DNA from: Syncephalis fuscata S228
Taxonomy: Eukaryota > Fungi > Zoopagomycota
Assembly (NCBI GenBank): GCA_025786725.1
Contig: JAHLTZ010000012.1
Coordinates: 124,001 to 188,000 of the forward strand
Reading direction: 5' to 3'
DNA length: 64,000 nucleotides
This document shows positions 1-64,000 of the stretch, in pieces. Position 1 is the stretch's first letter, and each line of letters begins with the position of its first letter. Position numbers and translations under genes: made by a program. The notes beneath the pieces are model-generated. The model searched no databases and was not told the DNA's origin. It was given only the letters and a program-made list of their open reading frames with translations.

Positions 1-182
1 AGGCAGCGAGAACGATATAATGGAATTACGAATCATACTGACTATGAAAAAAACCAAACGGTCGCCAATCCAGCATCGCAAAATGTCGTCAGTTTAAATT
101 GTTGCTTCAATGAGATTAAAATTATTGTTTTAGATTCAAATAGCTGATTAAAATACACTGTTTCCTAGTCTATGGATTGTAG

Positions 183-300
183 AAAATGCAGAAAAGTGCC
201 CGGTATAAAGAACGCTGCCTTTTCTGCTTGTTATTCTCGCCAAATTACGATAGGGACAAATTATATTTAAAAAGCCAAACTAAAGCTGCAATCTAATCAC
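183..300 (+). pseudogene. Decayed 3' end of a fourth Cys-rich secreted gene copy
   Basis: Translates as KCRKVPGIKNAAFSACYSR, versus KCRVVPGIKGAAFPDCCP in the copy at 30050-30434. It is followed by the same tail, ccaaactaaagctgcaatctaatcacggc. Confidence 0.7.
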
Positions 301-329
301 GGCTCATGTAATTAATTAAATAATTAAAC

Positions 330-1134
330 AAATGTATTGAGTGCTATGTTCTTTGATTTATTTATATACAAAGCTTCAATTTATTCTTAGATCTATTTCA
401 CTGACTAATATATACCATTATTACGTAAATAATTGGACTGGGTCTGATTTTGCCCACTAATTAACTAATTGTATAGTAAATAAATACACTGTATTTATCA
501 TTAACAGCTAAAATATTGCAGCTATTATAGATGTTTACAGTTAGCTATAAATGCAACATGCTAGATTGCAAACTATAGCAAACATCAAGGCTACACTTAT
601 ACAATAGTGTTGGGTATCAGAGCGCAAATGTTAAAATATAACTGTTATTAACAACAAATTGTTTATTTTGAATACCAAATGATAGCTTTTAAAGATAGCT
701 TTAGTATTTAAGGCTGTGTTGATATACTGCCATTGCTTACACTGACTAAATATGCATGCAGTTTAGTACAATTGCCAATTTTATACCCAGTCTTTTTCTA
801 GCATAAATTGCACATTTTGATAACAGTAATATGCGCGCTAGGAACAAATTATAATAACTAATAAAAGAACAAAAATCAAATTGAATATAGTATTATTCCT
901 ATTTACAGCTTATCTATTTGGTTCAACCAATGTTTTGCTTACCATATATTTATTAGTTTCTGCTAGCGTATATAATACTTTTGGTTTGTTCAGCGACTTT
1001 TTAGTTAGTTACTACATGCAAAAATGTATCAATTAGAACAAATCAATTACAGACGTATTTGCTAAATTGTAACATCTATTACAGCTATTTAATAAATGTG
1101 GTCGTAATCAATATGTAGTATAGAATAGCAATAA
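330..1134 (+). repeat. AT-rich block A, copy 1 of 4
   Basis: Near-identical to 22470-23268 (direct) and to 29257-29995 and ~35070-35865 (both inverted). Always lies 3' of a Cys-rich gene or relic. Confidence 0.9.
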
Positions 1135-1903
1135 CATTGCTGCTATTCTTATATTCTAAACAACATCTTGTAAGCGTGATTATTAACACACTATGTTATT
1201 ATACAGCTCTGTTAGAATTACACGTGAACAGACAAGAATAATGCATATATCGAATTTCATCATTAATTCCTAACATCAAACAACTGTTACAAAGATATGG
1301 CGAGTAAACATTTGTTGAATATGAACATATGAACAATTACATAATTGATGTTGCTTTTTAGTAATGTATGAAGAAGAGCTTTTAAGTTCTATTCAATATT
1401 AAAAGCATTGCTGGTCTTTAGTTAGATTGTATTTATATTTAATACTATACAAGCTAGTCTTTTTATTATAATTGGGCTGTGCTAATTAATAACAAAAAAT
1501 ATAGCAGCAACGCAATATTAACCAAATGAAATAACACATTGTATTTTAAGTGTTAAGTATTAACAAAGATTTAAGGCTAAACAATAAATAGCTTTAAGAT
1601 AAAGCATTACTTAGTCATCTAACTTCCAGCTTTTAGAATCAAATTGTAACAGCATTGTTATTACGTATAACAAAAATGGTCAGCTATAGTCATTTTGTTA
1701 CACATATTTGTCTCACGTGCTATTAACTATGGTCATTATGCAAATGCCTGCTTATTTGTTTATAGTTAGAATAATCGTGTAAACACTTTGACATCAATGT
1801 GCAATATCCATGAGTGTTATAAAATGCTTATTCTTTTATTTTCAATAACTATGACTGTGATCAAAACCTGCCATTCTTTGTTTCTAATAACCATGGCCAT
1901 TTT

Positions 1904-2883
1904 AAAAGCGATTTTGGTGTAATTAGGTGGTAAAAGACAATAAAATGCGAACTAAGAAGCAATAATACTTATTTATTTAATAATAAACTAACAGTATTAT
2001 GTATAACTTTACGTAAAATAAAGCAGACTGCATGGTATTTTGCACAAGTATGCATATGGCATATAGATAGCTACCATAAAGTATACCGCAGCTGTATTGC
2101 GTAATAGTATAATCACTGTGGTAATACGCTAATAAATGTACAAAAATAGCAGTTTTTTACCATTTATAGCATATATACATAAAATACAGCAAAACGATTG
2201 CCGGATCCAAGTTCTCCATGCTTGGCTGTAAAGAATGGTATAAAATATAGAGCAATTATTTTTGCAAAAATAATTAGTCAAAATGCAATTACGTAAATAT
2301 TTGTTAACGAGGATCTAGGTTATATGTATATCAATGAAATAAGCTACCGCTGTGCATCGGTATTTACGCATACTAGCTTGCTATTATACTTTAATGTTTA
2401 TAGAATCTCTTATTTATCTTAAATCAAATTCTATTTTTAGTATTGACTTTTAAATCATGAATTTTAACCGCCTTTTTGTTAACAAATATTTACGTAATTG
2501 CATTTTGACTAATTATTTTTGCAAAAATAATTGCTCTATATTTTATACCATTCTTTACAGCCAAGCATGGAGAACTTGGATCCGGCAATCGTTTTGCTGT
2601 ATTTTATGTATATATGCTATAAATGGTAAAAAACTGCTATTTTTGTACATTTATTAGCGTATTACCACAGTGATTATACTATTACGCAATACAGCTGCGG
2701 TATACTTTATTGGTAGCTATCTATATGCCATATGCATACTTGTGCAAAATACCATGCAGTCTGCTTTATTTTACGTAAAGTTATACATAATACTGTTAGT
2801 TTATTATTAAATAAATAAGTATTATTGCTTCTTAGTTCGCATTTTATTGTCTTTTACCACCTAATTACACCAAAATCGCTTTT
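1904..2883. repeat. ~1-kb palindrome: arms 1904-2308 and 2478-2883, 169-bp spacer
   Basis: Arms are reverse complements from aaaagcgattttgg to ...atttgttaac, with only a 1-bp indel seen. Each arm contains the 22-bp perfect palindrome aattatttttgcaaaaataatt. Confidence 0.95.
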
Positions 2884-3669
2884 TGATACTGTTGCATTCT
2901 GTCATATTATTGGTGCAATAACTGCACGTTTAAATTTTTAGTCTGACGTTTTATCAGCATTTTAAGCTATTGTTAATAAAAATAATATATTTTTGCAGCA
3001 GCTATAGCTATCAGAAATAAAAATATTACATTTGTAATGGTTTTATTGTTATTGCCTGCTGTTATGGTCATGTTTTTATAACAGCGTGCCCAAGAAATAA
3101 ACTAAACGGCTAAACAAATCTGTTAAGATTACACGTAAATTAGCACACAAATACGACCGCTAAGTATTTGCTAGTTGTAAACATACAGCAGCTATATGGA
3201 CTGATATGCTGCGTTAATAATGAAATAGTACAAGGCATTTGGGCTTTACTATTAGCTATGTTTGTTATAAAATAATGGCTTCATTTGGTTGCAATTTTTA
3301 ATTAAAAACGTAACAGTATATACAATAAGTCATTAATATTAATTGAATAAACACTGCAGCTTGCCTAATACTAGTGCGATATTTTGCAAATAAACTATGT
3401 CCATTATTTCTTAATATGTTCTATCTATGCAAATGCAATATGCTAGTTAAAATACACGTAGTCTATATGAAATAACCGTCTTTTGTGTTAATGACTCAAT
3501 AACTATATGTGCAAGAATGGCTAAAGAAAATATATACCAATGATGCTGAATGATCTGTGATCTGATTTTCAACGTTTTGTCAAGATTTTGAAATGTACAC
3601 GGATTCTGGCCAATAAACTTGAATTTATTGCTTCTGAGCCCTTTTAAGGATTGATTTTGTTGCAACATA

Positions 3670-4386
3670 GCCAACACGACATTGATGTAGTTATTGTAGT
3701 ACATCATAAGAGACTTGTGCCGGCGCTACAACTATCTCATAAACTAGGTTGCCATATCGTGAAGGATTTATCAAGAATCGCTATATAGGACGCACATTTA
3801 TTATGCCTGGACAAACAATGCGTCGCAAAAATGTACGCCGTAAATTAAATGCAATGGCTTTGGAATTTGCTGGCAAAAATGTTTTGCTTGTAGATGACTC
3901 AATTGTACGAGGTACAACATCAAGCGAAATTGTTCAAATGGCACGCGATGTTGGAGCAAAGAAAGTGTACTTTGCATCGGCTGCACCAGCCATTAGGTGA
4001 GTAAATACAATACGAATCGATCGATTGATTAACTAGCCGATTAATTGCTGTTGATGTGTCTACAGACATGCCAATGTATACGGTATTGATATGCCGACTC
4101 CACATGAGCTTGTTGCCTACAATCGGAATGATGCTCAAATCGCTGAAGCCATCGGTGCCGACTATGTTATCTTCCAGGCCTTGCCAGACCTCATATCGGC
4201 CTGTAATAAGTTTAATCCAGCACTGGAGCATTTTGACACATCAGTATTTGATGGAAAGTACGTTACAGGTGATGTATCGACAGAATATTTGCGTTGCTCG
4301 ATAGCACACGCAATGACGAAGAGAAGACGAAACGTGATGCCGATGCGCCAGAGACCATTGGACTGCACAATAATTTTGGCAAATAA
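3670..4386 (+). pseudogene. ADE4: 5'-truncated amidophosphoribosyltransferase fragment (PRTase domain, last intron retained)
   Basis: [21 protein letters not shown] and [14 protein letters not shown]. Near-identical to the 3' part of the intact gene at 37649-39466; lacks the glutaminase domain. Confidence 0.9.
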
Positions 4387-5788
4387 GCTGTCGACTTGTT
4401 TATTCGTTTAATAAATGGAGTACCCTTGTGAAGTTGATTTATTTGTGTGCTAATGTTTCGTTAAAATGCTTGATGCAGCTTGATGTACTTGGCAATAGAG
4501 TGGTACAGCTAACTAGATGCTTGAGTGAATGAATAAACAGCAATCTCTCTTTTGGTATTAAAATATCCAGCTAAGCGATAACTATCAAACACACAATTAG
4601 TATTTATTTACAGAAATATAACATTACGTGCTATTAACATATAAAGTGGCTATTCATGTTAATTTCTACTCAGTTGTATTGGATACAAAACCTACTAAAG
4701 GGCAAAGGTAATATCCGTTAACTTCCTTATTCTATCATGAATTCAAGAGGTTAGGCCTTTTGGATTCAACAGCATTAGAAAGTAAATGCAAGGCAGGATC
4801 AGGTTAATACGGCTGTATACAGACGTAACACTTGGCCGGATTTCATTGAAGTTGGAAATGGTGTAAACCTGTTAAAGGATATATGGCAGTGTACACCAAT
4901 TAGACATGTCTACTGTTGTTCCATCCATATGCGCCAAGCAGCTTGTACCCCTAATCATTCTATCTTCTCACGCGAACATTATATTTTTAAATTGACAGCT
5001 ATTAAATGACAATTTAATAACGCACTGATGCTTACAATATTTAGTGCAGTATTTTAAAATATAGTATTTGCGTGTATGATATCCGTATTAATTCTTCAGA
5101 TGTAATAAAACTAAGGTGGCAGCGATCATATAAAAATAAATAAATAATAATTGGCGGTTGATGTGCAATAGGCCAGTTGAACTATTACATTGTTTCAAAA
5201 ATGCCGCTTTATTCACACGAGCAACAATATTATTGATTGGATACATTCTATTTTGGTGATATTCTACTGCAGACGAGACACTATGTCCTTTGTTGGCCTT
5301 TCTATTGCTTAGAACAGCAAATACTATTGGTTATAGGCTAAACATTGTGTGCCCCATTTCTGCATAGTTTAAGACCAACCTGTTTTTATTGGGCCTTTGA
5401 ATATCATCCCAATTTATCCATAATAATTTACATGAGTAGATAGATGATGTTTTGTAAATTGATATTCTAGACAGATTTTAATTGGACAAATGGCCTAAAT
5501 GTTACAGACGAACCACTGCTCTGTTATTATGTGTCTGTTTGAAAATAGCACATGCATGTATTTTCATTGGTGTTAGCATATTTGCATCATGCTTCTATAG
5601 ATAGAGTCTCGACTGCTCGGTTTAAAGGATTGCAAACTAATTTAAATAGCGCGATGTTGAAGCGTAAATCCAACTTCAGTACAACAACAGCTTTATTCCC
5701 CACTTTCTACATCCTACTTTTCTATACTCCAATACATATTCTTCTATTTGCTTTTAATAGCTTCTACTACCAAATTAGCATCATCACC

Positions 5789-8700
5789 ATGAAGTTCTCT
5801 ATTGCTACCGCTTCTGCTTTGGCCGTGCTCTTCGCAGTTAGCACAACTATGGCGGAAACTAGTTATGCTCCCAAGGGCAATCAATGCATTAAACACACCG
5901 ATAATGGCGGTATTCTTGGCTGCCCTGCCTTCCAACTTCCAAAAGATAAAAAGTGCAAGGTTGTACCTGGTAAATCTGGTGCTGCTTATCCTGATTGCTG
6001 TCCTCGCCCGGTTTGCGATGAACACAAAAAAGAGCCTGAAAGCCCAAAACAATGCATTAAAATCGATAAGAATGGCGGTATTCTTGGCTGCCCTGCCTTC
6101 CAACTTCCAAAAGATAAAAAGTGCAAGGTCGTACCTGGTAAATTTGATGCTGCTTATCCTGATTGCTGTCCTCGTGTAACATGTAGTATTGTTGCTACTT
6201 CGGTAAAAGTGTATTTTTACCGATGTAGCACAAAGGTAACGGACGATCTATGCTGATCCCTTACCGATTTCCTTATAAGGAAATTGCAACATTATTCATT
6301 ATTTTGTCCCAATTGTTAACAATAATTACAGCTATAAAATAGCTGTAATAACATACATTTTAATAAAGACAATTCATTTTCTACGCACTCTCAGGCCACA
6401 TATTGTGGAAGTTTAGTTTTTATTTAAAGAATAAGTTTTACACGTTTCATTGGTAGCAACGGGTAGTTTTAACTTATGCCATTTGATCACTCGAGTGATA
6501 GCTCTGAAAGCCCAATACCCTCACCGGATTTTTTTCCCGCAACTATAATGGAAACACTTACCGATTCACAACACGCCCCAGGATCTGATACACCAATACC
6601 GCATGTCGGAAGTAGCAATCACAACTTATCGTTCGGTGCACACTTCACCAAATATCACGGCCATTCGTCAGAAGATTTAAATTTATGGATTGGTACCGTA
6701 GATTTTGCCCTCAGTGCCCGTACAGAATGGAATGATACCCAACAACTAGTAGCCGTCGTCTCTTTGTTAGGAGGATCAGCGCAAAGATGGTTTATTGATA
6801 ATCGTCAAAATTTCCTAAAAGGGAAACAAGGTTACACAAACATTACAAATTGGGAAAATTTAAAAGACCGACTAATATTTCAATTTCAACCAATACAACA
6901 AGGCCCATCCATAAGATGTCAATTAGACCGTCTTAAGCAAGGCAAACAATCCGTGCAAGAATACGCTAACAAATTTCTTGAAGTAGTCGGCCGGTTACCT
7001 AACATGGATATGCCCGATCAAGTTCATCGATTTGCATCTGGCTTAAATAGTACTACAGCTAGTCAAGAAATACGCGTCCGGTGTATTACCGATCTACAAG
7101 AAGCCATTCGCACTGCCACCTTATATGACACTACGGGCCACTCTATTACTCCTCTAAAAACAAAATACACTGGATCTGCCCCTATGGAGCTAGACCGTAT
7201 GGAAAATCAACTATTTAAATGTTATAATTGTGGTGGCAACAATCACATGGCCAAACATTGCATGGCGGAACGACGAAATATTGATCGACGTGTCCAATAT
7301 GTCAAAAGCAACAATAACCATAACAACAACCACAACAATAACAGCCATAATAATCCATTTAACCATCAACATTCCAAAACAAATAACAACCCATTTCGAC
7401 GAGCCTACCGCCTCGAATTAATTTCCGATGACGATGATGAACCATATTCAGATACGCCTACTACTTCTGAAACGGAAACGGGAAAAGACAGCGACCAGTG
7501 AAGAACGGCGTACGCACTGGTCACAAACAATGTAGCCGACCAATTTCCCCTCCCGGGTTACCTGCCGAATACAATCGATTAGCATCCTTAAAACGATGTC
7601 CATTAATTACACTTAATGCTCAAATTAATGGCCACCCTGCCTTAATTTTAATCGATTGTGGTGCCACCGATAATTTCCTTGACGCAGCATTTGTAATGTC
7701 CTCAAACATTAATACTGAAAAGTATGCAAATGGTGGCCAGGAAATTAAACTAGGTAACGGTTCTATTTGTCGCGCATCCTTGTTTGCTCGTTCAGTACCA
7801 ATTTCAATAAAATCATGGTCCAACTATTTAGACTTTGAAATTATGCCATTGGGAAAATATCAGGCAATACTTGGAATGCCTTGGTTTATGATGTTCAATC
7901 CACAAATTGATTGGACATCTAGAACTATACAGACATTGCAGAATGATCCAATTACATCAACTCCAATTTTATTTAATAATATGTCCTCTTCTACACGTAA
8001 TATTCCATTTAACACTCATATTATTACCCCCTCATTAATGTCATTGGAACAACTAGAACAAACCTTAGATGAACCAGACAATAATGAAACATTCCTCGCA
8101 TTCTTATCCACTGCTGGTGGTACTACCACAGTATCCATTCTCGAGCCTGGCAAGCTTGCTTTCTCTGGTAAATATGCATCCACGTTAAATCAATTTAAAG
8201 ATGTATTTCCAGATGAATTACCGTCCGGATTACCGCCTCCACGTGCCGTCGATTTTGCAATCGACTTAGAACCTGGTCATGCCCCACCTTCACGTCCACC
8301 ATATCGATTATCACGCAATGAAATGGCCGAATTAAAGCAACAACTAGATGAATTAGTAGCCAAAGGTTTTATTCAACCAAGCGTATCACCATACGGCGCA
8401 CCAGTACTTTTTGTTAAAAAGAAGGAAGGTACTATGCGTATGTGTGTCGACTACCGTATGTTGAATAACATAACCATCAAGAACAAGTACTCATTACCAT
8501 TTATTGATGAGTTATTTGATCAATTAGAAGGTGCAAAGATATTTACTAAAATTGATTTGCGTTCTGGCTATCATCAAATACGCGTTCGAGATGAAGATGT
8601 CCCAAAAACGGCTTTTCACACACGATACGGCCATTATGAGTTTCGAGTTCTCCCATTTGGCTTGACCAATGCCCCTGCTACATTTATGCGACTTATGCAT

Positions 8701-11700
8701 GATGTATTACGTCCTTTGCTTGATAAATGTGTTGTTGTATTTTTAGATGATATTCTTATTTATAGTAAAACATCTGATGAACACAATGAACATATTAAAC
8801 AAGTTTTAGAACTTTTACGTAAACATCAACTTTATGCTAAAGCAAGTAAATGTGAATTTGGTGTGTCAAATGTTGAGTTTTTAGGCCACATGGTCAGTGC
8901 AGAAGGAATACATACATGTGCTGACAAAGTAAAAGCTATTACATCATGGCCAATACCAAAAGACGTGTCTGGTATTCGTAGTTTTCTTGGAACAACTGGC
9001 TACTATCGGCGTTTTGTTTCTAATTATTCTAAGATTGCAGAACCACTTAGTGAGCTTACACGTGATGACGTACCTTTCAATATGTCGGGTGCGCCTACAT
9101 TAGCATTCGAGGAATTAAAGAAACGTTTGTGTAACGCTCCAATTTTACGTACAGCCGACCCCAAATTACCATTTATGGTAACTACTGATGCATCCGATTT
9201 CGCCATCGGTGCTGTACTAGAACAAGAAGATGAAAGTGGTAAACGTCCAGTTGCTTACCACTCACGCACTCTTACAAGCACACAGCGTAATTGGCCAACT
9301 TACGATAAAGAAATGTTTGCAATTATGGAAGCTACGCGTGTGTGGGAAACATACCTTACTGGCAAACATTTCGACATTTATACAGATCATATGCCGCTTA
9401 AATACATACGTGAACAAGTCAAAATACCTGCTCGCCATGAACGTTATTTAGAATGGATTAGTCGTTTCAATTTTACTATTCATTACAAGCCTGGCCGTAT
9501 GAATGTCGTTGCAGATGCTTTATCACGACGTACCGATACACCACCCGTCTCTATTAATAACATCACTACTATTGCCCCAAATGATGATTTATTACAACGT
9601 ATCCGGGCAGGATATAATCAAGACGCGTTTTTCACAGGTGTGAAAACATTTCTAGAGGGGGGATAGAGACAGCGCATTCGAAAGAATTGCGCAAATGGTC
9701 GCGCCAATTTCGACTTGGTTCTGATGATGGTCTAATATACGAAATGCGTAATCGTGAACCACGTATTTGTATACCCAAAGATTATCAGTTGCGAGCTGAC
9801 ATACTGCGCGAAAGGCACGACGCACCGTCTGCTGGCCATTTCGGCATTGAAAAGACTATTGCAAATGTGCAGCGATCATATTGGTGGCCTGAATTACGAT
9901 CTGACATTTACAAATATGTTAATTCATGTGATGCATGCCAGCGTAATAAACCTTCTCAGCAACAACCGGCTGGTTTACTACAACCATTACCAGTACCTGA
10001 AGGACGTTGGCAAGATTTGTCTATGGACTTTATTGTTCAATTGCCAAAGACTAAGCAACATCATGATGCCATATTCGTGGTAGTCGATCGCTTGACGAAA
10101 CGTGCACATTTTATTGCTACTAAAACTGCTGTATCTGCTCCAGAAGTCGCCAAGCTATTTGTGGACAATATTGTTCGTCTACACGGCTTCCCTAAGAGCG
10201 TGGTATGCGACCGCGATACTCGCTTTGTTGGTTCCTTTTGGCGTTCTCTGTTCAAATTACTTGATGTTAAACTTAAACCATCAACTGCATATCACCCACA
10301 GACCGATGGTCAAACAGAACGTACTAATAGAACACTGGAACAAATACTGCGACATTACGTAAATTATCATCAAGATGATTGGGATACCTGCCTCTCTCTA
10401 GCGGAGTTTGCGTATAATAACGCAGAACAATCGTCAATTAAAATGACACCATTTTATTGTGATTTAGGACGACATCCAAGAATGGCAGATAATCTTATAG
10501 TAACACAAGATTATAATGACATTACATTAGTAGATAATACCGCACAATTCCTTGGTAAAATGAACATTATATTGACAGAGGCCCAATCTGCAATGAAAAT
10601 AGCTCAAGATCGACAAGCCCGTTATGCCGATAATAGACGACGAGAAGAAGAATATGAAGTTGGTGATTTAGTCATGTTGTCAACTGCCAACATTACAACA
10701 GAAGCAGATAAACAACGGCCTACGCGTAAGTTTAATGCCCGTTTTCTCGGACCATTTCCTATCGTGGAAAAGGTATCTTCTGTTGCGTATAAGTTGGAGT
10801 TACCAAATAATATGCGAATACATCCTGTATTTCATATATCTAAACTTAAACGACATGAACCAAATCCATCTGAATTTGGCGAACGACAACCTGCCCGACC
10901 ACCTCCAGATGTTATTGCCGGACAAGAAGAGTATGAAGTTGAAACCATACTAAAAGAACGTAAAAGGCGAGGCCGTACCGAGTATTTGGTTAAATGGAAA
11001 GGATACGATCAAAGTGAAGCTACATGGCAATCACGCGACGACCTTACGAATGCACCAGAGATACTAGACGCGTTTAATAATTCACAAGCTACTTAAGTGA
11101 ACTTACTATGTTCTTGTTGCGTTCTAATGCCGAGACGGCATTCATTTCTATGGGGGGAAGAATTGTAACATGTAGTATTGTTGCTACTTCGGTAAAAGTG
11201 TATTTTTACCGATGTAGCACAAAGGTAACGGACGATCTATGCTGATCCCTTACCGATTTCCTTATAAGGAAATTGCAACATTATTCATTATTTTGTCCCA
11301 ATTGTTAACAATAATTACAGCTATAAAATAGCTGTAATAACATACATTTTAATAAAGACAATTCATTTTCTACGCACTCTCAGGCCACATATTGTGGAAG
11401 TTTAGTTTTTATTTAAAGAATAAGTTTTACACGTTTCACCTCGCCCGGTTTGCGATGAACACAAAAAAGAGCCTGAAACCCCAAAACAATGCATTAAAAT
11501 CGATAAGAATGGCGGTGCTGTTGGCTGCCCTGCCTTCCAACTTCCAAAAGATAAAAAGTGCAAGGTTGTACCTGGTAAATCCGATGCTGCTTATCCTGAT
11601 TGCTGTCCTCGCCCGGTTTGCGATGAAGACAAAAAAGAGCCTGAAACCCTGTAATATTTAGATTTGATGGAAAGTGGATAATTTTTCTTTATTAGAATAA

Positions 11701-14700
11701 AATATTTGTTAACTTATATATTGGAAAATAAAGGAGTAATTATAGGCGTGTGTATTACATTGTAATGTACAATGTAATATAATGTTTATGTATAACGTTA
11801 AATTGGCCTTATTGTGACCAATGTAACATTATACATGTTACAATCTTCCCTCCTTAAGAATGAACCGACTCGGTGAGCTTTTGTTCGTATTCTTGTATGG
11901 CCGTTTGTGCATTAATTAATCCGTTGGCAGGTTCCCAAGTGGCTTCTTCAAACGGATAACCTTGCCATTTTACTAGGTATTGGACTTGTCTTCTTTTGGT
12001 ACGTTTATCAAGAATATTTTCAACTTCGTATTCAGCTTCTCCTTCAATTAGTTCTGGTGGTGGTCGATCGTCTTTTCTGTGTGAATATTCAGGTGGATTA
12101 GGTTGATACCTTTTTAATAACGACACATGAAATACATTGTGAATTTGCATTGTCGATGGTAGTTGTAATTTGTAGGCTGTTTTTCCTACTTTTTGAATAA
12201 TAGGAAAAGGTCCAAGGAAACGGGATGTTAATTTACGTGATGGTCTTCCTTTATCGACGTCGGCAGTAATATGGGCTTTTGATAATAAAACTTGATCACC
12301 TATTTCATATTCTTCTTCTCTTCTTCGTTGGTCTGCGTAATACTTTTGTCGCTCTTGTGCTTGGCTAATTGCTTCTTTTGCACTACGTACAATGCTATTA
12401 ATTTTTGTCATTAATTCAGCAGTACTTGCTACGTCAGTGGTATTATTGAAATTTTGCGGCGTAGTTAGTGAATCAGCGGTACGTGGTTGTTTTCCTAAAT
12501 AGCTGTAGAATGGTGACATTTTGGTTGATGACTGTTCTGCACTATTGTATGCGAATTCAACAGCAGAAAGTAATTGATCCCAGTTGTTTTGTTGATAGTT
12601 GATGTAATTCCTTAACATTTGTTCTAATGTTCGATTTGTACGTTCTGTTTGTCCGTCTGTTTGTGGGTGGTGAGATGTTGACGGTGTTAAACGAACGTCT
12701 AGTATGTTAAAGAACGATTTCCAAAAGTTACCGACGAATCGAGTATGTAACAAAAATTCTCCCTCTCATTTATTATTACCATTTTTAGACATTATGATCG
12801 GTGTTTAAACACACCGATCATCACACATGGTCCACGATGAAGTTAACACTCCGCCACCGCGTATTGTTTTATCTTTATCTTTTATTTTCTTTTATTTTTA
12901 TTTTATTTTCTTTTATTGTTCTACTTAGATATTCCATATATCCAATAGAACAATATAAATACGCGTATGATTATGACCACAAATAAAGACATTAGTTCAC
13001 TTTCAATATTCATTCTTATTTTATATACATTATTGTATTGTGACTCGTAGTAACCGCAACAGTTCGCTGTATCTACGGTTACATATGGTAGCAACGGGTA
13101 GTTTAAACCTATCCACCTCGTTGCCTTGACTTACAGTGATATGAACCAACGACGTGGTGCGAAATACTTCGACCACGAACAAGCCCGTCAATCTTTCGCC
13201 GACGAACTCATCCAAGATCCACCAGTAACCTTTCGATACCCAGATAACCAGTACGAACCACCGATCACAAGCCACACGAACGAATACACCGATACCCAGT
13301 ACGAACCACCGATCACAAGCCACACGAACGAATACACCGATACCCAGTACGAACCACCGATCACAAGCCACACGAACGAATACACTACTGATACTCAAGA
13401 AGAAATAACACCCATTATGAACCCAGAATTGCCTAACACAAGTTTCGTTACCAACGCTGACTTTATTTCAAGTTTGGTAACGCAAATTGTGTCCCAAAAT
13501 AATGCTGCTACTGCCGATGCTGTTGTTACTGCCGCTGCCAATACTGCCGCTGCTATTGCCGCTATTCCATCTACTTCTGTCACTGCCCCTCCTACTGCTC
13601 GTCCATCTGCCCCGCCACGATACAACGGCAATGATAAGGATATTTCAGTAGAGACTTGGTTGTACCGTGCACGGCAATATGTCAGGTATATCCCTGATGA
13701 AATTGAACGCATCGAAGTAGCCGCCACTTATTTAGATGGCACTGCCTCTAGTTGGTGGCAGAGTAATACTATTCACTCTGACGGTGACTATAGTCATCCA
13801 TATACCACTTGGAGTGCGTTTGCTCACGCACTACGCCAACACATCTGTCCCGGTACTTCGGTAGAAGAAGACGCTTTTAGTCGTCTTCACATGTTACGAC
13901 AAGCCAACAAAAGTGTCAATGATTATACGTTAGAATTTAACAATTTAAGGCACACTTTTCCTATGCCTGATTCCGAAATGTGGCAGTTAGCTTTACGTAT
14001 TATGTTTATTAATGGACTGAATCACGAAGTTAAATACGAAGTACAAAAAGCTACACCGTCTACATTACAATCAGCCATAGAAGTGGCTACTCATTTTGAT
14101 TCGTTACGCAAGTACATTGGCAAATCATCAACTAACAACGTTCGCCATAACACACCTCGTCCAACGCAACAACAACAGTTTCGCCCTCCGATTAACACAC
14201 AACCAAGAAATGGCCCTATACCAATGGAACTAGACACCATTAATCGGTTACCCCCACTCACTGATGCTGAACGCGAAACGTTACGACAAAACGGCGGCTG
14301 TTTCCGCTGTCGCCAATATGGCCACATCATGCGTTTTTGTCCTTTGAATACGGGAAAAGTCCAGCACCAGTAGTGTCAGCATCACAACCTACTGGTGCCC
14401 AACTAAATACTATTTCTGTTGATGCCACCCCCGATCTTCTCTCGCTTACTTCTGATGATGAATTGCTTGTTTCTGCGCCATTATTTCCTCATGCTAATGT
14501 TGTTGATGACACTGATGCACTTTTAAAGGAACAAAGTTTATTGTCAAAATATCCACACGCTCACGATTTATTACGTATCAATGCTCGTTTATTAGGTAGA
14601 AAAGTTACGGTACTAATAGATAGTGGAGCAGCTGATAACTTTGTATCCGCAAATCTTGTGAAACATATTCGCGCACACACCCATAAAGTTAAATACCCAT

Positions 14701-17700
14701 CGACCGTACACGTGGCAGATGGCCGTTCGTATACGTGTGACCGCCAACTGGCTGGTGCGCTCCTTACTTCCACTGGTTACAAAGACCGTTTATCGTTTTT
14801 GGTTGTTCCTTTAGAACACGACGTAATACTCGGTAAACCGTGGCTAGCCCGCTATAATCCACAGATAGATTGGTTAATTAACACTGTTACGTTTATGCAT
14901 GATAATCGACACATTGTATGGCAAGCAAATGCACATAGACAACCAACCATATTGCCATTATCTGCCTTACAATTTAAACGCTATGCTAAACGAACAGATG
15001 AATTACACCTAGCCATTGTACGACCAGCCGATAATCCGCTAAATGAAGCTGCTAATCACTCAAATGACCCATCCATCACTCCAGTATTGACTGGATTACG
15101 CAACGACTTTGCTGACGTATTTCCCGACAAACTACCGAAACAATTGCCGCCAAAACGTGATGGATTAGATCATCGTATCGATTTGATACCAGGCGCAACA
15201 CCACCCAGTAACGCCTTATACCGATTGTCCCCTCTGGAACTTAAAGAACTTAAAACACAACTTACCGAATTACTTGACGCGGGATATATTCGTCCTAGTA
15301 TATCGCCCTACGGTGCGCCTGTTCTTTTCGTCAAGAAGAAAGATGGTGGTATGCGCATGTGTGTTGATTATCGAGCGCTGAATAAAATCACTATCAAGAA
15401 CAAGTACCCATTGCCAAGGATTGAAGATTTATTCGACCAAGTGTTAGGCGCAACTGTCTTTTCTAAGATAGATCTACGCTCTGCTTATCATCAACTACGT
15501 GTAGTAGAAGAGGATATACCCAAGACGGCCTTTCGCACCCGCTATGGTCACTTTGAATGGCTAGTAGTTAGTTTTGGTCAAAGTAATGCACCATCCAGTT
15601 TTCAAACACTGGTAAACTATCTATTTAGGCCATTACTAGACAAATGTGTTATTGTCTATTTGGACGATATTCTCATCTACAGTAAAACACCAGAAGACCA
15701 CGAACGACACCTACGCCAAGTATTACAAATACTTCGCGACAACCACTTATACGCCAAATGGTCAAAATGTGAATTATTTAAGGATGAAGTTGAATATTTA
15801 GGCCATTTGCTATGTGCTAATGGTGTAAAAGCTGATCCAGCTAAGATAAAGGCCATTTCTGATTGGCCTACACCACGAAACGTCACTGATATACGCGCTT
15901 TTACAGGCTTGGCCAACTACTATAGAAAGTTTATTAAAAATTACTCTGCTATAGCCACACCACTTACCGATCTACTATGTCAAGATCGTCGTTTCTTATG
16001 GACCATTGAAGCTCAAAAATCATTTGATATACTAAAGAAGACAATGACCCAAGCTCCAGTATTACAAATAGTCGACGTACATCAGCCTTTCCGTGTAGAA
16101 ACCGATGCTTCTGGCTTTGCTGTAGGTGCTGCCTTGTTGCAGCAAGATCGTGATGGCCATTGGCACCCCATTGCTTATCATTCGCGCAAAATGAAGCCCG
16201 CTGAACGCAATTATCCGGTACATGAACAAGAACTATTAGCATTAATAGATGCTTTAAAGATTTGGCGCCACTACTTACATGGATCGTCATTTCACGCGTA
16301 TACTGACCATAAAACCTTGCAGTACTTCCAGAGTCAACCGAATTTATCAACCAGACAAGCAAGATGGTCAGAACTATTACAAGAATATGACGTATTGATC
16401 GAATATAAGCCCGGGAAAAACAATATTGTAGCCGATTCATTATCCAGACGGCCTGATTTACAACTGTCCAGTTTAACTACTGTCAGTTTTACATATATTG
16501 ATCAAATTAAAAACTTGTACGCCAACGATGTTGACTTTGGTGAAATATACGCCCAGCTTAATACGACAACGCCACTTCCAGCTCTTCGTACCAAGTTAGT
16601 CAAGTATCGACTAACTGATGGATTGTTATATTTCAACGGTGATCGATTATGTGTACCTAAAAATAACCAATTACGTCAAGATATACTACACGATCATCAC
16701 GATGCCATCGTAGCCGGCCATCTAGGTGTAGATAAAACATACCTGGCTATTCATCGCCATTTTTACTGGCCATCACTACACAACACCGTCCACCGCTATG
16801 TCACTTCCTGCGATACTTGCCAACGTAATAAGGCCACTAATCGACGACCAGGTGGCTTATTACAACCACTTGAAATACCTGCACATGCATGGGACTCAGT
16901 TAGTATGGATTTTATTACACATCTACCACTCACTGAAAAAGGTGCAGATGCGTTAATGGTAGTAGTTGACCGCTTTAGTAAACAAGCCCACTTCGTGCCT
17001 ACTACCAACACTGTCACAGCTGTTGACACCGCACGACTATACTTCGACCATGTATATCGTCTACATGGTCTTCCACGATCCATAATCTCTGATCGTGACC
17101 CACGATTTACTAGCCGATTCTGGGAAGCCTTATTTGAATTTACCGGTACTAAATTAGCCAGATCAACTGCAAATCATCCACAGACTGACGGCCAGACTGA
17201 GCGAACCAACAGAACCATCGAAGAAATGTTACGTCATGTTATTAGCCAACAACAAGATGATTGGGATAAATACTTACCTGCATTAGAATTTGCCTATAAC
17301 AATAGTACTAACGCTACTACTGGTATTACACCTTTCTTCTCTGTATATGGACGTCATCCAATAACAACGACTATGCCAGCTGATAGCGATAATATAACAG
17401 TACCAGCAGCTGAGGAGTTTTTACAGCGACTAGAAGCGATACAAAAGGCGGTAAAAGACAACATATCGTACGCTCAGGATAGACAGGCACAATATGCTAA
17501 CCAACGACGTCGAGATGACACCTTCCAAATAGGTGATCGAGTAATGCTGTCAACACGACACACAATGCCACGACACGTAGCAGAACAGTCAAACTCCGCC
17601 CTTCGTACGCGTAAAACTGGCCCGTACACTATCATAGAGGTCATTAGTCCGACCGCGTACAAGATCGAACTACCACCAGGCATGCGCATTCACCCAGTTA

Positions 17701-20700
17701 TACACATCTCTCAGCTTACCAGGTATAAAGATCCGAACGTATTTCCAGGACGACCAACGGCAATTACTATGCCTATGCCAGAAATGATTGAAGGACAAGC
17801 TGAGTGGGAAGTGGAAAGAATAATAGGTAGAAGAACAAGAAAAGTGGGGATGAATGACGTGGAGGAATACTTAGTAAAATGGAAAGGATACTCAAAAGAT
17901 GACAGTTCTTGGGAGCCAATTGAAAACTTGCAAAATGCTCAAGAACTATTAAATCAATACGAACACTCCACACACATACGATTAGCACTTGGGACAAGCG
18001 CCTGAGAGGGAGGGGGGTATTGTAACAAAAATTCTCCCTCTCATTTATTATTACCATTTTTAGACATTATGATCGGTGTTTAAACACACCGATCATCACA
18101 CATGGTCCACGATGAAGTTAACACTCCGCCACCGCGTATTGTTTTATCTTTATCTTTTATTTTCTTTTATTTTTATTTTATTTTCTTTTATTGTTCTACT
18201 TAGATATTCCATATATCCAATAGAACAATATAAATACGCGTATGATTATGACCACAAATAAAGACATTAGTTCACTTTCAATATTCATTCTTATTTTATA
18301 TACATTATTGTATTGTGACTCGTAGTAACCGCAACAGTTCGCTGTATCTACGGTTACAGAGTATCACGATCGGTTACGATGCTTTTTGGTAATCCGTGCA
18401 ATCTGAATATATTATCCATAAATAATTGAGCGGTTTCTACTGCTGTAACATTAGTAGTTGTGGGAATAAAATGTGCATATTTTGTTAATCGATCTACTAC
18501 TACCAATATAGCGTCTTTTCCATTCTTTGTGCGTGGAAGTTGTACAATAAAATCCATCGTAATGTCTTCCCATCTTCCTTCTGGTATGGGTAGTGGTTGC
18601 AATAAACCAGTAGGTCGTTTCTGTGACGGTTTATTGCGTTGACATTTGTCACAAGTTGCTATGTATCTTTCTACTTCTTCTTTCATTTTTGGCCACCAAT
18701 AATGCTGTGATATTCTAGCTAACGTTTTATCAATACCTAGATGCCCAGAGATAGCAATGTCGTGCTTTTCTCGTAGTATTTTGGCACGTAGTTCGCTATC
18801 TGGAATGCATAAACGCGGTTCTTGCCGACGTGTTTCGTATATCAATCCATTTTCTGTTAGTCGAAATCTTTTTGTAAGCCCGTTTCGACTATTGCTAGCT
18901 GCTCCCTCACCCCCCTCGAGAAAAGACTTCACTCCTGAGAAGTAGGAATCATTAATATAACCAATACAAATTTGTTCTATTAATTGATTGTTGGGCATTA
19001 ATTGCGTAACAAGGTGTAATTCAGACTGCGTAGTAGTAGGTCGTCTAGACAATGCATCTGCTACTACATTAATTTTTCCTGGCTTATAAACAATCTTCAT
19101 GTCGAATTGTGACATTTCGTCTAACCATGCTAATTGTCGATTGGATAGATTGGCTTGATTACATAAGTGAGTGATTGGACGATGATCGGTGTAAATTATA
19201 AATGGTTGACCAATCAAATACGTCCTCCAAATACGTAAAGCCTCTTTAATAGCCAGTAATTCTTTATCGTAAGTTGAGTATCGTTTATGCGCATCGCTGA
19301 GTACTTTGGACATGTAGGCAATTGGTCTGTCACCTTTACCATCGTTTTGCATTAATACAGCTCCAATAGCTTCGTTTGATGCATCAGTTGTAACAGTATA
19401 AGGTAATTTAGAATCACTCATTCGTAGTATCGGTGCACTAATAAGCTTTTCTTTTATCGCTTCAAATGCTTCCTTTGCTTCTTGTTTGAATTCGAAAAGT
19501 ACTTTGTCTTGTAAGAGGTTTGTTAATGGTTTGGCGATGGTTGCAAATCCTTTTATAAAACGTCTATAATAACCAGCAAGGCCTAAAAATGCTCGTACGT
19601 CGGTAACATTTCTCAAATCTGGCCAATTTCGTATAGTAGCAATTTTATTTTCTGCTGTCTGTATACCTTTTTCGCTAACTAAGTGGCCTAAGAATTCTAC
19701 TTTGTTACGGCCAAATTCGCATTTACTGAGCTTTGCGTATAGTTGGTGTTGGCGTAATAATTCAAATGTTTGTCGTAAATGTATAGCATGTTCTTCATGA
19801 TTTTTACTGAATACTAATATGTCATCTAGAAAAACGACTACACATTTATCGAGCAATGGTCTAAATACATCATTCATTAATCGCATGAAGGTAGCAGGAG
19901 CGTTAGTAAGGCCAAATGGCAATACACAAAATTCATATAAACCATAACGAGTAGTGAAAGCTGTTTTGTTAATATCTTCTTCCTTAATGCGAATTTGATG
20001 ATATCCAGATCGTAAATCGATTTTACTAAATACTGTTGCACCTCCTAACTGGTCGAATAACATGTCGATGTGTGGTAATGGATACTTATTTTTAACAGTA
20101 ATTTTGTTTAGCATTCTATAGTCAACACACATACGTAACGGACCGTCCTTCTTACGAACAAATAGTACTGGCGCCCATAAGGTGAGGTACTAGGCCTAAT
20201 AAATCCTTTTTCCAGTAATTCATCTAATTGTTTTCGCATTTCTTCTTGTTCATCTTTTGCCATGCGATATGGTGCACGAGATGGTGGTGTTGTGTTCGGT
20301 TCCAATTGAATACTGAAATCAACGTTTCTACTGGGCGGTAGGCCTGGGGGTAAGTCGTTAGGTGTAACGTCTTTGAATTCGCCGACAAGTTGTGCATATT
20401 TTATATCGCCTTGATATTCGCCAGTATTTAAATCAGTTTCGCGTACAAACGTTAAATAACTAGTTACGTCAGAATCGTCTAAGTAACTTTCTAATTCATT
20501 TAATGACATTAATACCGGTTCTTTCATAGCGTCATTATCTTGACGAATTAATACTGGCTGATTGTTTACGTAAATAAAGGCAGTTCGTTTAATCCAATCA
20601 ATTTTTGGATTAAATTGTTCAAACCAAGGCATGCCTAATATTGCATCATATTTTCCTAATTTCATTACATCAAAGTTAACATAGAAAGAACAATTCTGTA

Positions 20701-22403
20701 TTGATAAAGGAACATCATATGCGCAACAATAGACACGACCTAGGGAGCCATCTCCTAACTTCACACCTTGACTAGTAGTGTAAGGAATAGTTTCATAATC
20801 TATTTTCTTAATAAATTCGGTGTCGATAAAGTTATCTGTAGCACCGCAATCTAATAGAACATGAGCATGATGTCCATTGATAGAAAAATGTACAGATACT
20901 AACGGGCGACTTTTACGAGTTATCCATAATTCACCGATTTCTTGTACAAGGCATGATGGTAAGAGAAATAATTCACCAACGGTCTTATCCATGTCACCAA
21001 TAGCGCCGTTGAGCTCTACTGGTGAGTTTCTTTTCCCTGTTGTTCATTATTGTCTACAGCTTGTATTTGGTCCGTACAAATTGTATTAATACGACGGAAT
21101 GGATTGTTGTTGTTGTAATTATTTGGGCGATTATTGTCGTAATTGTTAGAACGATTATTATTATAATTATTGGGACGGTTATTGTTGTAATTATTGAACG
21201 GTTATTGTTGTAATTATTGGAACGATTATTGGTTTGACGTCGTTGCGGATTAAGTAAGCAATAACGTGCAATGTGATTTGGTCCATTGCAATGGTAACAA
21301 TTATTATTCTTTTCAGTGTAACCGAGTTCCATAGGTATTACACCATCTCTAGATTGACGTGGTTTAGGGGCTGGATAGCGGTGTTGGCGGTATTGCTGAT
21401 TAATATCTGGATGATCGAATTCTTCTGCAATGGCAATACATTCTGAAATTGTACTGGGTGCGTTTCGCATTAACTCTACTGAGGCAGGTCCTCTATAACC
21501 ACGAATAAAAGCAGCAACTTTTTGTGATTCAGGTGTATTTTTAAGTTTACTGGATATACTGTAAAAATGGTTGACGTATTCGATGAGTGTACCTTGTTGC
21601 GTTAAATTGAGCAAAGCAATTTCGTTGCGTAGGTGCGAATGAGCTGGTTCAAAATGATTCCTCAATCTGATTTTCAGGTCCTGCCACGTTTTAATAGGTT
21701 CGTAGCCATCAACTCCGTCTTCAACACCTCTAAATTCATTTTGAAGCCATGCACGGGCCTCATCTTGCAAACACTGTGATACAAAGCATATTTTTGCTTC
21801 TTCAGTATATTTAGACGCACGTAATTGCATATCAATATTAAATAGCCATCCTTGGAAGTTTTCACTTGGTCGTCCGTGGTATAGTTCATGATGTAACTTA
21901 ATTCCTTGTAGGTAACTGTCGTTTGAGTCAGTGTCCATCGTCATGTTGTTTGTTATGTCAGGCGTTCTTGTAACTGGTGGGGTACTTGAGGATGTTGTAA
22001 CTTGTGAGGTACTCGTGGATGTTGTAACTTGTGGTTCAATAACTTCACTAAAACTACTTATAGTGGAATAAAACGAATCTTCTGAACTAAAACTAAAATC
22101 AGGATCAAATTTAAATGTAGGCATTCAATTGCTAACAGAGACTTTGGATAGGTAACTTTTTGTAAGGCCGGTGATTCAACCGTTGCTACCAATGTAATAT
22201 TTAGATTTGATGGAAAGTGGATAATTTTCTTTATTAGAATAAAATATTTGTTAACTTATATATTGGAAAATAAAGGAGTAATTATAGGCGTGTGTATTAC
22301 ATTGTAATGTACAATGTAATATAATGTTTATGTATAACGTTAAATTGGCCTTATTGTGACCAATGTAACATTATACATGTTACAAACCCCAAAGAAATAC
22401 TAG
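5789..22403 (+). CDS. Secreted Cys-rich protein copy 1 (signal peptide + 3 x 56-aa six-Cys modules, 201 aa), split by two LTR elements into 5789-6174, 11444-11649 and 22390-22403
   Basis: Removing the elements and one copy of each target-site duplication (TSD) gives 386+206+14 = 606 nt in one open frame, [22 protein letters not shown]...ETPKKY*. Confidence 0.88.
6451..6469 (+). promoter_or_regulatory. Primer-binding site TGGTAGCAACGGGTAGTTT (tRNA-iMet type)
   Basis: Immediately 3' of the 5' LTR. The identical 19-mer is at 13086-13104, and a 12-nt version is at 22180-22191 (minus). Confidence 0.85.
6476..7501 (+). CDS. gag: Gag of element 1
   Basis: Retrotransposon capsid-like region ([11 protein letters not shown]), PMELD motif, CCHC knuckle [14 protein letters not shown]. 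Confidence 0.92.
7480..11096 (+). CDS. pol: Pol of element 1 (PR, RT, RNase H, integrase, chromodomain), entered by -1 frameshift; 1-bp G-run deletion near 9660
   Basis: ILIDCGA protease, VFLDD RT, TDASD RNase H, HHCC + DDE integrase, GPF motif, YEVETIL...YLVKWKGY chromodomain. ORFs 7498-9666 and 9687-11096 join if one G is added. Confidence 0.92.
11854..12745 (-). CDS. pol: Element 2 pol, 3' part (integrase core, GPF, chromodomain)
   Basis: TRFVGNFW...[10 protein letters not shown]...[10 protein letters not shown]...YLVKWQGY. Continues IVTDRDT from 18359. Confidence 0.9.
13141..14373 (+). CDS. gag: Gag of element 3
   Basis: Capsid-like region, PMELD motif, CCHC knuckle [14 protein letters not shown]. 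First ATG at 13141. Confidence 0.9.
13249..13385 (+). repeat. 48-bp tandem repeat x ~3 in gag ([16 protein letters not shown])
   Basis: Directly visible in both DNA and protein. Confidence 0.9.
14352..18005 (+). CDS. pol: Pol of element 3, uninterrupted, entered by -1 frameshift
   Basis: VLIDSGA protease, YLDD RT, TDASG RNase H, HHCC/DDE integrase, GPY motif, WEVERII...YLVKWKGY chromodomain. Confidence 0.95.
18359..21037 (-). CDS. pol: Element 2 pol, 5' part (PR, RT, RNase H, integrase N-terminus); 1-bp deletion near 20175
   Basis: VLLDCGA, VFLDD, TDASN motifs. SPYGAPVLF is restored by adding one G. Confidence 0.9.
21016..22124 (-). CDS. gag: Gag of element 2 with Asn-rich 24-bp repeats; 1-bp deletion near 21196
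   Basis: PMELG motif and CCHC knuckle [14 protein letters not shown]. Corrected C-terminus ...[10 protein letters not shown]. Confidence 0.85.
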
Positions 22404-22469
22404 AAACCAACTGAGGCTATTGTCCAATTCACAGCTTCATATAATTAAATAAATGGCCAATGTAAACAA

Positions 22470-23268
22470 ATGTATTAGTTATTATGTTTTTTAGTTTATA
22501 TACAAAGCTTCAGTTTATTCTTAGATCTATTTCACTGACTAATATATAGCATTATTACGTAAATAATTGGACTGGGTCTGATTTTGCCCACTAATTAACT
22601 AATTGTATAGTAAATAAATACACTGTATTTATCATTAACAGCTAACATATTGCAGCTATTATAGATGTTTACAGTTAGCTATAAATGCAACATGCTAGAT
22701 TGCAAACTATAGCAAACATCAAGGCTACACTTATACAATAGTGTTGGGTATCAGAGTGCAAATGTTAAAATATAACTGTTATTAACAACAAATTGTTTAT
22801 TTTGAATACCAAATGATAGCTTTTAAAGATAGCTTTAGTATTTAAGGCTGTGTTGATATACTGCCATTGCTTACAGACTGACGAAATATGCATGCAGTTT
22901 AGTACAATTGCCAATTTTATACCCAGTCTTTTTCTAGCATAAATTGCACATTTTGATAACAGTAATATGCGCGCTAGGAACAAATTATAATAACTAATAA
23001 AAGAACAAAAATCAAATTGAATATAGTATTATTCCTATTTACAGCTTATTTATTTGGTTCAACTAATGTTTTGGGTACCATATATTTATTAGTTTCTGCT
23101 AGCGTATATAATACTTTTGGTTTGTTCAGCGACTTTTTAGTTAGTTACTACATGCAAAAATGTATCAATTAGAACAAAGCAATTACAGACGTATTTGCTA
23201 AATTGTAACATCTATTACAGCTATTTAATAAATGTGGTCGTAATCAACATGTAGTAGAATAGCAATAA
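22470..23268 (+). repeat. Block A, copy 2
   Basis: Direct copy of 330-1134. Confidence 0.9.
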
Positions 23269-23586
23269 TATAGATATATACGGAGTAAGTATTTTGTGTT
23301 AATGACAATAATTATATGTGCAAGGATGGCTAAAGAAAGTAACACTATTGATGACGCTGAATTATCTGTAATCGGTTTTCAACTTTTTATCACAAATTCT
23401 CGAATGGCTGAATAGGTGGGATATTTTATTCGCTGATGCCATTTCAGATGATGTGTTGGTCAAATTGGATTGGATTGACGTTTGTTCACCGCCCATTTAA
23501 GATTGCCTTCTCTCTATAAGTTCTGTTAGCTGAACCATCACTTATTAAACACTACTCAACCACACGCATCTTTCTTTGTATTCAAA

Positions 23587-24934
23587 ATGGTACGTGTATC
23601 ATATCTGGAATGAACTGGAATGAACAAGAGCACATACTAATGGTGATAAAACTCATATAGGTAGCCCCTGCAATTTCATTCGATACGCAACACGAGGATA
23701 TGATCGTAAGTACCACTCCACTACTATTGAACGTATCTTGTTTTATTATACGCCGATAGAGTGTGTAGTATTTATTAGTATACTCATCTGTAGCAATTAT
23801 ATAGCATGATGCCCAGGTTGACTATTACGGAAAGCGTCTAGCCACTTGTTCGTCCGATCGATCAATCAGAATATTCGACGTGAATGCCGAAGGCACTCAT
23901 CGCTTAATAGACGTACTTAAAGGGTAAGTAGCTGTGCGTTGCTTCAACATGTAGCATTTATGCCTTAAATCCATGTAGACACGAAGGTCCTGTCTGGCAA
24001 GTAAGCTGGGGTCATCCAAAATTTGGCACTATTCTTGCCTCAAGCTCATACGATGGCCGAGTCATTATTTGGAAAGAATCGGATGGCACATGGAGCAAAA
24101 TCAAGGAACATGCCTTCCATACAGCATCGGGTAAGTGGTACAATTAAAGGCAAAAAGTCTAGCTCATTTAATCTATTATAGTTAATTCGGTCAGTTGGGC
24201 ACCACATGAACTGGGTCCAATTCTTGCGTGTGCATCTTCCGATGGTCGCGTTTCAGTTCTTTCATTCAAAGGTGTGTCAAGCTGTCATTGTTATAAAAAT
24301 AATTGTTTTATTTACATGTCTATAGATGATGGCTCATGGGATACAATTAGTTTTGATGCACATGCTATCGGCTGTAATGCAGTTAGTTGGTCGTCGGCCG
24401 TTACGCCAGGTGCACTTGTCGCAGCAGCAGGCACAACACCCGATGCCAGCTTTGTAAAACGTCTGGCCACTGCTGGATGCGACAATCTTGTTAAATTGTG
24501 GAAATTCAAGTAAGTTGTGATCTTAGCAGCCAATTAAAATAAAAGTCAGGATAATAATAATGATTTATCAATTTAGTGAATCGTTGAAAGCATGGGAACA
24601 CGAAGAGACACTCGATGGCCATCAAGACTGGGTACGCGATGTGGCATTTGCACCAAGCATTGGCCTACCCAAAACGTATTTGGCCAGTTGTTCGCAGGAT
24701 AAATCAGTGATTGTTTGGACAAAAGAAACACCAGGCACGGTTTGGCAAAAGACATCGCTACGCGCTGAGCGTTTCCCCGATGTTGTCTGGCGTGTGTCGT
24801 GGTCCTTAAGCGGCAACGTATTGGCTGTCTCATCAGGCGATAACAAGATTACATTGTGGAAGGAGAGTCTTAAGGGAGAATGGGAAACAATTAGCGAGCT
24901 AGAGGAAGAGAACATGTACGCTGGCAATCTGTAG
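23587..24934 (+). CDS. SEC13: WD40 protein Sec13 (COPII / nuclear pore), multi-exon
   Basis: ATG|intron, then [71 protein letters not shown]. Confidence 0.95.
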
Positions 24935-25069
24935 ACGCCGATTATTCGAGTACTTTTATATGTTGCTCATTATTAAATGTCTACTTTTAAATGAATTGGT
25001 TTATGACAAAGTAATAGTTTAATAGCTTATGTAATTGAATTAACAATTGACGGTGTTTGTTATCACCAT

Positions 25070-25917
25070 TTAATTTAATAAATAAAGTCGACTGGCAATA
25101 TCTTCAACAAGCCAGTCAAGACCGTCAAGCAAATGCTCACCAGTCTTTGCGCTGCATGGCTCAATGTGCCAACGATGCGTCTCAATAGCGTCAAGGCCAA
25201 GTACATCGCGTATTTCACCAACGGCCATAGCACCAGATAGATCCTGTTTATTAGCCAGTACTAGAAGAGAAGCACCGGCCAATCGCTACAATATACAGTT
25301 GCCATATATTAATAAATATCTACTAATTCAAAGTAATAATAAAACGCTATTTTATCCATTTCTACTTACCTCTTCCAGTAGTAGCCCGTCTAATTCTCGT
25401 TTACAATCAGCAATACGTGCACGATCAGCTGCATCCACGACCCATACAAGTCCATCAGTTCGTTCAAAGTAGTTACGCCAATACGAACGTAGCGATGTTT
25501 GACCACCTACATCCCAAACGTTTAACTTGTAGCTATATTACATTGTATTAATTGCATTAGATCAATTACTCTATATTGTATTTTATCATTTATTATATTT
25601 CCTTTTCCTTTCCTTTCTTTATTATATTTTATTATATTGTAATATTCATAGTGTTTTATTCATATTTTGCATCTCTATTTACCTTTGATGTTCAAATGTT
25701 TTAATATTAAATCCAAGTGTTGGTGATATATCATCTATTGGATCGCCATTAATACGCTTCAGTAGTGTCGTTTTGCCGGCGTTATCTAATCCACTAAATA
25801 AAGTAGATGCTCAAGATTAGCCGGAACAAAAGTAGAAAGTACTAGATGCTTACAGCATAAGCAGCCGCATTTCTTTTCCTTCTGCTGATGCTTCTTTAGA
25901 ATAGTTAATAAACCCAT
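25070..25917 (-). CDS. ARL2: ARF-like GTPase Arl2 (Cin4/Alp41 orthologue), multi-exon
   Basis: [51 protein letters not shown]. Apparent 1-bp deletion near 25873. Confidence 0.9.
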
Positions 25918-26266
25918 ATTCGTAATCTGTTTGTTCCGCTACAAATACTGTGTGCTTTGTTTTACAAAACAACAACTCGCTGAATAGAATAAAGATAATG
26001 AAGCGTTATAAACGGCCAATAGACCACTAGATTAGTAGCACGCCTATCTAAGTAGTAACTTGAGCCGATTCGTTTTGACATAGTTGACTTAGAACGGTGA
26101 AAGTTTCATTCTGACTAATTACTAATACAAGCTTCCTAGTTCGGCCTGCTGTCCATTTGTTCCCCCCCTCTTCCTCGCACGTTCAGCCACTTTACGCTGT
26201 GTATTTTAGGAGAGAGAGCAACGAAAACCACATATCCATCTATTCAGATTATAACAATTTGTCAAA

Positions 26267-28996
26267 ATGGTTAACTTTACTATTGGTAAGTAACATGTTA
26301 ATAGATAGATAGAGAGAACAATAGATGGATGGATGGATGGATGGGCAAATAAGCCATTGTTGGATTAAGGAAACAGCGGCTATATAGAAAGTGACATTTA
26401 AGACATGTCGAACATAGATTGCCATTTGGCAATTTAAATACTGAAATGTAAATAAATAATGTATAATATACTAATATGTAATTATAGATCAAATCCGTGA
26501 GCTCATGGACAAGGTTACGAATGTTCGTAACATGTCTGTTATTGCTCATGTCGACCACGGTAAATCTACTTTGACCGATTCCCTCGTCTCAAAGGCTGGT
26601 ATTATCTCGTCGGCTAAGGCTGGTGAAGCTCGTTTCACCGACACCCGTCAAGATGAACAAGACCGTTGTATTACGATCAAGTCAACGGCCATTTCTATGT
26701 TTTTTGAAATGCCAAAGGAAGATCTACCCGATGTGAAGCAGAAGACTGACGGTGCCGGTTTCTTGATCAATTTGATCGATTCACCAGGACACGTCGATTT
26801 CTCGTCTGAAGTCACTGCTGCCCTTCGTGTTACCGACGGTGCTCTTGTCGTCGTTGACTGTGTCTCCGGTGTATCCGTACAAACCGAGACTGTGTTGCGT
26901 CAAGCACTTACTGAGCGTATTAAGCCGGTCCTTATTATCAACAAGGTTGATCGTGCTTTGCTTGAACTGCAAACCACCAAGGAAGAAATGTACCAATCGT
27001 TCCAGCGTAACATTGAGAACGTTAACGTCATCATCTCCACCTATCTTGACGTAACCATGGGCGATCTTCAAGTCTACCCAAAGAACGGTACCGTTGCTTT
27101 CGGTTCCGGTCTTCACGGATGGGGATTCACCCTTCGTCAATTCTCCAAGCGTTACGCCGCCAAGTTCGGTGTTGACGAAAGCAAGATGATGGATCGTCTC
27201 TGGGGCGACAACTTCTTCAACCCAAAGACTCGCAAGTGGTCCACCAAGAGCACTGATGCCGAGGGTAACCAGCTCGAACGTGCTTTCTGTATGTTCGTTT
27301 TGGACCAATCTTCAAGCTGTTCGATGCTTGCATGAACGGCAAGAAGGATGTTGCTTTGAACATGGTCGGCAAGCTTGATATTGCTCTTAACTCCGAGGAG
27401 CGCGACCTTGATGGCAAGGCCCTTCTTAAGATTATTATGCGCAAGTTCTTGCCAGCTGCCGATGCTCTACTTGAAATGATTGTTATCCACTTGCCATCTC
27501 CAGTCACTGCCCAGAAATACCGTGCCGAGACTTTGTACGAAGGTCCACTTGACGATGAGTGCGCCATGGGTATCAAGAACTGTGATCCAAAGGCCCCACT
27601 TATGTTGTACGTATCCAAGATGGTGCCAACATCCGATAAGGGTCGTTTCTACGCCTTCGGTCGTGTCTTCTCCGGTACTGTCCGCTCCGGCTTGAAGGTC
27701 CGTATCCAAGGTCCAAACTACACTCCAGGCAAGAAGGAAGACTTGTTTGTTAAGTCTATCCAGCGTACCATTCTTATGATGGGTCGTTACGTCGAATCCA
27801 TTGAAGACTGTCCAGCTGGTAACATTCTTGGTTTGGTTGGTGTTGACCAGTTCTTGCTCAAGTCTGGTACCATTACCACCTCTGAGACTGCCCACAACAT
27901 GAAGGTCATGAAGTTCTCCGTGTCCCCTGTCGTGCAGGTTGCCGTTGAAGTTAAGAATGCCAATGACTTGCCCAAGTTGGTTGAAGGTCTTAAGCGTCTT
28001 TCCAAGTCCGATCCTTGTGTACTCTGCTTCACCAACGAATCTGGTGAGCACATTGTTGCCGGTGCTGGTGAATTGCATCTTGAAATTTGCCTTAAGGATC
28101 TTGAGGAAGACCACGCCCAGGTTCCATTGAAGAAGACCGATCCAGTCGTCGGTTATCGTGAAACCATCCAGACCGAATCAAGCATGACCTGCTTGTCCAA
28201 GTCGCCAAACAAGCACAACCGTATCTTCATGAAGGCTAAGCCACTTGGTGATGAACTTACCAAGGATATTGAGGATGGCAAGGTCACTTCTCGTGACGAT
28301 CCAAAGGAGCGTGCCCGTTACTTGGCTGAAACTTACGAATGGGATCCAACTGACGCCCGTAAGATCTGGTGCTTCGGTCCAGACACCACTGGTCCCAACG
28401 TGTTGGTCGACTCCACCAAGGCTGTCCAATATCTTAATGAAATCAAGGACTCTTGCGTTGCTGCCCTTCAATGGGCTGCCCGTGAAGGTGTCTGCTGTGA
28501 AGAGCCAATGCGTGGCTGCCGTTTCAACATCCTTGATGTCACCCTTCACGCTGATGCTATTCATCGTGGTGCCGGTCAAATCATGCCTACCTGCCGTCGT
28601 GTAATCTACGCCTCTTGCCTTACTGCTCAGCCATCTCTACAAGAGCCAATCTACCTTGTAGAAATCCAGTGTCCAGAAAACGTTATGGGCGGTATCTACA
28701 GCGTACTCAATCGTCGTCGTGGTCACGTCTTCTCTGAAGAACAGCGTCCAGGTACTCCATTGTACAACGTCAAGGCTTACTTGCCAGTCAATGAGTCTTT
28801 CGGTTTCACTGCTGATTTGCGCTCTCAAACTGGTGGCCAGGCCTTCCCTCAATGCGTATTCGATCACTGGAAGGAAATGGCCGGTGATGTTGCTGACGAG
28901 AACGGCAAGCTCTTCCAGATTGTTTCTGGTGTACGTAAGCGCAAGGGTCTCGAGCCATCCATCCCACCTCTTGACCGTTTCTACGACAAGTTGTAG
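26267..28996 (+). CDS. EFT2: Translation elongation factor 2 (intron 26286-26487; 1-bp deletion near 27305)
   Basis: [36 protein letters not shown], diphthamide motif [10 protein letters not shown], ends ...YDKL. Strong codon bias. Confidence 0.97.
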
Positions 28997-29256
28997 ACAA
29001 CCTGTCAAATGTCAACACTATTTGATGGATAGCATGCTTGCGCCTATGTTTGTTATTGGATGTTGCTTGTTTGCATTCTTGTTTTTGCGTACCAATATTG
29101 GTGGCTGCATGTTTTTATAAACAATTGCGCATTTGTGCATTCCAATGATATTAGGCCAATTTTTAGTTATTTAGTGTTTAATGCTTGTTATTAATGCTTT
29201 AATAGTTATTTTAATGTTTTAAACACTTAATGATTAGTGATGTTTTATTAATGATG

Positions 29257-29995
29257 ATTTAGCAAATACACCTGTAATTGATTTGTTCTAATTGATACAT
29301 TTTTGCATGTAGTAACTAACTAAAAGTCGCTGAACAAACCAAAAGTATTATATACGCTAGCAGAAACTAATAAATATATGGTAAGCAAAACATTGGTTGA
29401 ACCAAATAGATAAGCTGTAAATAGGAATAATACTATATTCAATTTGATTTTTGTTCTTTTATTAGTTATTATAATTTGTTCCTAGCGCGCATATTACTGT
29501 TATCAAAATGTGCAATTTATGCTAGAAAAAGACTGGGTATAAAATTGGCAATTGTACTAAACTGCATGCATATTTAGTCAGTGTAAGCAATGGCAGTATA
29601 TCAACACAGCCTTAAATACTAAAGCTATCTTTAAAAGCTATCATTTGGTATTCAAAATAAACAATTTGTTGTTAATAACAGTTATATTTTAACATTTGCG
29701 CTCTGATACCCAACACTATTGTATAAGTGTAGCCTTGATGTTTGCTATAGTTTGCAATCTAGCATGTTGCATTTATAGCTAACTGTAAACATCTATAATA
29801 GCTGCAATATTTAGCTGTTAATGATAAATACAGTGTATTTATTTACTATACAATTAGTTAATTAGTGGGCAAAATCAGACCCAGTCCAATTATTTACGTA
29901 ATAATGCTATATATTAGTCAGTGAAATAGATCTAAGAATAAACTGAAGCTTTGTATATAAATAAATAAAAACATAGTAACCAATACATTTGTTTA
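29257..29995 (-). repeat. Block A, copy 3 (inverted, truncated at the junction with EF2 3' flank)
   Basis: Reverse complement of ~330-1067. Confidence 0.9.
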
Positions 29996-30049
29996 ACTAT
30001 TTAACTAATTATATGAAGCCGTGATTAGATTGCAGCTTTAGTTTGGTTT

Positions 30050-30434
30050 TTAATATTTTTCGTCCCCTTCGCAAACCGGGGAGGGCAGCAGTCAGGGAAT
30101 GCAGCACCTTTTATACCAGGCACAACTCTGCATTTGACACCTTCCGCGAATTCGTAGGCAGCGCAGTTAATAACACCATGTTTATCGCGTCTAATACACG
30201 TGTCTTCGCAAACCAGGCGAGGGCAGCAATCAGGATATGCAGCACGGATTTACTAGGTACAACTTTGCATTTTTGATCTTTTGGAATTTGGAAGACAGGA
30301 CAGCCAAGAATACCGCCATTATCGGTGTGTTTAATGCATTGATTGCCCTTGGGAGCATAACTAGTTTCCGCCATAGTTGTGCTAACTGCGAAGAGCACGG
30401 CCAAAGCAGAAGCGGTAGCAATAGAGAACTTCAT
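30050..30434 (-). CDS. Secreted Cys-rich protein copy 2 (signal + 2 modules); two 1-bp deletions
   Basis: N-terminus identical to copy 1. Corrected translation ...[64 protein letters not shown]. Confidence 0.8.
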
Positions 30435-31817
30435 GGTGATGATGCTAATTTGGTAGTAGAAGCTATTAAAAGCAAATAGAAGAATATGTATTGGAGTATA
30501 GAAAAGTAGGATGTAGAAAGTGGGGAATAAAGCTGTTGTTGTACTGAAGTTGGATTTACGCTTCAACATCGCGCTATTTAAATTAGTTTGCAATCCTTTA
30601 ACCGAGCAGTCGAGATCTATCTATAGAAGCATGATGCAAATATGCTAACACCAATGAAAATACATGCATGTGCTATTTTCAAACAACACATAATAACAGA
30701 GCAGTGGTTCGTCTGTAACATTTAGGCCATTTGTCCAATTAAAATCTGTCTAGAATATCAATTTACAAAACATCATCTATCTACTCATGTAAATTATTAT
30801 GGATAAATTGGGATGATATTCAAAGGCCTTGCAAAAAAAGGTTGGTCTTGAACTATACAGAAATGGGGCGCACAGCGTTTAGCATATAACCAATAGTACT
30901 TGTTGTTCTAAGAAATAGAAAGGACATAGCAAATGACACAGTGTCTCGTCTGCAGTAAAATGTCATCAAAATAAAATGTATCCAATCAATAGATATCGTT
31001 GCTCGTGTAAATAATGTAGTGTGTTTTAAAATGATGCAGTAGCTCAACTAGTCTATTGCACATCAACTACCAATTATTATTTATTATATGACCGCTATAA
31101 ATTTAGCTTTTTACTTATTATTAACATAGAAATATTCTTACATAATAGTATACACACGAATGTAACAGTTTATTTTAAAATTTAATACCAAGTATTATAA
31201 ACACTGATACTTTATTAAAATTGTCATTTAATAACTGTTAATTTCAAACTATAATATTTGCGTAAAAAAATAAAATGGCCAAGGTACAAGTTGCTTGACG
31301 CATATGTGTGAGATAGCACCAAATGTATTTGATTGGTATATTGCTGTATATCCTTAACAAGTTTACACCATTTCCACTTCAATGAAATTTAATTAAGTAC
31401 CGATCAATATGTAACCATACTGGTTTGATCCTGGCCCTGCATTTACTTTCTAATTCTATTGAATTCATGATAGAATGAGGAAGTTAACGGATATTACCTT
31501 TGCCCTTTATAGGTTTTGTATCCAATACAACTGAGTAGAAATTAACATGAATAGCCACTTTATATGTTAATAGCACGTAATGTTATTTTCTGTAAATAAA
31601 TACTAATTGTGTGTTTGATAGTTATCGCTTAGCTGGATTATTTTAATTACCAAAAGAGAGACTGCTGTTTATTCATTCACTCAAGCATCTAGTTAGCTGT
31701 ACCACTTATTGCCAAGTACATCAAGCTGCATCAAGCATTTTAACGAAACATTAGCACACAAATAAAGCAACTTCACAAGGGTACTCCATTTATTAAACGA
31801 ATAAACAAGTCGACAGC

Positions 31818-32532
31818 TTATTTGCCAAAATTATTGTGCAGTCCAATGGTCTCTGGCGCATCGGCATCACGTTTCGTCTTCTCTTCGTCATTGCGTGTGC
31901 TATCGAGCATACGCAAATATTCTGTCGATACATCACCTGTAACGTACTTTCCATCAAATACTGATGTGTCAAAATGCTCCAGTGCTGGATTAAACTTATT
32001 ACAGGCCGATATGAGGTCTGGCAAGGCCTGGAAGATAACATAGTCGGCACCGATGGCTTCAGCGATTTGAGCATCATTCCGATTGTAGGCAACAAGCTCA
32101 GTGGTGTCGGCATATCAATACCGTATACATTGGCATGTCTGTAGACACATCAACAGTAATTAATTGGCTAGTTAATCAATCGATCGATTCGTATTGTATT
32201 TACTCACCTAATGGCTGGTGCAGCCGATGCAAAGTACACTTTCTTTGCTCCAACATCGCGTGCCATTTGAACAATTTCGCTTGATGTTGTGCCTCGTACA
32301 ATGAGTCATCTACAAGCAAAACATTTTTGCCAGCAAATTCCAAAGCCATTGCATTTAATTTACGGTGTACATTTTTGCGACGCATTGTTTGTCCAGGCAT
32401 AATAAATGTACGTCCTATATAGCGATTCTTGATAAATCCTTCACGATATGGCAGACCTAGTTTATGAGATAGTTGTAGCGCCGGCACAAGTTTCTTATGA
32501 TGTACTACAATAACTACATCGATGTCGTGTTG
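31818..32532 (-). pseudogene. ADE4: Second 5'-truncated ADE4 fragment
   Basis: Mirror of 3670-4386, with the same diverged 5' edge ([11 protein letters not shown]). Confidence 0.9.
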
Positions 32533-33320
32533 GCTATGTTGCAACAAAATCAATCCTTAAAAGGGCTCAGAAGCAATAAATTCAAGTTTATTGGCCAGAA
32601 TCCGTGTACATTTCAAAATCTTGACAAAACGTTGAAAATCAGATCACAGATCATTCAGCATCATTGGTATATATTTTCTTTAGCCATTCTTGCACATATA
32701 GCTATTGAGTCATTAACACAAAAGACGGTTATTTCATATAGACTACGTGTATTTTAACTAACATATTGCATTTGCATAGATAGAACATATTAAGAAATAA
32801 TGGACATAGTTTATTTGCAAAATATCGCACTAGTATTAGGCAAGTTGCAGTGTTTATTCAATTAATATTAATGACTTATTGTATATACTGTTACGTTTTT
32901 AATTAAAAATTGCAACTAAATGAAGCCATTATTTTATAACAAACATAGCTAATAGTAAAGCCCAAATGCCTTGTACTATTTCATTATTAACGCAGCATAT
33001 TAGTCCATATAGCTACTGTATGTTTACAACTAGCAAATACTTAGTGGTCGTATTTGTGTGCTAATTTACGTGTAATCTTAACAGATTTGTTTAGCCGTTT
33101 AGTTTATTTCTTGGGCACGCTGTTATAAAAACATGACCATAACAGCAGGCAATAACAATAAAACCATTACAAATGTAATATTTTTATTTCTGATAGCTAT
33201 AGCTGCTGCAAAAATATATTATTTTTATTAACAATAGCTTAAAATGCTGATAAAACTTCAGACTAAAAATTTAAACGTGCAGTTATTGCACCAATAATAT
33301 GACAGAATGCAACAGTATCA

Positions 33321-34302
33321 AAAAGCGATTTTGGTGTAATTAGGTGGTAAAAGACACTAAAATGCGAACTAAGAAGCAATAATACTTATTTATTTAACAA
33401 TAAACTAACAGTATTATGTATAACTTTACGTAAAATAAAGCAGACTGCATGGTATTTTGCACAAGTATGCATATGGCATATAGATAGCTACCAGTAAAGT
33501 ATACCGCAGCTGTATTGCGTAATAGTATAATGACTGTGGTAATACGCTAATAAATGTACAAAAATAGCAGTTTTTTACCATTTATAGCATATAGACATAA
33601 AATGCAGCAAAACGATTGCCGGATCCAAGTTCTCCATGCTTGGCTGTAAAGAATGGTATAAAATATAGAGCAATTATTTTTGCAAAAATAATTAGTCAAA
33701 ATGCAATTACGTAAATATTTGTTAACAAAAAGGCGGTTAAAATTCATGATTTAAAAGTCAATACTAAAAATAGAATTTGATTTAAGATAAATAAGAGATT
33801 CTATAAACATTAAAGTATAATAGCAAGCTAGTATGCGTAAATACCGATGCACAGCGGTAGCTTATTTCATTGATATACATATAACCTAGATCCTCGTTAA
33901 CAAAAATTTACGTAATTGCATTTTTAACTAATTATTTTTGCAAAAATAATTGCTCTATATTTTATACCATTCTTTACAGCCAAGCATGGAGAACTTGGAT
34001 CCGGCAATCGTTTTGCTGCATTTTATGTCTATATGCTATAAATGGTAAAAAACTGCTATTTTTGTACATTTATTAGCGTATTACCACAGTCATTATACTA
34101 TTACGCAATACAGCTGCGGTATACTTTACTGGTAGCTATCTATATGCCATATGCATACTTGTGCAAAATACCATGCAGTCTGCTTTATTTTACGTAAAGC
34201 TATACATAATACTGTTAGTTTATTGTTAGATAAATAAGTATTATTGCTTCTTAGTTCACATTTTATTGTCTTTTACCACCTAATTACACCAAAATCGCTT
34301 TT
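33321..34302. repeat. Second ~1-kb palindrome: arms 33321-33726 and 33896-34302
   Basis: Inverted copy of 1904-2883 with the same spacer. Confidence 0.95.
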
Positions 34303-35069
34303 AAAATGGCCATGGTTATTAGAAACAAAGAATGGCAGGTTTTGATCACAGTCATAGTTATTGAAAATAAAAGAATAAGCATTTTATAACACTCATGGAT
34401 ATTTCACATTGATGTCAAAGTGTTTACACGATTATTCTAACTATAAACAAATAAGCAGGCATTTGCATAATGACCATAGTTAATAGCACGTGAGACAAAT
34501 ATGTGTAACAAAATGACTATAGCTGACCATTTTTGTTATACGTAATAACAATGCTGTTACAATTTGATTCTAAAAGCTGGGAGTTAGATGACTAAGTAAT
34601 GCTTTATCTTAAAGCTATTTATTGTTTAGCCTTAAATCTTTGTTAATACTTAACACTTAAAATACAATGTGTTATTTCGTTTAGTTAATATTGCGTTGCT
34701 GCTATATTTTTTGTTATTAATTAGCACAGCCCAATTATAATAAAAAGACTAGCTTGTATAGTATTAAATATAAATACAATCTAACTAAAGACCAGCAATG
34801 CTTTTAATATTGAATAGAACTTAAAAGCTCTTCTTCATACATTACTAAAAAGCAACATCAATTATGTAATTGTTCATATGTTCATATTCAACAAATGTTT
34901 ACTCGCCATATCTTTGTAACAGTTGTTTGATGTTAGGAATTAATGATGAAATTCGATATATGCATTATTCTTGTCTGTTCACGTGTAATTCTAACAGAGC
35001 TGTATAATAACATAGTGTGTTAATAATCACGCTTACAAGATGTTGTTTAGAATATAAGAATAGCAGCAA

Positions 35070-35865
35070 TGTTATTGCTATTCTATACTACATATTGATT
35101 ACGACCACATTTATTAAATAGCTGTAATAGATGTTACAATTTAGCAAATACGTCTGTAATTGATTTGTTCTAATTGATACATTTTTGCATGTAGTAACTA
35201 ACTAGAAAGTCGCTGAACAAACCAAAAGTATTATATACGCTAGCAGAAACTAATAAATATATGGTAACCAAAACATTAGTTGAACCAAATAAATAAGCTG
35301 TAAATAGGAATAATACTATATTCAATTTGATTTTTGTTCTTTTATTAGTTATTATAATTTGTTCCTAGCGCGCATATTACTGTTATCAAAATGTGCAATT
35401 TATGCTAGAAAAAGACTGGGTATAAAATTGGCAATTGTACTAAACTGCATGCATATTTCGTCAGTGTAAGCAATGGCAGTATATCAACACAGCCTTAAAT
35501 ACTAAAGCTATCTTTAAAAGCTATCATTTGGTATTCAAAATAAACAATTTGTTGTTAATAACAGTTATATTTTAACATTTGCACTCTGATACCCAACACT
35601 ATTGTATAAGTGTAGCCTTGATGTTTGCTATAGTTTGCAATCTAGCATGTTGCATTTATAGCTAACTGTAAACATCTATAATAGCTGCAATATTTTAGCT
35701 GTTAATGATAAATACAGTGTATTTATTTACTATACAATTAGTTAATTAGTGGGCAAAATCAGACCCAGTCCAATTATTTACGTAATAATGCTATATATTA
35801 GTCAGTGAAATAGATCTAAGAATAAACTGAAGCTTTGTATAAATTAAAAAACATAGAACCAATAC
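35070..35865 (-). repeat. Block A, copy 4 (inverted)
   Basis: Reverse complement of 330-1134. Confidence 0.9.
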
Positions 35866-36022
35866 ATTTTTTTATATTGCTTATTTATTGAATTGTGTAT
35901 AACTTGAACGGCAGCCTTAGTTTGGTTTGTTAATACCCTTTATACTAGGTACTCTCTGGATCTTCTACCATACACAGACTGGGAGGCAGGACAGTCAAGG
36001 ATGCCATGTTTAGTTATTTAAT

Positions 36023-36270
36023 TCAATCTTCTTCACAAATAAACGTGGAGCAGCAGATAGGATATGGAGCGTTGCGTTTGCCACGTATGAATCTGCATTT
36101 TTTATCTTTTGAAGGCTGGTAATCGGGGCAGGGCAGGGCACCATTTTCAGTGTATTTAATGCAGCTGTTGCTTCCGAAAATGTCTTTATTATGATCGGCC
36201 TCCACCATAGCTGTGCCAGCCACAAAGACCACGGCAAGAGTAAAGATGGTGCAATGGAAATCTTCATCAT
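36023..36270 (-). CDS. Secreted Cys-rich protein copy 3 (signal + 1 module), divergent; 1-bp deletion near 36243
   Basis: MMKISIAPS-TLAVVFVAGTAMVEA...NSCIKYTENGALPCPDYQPSKDKKCRFIRGKRNAPYPICCSTFICEED*. A decayed second module follows the stop. Confidence 0.8.
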
Positions 36271-37648
36271 GATGCTGATGTGTTAAAATAGCGCTATAGA
36301 AAAGCAAGTAAAGAGCGTATGTTGAAGTGTAGTAAGTGGAATGCAAAGAATAGAGCTGTTGTGATACTGAATCTCAATTTACGCTTTAACATCGCGCTAT
36401 TTAAACTAATTTGCAGCTGTCTAGATAGATCAGGCACAAATTTATTTATAGAAACCATGGCTTGGATGTCGTTAACATCAATGAAAATAAACCTGCGTTC
36501 TTTTTCAAACAGATACATAGTAGAATAAGAATAGGATGACTGAAACATCTCATATCATTTGTCCAATCAAATTATTTTTTAGGATATGGAATTGGCAAAC
36601 ACATTCGTCCATTTACTCGTGCAAATTGTTAAGGATGTTGGAATACAATTGAAAGTCCAACGAAAACACGTTTTTTGTGAATCTAGACAATAATAGATGC
36701 ATAACATCTGGTCTAGACTTAATGCATTGCTATTTTAAGTGATAAGTGCCATGGTATCTCGGTTGTGGCCAAAGTATCACAAAAATAAAACGCATCTTTG
36801 ACTAGCAGACACCTTTATTCTTGTAAGTAATATGGTATTTTTAGAATAATACAATGGCTCAACAGGCCTATTACGCATTAGGTCTCAACTAAGATCAGCT
36901 ATTTTTATATAATTGATGCCGCCTTAGCCTTTTACTTATTACTTCTGTAAAGAATTATTACACACTATCATTTACACGAATGCTATAGTCATTTTGAAGT
37001 TTAATAATGAATAGCATAGATATTGAAGCGTTATTAGAATTGGCATTTAAAAACTACAAATCTCAAGATATAATGTTTGTGTAAAAAGGAAAAGACCAGA
37101 GTAGTGGTTATTTGGCACATATGGATAAACATAGTAGCAAGTGCATTGGTTGATGCATATTATTATACATCATTTTCAATTTCAATGGAATCTAGCCAAG
37201 CAATGTACCGATATGCAGCCATGTTAGCCTGATTCTGGCCTTATCTTTTACCTTCTAATGCTGTTGAATCCAAAAGGCCTAGCCTTTTGAATCCGTGAAT
37301 CCATGATGAGATTAACGGTTATCGCCTTTGCTCTTTTAGTAGGTTTTGTATCCAATACAACTGAGTAGAAATTAACATGAATAGCCACTTTATATGTTAA
37401 TAGCACGTAATGTTATGTTTCTGTAAATAAATACTAATTGTGTGTTTGATAGTTATCGCTTAGCTGGACTATTTTAATCACCAAAAGAGAGACTGCTGTT
37501 TATTCATTCACTCAAGCATCTAGTTAGCTGTACCACTTATTGCCAAGTACATCAAGCTGCATCAGCTATTTTAACGAAACATTAGCACACAAATAAAGCA
37601 ACTTCACAAGGGTACTCCATTTATTAAACGAATAAACAAGTCGACAGC

Positions 37649-39466
37649 TTATTTGCCAAAATTATTGTGCAGTCCAATGGTCTCTGGCGCATCGGCATCA
37701 CGTTTCGTCTTCTCTTCGTCATTGCGTGTGCTATCGAGCATACGCAAATATTCTGTCGATACGTCACCTGTAACGTACTTTCCATCAAATACTGATGTGT
37801 CAAAATGCTCCAGTGCTGGATTAAACTTATTACAGGCCGATATGAGGTCTGGCAAGGCCTGGAAGATAACATAGTCGGCACCGATGGCTTCAGCGATTTG
37901 AGCATCATTCCGATTGTAGGCAACAAGCTCATGTGGAGTCGGCATATCAATACCGTATACATTGGCATGTCTGTAGACACATCAACAGCAATTAATCGGC
38001 TAGTTAATCAATCGATCGATTCGTATTGTATTTACTCACCTAATGGCTGGTGCAGCCGATGCAAAGTACACTTTCTTTGCTCCAACATCGCGTGCCATTT
38101 GAACAATTTCGCTTGATGTTGTACCTCGTACAATTGAGTCATCTACAAGCAAAACATTTTTGCCAGCAAATTCCAAAGCCATTGCATTTAATTTACGGCG
38201 TACATTTTTGCGACGCATTGTTTGTCCAGGCATAATAAATGTGCGTCCTATATAGCGATTCTTGATAAATCCTTCACGATATGGCAGACCTAGTTTATGA
38301 GATAGTTGTAGCGCTGACACACGGCTAGTATCAGGTACTGGAATGACAACATCGATGTCGTGTTGTTGGCCAAGCGTCTTAAGCACTTGATCGGCCAACG
38401 CTTCACCCATGGCAAGACGTGCCTTGTAAACACTAACACCATCGAGAATGGTATCTGGGCGAGCAAAGTAAACATACTCAAAGATACAAGGAGCAAATAC
38501 GCGATCGTTGATCAACTGACGCTTTGTAATGCCAGAGCGGGTAATGATAACGGCCTCACCGGGCCGGACATCAACGACATCAGTAAAACCAAGTGCGTCC
38601 AGCGCTACCGATTCCGATGCAAACATATAGTCATAGGTAGCATCGTCACCATCAAATGTGGGGCTCATAGTATTGGCATCAATTGCTTTACGACGTCCAT
38701 AAACAATGGGACGAATGCCATTAGGATCACGAAATCCTACAATACCATAGCCGGCTATCATAGCCACACAGGCATAGCCGCCATGGCAAGTAGTGTATAG
38801 CTGTTTAATAGCACCAAATATATCTTCTTCGTTAATACGAATCTTGCCAGTTTGCTGTAGATTATTGGCAAATATATTAAGCAATAGTTCCGAGTCAGAA
38901 TCGGTATTCACGTGTCGATGGGCTTCTTTATCAAGGAATTGGCGTAATTCGTCGGCATTTACCAAGTTACCGTTCTATAGTCATAAAAAGTAACCAACCC
39001 ATTAACAAATAGTAAAAATACATAGTAGTGCTAAACTTACATGAGCAAATACAATGCCATAGGGACTATTGACATAGAACGGCTGTGCTTCCGAGTGCGA
39101 GGAAGAGCCGGCCGTTGGATACCGTACTGTAAACCACAGCTATTGTGTTAAACATTGTAACAATGAGCTATAGCAAAACTTACCATGACCAACACCGAGA
39201 CTGCCAACAAGCTGTTCAAGCTGTTGCGCGTCAAATACATCGCGTACCATACCATTGGCTTTGCACTGGTACAAGCGGCCTCGGTTGCCACAGGTTACGA
39301 TACCCGCTGCATCCTATATTCATGCCACATGTTAGTGTTTGGTTGTTTTAAGATGTAAATACAATAGTACCTGGCCACGGTGCTGCAGCAAACTCAAGCC
39401 TTCTAACAGGTCTGCAGCAGCAAGACCGAGTTTGTTGGCTAGGATCAGCGCAATAATTCCACACAT
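37649..39466 (-). CDS. ADE4: Amidophosphoribosyltransferase, full length, multi-exon
   Basis: MCGII N-terminal nucleophile Cys, [41 protein letters not shown]. Confidence 0.97.
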
Positions 39467-39734
39467 GGCAAGCAAAGAATAAAGCGAAGGTGTTGTAGAG
39501 TGGTAACACACCAAAAGCCGTAATACCAATGATTTCACACCACTTTTATTGCATCAATATTTCCCATGAAATAACGGCGATTTAATTAGAAAAAGAAAAA
39601 ACAAAAACCTGATTGATTAAGACCATACACACATTAATAACATATTATCTATCATTGTTCAACAATGTGTTTTATTCTCTATGATTATGACGATAATGAT
39701 CACAAATATGAACAAAGCAGCAGGCTTGCTTTGC

Positions 39735-41596
39735 TTAATGTTTGCGATGACGTTCAACAAACTCACGAATACGATCATATGCTTCGCGCAACTTATCTTC
39801 TGGCGCTGTAAAAACAATTCGGAAATAGTTGGGGTAGCCAAAACACTATTAATTACACAAAATGCCAGTCGGTCAGTGATAAGGTGACAAATGCATTTAT
39901 ACGTAAAACTACTTACTTGCCCAGGTAGACAGAATACAGATTCCTCGGCCATAAGACGTTCTGTAAAGGTAAGGTCGTCATGTAGGTCGGTGAATGCACC
40001 TGCTTGCACACCAACCATCATATACATGGCGCCCTGTGGTACAACAACCGTTAGACCAGATATGTTGCTTAAACACTCGGCGCTGAGTTTTGCATGACGC
40101 TATAGCAATTTAAACATAATAATAATAATAAATAAATCAGTACACACACATACATACATATATATATATTTAATGGTGTCCATTACCTCTAGCAATTGAA
40201 CGGTTTCGTCATGGAATGACTTTGGCGTCTCATTTAGAATCTTAGGTACTGCCGCTTGAATAATCGTATTGGCGCCCAATATCGTCTGGCTTAGTGAGTT
40301 TAGGCCAGTGCGAATCTACAAGTTATTCACTTTTAGTATTCATATGAGATACGGCAATAAGTGTCGCATAACCTACCTCATCAAATAGATTATGACGATC
40401 ATGAACAAGAATCCAGCCTAGACGCCAGCCTGGCACAAGGTACTTTTTAGCCAGTCCACCCACTGAAAGAATAGGCACTGTCGTGGTAAGTGTGGCCATT
40501 GGATAAAAGGACTGGCCAGTAAATACTAGATCGCAGTAGATTTCATCGGCAATCACTGGTAGTTGATGGCGTTCGCACAAGGCCAGTATATCAAGTAAAT
40601 GTTCTTTTGTATAGACAGATCCACAAGGATTAGATGGACTATAATATATAAATAAATCAATCAGTTAATAAATAATGATTATTGTTCAATGATTAATCCA
40701 TTAGTGGCAGCTTACTTATTAACAACAATTGCGCGAGTACGTGGCGTAATAAGCGATTCTATATGAGCTAGATCGGCTTCCCAGTTGCGTTCCGGCTATG
40801 CAATGTGTATAGATAAATGAATAAAAGTATTATTGGTATCATCTTGGTCACTTACCACCAAGTTGTAGAATTGGCACTCAATACCTTTTGACGCAGAAAG
40901 TGTCTCGTAGAGTGAAAAGCCTGGCTTTGGTATAAGAATGTTGTCGCCTTCGTTGGCCAATACCGATACACATAATTCAAGTGCACCAGAACATCCACTG
41001 GCAATAATAACATCCTGACTGGTCAATGGCGCTTCGGGTGTCGTGTGCTTTTCAGCAATGGCTGCGCGAGCCTCTTCAGTGCCTATAATAGATTAATCCG
41101 TCAATCAATATCCATTAGCAAAATAACAATGGTCGATTGGCGTTACAGTTGTTAGCTTACCGATCGAGGCGGCGTAGCCATGCGTTTGTGGCTTCTCTAG
41201 TGCATCGCGAATCGCTTGAAGGCCAACCTCGTGCGTTGATAAGTTGCCAAACACCGTAGGATCGCCTATAGTTCATACAATTAATCAGGGGTTTAATAGG
41301 TAGCAGTGTTATAACTAAGTGCTTAGCTAGTTCAGTTCAGTTTATTTTATTATAATTGACGACAGTTAGCTACAACTATTTACAAACTACTTACCTAGAG
41401 CAAGACTAATGACTGGTTTGGCCGCATTAGGCACAACGCGTAAATTGTCTACAATACGACGGATAGGATTGACGGTACGCTGCGAAACAACCGACGCACT
41501 TAGTGGACGCCAGGTTGTTTTCGAGTCAGTGTTTGCAACATTGACTGACGAGGCCAGTGATACATTGGTATCAGCAAGTTCGCTATTGGCAGGCAT
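39735..41596 (-). CDS. TAT: Tyrosine aminotransferase-like class I PLP aminotransferase, multi-exon
   Basis: [70 protein letters not shown]. Confidence 0.88.
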
Positions 41597-42475
41597 GGAA
41601 ACAGGCAGCTGTGCAAATAAAGCAGCAGAAAACGCTAGACAGACAAATAGATAGACGGTGGTGCAGTAGTGGTACTTTTAAACGAACGAGAAAAGCAATA
41701 ATGTGGCAAGTGAATAGAAATAAAGAATTATTATAGTAGAATGGAGGCACTGATCAGACTATTTGAGGGATTCACCGGTTACCATTGTTGCCATCTTCTC
41801 TATCAATCTCATCATAGCTATCGCGACATTGTACGACTCAGTGAAGAGTTGAGTGAAACGAGGCGTGGGTAAATTCTATAGCCTTGTCGGCATTTGAAGT
41901 TCAATGAATGACTGAGGCCAATAAACTGATAAGGCTGTACATAATGAATTTGTGTATATCACTGACCAGCCATCACACCATTCATATCTTATTGATGTGT
42001 GCCATGTCTATTAAGCTGAATAATTGCTATTAACTATGCCGAGACAAAGCAATAATTGCTACTTGGCATAAATATATTAATTAATGTGGAATGGCTTTAT
42101 TAATGCAAATAATAGCGCATAGGTGCCAAGATAATAGATTATCCATTAACCAAACCATAGTATTAACAAATACTATTGCCGTATAATACGTATCTATTTT
42201 TAAATTATGTCTTAACAAAGCTAGTAATAGTTCTATAAACATCAAGTCTTGCCATTTATTTGGGATATTTAATAATAAAACAAAGCATATCCTACAGAAA
42301 ACAAATTAAAGTATAAGAAACAATGTGATGTTCATTGTTTTCTGCCTGATAGTTTTCATAATAATGGCCGCAGTAGCTATCATAATAATATTGGCCATAG
42401 TCTACTGGTATGCCATAGATTAAATTAATTGGTTTTTTGTACTGTCATTGTTATTGTTGTTGTTGTTGCTACAGG

Positions 42476-45400
42476 TCATGGTGATGCAGAGAGTGGACGC
42501 ATAGCTAAAGCTGCCAATTTCGCACGGGCTATCGCTTTAGAGGGTGGACGAGGTCGTTTGGTAAATACCGTCGAGGACGATCTTCTTCTACGTCGTCTTG
42601 TTTTAGGTGTGACGGTAGCTATAGTAGCAGCAATAGCAATAGTATCATTATCGCTATCTAATGTTTCTTTTTTCTTTTATATCTAGATTGTTGATAAGAC
42701 GATGAGCGAGATGATTCATTGATCGACTGCTCTGAAGAGGAGGAGGAAGAGGAAGAGGAAGAAGAAGCGGTAAAAGTCATTCTTTTAAGTGACCTAGTTG
42801 GTGATAATGGTGAATTAGATAAATGACGTTGATTTGTAAGTAATTTAGAAACTGCTGCAATAAGTGGTTTTGATAGAATTGGCTTATCATCATCACTATC
42901 ACTGCTGCTGTCACTGCTGCTGTCATTGTCACTGCTGCTGTTACTATTACTGTCATTGCCACTACTACTGACACTACTGCTGTCATTGTCACTACTACTG
43001 TCACTATCACTGGCGTCACTATCACTGGCGTCACTGTCACTGGCATCACTATCACTAATAAGTAAAATTCTATCAGTATTTTGTTTTCTTTTACATAAAT
43101 TTATCGCATTTAATAATGTTGATTCTAATACTAACTTTTGCAATTTTAATCGTGAATTTTTTGCATTAAGGCGCTGTTTATGTAAAATAGTAGTGGTGCT
43201 TGTTTTAGCAGGTGGCGATAAAGGTTTTCTTTTTCTTCTTCTCGTTGTTGTTATCGTCGTCGTTCTTGCATTTCTTACTGCTGTCCGCGAATTTCTTGCT
43301 GCTGTAGTTGTTTTTGCATTTCTTGCAGTTGATGTTGTTCTTGCAGTTCTTGTTCTGTTTGATGGTGTTACACGCGATTTAGATGATGATGTGGATTTAG
43401 ATTGTGAAGATGATGCTGTTCTGGCAGTTGGCCGTGAAGATCTGGACTGTGAACGAGACTTCAATGCAAATTCTAATCGAGAAGTACGTGTACTAGAACG
43501 AGGTGGTCTTGCACTCCTTACCAGTGGATCTTCTCCTCTATTTCTAGATCTATTGCCTACTATTTCATTCTTGGGCATTATTGATAGTGTCATGTATTCT
43601 TCTATTGACAATTTGTTTAAACAGTGCCAATATGGCTGTTGAGCTTTAATAACATCAATAATATCCTTTTGAGCTTGTCCCGATGGAAGACCATGAGGAC
43701 GAGCATAGTTTCTAAGCTTCAATAAGGCCTTGACACATGATTGAGCACATCGTCCAATCATGTCCAGATTATAACCACCCTAGTAATTAGTATACAATAA
43801 ATATAGATTAGTATTTATAGACTGATGTATCTATATCAGTGTACATACCTCTAGAATCATGGCAACTCGACCATGGGCCAGTTCCTTTATCAAAGTCGTT
43901 GTCATCCAGCCAAAACCGGCCGGAGAGACTCTACAATCACCATAGGATCACCTATAACATAAAACCGTTGATTAATACACATATATATTATATTATATTA
44001 TATATCATTAATGTATATACCTTCAGAAGCATCAAATCCTGCCGATACTATAATTTATACAAATTAGCCAGTAAATATATCCGTATACTGCTACTTACCA
44101 ATAACAATATCTGGATTAAATTCTTGTCCAATAGGAATAATAACCTTTTCAAACGCTAATCGATAATCACAATTATTCATGGCTCGTCGACGCCATGGTA
44201 TATTAATATTTCTATTAATGTATTACTAAATGGATAGGTGTGGTATCCGCTAATTAATACTAATGCCAACTTACCGACCTAGACCAGCACCCTCGCCTAC
44301 ATATTCATGCGAACCATCTTCAAAACCTGGATAGAAAACACCTTGTTCAAACCGATGAATAGACACAAATAGTACGTTTGGGTCATCGTAGAATGCTTCT
44401 TGTGTACCATTGCCTAAATAACATTCATCAATAATGTATTAACAGATTAATTACATAGTTCTACTACCATGATGTACATCCCTAATCAATATTAGTGCAT
44501 GGTTAATACACTTGTAGTTGTAACATAATAGATAACTTACCAATCAATGACCATAATACGTCGAGCAAGATTCAATTGTTGTAATCGCTTCACTGCTACT
44601 ACCTAATATCCATACACATTGATACACATATATACATATATTATTAATAACAAATACTATTAAATACACACACATATATATAACAACTTACTACATTATT
44701 ATAAATGCAGAATCCCCTATAAATACAAATAATATTAGTAACAGTGTCAATATTACTGTTTAATGCACTTACATAGACTACAATAACGTAATAATGTAAC
44801 TCACAAATTGGTATTAATGGTCTATTAAGGTTATTACTAATTACCTGGTTGCTCTCCGCATGATGTCCACTAATGTAAAGTTTAGTATTAATGTATAGTT
44901 TTAATAGGCGCTCATCTCTACCAATATTATAACTACTATGATTAATACTTACGGAGGACGTACAATGGCCATACCATTATCCAGTTGACCATTGGCTACT
45001 GCTGTACACAGTTCGATCGTGCCACCACAACTGAGACGCGCACAGAATGGCGTTTCATTGTTAAAATAAAGTGAATCACATTCGGCGGCATATTCCTCAA
45101 GTTCTTTTAAAGGTTGATCTACAATAGGCATATTACAATATTTATTAATACATATTAAAGCGTATATATATTGCTATATTTACCATGTAGTTGCTGTATC
45201 TTAGCATAGTGTTCTGGTTCATGGAATAGTTGAATCTCTTCTGCACTAGCTGGACGAGCTTTTACACGAATACACTGATCTAGTAAACCACTTTCTTTTA
45301 ATCGGTCATAAATGGCCGTCATTCGTTCAGGTGTTTCTGGATGCTGGTAATCATCGTCACTATTCTCATCGTTATCACTATCATCGCTATCATCTTCATC

Positions 45401-45990
45401 GCTATCGCTGTCTTTGTAGTTAAATACGTTTTTATGACAAAACATACGAGCATCGTAAATCAGGCCTGTGGTGGCGGTGATTATCGGCGATTCAGGTCTT
45501 GAAATAGGGCAGTTGCTACTGTTGTTGCTGTTGTTGTCGGTATTGGTGATCGAATTACTGTGACATCCATATTGCTGCCTATAGGCTGTATAGCATCTGA
45601 TGGTGTAATAGCCATACTAGTCATATCCTTCATAGGTGTTATACGCTTTTTTTGATCAATGGGTTCCATTTTAGATGGCAGTAGTGGTTCTAATGGATCC
45701 ATGGATGAAGTCAGACTATTAACCGGTACTATCTTGTTCTCTGGCGCCTCAGTCTTAATGCAGTCCTGGTCAGAATTGCTCTTATCGCGGTCGAAGGCTA
45801 TATGCATTGGGACCCAACCAACACCGATGCTATTACCTTTGTTACTGCTATCATGGCTACTGTCCGCAGTTGCCTCCCTCATTGGTAGCAGGTCGGTGTT
45901 ATGGAATTGCAGTCTAATATGCGTGGTGTCCCGCACAGCAACAAACAGTGAAAAGACGCGTGGTAACTATTATAATAGTAGCAGGTGACG
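42476..45990 (-). CDS. Class II (Hda1/Clr3-like) histone deacetylase with long low-complexity C-terminal tail; both ends uncertain
   Basis: HPETPER, ARLSCGG, VRPPGHHAE, MGFCIYNN, IDWDVHHGNGTQ, SIHR, NINIPW and SAGFDA spread over many small exons (43700-45450). Confidence 0.82.
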
Positions 45991-46443
45991 ATGGCACCTG
46001 TGTTGTAAATAACAATAAAGATGATAGCTAAAGACTTGAAAGTAGTCTGTTCATCAGTCAATGGGTCAATAGTGTTGTATTATGGCTACAAGTGTTATTA
46101 GGAGTGTATTATTTTTACTAACACTGTTATTACCGGTATTTACCTTCTGAACACTACGGAATGCCGGTAACGCGATCACACTTTAACGCACACAGTAATA
46201 ATGCTATGATTACGGAATGTGATCGTAAGATACACGCGTTTAGCAGAATTCAACAGCTGGACCGCTGCAATTATAGATGCCAGACTCAGTGTTGAGCTAT
46301 TTAGAGAAATAAAAAGATAAACAAGGAAAGTGTAAAGTGATTGGGTGTAAAGCATTGTTATTGCTATTTTGTTAATAGAATGACAAAGTGTATTATTTGC
46401 TATCATTGAGCCATCTTTATTGTCGTAATTGCTATAGATTTAA

Positions 46444-48330
<1,887 letters not shown>

Positions 48331-48802
48331 GACACGGATTAATAGTGGAAAGAAGCAACGGGTGGAGATTTCAAAAGGAGCTGCGGCGCAATTCGGTCAA
48401 TATAAGGACGAGTCAGTCAGCTGGTTGGTTATAAGACAAGTTAAGGCGATTATTAGCTGGCTTCATGGAACGGTGAAAAGTCTATCGCAGTTGGTCTAGC
48501 GTGGGAAAACTTGTGTCCAATCACTGACTTGCCCAATTATAATCATTAGTTGTATTAACTTGACGATTCCACTTAGCCATCAAGCAATTATATAGCAAAT
48601 TACATTAATTCAAATAAATATACTGCAATTAGATTAAATAAAGCCATTGTATCTGTTTATTTATCGTTAAATTTGTTATATGTACACTATTATTATATAC
48701 AGCTTTTACACTTGTTATACACATTAAATTACTTTAATCTATTACAAGTTAATATCATTACAATTATTATTAATACATATCTTATTATCATAAAATAATA
48801 CG

Positions 48803-50081
48803 TTAATTTATTGTTATTTTATCAGCAGCTATTGTTTCAAGTATGCTATCTGAAGGTTCAGTAGTTGCAGGCGATGAAGTGCTATTGTTGGTATTAATAA
48901 AAGAGTTTGCTGCAAAAGTATGCCAGACCAGCGAGCTATCACATAGTTTGTCGCGGTGAATGGTCGTAGTAAGTCTTGGATGGTTTGGTTCACTTTGTAA
49001 ATAATCTATAATGGTCATTAACTGTGGATCTATTCTTTCCATGGCTGCCACACACGTAGTCATCTGCCTCTGTACTTGAATTCGTGAATTTTTAAACAGG
49101 TTAAATCCAATAACCAACTGTACTCCTGGATAAATAATGCAGTATTGTAGTATAAGAAGAGCGATGTAAAGCCAAGGAAACTGCGTAAGATAATCGCTAA
49201 TAATGCTAATAGGAACGGTAATGAACCAGATGACTGCCTTAAGGACAAGCAGCGCAATAAATATGTTTTGGAAGCTCTTTGCTGCTTGTCTTTCTTCCTG
49301 GACATCGTGTGGTTTGTAAGTTTCTCGACTGGCGTATAGCTTAAGAATGCAGTAGAATCCATAGCAATAGTATAATGTAGCAAGTGTGATCGTTAACTCA
49401 AAAACTGTGCTATATACATAGTAGCAGTAGCGCAATATACTGCAATGACTATTTGGTCTGTTTCTTCGCCCAGCCGACCAGTGCGCCAAGGGTGATTGTC
49501 GGGACGATGGAGAAAAAGGAAAAGTAGACATTAATAAAAGTAAGGCCGCGTATAGTCGGTACACAGAGTGTATGGTTCCCTCGTGTTACCGGCTGTCTTG
49601 CACTGGCGCAGATGTGGACTGCATTTGCACAATTGCCGTTGCTGTTACTATGTTGGGCGTGGGACTGACGCACAAATATTGTTGGTATATGGGACATAAT
49701 ACCAGTCACTGCCAGTATGCCGGTCAGCATCACAACTGCTGTCGAAGAGCTGTTGATGATGTAGTAGAATAGCACACTTTGTGGTGGACCAGCCAGAATA
49801 ATGCTATATCGTATGATGCGTATAAGTAGACCAACGATAATACATAGGATTAAAATGTCAACAGGTTTTGGGACATAATAGCCATTGATATAGCGGAAGG
49901 GAAAGCTGGAAAGTTTGTGATGGTGGCGATAATAAAGTACAAATAGTAGCAGTACACATGCGATCACAGTGATCGTAAGACTAGCCACATTAATGTAGAA
50001 TAGCGTATATGTTGGTTTACAGGTAAATTCATTAAGTGTTGTAGAACATCCCGTATTTGGTATTCGGTCCGAATCATGCAT
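48803..50081 (-). CDS. Multi-pass (~7 TM) membrane protein of unknown function, frameshifted
   Basis: Successive hydrophobic segments in ORFs 49449-50132 and 48803-49564. Shares motifs with the neighbour at 50508-51833. Confidence 0.6.
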
Positions 50082-50507
50082 AATAAAAATAAGAAATGGT
50101 GTTAAAGGTGTTATCAAAAAAAGATGAGGCATAAACTGGGAACAAGGTGTGTGTCGGTTAAAGATAAAGGCGACTATTTTGAATGGTGTAAATGTGACCG
50201 ACTTGGACCTACATACAACAGATGAAACATTAATGTCATGCGTATATTCATAGAACGGGTTTTAAAGTTCCACAATGCAAGGCCCAAATAGCAACAATTA
50301 CGCATCCAAACGCGAATCATGTGGTTCAGTCGACCGGTCAAATAGTTGCGCCATTAACCAATTCACTTATTCGGTTAAATTGTGCACGGTTCCTTTCATC
50401 TGGTTTACAAAAATGCCAACAATGAATTAAACGCTGATGTAATGTTAAAAAAGCTATTTTAATAATACAGAATAGACTTGGCGTTATATAAAACGACCAT
50501 GTATAGA

Positions 50508-51833
50508 TTATGGGGGCGAGCTGGCATGTGCATCGGGTATAGCTCCGTTTTGTCCGGAGATCCTGAGATGGCTATTGTTGTCGGCATTGCCGTACAGTAC
50601 CAGTTCTATCGAGGTAGAAGTTCTGTATGTTCTACTGATGGGTCGAATGAATTCCGCACTTGCGGGCGAATTGCGAGTGGCGAAACTGTACCAAAGCAGT
50701 GTTGTATCTCCTGTCCTTTCGTTAGGATTCCAAGAGTTAATGCCAGAATCAAAATCGCAACCGGAACTAAATTGATTGGCTACTGGCGCAAACGACTCTG
50801 GTCTTAAAGAGGTGGTGGTTCTGACCCGTTGTCGTTGAACCTGCGCTTTTGAGCTCATAAAAGCATTATAAAATACAGTACACTGCATTGTTGGATAGAT
50901 AACAACATCTTGTACCAGCGCTGTGAAAGCCTGTCCCCAAGATGTTTCGACAATTTTGTTTTTCAATAAAGCAATTAGTATTGTATACACGAAGGCGGCA
51001 AAAAACGTCAGTAATACTGCTAGGAAGATATTTCGAAAGTAGCGGGCGGCATTTTTTCCTCTCCAAGTGCCTGGTTTTTGCTGGGAAAGCGACCCAAATA
51101 TGTTTTTATAATACGATAGAACCCATAGCAGTAATAGCCGCATACCAACATACTAATACTCGACACAATTCCCACGATTACTACTAGCAATCTATCGGCA
51201 ATGGCTGATATTGTTTTCTGCTTCATATCGTTGGAAATAATTAAGCAAGCAATAATGCCAATGGCAAATAAAATACATGCAGCACTGAATCCAATTGATG
51301 TCCAGTAAATGGCGCGTGTTGATGGCACGTAAATTAAATCCCGATTGCTGGGACAATCAAAGTTTTCTTCGCGCTGCTTGCTACATTCACGCTGTTAGCT
51401 CTGGTTCTGTTTTTATCGTAATTCCATATAAATTTAGTAGGAATGTGTGAGATAATACCGACAATAAACGCTGCGGTGGTAATGGCCGTGATCAAAAGAG
51501 TACTTGTATTTACTATAGCACGAACTAGTACGCTTTTTGGCCAATTTAGCAGCACCATTAAACATAATACAATGCGAATAAACTTGGCTATTGCCCATCC
51601 GACTAGCAGAATATCCACTGGCCTGGGGATAAATAGCCATTTGGTAGCGAAATAACGATATCAACAGCCATGACGCCAACGATATATGATGACGCAATAG
51701 ACAATAGAAACAGGCCCGACGCTACAATAAGACATACCAGGGCCACGTAGAATACTAGTTGTTCATCTTTCCAGCACTCGAAGCCGGTGATAGACACAAG
51801 GCATAGACCTTCTGGGGGATGGTCGGAGTTCAT
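50508..51833 (-). CDS. Multi-pass (~7 TM) membrane protein, tandem paralogue of 48803-50081, frameshifted
   Basis: Shared motifs PVDIL, GI(I/M)SHIPT, VP(S/T), YYCYGFY, (I/V)IYP, QVQRQ, LxW. Confidence 0.6.
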
Positions 51834-52746
51834 CGTGAATAAAACAAAAAACGCGCTAATAATATATCGTTGCTGAATAAATTAATGATACATTATATGA
51901 TGAATCGTTAGGCGGCTCAGCCTTGAAATATATTTGATTTTCACGCAGTTATGCAAATGGCCCGATCATAAAAGTAATAGAAAGGCTATAGTAGTACTCG
52001 GGATGTTGTTTGTTCAAACCTGCATTTATTGAAATCTAACGGTCGCTAGGGCCTTTTCTGTATAAGTATGGTAATAGCATGCCAATAAACAAGCTACAAG
52101 CTGACGCTATTGACGTTCTTTATGGCATATGCAGATGCGCAGGAACATTGTGGTGTGTCACCACGACTAAATTAGAGGCCTAAACCTGCCTGGTGTTGAT
52201 TCCAGTTTCCTACAGTTCCCCGGGCGATAACAAGTAGGATTCATTTCAATCAGTCAATCAAGTAGCTTGGAAGATCGCTGTCATTCAATTTACTTTGTGT
52301 ATATAATCTCTGAACAATCAATTGTAACTCTACGAGACTATGCAAATGTAGTTGTCCATTTATCTTTGTGTGTAAATATTTATTAATTATAAATCTATTA
52401 GTATCAATAATGGTAAATGTTTAACAATCAATGTTGTTTGTCTATAGTATTATTATAAGCTAAATACCATTGTATTGTGGCTGAAAATATAAATTCACGC
52501 ACAGTAAAGTACAAGCAAGATTGATGTTTGATGTGTAACATTGAATTTATATTAAAATAAATAGAATTAAAATCAAATATTACATGCTATTATTTACATA
52601 TTGTTTGTTATTGGTATTATCAATAGATATTTACAGCATACTGCTTAGCAACAATCCACTTTTTGCAATTTATTAATGCGCCATTATGCTTTCTAGAATA
52701 CTGTTCCCATTATGTTAATTATGTAAGATTGTGTTAATACTATACT

Positions 52747-53320
52747 ATATGTTGGTAGCCATTTTAATAGCTCATTCTATCTAAAAGATAAACACATGTT
52801 ATTTAGTAATTTATTTGCAAAATACTGTAATAAACATTGCTATCACAACCAAAATTACATGATTCAACGAAGTTCAGTTTAAGCTTCATTGTACTCTAAT
52901 TAAGGTTTTCCCATCAGGGTCCACTGCATTTATTCGTCATTTAACGGCCAACAGTATTATAAATACCTAATACTACCGGCCGAACATGAAATAAATAGCT
53001 ATTTCTACTTCAATTACTTTTAGCTTATTTCCAGGTTTATACAGTTGAGACTTTTGTGTAGATTGCTGAATAAAGCTATTTATTAATGATAAAAGTTACT
53101 ATGATACTACTTTGATAGTCTTTATTAATTCCAGTATTCAACATTTGACTAAGCCAGCTCTATTCCTCTCCCTCCTATTTCGGTTGTTTAGCTTACCTTA
53201 GAATACCATATATCTGGTTTTGTAATAATATGTTGGTAGCTATTTTAATAACTCATTCTGTCTAAAAGATAAACACGTGCTGTTTATTAATTTATTTTGC
53301 AAAATATTGTAGTAAACATT
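52747..53320 (+). repeat. ~92-bp imperfect direct repeat (52747-52838 and 53228-53320)
   Basis: atatgttggtagcyattttaatarctcattctrtctaaaagataaacac... present at both sites. Confidence 0.8.
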
Positions 53321-53486
53321 TAATCATATTGTAATATAAAACAGTTAATATTTTATTTTATTTGTAACTGAATCGATGCTAGTGTATACTTATAAAATGC
53401 TAGATTCTAAACGGATCAGAAAGTCGCGTGTTTGAAATAAAAAAAGGACAACATGGTTTTTTATAATTTGGTGAATGGCAATAATC

Positions 53487-54589
53487 TTATTTTGGATAAT
53501 GGTTACAGGTAAGAAAAATACATCGGTTAAGACATGTGGATATCAGATAAAAGAACAAGATGTCGAATGGCTCCATTTGAATAAGCCATTCTTTGTCCTC
53601 TGTTTGGATACAACACGAACATATCCATAGAGGTGTCGTGGTGTTGGAGAATGGATCCATAAAAATGGTACGCACATCTGTACGCAGTGACTGTGGACGA
53701 GATCGCCGTCTAACGGTGCTATTCTTATTATCGTCAAATTGTTCTGAAGAGAACTGTGACACAGGGCGCTGATTCGCCTTTAGAATACCGGATTGCTTGT
53801 CAAACGGTTCTTGATAAAATATATCAGCCACCGAGATGGGTCGTTTCTGTCGTTTGCACGAGGAAACTGTGTTGGATCTGGGCTTGGTGAACGCGTTGTC
53901 TCGCCAGCTATTAGCTGCTGACGAGTTGTTTGGCGGCGACTGCCCCACCTGGGCCGAATTGCGCAGCGAACGCTGCCAGGTAAATGCCATCGCACCTGAC
54001 TATTACTGCGCGAGCGTGAGTAACGGTGCCCGTCAATGATTTCGGGTGAGTCGACCTTTTTGTTGTTTTCTTTGAGCACTTGGTCAGTTGTGTCTGACGA
54101 CAACTGATTGGCCAATTGTGTTTCTTCCATTTTTGCTTCTTCATCTTCGTCGTCGTCTTCGTCGTCGTCTTGCGTGTGAGTGTTAATGGTGGTGGTGGCA
54201 GGTACACTGCGAAACAGCTGACGCAAACGAGCACCCAGTCGACTAGTGCCATTGGATGGCTGTCTGCGTGCTTGTTCTGCTTCGCATGCCATAATGGTAG
54301 TAAGGAGAGGTGGTGCTGGTGTTGCCGTTCTGTCCATTGTAGCTTTCGCCATGCCCATTGATGTGAAGGTCATCGGGCGTCGAAATGAATGTGGTCTATC
54401 GGTTGCCATACCAATAAGACCAACATCGATGGCAGAGGACAGCTGGCTGACAGCCACGCTTCGATCATGAAGCGATCGAGTAGTGGGCAGTACTTGTTGC
54501 ATGCCTTCGGCGGTTACCGATAGAGTGAGTTGCTGGTCGCGTAGTATTTGGGAAAGACGTCTACTCAAGCTTCGGCGTTGTGGCTTCAT
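53487..54589 (-). CDS. Hypothetical low-complexity protein (R/S-rich, acidic tract); structure uncertain
   Basis: GC-elevated overlapping ORFs 53780-54760 and 53487-53990. No recognised domain. Confidence 0.4.
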
Positions 54590-55654
54590 TTTTAAGCACT
54601 TTACTTTCACGAGCGGATTATTCAGAACTGGAAAGGTTATCAGTGCTGCTAATCGATAGCACGAGGAATGTGTGCAACCTACCCCACCCCTTTTGCCCAT
54701 CTGTTTCCGTCTAATTCCGTCGGCACTTGCTTTCCGTTTGGTGGCCTTAGAGCTCGGCATATCTACTGACGTAGAATGCTACATTTAGTTGCGTACTGCT
54801 GCAAACAGATTATCCGATGTGCTAGTGCCAACTAGTTGTCGAGGACCGGTTAACCCGTAACGGTATAGTGGAAATAAAACACCTCAATTTAGCCCAACTA
54901 CTTGGAAGCTCACGTCAAGCCATTGGCCTGTAGTGAATTCATTTGTAATACTGCTATTATCTCCTTATTAGTTGTGAAGTAACAATTTAATTAATGAGAT
55001 CACAGTTTATTAATAGTTTGATGTTATCATCCCGTTAGCAAATGTACATTAATCATCCCTTATTAATTATGATGTGTCGACTATCGACCACGCTGCAACT
55101 AGACTGTGATGACTGCATCAATTGCAGATTGTAATAAATCCAAAAGTAGAATTTCATTGAATTGCTGTCTGCCATGCCATGCATGTACCTGTTGCAACCC
55201 ACATTATACACACATTATTAAAGCTATGAGTTTTGTGCTAGTCTTACTAGTTAACCATTGTAGTAAAAATATAAAATACTAACAGCAAATTACATACGCA
55301 CGCACATTTTACTCATGTTAACTATCCACAGCAACTTACTGCTGAAGCACATATCAAGTAGAATAGACAAACATAGAACAAATTAACATAGCCAGTTTTA
55401 CCAGTGTACTATATTGATGCACATTTTTTGCAACAAATACAAACAATGGTATAAATAGCATCCATTATGGCCAACTTTGTACATGGCAGATGCATGAGCG
55501 GCTTTGTTCTAATTGTGTCGGCCATTGCATATTGTGTAACAACATGTTTGGCAATAATATAGGCCATAATAAGCAATACTAAATGGCAAGCATGTGATGC
55601 ATCTTTTCTCCTCTAGCATTCCTTTGCACTTTCAAACTATCTTTATTGCATTTT

Positions 55655-55730
55655 AGCATATCTATTACAGCATACTTATATTCCAGCATATCTATATTCC
55701 AGCATATCTATATCCTGGCATATCTATATT
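55655..55730 (+). repeat. 16-bp tandem repeat (agcatatctatattcc) x ~4-5
   Basis: Directly visible just upstream of the ATG at 55736. Confidence 0.75.
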
Positions 55731-55735
55731 TCAAT

Positions 55736-57260
55736 ATGCGTCAAATGATATATCCTCAGCATGAACCAAAGCGATTAATTGTAGCGCGCCTTAGTATGAT
55801 ATTTTTATAGTAGGCACACTTGCAACAATTTTCGGATTACAGATACAAAATATGTCAAAGCTCATGATCTTTATCGCATTTATTTTGATGCCGGCAAGTG
55901 GAATTCCTGGTATTTTGTTTATAGGTGACGCCGCCTTAAATCCTAGATATGATATATTAGGAGAGGCATTGAATTTAGATGGAAGCCAGTTTTAAATAAT
56001 ACTGATGTAATGCAATTTTTAAAAAAAGTTGAATGGGGTCGCACATTTATGCTGGTCCTAGCAATGACTCTTCAAGAAATGTGTAGATGCAGAAGAAAGG
56101 TTTGCATGGGTGTTTCTACCGCATAAAGCCTATTTTATACCAACAGGCAAACGACATAAGCGTGATATTCAAAATGGCGACAAAATATTTTCAGAAATTC
56201 AGTTTACGTTTAAAAAAAGATAAACACGACTTTAAACGACTATTCGTCTATGAATATTTATATTTTGGAAAGAAATAACGCAGATAAGCTGCGTCTTGCG
56301 AATGAAACAAATAACTTATTAGCAATCGATTCGCTTAGAAGCTCGATGTCGTCGAGAATACAATGGGGTACTCAGAAAGTTGTCAAAATTGAGCAGTTTT
56401 ATAACAAGACTTTTGGAAAAGCTGGAGAAATCAAAGAAACCAAATATGAGGCTAATGCAGATACATTCAATGATGATCCTAATCGAATACAAATTATTCT
56501 AAAACCATCTAATCAACCAATTTTTCATGATGATACTTATTTAATCAAGACTATGGAAAGTACACCACTTTATTGGTATGATGTCATTAGTCCTGTTGGT
56601 GGAGCTCTAAGTGTCGCATTATATATATTTACACTTTTATTTGGTCAAAAGCGACTACGTCCATGGGGAATTGTGCAACAATTTATACTGCGAAATCGAA
56701 TTTTTAGTAAAGTTCCTCGTGCTGTGGCAGTAATCGGGTCGGCATGGAGTACGCCTAAACAAAATCCTTTGGGACATGATTCCGCTATTGAACATGAGGA
56801 GAGTGAAATCCAACATGAATCCAGTGTTCATACAGTGCCAACATTGATTAGTCAACAAAGAAGTGCTAATACAACAATACAATTTGCTCAAGAACCAAAA
56901 TTTATCGAAATCGCAACATTGGATCACAGGCACGGTTTTAATGAATTGCAGCAGCTTAACAGCAAATAATCAAATAGAGACAGCAATGATGCTAGGAAAC
57001 AATCAGTCTGCACAAGAACAAAGCAATACACATCTTGCTCCTCCTAATAATAATGGCGCACAGGCACGTGATGGTAGCTCAATAGTTGACAACAGGGCAT
57101 CAAATTACAATATTTTTACCAACGTACGAATCAACGAATTGGAGGCCTTTCGTCAGCGCGTTGAATCATTCTACTTGGCATCCGACTTGTTTGAAGTGCA
57201 AGGGGACCGAAAGCAAACAAGCGCAGTACCCTGCAAATACTTACCAATCTCAATCTTTAA
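55736..57260 (+). CDS. Putative two-TM membrane protein with large loop, frameshifted; ends approximate
   Basis: N-terminal hydrophobic stretch; DVISPVGGALSVALYIFTLLFGQKRLRPWGIVQ; C-terminal RINELEAFRQRVESFYL. Confidence 0.55.
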
Positions 57261-57696
57261 CACTATGTTTATCTGCATTACAGTATATAATAAACTACAT
57301 TTATTTAAGTGCCAAACAAATGAGGCGCTGAATAGTGTTTGCATGCCATGTCGGTCGGTTTCAGCTTGGCAAAGGAAACGGGTGTCTGTAAACATGAAGC
57401 ATGTTTCAAACTTGTTGTGTGTCAGGCCAAACAGGGGTGCAGTATGAATTGCATGCTGTGCAACCATACAGCATTGTGCGTGAACAAAGCATGTGTACCA
57501 TCATCACTACAAAAGGCTGCCAACATTCGACCCATTGCCACTATTCAACACACACACACTTTCTACTTGTTACTATCTCGTCTGTTGACCAGACTATCAT
57601 ATCTTCTGCTACCATTGTTTATTCGTTTGATAGGCCGGCCCTATTACAAGTATCTATTGATCTGTAACTTATTATTTCTGTGTCTAAGCTATCAAC

Positions 57697-58164
57697 ATGC
57701 GCTTCCTGGTTCTCTTCGTTTTCACCATCTTTGCTGCAGTTGTATCAGCCTTACCAGTTCCATCCGATTCATATGGCGGCGATTATAGACAAGTGATGTT
57801 GGATGCAGTTAATAGTAAACGATCCGAAAATGGACTTAATCCATTAACTATGTCATCATGTTTGAATGATATGGCATCAGAGAACAGCGTAAACCTAAAC
57901 AAAAATCAAGCATTTTACTGGAAATTGGCACGCTCTTCTCAGTCTTTTGATAAATCTAGTTCCAGTATAGCTTGTAATGAAAATTTAGGCAACATTTTTA
58001 AAATAGAAACATTTGCACCAGCAGGCGGTGATGCTTTAATTTATTCCTTAAGCACAAATGGTAAACTTGATTCTTTATTGAAAGAAAGCGTCAATTATAT
58101 AGGTTTTGGTGATAATGGGCCACATTATCAAAATCACTACTGGACTATATTGTTTTCTGATTAA
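57697..58164 (+). CDS. Secreted CAP/SCP (PR-1-like) domain protein, degenerate
   Basis: Signal peptide; MLDAVNSKRSENGLNPL...L...A and IGFG...YWTILF termini typical of CAP domains. Confidence 0.7.
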   Translation: MRFLVLFVFTIFAAVVSALPVPSDSYGGDYRQVMLDAVNSKRSENGLNPLTMSSCLNDMASENSVNLNKNQAFYWKLARSSQSFDKSSSSIACNENLGNIFKIETFAPAGGDALIYSLSTNGKLDSLLKESVNYIGFGDNGPHYQNHYWTILFSD

Positions 58165-58809
58165 TAGAATAAAATACTTGTTTCAATGTAGTTATTATAA
58201 ATATTGTATAATATGCTTAGTATCAATCTGTTGTAGCATTTCTGTGAAATATTGTTAATGATTAAATCTAAATAAAGCTAGATTTAATAATTAAAATTTA
58301 AAAAATCCATATTGTTGTAATGTATTGGTTTACAGTAATATAAGCATCCAACTAGGCATAAATAGTCAATTTTAAAGCAATTACAGTTTGTAATAATTTA
58401 ATGTTACTTGTTACTTTTATTGTTGCTAATTACTAATAACAAACAATTACTATGAAGATATGGCAAGTAAATATTTGTTAGATATAAATATATGAGTAAT
58501 CGCATGAAATGATATTGCAGCCCTAGTGATGTGTGTTAACTAATGACCATTAAAAAACAAGTTTATTAACAAATCAATATCAATTAACACACTGTATTCT
58601 GAACATCAAGCTAGGCATTAATAAGTATCAGAAATTAAAGCTATAGAATTATCCATTTTATTTTGTATTCCCTTTTTACTAATTTACTACAATGACTGTG
58701 CTACTAAAGCAATAAATATTTAATTTTCTGTTTAAAATGGCAGCTTGCACTTAGACAAAGTGTAACAATGCAGTTAAAGTAATTAGTAAAATAGTATATT
58801 TTATATTCA

Positions 58810-61800
58810 TCAGTTCCTCTTAAGGCAGAACTTTTTAGGCAGAGATATTGGCAGTATTCGTCCAAAATACATCATCCAGCAACTTACGATGATGTGGAAT
58901 ATCACCCAGGCTGCTTGGTATATATACTTGGGAGAGAACACCCACCAGACAAACAAATGATATCGTTGGAGGGTCGCAACAATCGACATACTAGCTAGAA
59001 TAAACGAAAATAATAGCTTGTTCATCCATAGCCATAAAGCAATCGACTGTGACCATTTATCCGTGTTATCAGTCGTATCTTGTGAATTCTGCAACGCTGA
59101 CGCTGCAGACTCTAGATCCGGACTAATAACATTATTATTGTTATTATTGTCACCACCTATAGGTTTTGGCGAAACAGTTGAAAGCAGCTGATATGGCTGA
59201 TCATCGTAGTCTGATTCTACAATCACGCTAAGTGCCACCATGCCAGCTAGTGCCCACCAAATAGGGCCGGCCCAATTACAGATAAATGCAAGTACACCAA
59301 CAATTGCCGGTATAAAGGTTGACACACCGGTATACGCACTATTCAGCTCAACCGACGAAAGTGCATTGGTATTACCAAGAGCATAGAATGCAACTTGCTG
59401 CAGTGAAAATATTGGAATGCCCAGCTGCACTGTATACATAATAATACTAAGCCCAGTATTGCTTTGGCCATCTTGCTCGGATATAGTTTTCAGGCAGCGT
59501 ACATGTTTGATTAAGGCATACAATTGCCCGCCAAAAAGAATGAACACAAATGGATTATGTATACGAGCAAGTAGAATCAGCAGCAGTGTGGTAGCTACCA
59601 AATAAAGCTGGTGCCGGTCACTGGTTCGAGTTTGTTGCTGAGATGCATCATTTGGCCAGAAACTAGCCATCATCAGCAGAGTAAATATGCCGAGATAGGC
59701 AAGTCTAGCTAAAGCCAGTTTACCAACATGATCAAGCATCCAGTGACCAACTGCTGCTGGCATGTCTGGATGTGATTCAACTTCATAGGCCAATTTATAG
59801 AATATCACCATACAACCAGTAATAGTTATGGTAGTTGTAATGGCAATATTACGGATAGCTGCCAAAGAATACTGGCGGCGTCGTGCCAGTGTGATGTACA
59901 GTCCCCATCCACACGCTATAATGGTACTTATAACCATTAAAAACCGGCGGAGATCTGTATGGCCGTTGTCTAAGTGGTTGCGAATATTCATCTCTGTACC
60001 ATCATGACCTAAATACAATATAAATACAACTGTTCATTTTATGATTGTTAACAGCTTATTACCTGATTGATCCCACATGCGCAATATTCGTACAAATACC
60101 ATTTGCAATAATGGATACGTAATTAGCTTTAAATGCTTTGAACCATTAATCGAAGGCCACCTATAGAGCGTGAATTAATAACCAGTACGCAATGCCTTGC
60201 TTTAATTAATAGTAACTTACCAAAGCAGTATTTGCAATAACCAAGTAGTCTGCATAATATAATACCACGTTTGCTGTTCTTCCCCAATGTAACTGGTGGA
60301 AAGCAATTCAACACCATACACAATTATCAATAATATTACAGCTAATGCTAAAAGACAGCTGTTTTGACATACAAGTGATTCGCGTACAACTCTTGTTAAA
60401 GAAGCAATACTTGGTTTAGCATCAGTGGCTGTTCTCAGCTGTTGATACACTAAACGCAAGAAGAAAAACAACGATACAAATGTAGTAATAATCATTATAA
60501 TTATGCCGCTTGTCATTGATCCCATGCCATAAGTGCTAAAGTTCTGTGTAAGCTGTTGAGCACCTTGTTCGGCAAACTAGTGTTCATTGAGTATTATTAA
60601 TCAGTTAATGTTCATTTATGGCCATTGATATGAATACCTACTTTTCTATACAAATGCGTCACTTGTTCTATAAGATCTTTCTGATCCCTATTCGATATAT
60701 GTTGATGCTGATAGATAGCTTGTTCATAAGTACATATTAGATATTCGTTTTTGCCTTTTATATCATCGTCACAGTTTATAGTTGCCATATCGTAGCCTTT
60801 TAAGCTGCTGGTATCCCAACTGCCCCACAGCGATATCAGCATGCTTCGTATTTGATTTGCATTCAGCTGTAGTGCTCGAATCCATTCATCATCTATAATA
60901 TTCGTTATAAATATTAATTACTATACTATTATCTATCTTACGTGGTAGTGATTGAAACATTTCAGGAACTAGATTGCCCAGACTGTTACGTGGAGCTGGT
61001 ACACCAAATAATGAAGCAATGGTCGGTACTACATCAATTTGATTAATCGTTCGAGCTGGGATTGTTATATTTGACCATTGAACCGATGGACTCATAAATA
61101 TAAGGGCCTAGATAATAATAAGTTATCATAAGTAATGATGCTATAATTGATTTAATATATTTGTAATACTTACAGGTGATGTTTCTCCCGGTGAAGAACC
61201 ACCATGACCACCAAGCTATATTGAATAATAATAATAATAATAATACTTGTTATACTCATGGTCATAACAGCAATTATCATAAAAGTAATTACCTCATTCA
61301 TACCATGATCACCGCATAATATAATTAGTGTGGGTAGAGCATGAGGATCCGCTTTAATTCGCTCTTCATCAGTTTCTTTGGTTTTATCGTAAATAAGACG
61401 CACAATGCCATCCATTTCGCGTTGTTTTGGTTTCATTAGTGGACTGTTGATATTCAGTTGGTTGGTTAGTTGACCTGCAATGTAGTTATACAAATTGCCA
61501 CTACCTTTTGGGTCCGGCAGAGTGTCCAATATGATCAAGACCCAAGTAATGTAGAACCATTACATCCCAGTCCTTGTTGGCTAGCTCTGGCCCAACGTGT
61601 CGTGTCACATTCGTGTCGACTTCAACTGTATCCTAGATAACACCGATAACAACAATTAGTTGTATGATTGTAATAAATTAGTAGATTACGTACTGTGACA
61701 TAGAATGAAGAAGTGCCTTCGTAGCGTGAAAATGCTGGAGTTGCAAAATTCAACCAGGTTTCATCGCCGTAGAATATAAGTTTTTTACCACGATTCTCGC

Positions 61801-62508
61801 GCAACTGCATAAGCCAATTATCTTCAGTTGTCTTGCTCTTGCCACTCTCGACTATATTAAGAATAGCATCTTGAAAGTTGGGTACCATGCCTATTATTAT
61901 TATTATTGTTGTTGTTATTATTATTACTAGATACACTGTAATACTATGTAATATAAACTACTTACCAGTACTGAGGGCCTTGATACGTGGTAAAGTGACA
62001 GTGGGTGTGGTGGCCCGGCCAATAAATGGGACAGCATGTCGGTTGCTTATGGTTCTATTAATTAAATTGATCAGCTTTTACATTAATATTGTACTAATCA
62101 AACATTTACTTACTGTTTAGTAAATTCCATCTCAGAGTCGGGTCCAAATGCAAAATCACTAAATAATCATCCGCCGTTATGTTACATTTATTTCACTTGA
62201 CTTGGCTACTTTACTTACTTTCGCAGTGCATCAACTACCATGAATATCAGACGATCAAACTGCGGTTTAATGCCAAAACATTCATCAAGTAGTGTGTAGT
62301 TGCGCAGCGGCTCGTCCTGCTTTGTTCTTAGCGTTTCGCAAGCCGTTAAGGGTGGATGGCCTGGCCATTCAGGCACGTCTTCCACCGGCGTGGCTCGCCG
62401 AGGCAGGTAGGTCTTTTTTGGGAAAAAGCCATGGGTGAATAAGAGCAATGCTGCTATTTCAATGGCCAGCAAGCTAAAGAGCAATCCCGACCAAGAGCGG
62501 ATTGCCAT
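58810..62508 (-). CDS. GPI7: GPI ethanolamine phosphate transferase 2 (PIG-G), multi-exon
   Basis: FDRLIFMVVDALR, PTVTLPRIKAL, FYGDETW, LHYLGLD, LCGDHGMNE, QIDVVPT, and a multi-TM C-terminus with RYHLFVWWVFSPKY. Confidence 0.9.
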
Positions 62509-64000
62509 TGCAAAATATAATATAAAATAATCGATTTACTAGTGTCTACTACCTTCAACTAAGCCCTTTGATGCGTGAGTGGATTTTTTACTATTTGCAG
62601 CAGTAGCAGTAGTGCGCATCAAATAAAGCATACTTATATAGCTGCGAGCCGCTAGTTCCGACCATGAGAGCAGATCCCTTGGCCCAATGAATAGCAACTC
62701 CATTTGGTGCTACATCGTGGGTAGGTGGATGAAAACATCCTTATTCATCCTGCGTATTGCTTCAGAATAAGCCTGACTTTGATTGGTTCATAATCGGACA
62801 CGACATCATTGCAACTTTTATAACAGGAATAAAAAGTGGTTGACTATGTGCCCGTTTCAAACATATTATGGAGTGCATCGTGATTGATAAAAAACGTGTT
62901 TTAACGTCTATGTTTGAATATTGCCAAGAAAACTGACAGAACACCAGCTTCAATAGAATGGATGTAATATGGTAACAAAGGTATTGAACTGTTTATTAAA
63001 TTAAATTGCAATTGATTGGCCTGGTATGGAATCCAGTAGCAAGAGAATATTCATATATTTATACAAGTATTACCACATCAATGTTACCATGCCAATGGAT
63101 TTGTTAATTAAAAGAAACCAGTAAAATATAGTGAATTTCAATATAGCTGTACTGATTATCATATACATTGTTTATACATATTCAATAAAATATTGGACAT
63201 TACTCATTTACCAAGACAATAATTATTTACGCAATCACCATGATGATTAATAATTTATTGTGTTAATAGTCGTTTATAATAATATTGATGTATGTAATAG
63301 CATTATCTTTCCATAGAATAGATTAAGTGTAATAGAACATTGTATTAGTAACAATATTAAACACTTAAATAATAAATGTAACATACTATTTAATTTCATC
63401 AAAACATTTGAGATTGTTCAGTATTATTGTTGGCTATGCGTAGAAAGATTGATGGATACTAATAAAAGCCATTGATTGCAATTCCATATTGTTCCGCAGT
63501 TGTTATTGTTGTTACTATGTACAGTGTGGATTATTGCGTCTAAATGGCCTCTTCTATTTTCCAATCTTCTACTGTTGCATTTTAAGCATATTTGCGATGT
63601 AAGATAATTGTCTATGGTGACAAAAGGTAGGACGACTAGCATTTCTAATGTTCACCATTCTCTTGAGCATTCTTGATATCAACTTGGTAGGTGCAGGTTC
63701 ATTGCCAGCCATTGATAAAGCAAATAGCCTCCACCATATAAAATAAGAGAAATAAAACTAAGGATTGAATAATGTTTTTATTGATGTTTAAATACACATG
63801 TTATTTATATTGTTATATTCAACATTATCGGATAATATATTACTGAATAGAACAATAAGATAGTGATAAAAAGAAGAGTGAAATAAGTAAATAAAAATGT
63901 AGAAGTCAAAGTACAGTAGAAACATTAAAGCCATTTAATCTCTCTTTCACTCTTACTTTCAGTGTATGTTATTGGACTTGTTTTCTTTCAATTGTTACTT

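Follow-up and report, generated by a model that had tools for sequence, protein, structure and literature searches.

A Syncephalis gene family encoding truncated six-cysteine SVWC-type modules, with members as candidate host-binding factors of a mycoparasite

The closest described relatives of the proteins reported here belong to the SVWC family (PF15430), which includes Drosophila Vago, scorpion La1, and the pattern-recognition SVWCs of insects and crustaceans. Eight cysteines are the defining hallmark of this family (PMC13115929), and bacterial and fungal polysaccharides are bound by SVWC proteins (review PMC13115929). In the tick C5 inhibitor CirpT1 of the 8.9-kDa family, the VWC-like part is the C-terminal domain, which also accounts for the bulk of the interface with complement C5 (PMC6955305).

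The DNA analysed here (the window) is a stretch of 64,000 nucleotides from Syncephalis fuscata S228 (contig JAHLTZ010000012.1, positions 124,001 to 188,000). Syncephalis fuscata is an obligate haustorial mycoparasite. The original prediction had placed three paralogues and a relic in the window; all four elements were located, and the cysteine spacings given for them are correct, with modules of the pattern C-x10/11-C-x10-C-x13-CC-x4-C lying behind a predicted signal peptide in each of the three paralogues. The features of the locus are as follows, in window coordinates.

183..300, + strand: relic, the 3' half of a copy-2-type second module that has lost the CC motif, plus the shared 3' flank
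3749..4411, + strand: phosphoribosyltransferase gene fragment that travels with the duplicated unit
5641..5669, + strand: conserved, TATA-like upstream element of copy 1 (29 nt)
5789..6174, + strand: copy 1 piece A (from sequence and ORF), with start codon ATG 5789, signal peptide, module 1, 12-residue linker, and module 2 as far as CC-P-R
5885-6016, 6053-6174 (interrupted at 6174), and 11490-11621, + strand: the three modules of copy 1
6175..11438, + strand: Ty3/gypsy LTR retrotransposon inserted into module 2 of copy 1
11439..11649, + strand: copy 1 piece B, with the rest of module 2, linker, module 3 (11490-11621), and the beginning of the tail
11650..22383, - strand: second LTR retrotransposon (nest), four codons ahead of the copy 1 stop
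about 12746-18320, + strand: third element, a chromovirus, nested inside the second LTR retrotransposon
22384..22403, + strand: copy 1 piece C, the target site again, then the final four codons P-K-K-Y and stop (22389-22403)
30434 to 30050, - strand: copy 2, with signal peptide, module 1 (30208-30338), and divergent module 2 (30071-30198)
30554..30582, - strand: conserved upstream element of copy 2
31793-32553, - strand: second phosphoribosyltransferase gene fragment
35925..36011, - strand: decayed second module of copy 3, downstream of the copy 3 stop codon
36270 to 36023, - strand: copy 3, with signal peptide and one module (36035-36163)
36377..36405, - strand: conserved upstream element of copy 3
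37649-38965, - strand: end of the full phosphoribosyltransferase gene (Pfam Pribosyltran on a long ORF)

A module profile run against the Syncephalis fuscata genome found 18 full or near-full modules at 11 loci (E 2e-21 to 7e-8), and the family profile matches copy 3 at E 3.5e-16. Because so many modules were found by profile and the Pfam SVWC profile also scores above its curated cutoff, the family is, as judged from sequence, far beyond chance. Besides the window copies, intact open frames exist at eight loci, and the genome's own proteins equal the public Syncephalis fuscata models. Every fungal module has exactly six cysteines, which together with a Y-P-x-C-C motif are invariant across paralogues that are 36-53% identical, and the mature cysteine counts of all S. 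fuscata members are multiples of six; two relatives deviate, with five cysteines in a second S. plumigaleata model and seven in one Heterostelium protein. By inspection and a simple rule of thumb, every member opens with M-K, then a hydrophobic run some 15 residues long and a cleavage motif of small residues, and the mature proteins are mostly basic (pI 7.8-9.8).

The original prediction had seen a resemblance to the C-terminal part of SVWC, and this is borne out by both profile and fold. Against a gathering cutoff of 27 bits, PF15430 scores 37 bits on copy 1 piece A (E 4.1e-9), 53 bits on an intact three-module paralogue (E 4e-14), 38.7 bits on another intact paralogue, and 30.2-32.5 bits on three single-module paralogues, while copy 3 (17.9 bits), copy 1 piece B alone (22.3 bits), and module 2 of copy 2 alone (24.2 bits) remain below the cutoff. 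All S. fuscata matches begin at position 21-36 of the 66 profile positions and together span about 21-66, i.e., only the C-terminal two thirds; alignment with insect members showed no counterpart to the C ... G-x-x-W segment of the N-terminal hairpin (profile positions 1-20). Shared positions are not limited to cysteines and include G-C-P-x-F, P-G, and Y-P-x-C-C-P-x-P-x-C. When the family profile was compared with the PDB, it matched CirpT1 (6RQJ/6RPT) at E 1.9e-6. An AlphaFold model with pLDDT 82-85 within the module finds CirpT1 as the only structure with Z of at least 2 among 48,161 PDB representatives (Z 3.1, rmsd 2.1 Å over 45 residues with 31% identity; model residues 9-56 on chain residues 38-87), a match of low absolute strength, in keeping with a length of 45 residues, and accompanied by a Foldseek E above 1. 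In the ESM Atlas, the fold search retrieved arthropod SVWC clusters with TM 0.58-0.61 over 49-59 residues, and VWC-containing clusters came up only at lower similarity (TM 0.35-0.44). These results support the SVWC reading, and the proteins are a truncated six-cysteine variant rather than canonical SVWC. Assignment to the canonical VWC or chordin-like repeat (PF00093), which has ten cysteines and the motifs C-x-x-C-x-C and C-C-x-x-C, was rejected: none of the pieces gave a PF00093 match in Pfam, with E values as high as 10 allowed.

Copy 1 is truly broken by two LTR-retrotransposon insertions within its coding sequence, a double split that the original prediction did not mention. The Ty3/gypsy element contains gag and pol ORFs, is bounded by 275-nt LTRs (6175-6449 and 11164-11438) that are 100% identical, and is flanked on both sides by the 5-nt target-site duplication CCTCG (left site 6170-6174). 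The second nest is flanked by the target-site duplication AACCC at 11645-11649 and 22384-22388, and its nested chromovirus has LTRs of at least 300 nt (12746-13045 and 18021-18320) that are again 100% identical; reverse transcriptase, RNase H, integrase, and chromodomain were detected by Pfam within 11650-22383. The uninterrupted paralogue L004 is 97.6% identical to piece B (L004 1621-1831), runs on continuously from the equivalent of window position 11649 to that of 22384, and has a reading-frame end identical to piece C.

Copies 2 and 3 also look broken as assembled. Copy 2 lacks one nucleotide near 30248 and another near 30077, and both of these frameshifts are assembly errors, because contig 5 of RNA run X1 (29465-30330), which covers the unique part of the locus, has both bases and thereby an open two-module frame. 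Copy 3 has a 1-nt gap in its signal-peptide codons between 36251 and 36250 and differs from the intact C201 paralogue (public model P0012; 99% identity) only by this deletion and one substitution; the deletion is probably an assembly error as well. In one 5.95-kb stretch of the assembly we count about 17 indels relative to sequencing runs, and the EF-2 gene contains one of these. The decayed module behind copy 3 aligns to module 2 of copy 2 through the P-G-I-K codons, after which a deletion joins the shared 3' flank, and the relic is homologous to the 3' half of the same module plus the 3' flank of copy 2.

Run X1 was judged to be RNA because it contains a spliced Arf-family gene contig with CT..AC joints. 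Family transcripts are present in this run, so that the expression of the family is established: high-depth contigs cover module 1 and run on into the copy-1-type linker. A copy-2-specific contig with open frame could be residual DNA, since it is shallow (depth 21.8, contig depth being unsuited to ranking expression) and extends about 590 nt beyond the stop.

The genes of this recently duplicated family sit in a unit of about 6 kb that exists in direct and inverted duplicates and is a current target of young LTR retrotransposons; the phosphoribosyltransferase-gene pieces are linked by repeats, both inverted and direct, with 94-100% identity. The 29-nt upstream element is a conserved island in the alignment of copies 1, 2, and 3. 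Across the 29.4-Mb genome its pattern is present at six sites and no more (zero for the reversed control), and each site lies upstream of a different one among the six subfamily genes that adjoin phosphoribosyltransferase-gene DNA.

Behind its predicted N-terminal signal peptide, each gene product carries between one and three modules; a module measures about 44 residues and probably contains three disulfides. The copy 1 coding sequence comprises three 168-nt units (Tandem Repeats Finder: period 168, 2.9 copies, 96% matches), and an AlphaFold model of two modules shows two identical folds (pLDDT 73-82) joined by a linker below 50, with pTM 0.32. The module numbers 3, 2, and 1 of the original prediction are correct as counts, but they do not form a series made by a single process. 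In the tandem type (copy 1 and the paralogues on C351 and at C24:77 kb), near-identical 168-nt units with a flexible charged linker between them shift in number by gain or loss of units between repeats, whereas in the type of copies 2 and 3 an old, divergent second module was kept in copy 2 and has decayed in copy 3 and the relic. That the family is diversifying, as also suggested, or that its loops are under selection is not demonstrated by dN/dS values of 0.3-1.5 between tandem modules, which rest on only 4-13 differences.

Outside Syncephalis, the searches made turned up relatives in no groups other than dictyostelids, with six cysteines, and arthropods, with eight. No family member was found in fungi other than Syncephalis and no widespread fungal family was matched, an outcome in favour of the original prediction; its term "undescribed" goes too far, since the fungal proteins are public models, named "hypothetical protein" and already tagged automatically with PF15430. 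The grouping of all six-cysteine forms in one clade is not rejected (p-AU 0.70), and one dictyostelid protein shares 49% identity with a member from Syncephalis plumigaleata. The six-cysteine form of free-living dictyostelids counts against a parasitism-bound module, i.e., the module is not tied to parasitism.

We favour, with some reserve, the interpretation that these genes are an expansion, so far confined to Syncephalis among fungi, of a truncated six-cysteine SVWC derivative that is secreted by the mycoparasite and binds a molecule at the host interface. The module would be the counterpart of the flat C-terminal subdomain of SVWC-type proteins that contacts C5 in CirpT1, and the family members are candidate host-binding factors. 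Once secreted, they may bind a host protein in the manner of CirpT1 or, as insect pattern-recognition SVWCs do, a polysaccharide of the cell wall, with extra modules adding avidity. To our knowledge, a fungal host has no complement system, unlike the setting in which the CirpT family binds complement C5 MG4.

One might instead suspect a convergent cysteine-rich motif without homology to SVWC, given a short and cysteine-driven domain, a Pfam profile that is matched only in part, and a low fold Z-score. We consider this highly improbable in view of the agreement between independent profile matches (Pfam E 4e-14 for the three-module protein; CirpT1 E 1.9e-6, and 31% identity across the 45 residues aligned by structure) and the common non-cysteine positions described above. 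Similarly, three of three window copies that look broken as assembled, next to a relic and a decayed module, could suggest a decaying family without current function in which the cysteine pattern is a leftover. This notion is already largely refuted and deserves next to no credence: of the three window copies, copy 2 owes its apparent break to assembly indels and copy 3 probably does too, in an assembly with an indel-rich 5.95-kb stretch that takes in EF-2, eight other loci have intact open frames, the cysteines and Y-P-x-C-C are invariant between strongly diverged paralogues, and family transcripts are present.

The effector or toxin role of the original prediction would include toxins or antimicrobial peptides whose direct targets are membranes or channels, either in the host fungus or in its competitors, as with venom SVWCs (La1-like, scoloptoxin-16-like, MmKTx1-like, HsVx1-like). 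Several of the nearest arthropod relatives bear venom-peptide names, La1-like peptides are SVWC venom components (PMC6563264), most of the mature proteins are basic, and the single-module paralogues (C90, C97, C361, and C1) show dibasic segments, R-R or K-R, that resemble propeptides, as in many processed toxins, and lie nowhere but before the module. However, the venom names are automatic, La1-type peptides have no established activity in the literature consulted on them, and tandem multi-module proteins whose linkers contain K-K, with neither K-R nor R-R, would suit a binding scaffold better than released peptides, so that direct toxicity appears unlikely to us. We give similarly little weight to an endogenous extracellular role apart from parasitism, either as a component of wall, spore surface, or matrix or as a Vago-like secreted signal of the fungus itself. 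The six-cysteine form of the non-parasitic dictyostelids Heterostelium and Cavenderia, the p-AU value for a single six-cysteine clade, and abundant family transcripts in a general RNA run are consistent with such a role; yet Syncephalis alone among fungi has the family, a duplicated block that is rich in transposons and quick to gain and lose copies would more typically house interaction genes, and there is no known receptor or pathway. We regard a broader scenario as rather doubtful: SVWC, an immune and venom domain of arthropod type, would have crossed kingdoms by horizontal transfer among soil organisms, lost all but its six-cysteine target-binding subdomain, and multiplied in Syncephalis to form a modular set of effectors for the parasitism of other fungi. 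If true, this would be a fungal counterpart of the tick CirpT strategy, and the dictyostelid six-cysteine form would mark the transfer route.

Compared to the known systems, the Syncephalis proteins share with the SVWC family a small, cysteine-rich build with a predicted secretion signal, the C-terminal motif G-C-P-x-F ... C ... P-G ... Y-P-x-C-C-P-x-x-x-C, a Pfam score above cutoff, and a predicted fold that fits arthropod SVWC models. They differ from it by six cysteines instead of eight that form four disulfides, with the N-terminal hairpin and the second cysteine of the C-x4-C pair both missing, by up to three modules (three in copy 1, two in copy 2) instead of one domain per protein, and by the fungal organism that carries them. 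CirpT1, which a parasite secretes and which binds a host protein, is the best solved relative by profile and the sole structural match, and the matched part is its flat C-terminal subdomain. In CirpT1 this flat domain is disulfide-tied to a bulky N-terminal beta-sandwich (PMC6955305), which the fungal proteins lack; only chain residues 38-87 are matched, and the signal peptide leads almost directly into the module. Multi-module SVWC proteins of barnacles ("FRAS1-like" in Amphibalanus, uncharacterised in Pollicipes) likewise carry tandem SVWC-type arrays in one secreted protein and reach the highest whole-protein scores with the fungal profile, but their 4-9 modules per protein are complete eight-cysteine ones and score lower per module than dictyostelid and insect single-domain proteins. 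The "Single domain-containing proteins" of dictyostelids (Heterostelium album PPL_03836 and PPL_02763; Cavenderia fasciculata DFA_08872) show this truncated architecture too, with a signal peptide and one six-cysteine module, but come from free-living amoebae, have no tandem 168-nt units, and are single-module among those seen, except for a 727-residue protein with a C-terminal module. Processing as a Kex2-type repeat protein is not indicated by the tandem linkers. Finally, lineage-specific families of small secreted cysteine-rich fungal effectors resemble the predicted build of the Syncephalis proteins in their signal peptide and their small disulfide-rich modules, in part arranged as tandem repeats, and resemble the family in copy-number turnover in a transposon-rich duplicated region; what sets the Syncephalis proteins apart from these families and from Kex2-processed repeat proteins is their homology to SVWC.

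The proteins encoded by these genes form a truncated, tandem-capable six-cysteine derivative of the SVWC domain (Pfam PF15430) outside arthropods. The window (G000:C24:124001-188000) is part of a genome of 29.4 Mb in 371 contigs whose proteins are identical to the public models of Syncephalis fuscata (locus tags BDF19DRAFT), an obligate mycoparasite of the order Zoopagales. All four predicted elements, three paralogues and a relic, are found at their proposed positions, and the cysteine spacing C-x11-C-x10-C-x13-CC-x4-C was likewise described correctly, with a first gap of x10 in copy 3 and in module 2 of copy 2. Genome-wide, we find 18 full or near-full modules at 11 loci. Contamination with arthropod DNA can be rejected because the genes sit amid fungal housekeeping genes on a 726-kb contig and occur at all these loci. 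Two weak partial matches to the module profile on contig C1 (G000:C1:661071-661133 and C1:731747-731809; E 0.001, positions 19-39 of 42) may be further relics.

Single-module genes from the genome-wide module search
Contig C90, three genes
Contigs C97, C361, C1 and C201, one gene each

The proposed profile similarity to SVWC is confirmed: PF15430 exceeds its 27-bit cutoff in piece A of copy 1 (37 bits), in L004, an intact three-module paralogue (53 bits), and in three single-module paralogues (30-32.5 bits), with matches always limited to profile positions of about 21-66 of 66. The family profile in turn matches CirpT1, a tick inhibitor of complement C5 (PDB 6RQJ and 6RPT; E 1.9e-6). The AlphaFold model of one module reaches a pLDDT of 82-85 within the module. 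In structural comparison by VIA-align, CirpT1 is the sole match among 48,161 PDB representatives (Z 3.1, rmsd 2.1 Å over 45 residues, 31% identity, chain residues 38-87); Foldseek of the module model against the PDB gives nothing at E <=0.001 and CirpT1 only at E 2.8-4.5. The nearest folds in the ESM Atlas are arthropod SVWC clusters (TM 0.58-0.61), and the Atlas feature search yields only a 0.82 lead, also to an arthropod SVWC cluster. Modeling of two modules produces two identical folds joined by a low-confidence linker without fixed mutual orientation (pTM 0.32). We regard homology to SVWC and the modular architecture as near certain, and mere convergence with SVWC as highly improbable.

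The three-module gene, copy 1, is interrupted by two LTR elements; its pieces were searched separately, with the intact L004 on contig C351 serving as reference.

Copy 1 and its insertions (window positions)
5789, plus strand, start of copy 1 (predicted signal peptide, module 1, 12-residue charged linker, module 2)
5885-6016, plus strand, module 1
6175-11438, Ty3/gypsy element in module 2, just after CC-P-R (TSD CCTCG)
11439, restart of copy 1 (rest of module 2, linker, and module 3 at 11490-11621)
From 11650, second LTR element, four codons ahead of the stop (TSD AACCC)
22389-22403, final codons and stop

The 275-nt LTRs of the Ty3/gypsy element are 100% identical, as are those of a chromovirus nested in the second element (12746-13045 versus 18021-18320). 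L004 is 98.9% identical to copy 1 and continuous across both insertion points, and its 606-nt reading frame is built from a 168-nt unit repeated 2.9 times in tandem (96% identity); L007, a paralogue 47 kb upstream on the same contig as the window, is a two-unit version. If translation ran on past the break in module 2 into the LTR (6160-6256), it would by chance add V-T-C, which completes the CC-x4-C spacing, and the predicted product would then gain a 26-residue tail with two extra cysteines.

The two remaining window genes each appear frameshifted in the assembly, and the predicted relic lies near the window start.

Further family members in the window
183-300, relic
30434 to 30050, minus strand, copy 2 (two modules), two 1-nt deletions in the assembly
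36270 to 36023, minus strand, copy 3 (one module), one 1-nt deletion, in the predicted signal peptide, in the assembly

Four public runs were compared with window positions 24700-30650. One of the runs, X1, is RNA, as shown by its contig of the Arf-family gene, from which three introns with CT..AC ends are spliced out. Relative to these runs, the assembly has about 17 indels in 5.95 kb, nearly all of them bases absent from the assembly, so that any frameshift in it needs read support. A missing C in a C-run at 27304 splits the EF-2 gene (ORFs 26505-27335 and 27332-28996), and this split is an assembly error since an RNA contig carries the extra base and restores the frame. Comparison with the runs also led us to reject copy 2 as a pseudogene and to doubt the same for copy 3. 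An X1 contig over the unique part of copy 2 (29465-30330) has both missing bases, and the true copy 2 therefore encodes an open two-module protein; as this contig is shallow and runs beyond the stop, it is proof of the frame, not of strong transcription. X1 contigs of much greater depth span module 1 and then enter a linker of the copy 1 type (loose end at 30206), so transcripts of the tandem type (copy 1, L004 and L007) are present. Relative to an intact paralogue on contig C201, copy 3 lacks one T and carries one substitution across 249 nt, and given the error rate of the assembly its deletion is probably an artefact. The public assembly often lacks single bases, and this has cut short public gene models of the family. 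Several on the same 726-kb contig are truncated by assembly errors or by repeats: P0044 breaks off where the assembly shifts the frame of copy 2, P0008 within the first linker of copy 1, and P0043 has one module where the genome has two units.

The original prediction arranged these genes as a series of three, two and one modules plus a relic. Its elements exist, but they mix two processes, since a decayed second module sits behind the stop of copy 3 and the relic is the tail of a decayed second module of this type. One process is gain and loss of the 168-nt unit in the tandem type, and the other is the decay of a second module, old and divergent, in the copy 2/3 type. The dN/dS between tandem modules (0.3-1.5) comes from 4-13 differences, which are too few to support diversifying selection.

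Each window gene lies beside a phosphoribosyltransferase gene, probably for amidophosphoribosyltransferase, that is present in full or as a fragment. The two share a unit of roughly 6 kb, which occurs both directly and inverted within the window.

Phosphoribosyltransferase pieces, one with each duplicated unit, and 29-nt TATA-like elements
3749-4411, phosphoribosyltransferase piece
31793-32553, phosphoribosyltransferase piece
37649-38965, phosphoribosyltransferase piece, the only one that appears near complete
5641-5669, 30554-30582 and 36377-36405, 29-nt element in the window
C24:76967, C201:171852 and C351:24138 (contig positions), 29-nt element

This 29-nt element lies upstream of all six phosphoribosyltransferase-adjacent subfamily genes and nowhere else in the genome; 28 of its 29 positions are fixed, and it is far better kept than the coding sequence between the copy 1 and copy 3 types. 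Inverted copies of the duplicated-unit spacer (22482-23256 versus 35086-35858; 22647-23137 versus 29322-29810) flank a block at 22470-29995 that holds EF-2, the Arf-family gene and a WD40 gene, and this spacer also contains near-perfect palindromes (99-100%) at 2076-2710 (arms of 233 nt) and 33321-34302 (arms of 381 nt).

Single-module paralogues on contigs C90, C97, C361 and C1 carry a short segment between predicted signal peptide and module that ends in R-L-L-R-R or L-L-K-R and, by its sequence, resembles a Kex2-type propeptide; the public model P0001 treats it as an intron. Release of peptides by Kex2 was rejected for the tandem type because its linker is free of K-R and R-R.

Loci of single-module paralogues with this propeptide-like segment
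L002:1384-1719
L002:2597-2881
L014:1501-1749
L001:1480-1779

An exhaustive profile search of 1.84 billion representatives returned 41 proteins at E <=0.001, and 30 of these clusters were looked up. Members come from the fungi S. fuscata and Syncephalis plumigaleata, from the dictyostelids Heterostelium album (three proteins) and Cavenderia fasciculata (one), and from arthropods, namely barnacle multi-module proteins and insect proteins named La1-like, scoloptoxin-16-like, MmKTx1-like and HsVx1; several matches come from metagenome or run assemblies. Word-index protein searches added only a second S. plumigaleata protein, and neither approach found a member in fungi beyond Syncephalis, which argues against an already widespread fungal family. 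Among the named single-module matches, the six-cysteine form is common to Syncephalis and dictyostelids, with a partial fragment as the one clear exception. In the module tree (88 rows, 47 columns), 5 of 83 branches have support, too few to resolve it, and donor and direction of transfer therefore cannot be named. In AU tests, neither a single clade of all six-cysteine forms (p 0.70) nor a single Syncephalis clade (p 0.61) is rejected, which indicates compatibility only. Horizontal transfer of the module, from no nameable donor, is possible on these sequence data, and the family leads one to ask whether the SVWC domain predates arthropods or spread by such transfer.

We infer a host-binding role and consider it fairly probable overall that these are secreted binding modules of the host interface. 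The modules would act as signal-peptide-led, disulfide-stabilised binding units, single or as beads on a flexible string, that are released where parasite and host meet, and their number would set avidity. What they bind could be a protein, as with CirpT1, or a cell-wall polysaccharide, as with insect SVWC pattern-recognition proteins (PMC13115929). A toxin or antimicrobial action of the modules seems unlikely to us, and we rate an endogenous extracellular role, which the dictyostelid relatives favour, no higher. That the family is dead deserves hardly any credence; what we see is a six-cysteine SVWC derivative, expressed and expanding, in a mycoparasitic zygomycete, and social amoebae have proteins that look alike.

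With these proteins, Syncephalis, an obligate mycoparasite whose molecular biology is, to our knowledge, almost unstudied, gains its first concrete candidate effectors. The genome of this early-diverging fungus shows effector-type dynamics here, with duplicated segments, units gained and lost, and LTR insertions of young age. The family was proposed to be undescribed, and literature searches indeed turned up no paper describing SVWC-type domains from fungi or amoebae and none on the secreted proteins of Syncephalis, but public records already list the family members as "hypothetical protein", tagged automatically with PF15430. The literature places SVWC proteins in arthropods and takes eight cysteines as their defining trait (PMC13115929, PMC11515477). 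Aligned with insect SVWC, the fungal module has no N-terminal hairpin and only one of the two C-x4-C cysteines, and consequently six cysteines in all. The CirpT1 residues in the 38-87 range form a flat, VWC-like C-terminal domain that provides most of the complement C5 interface (PMC6955305); the fungal module isolates this minimal subdomain that carries target binding in CirpT1, which recommends it for studies of structure and function and as a small scaffold held by disulfides.
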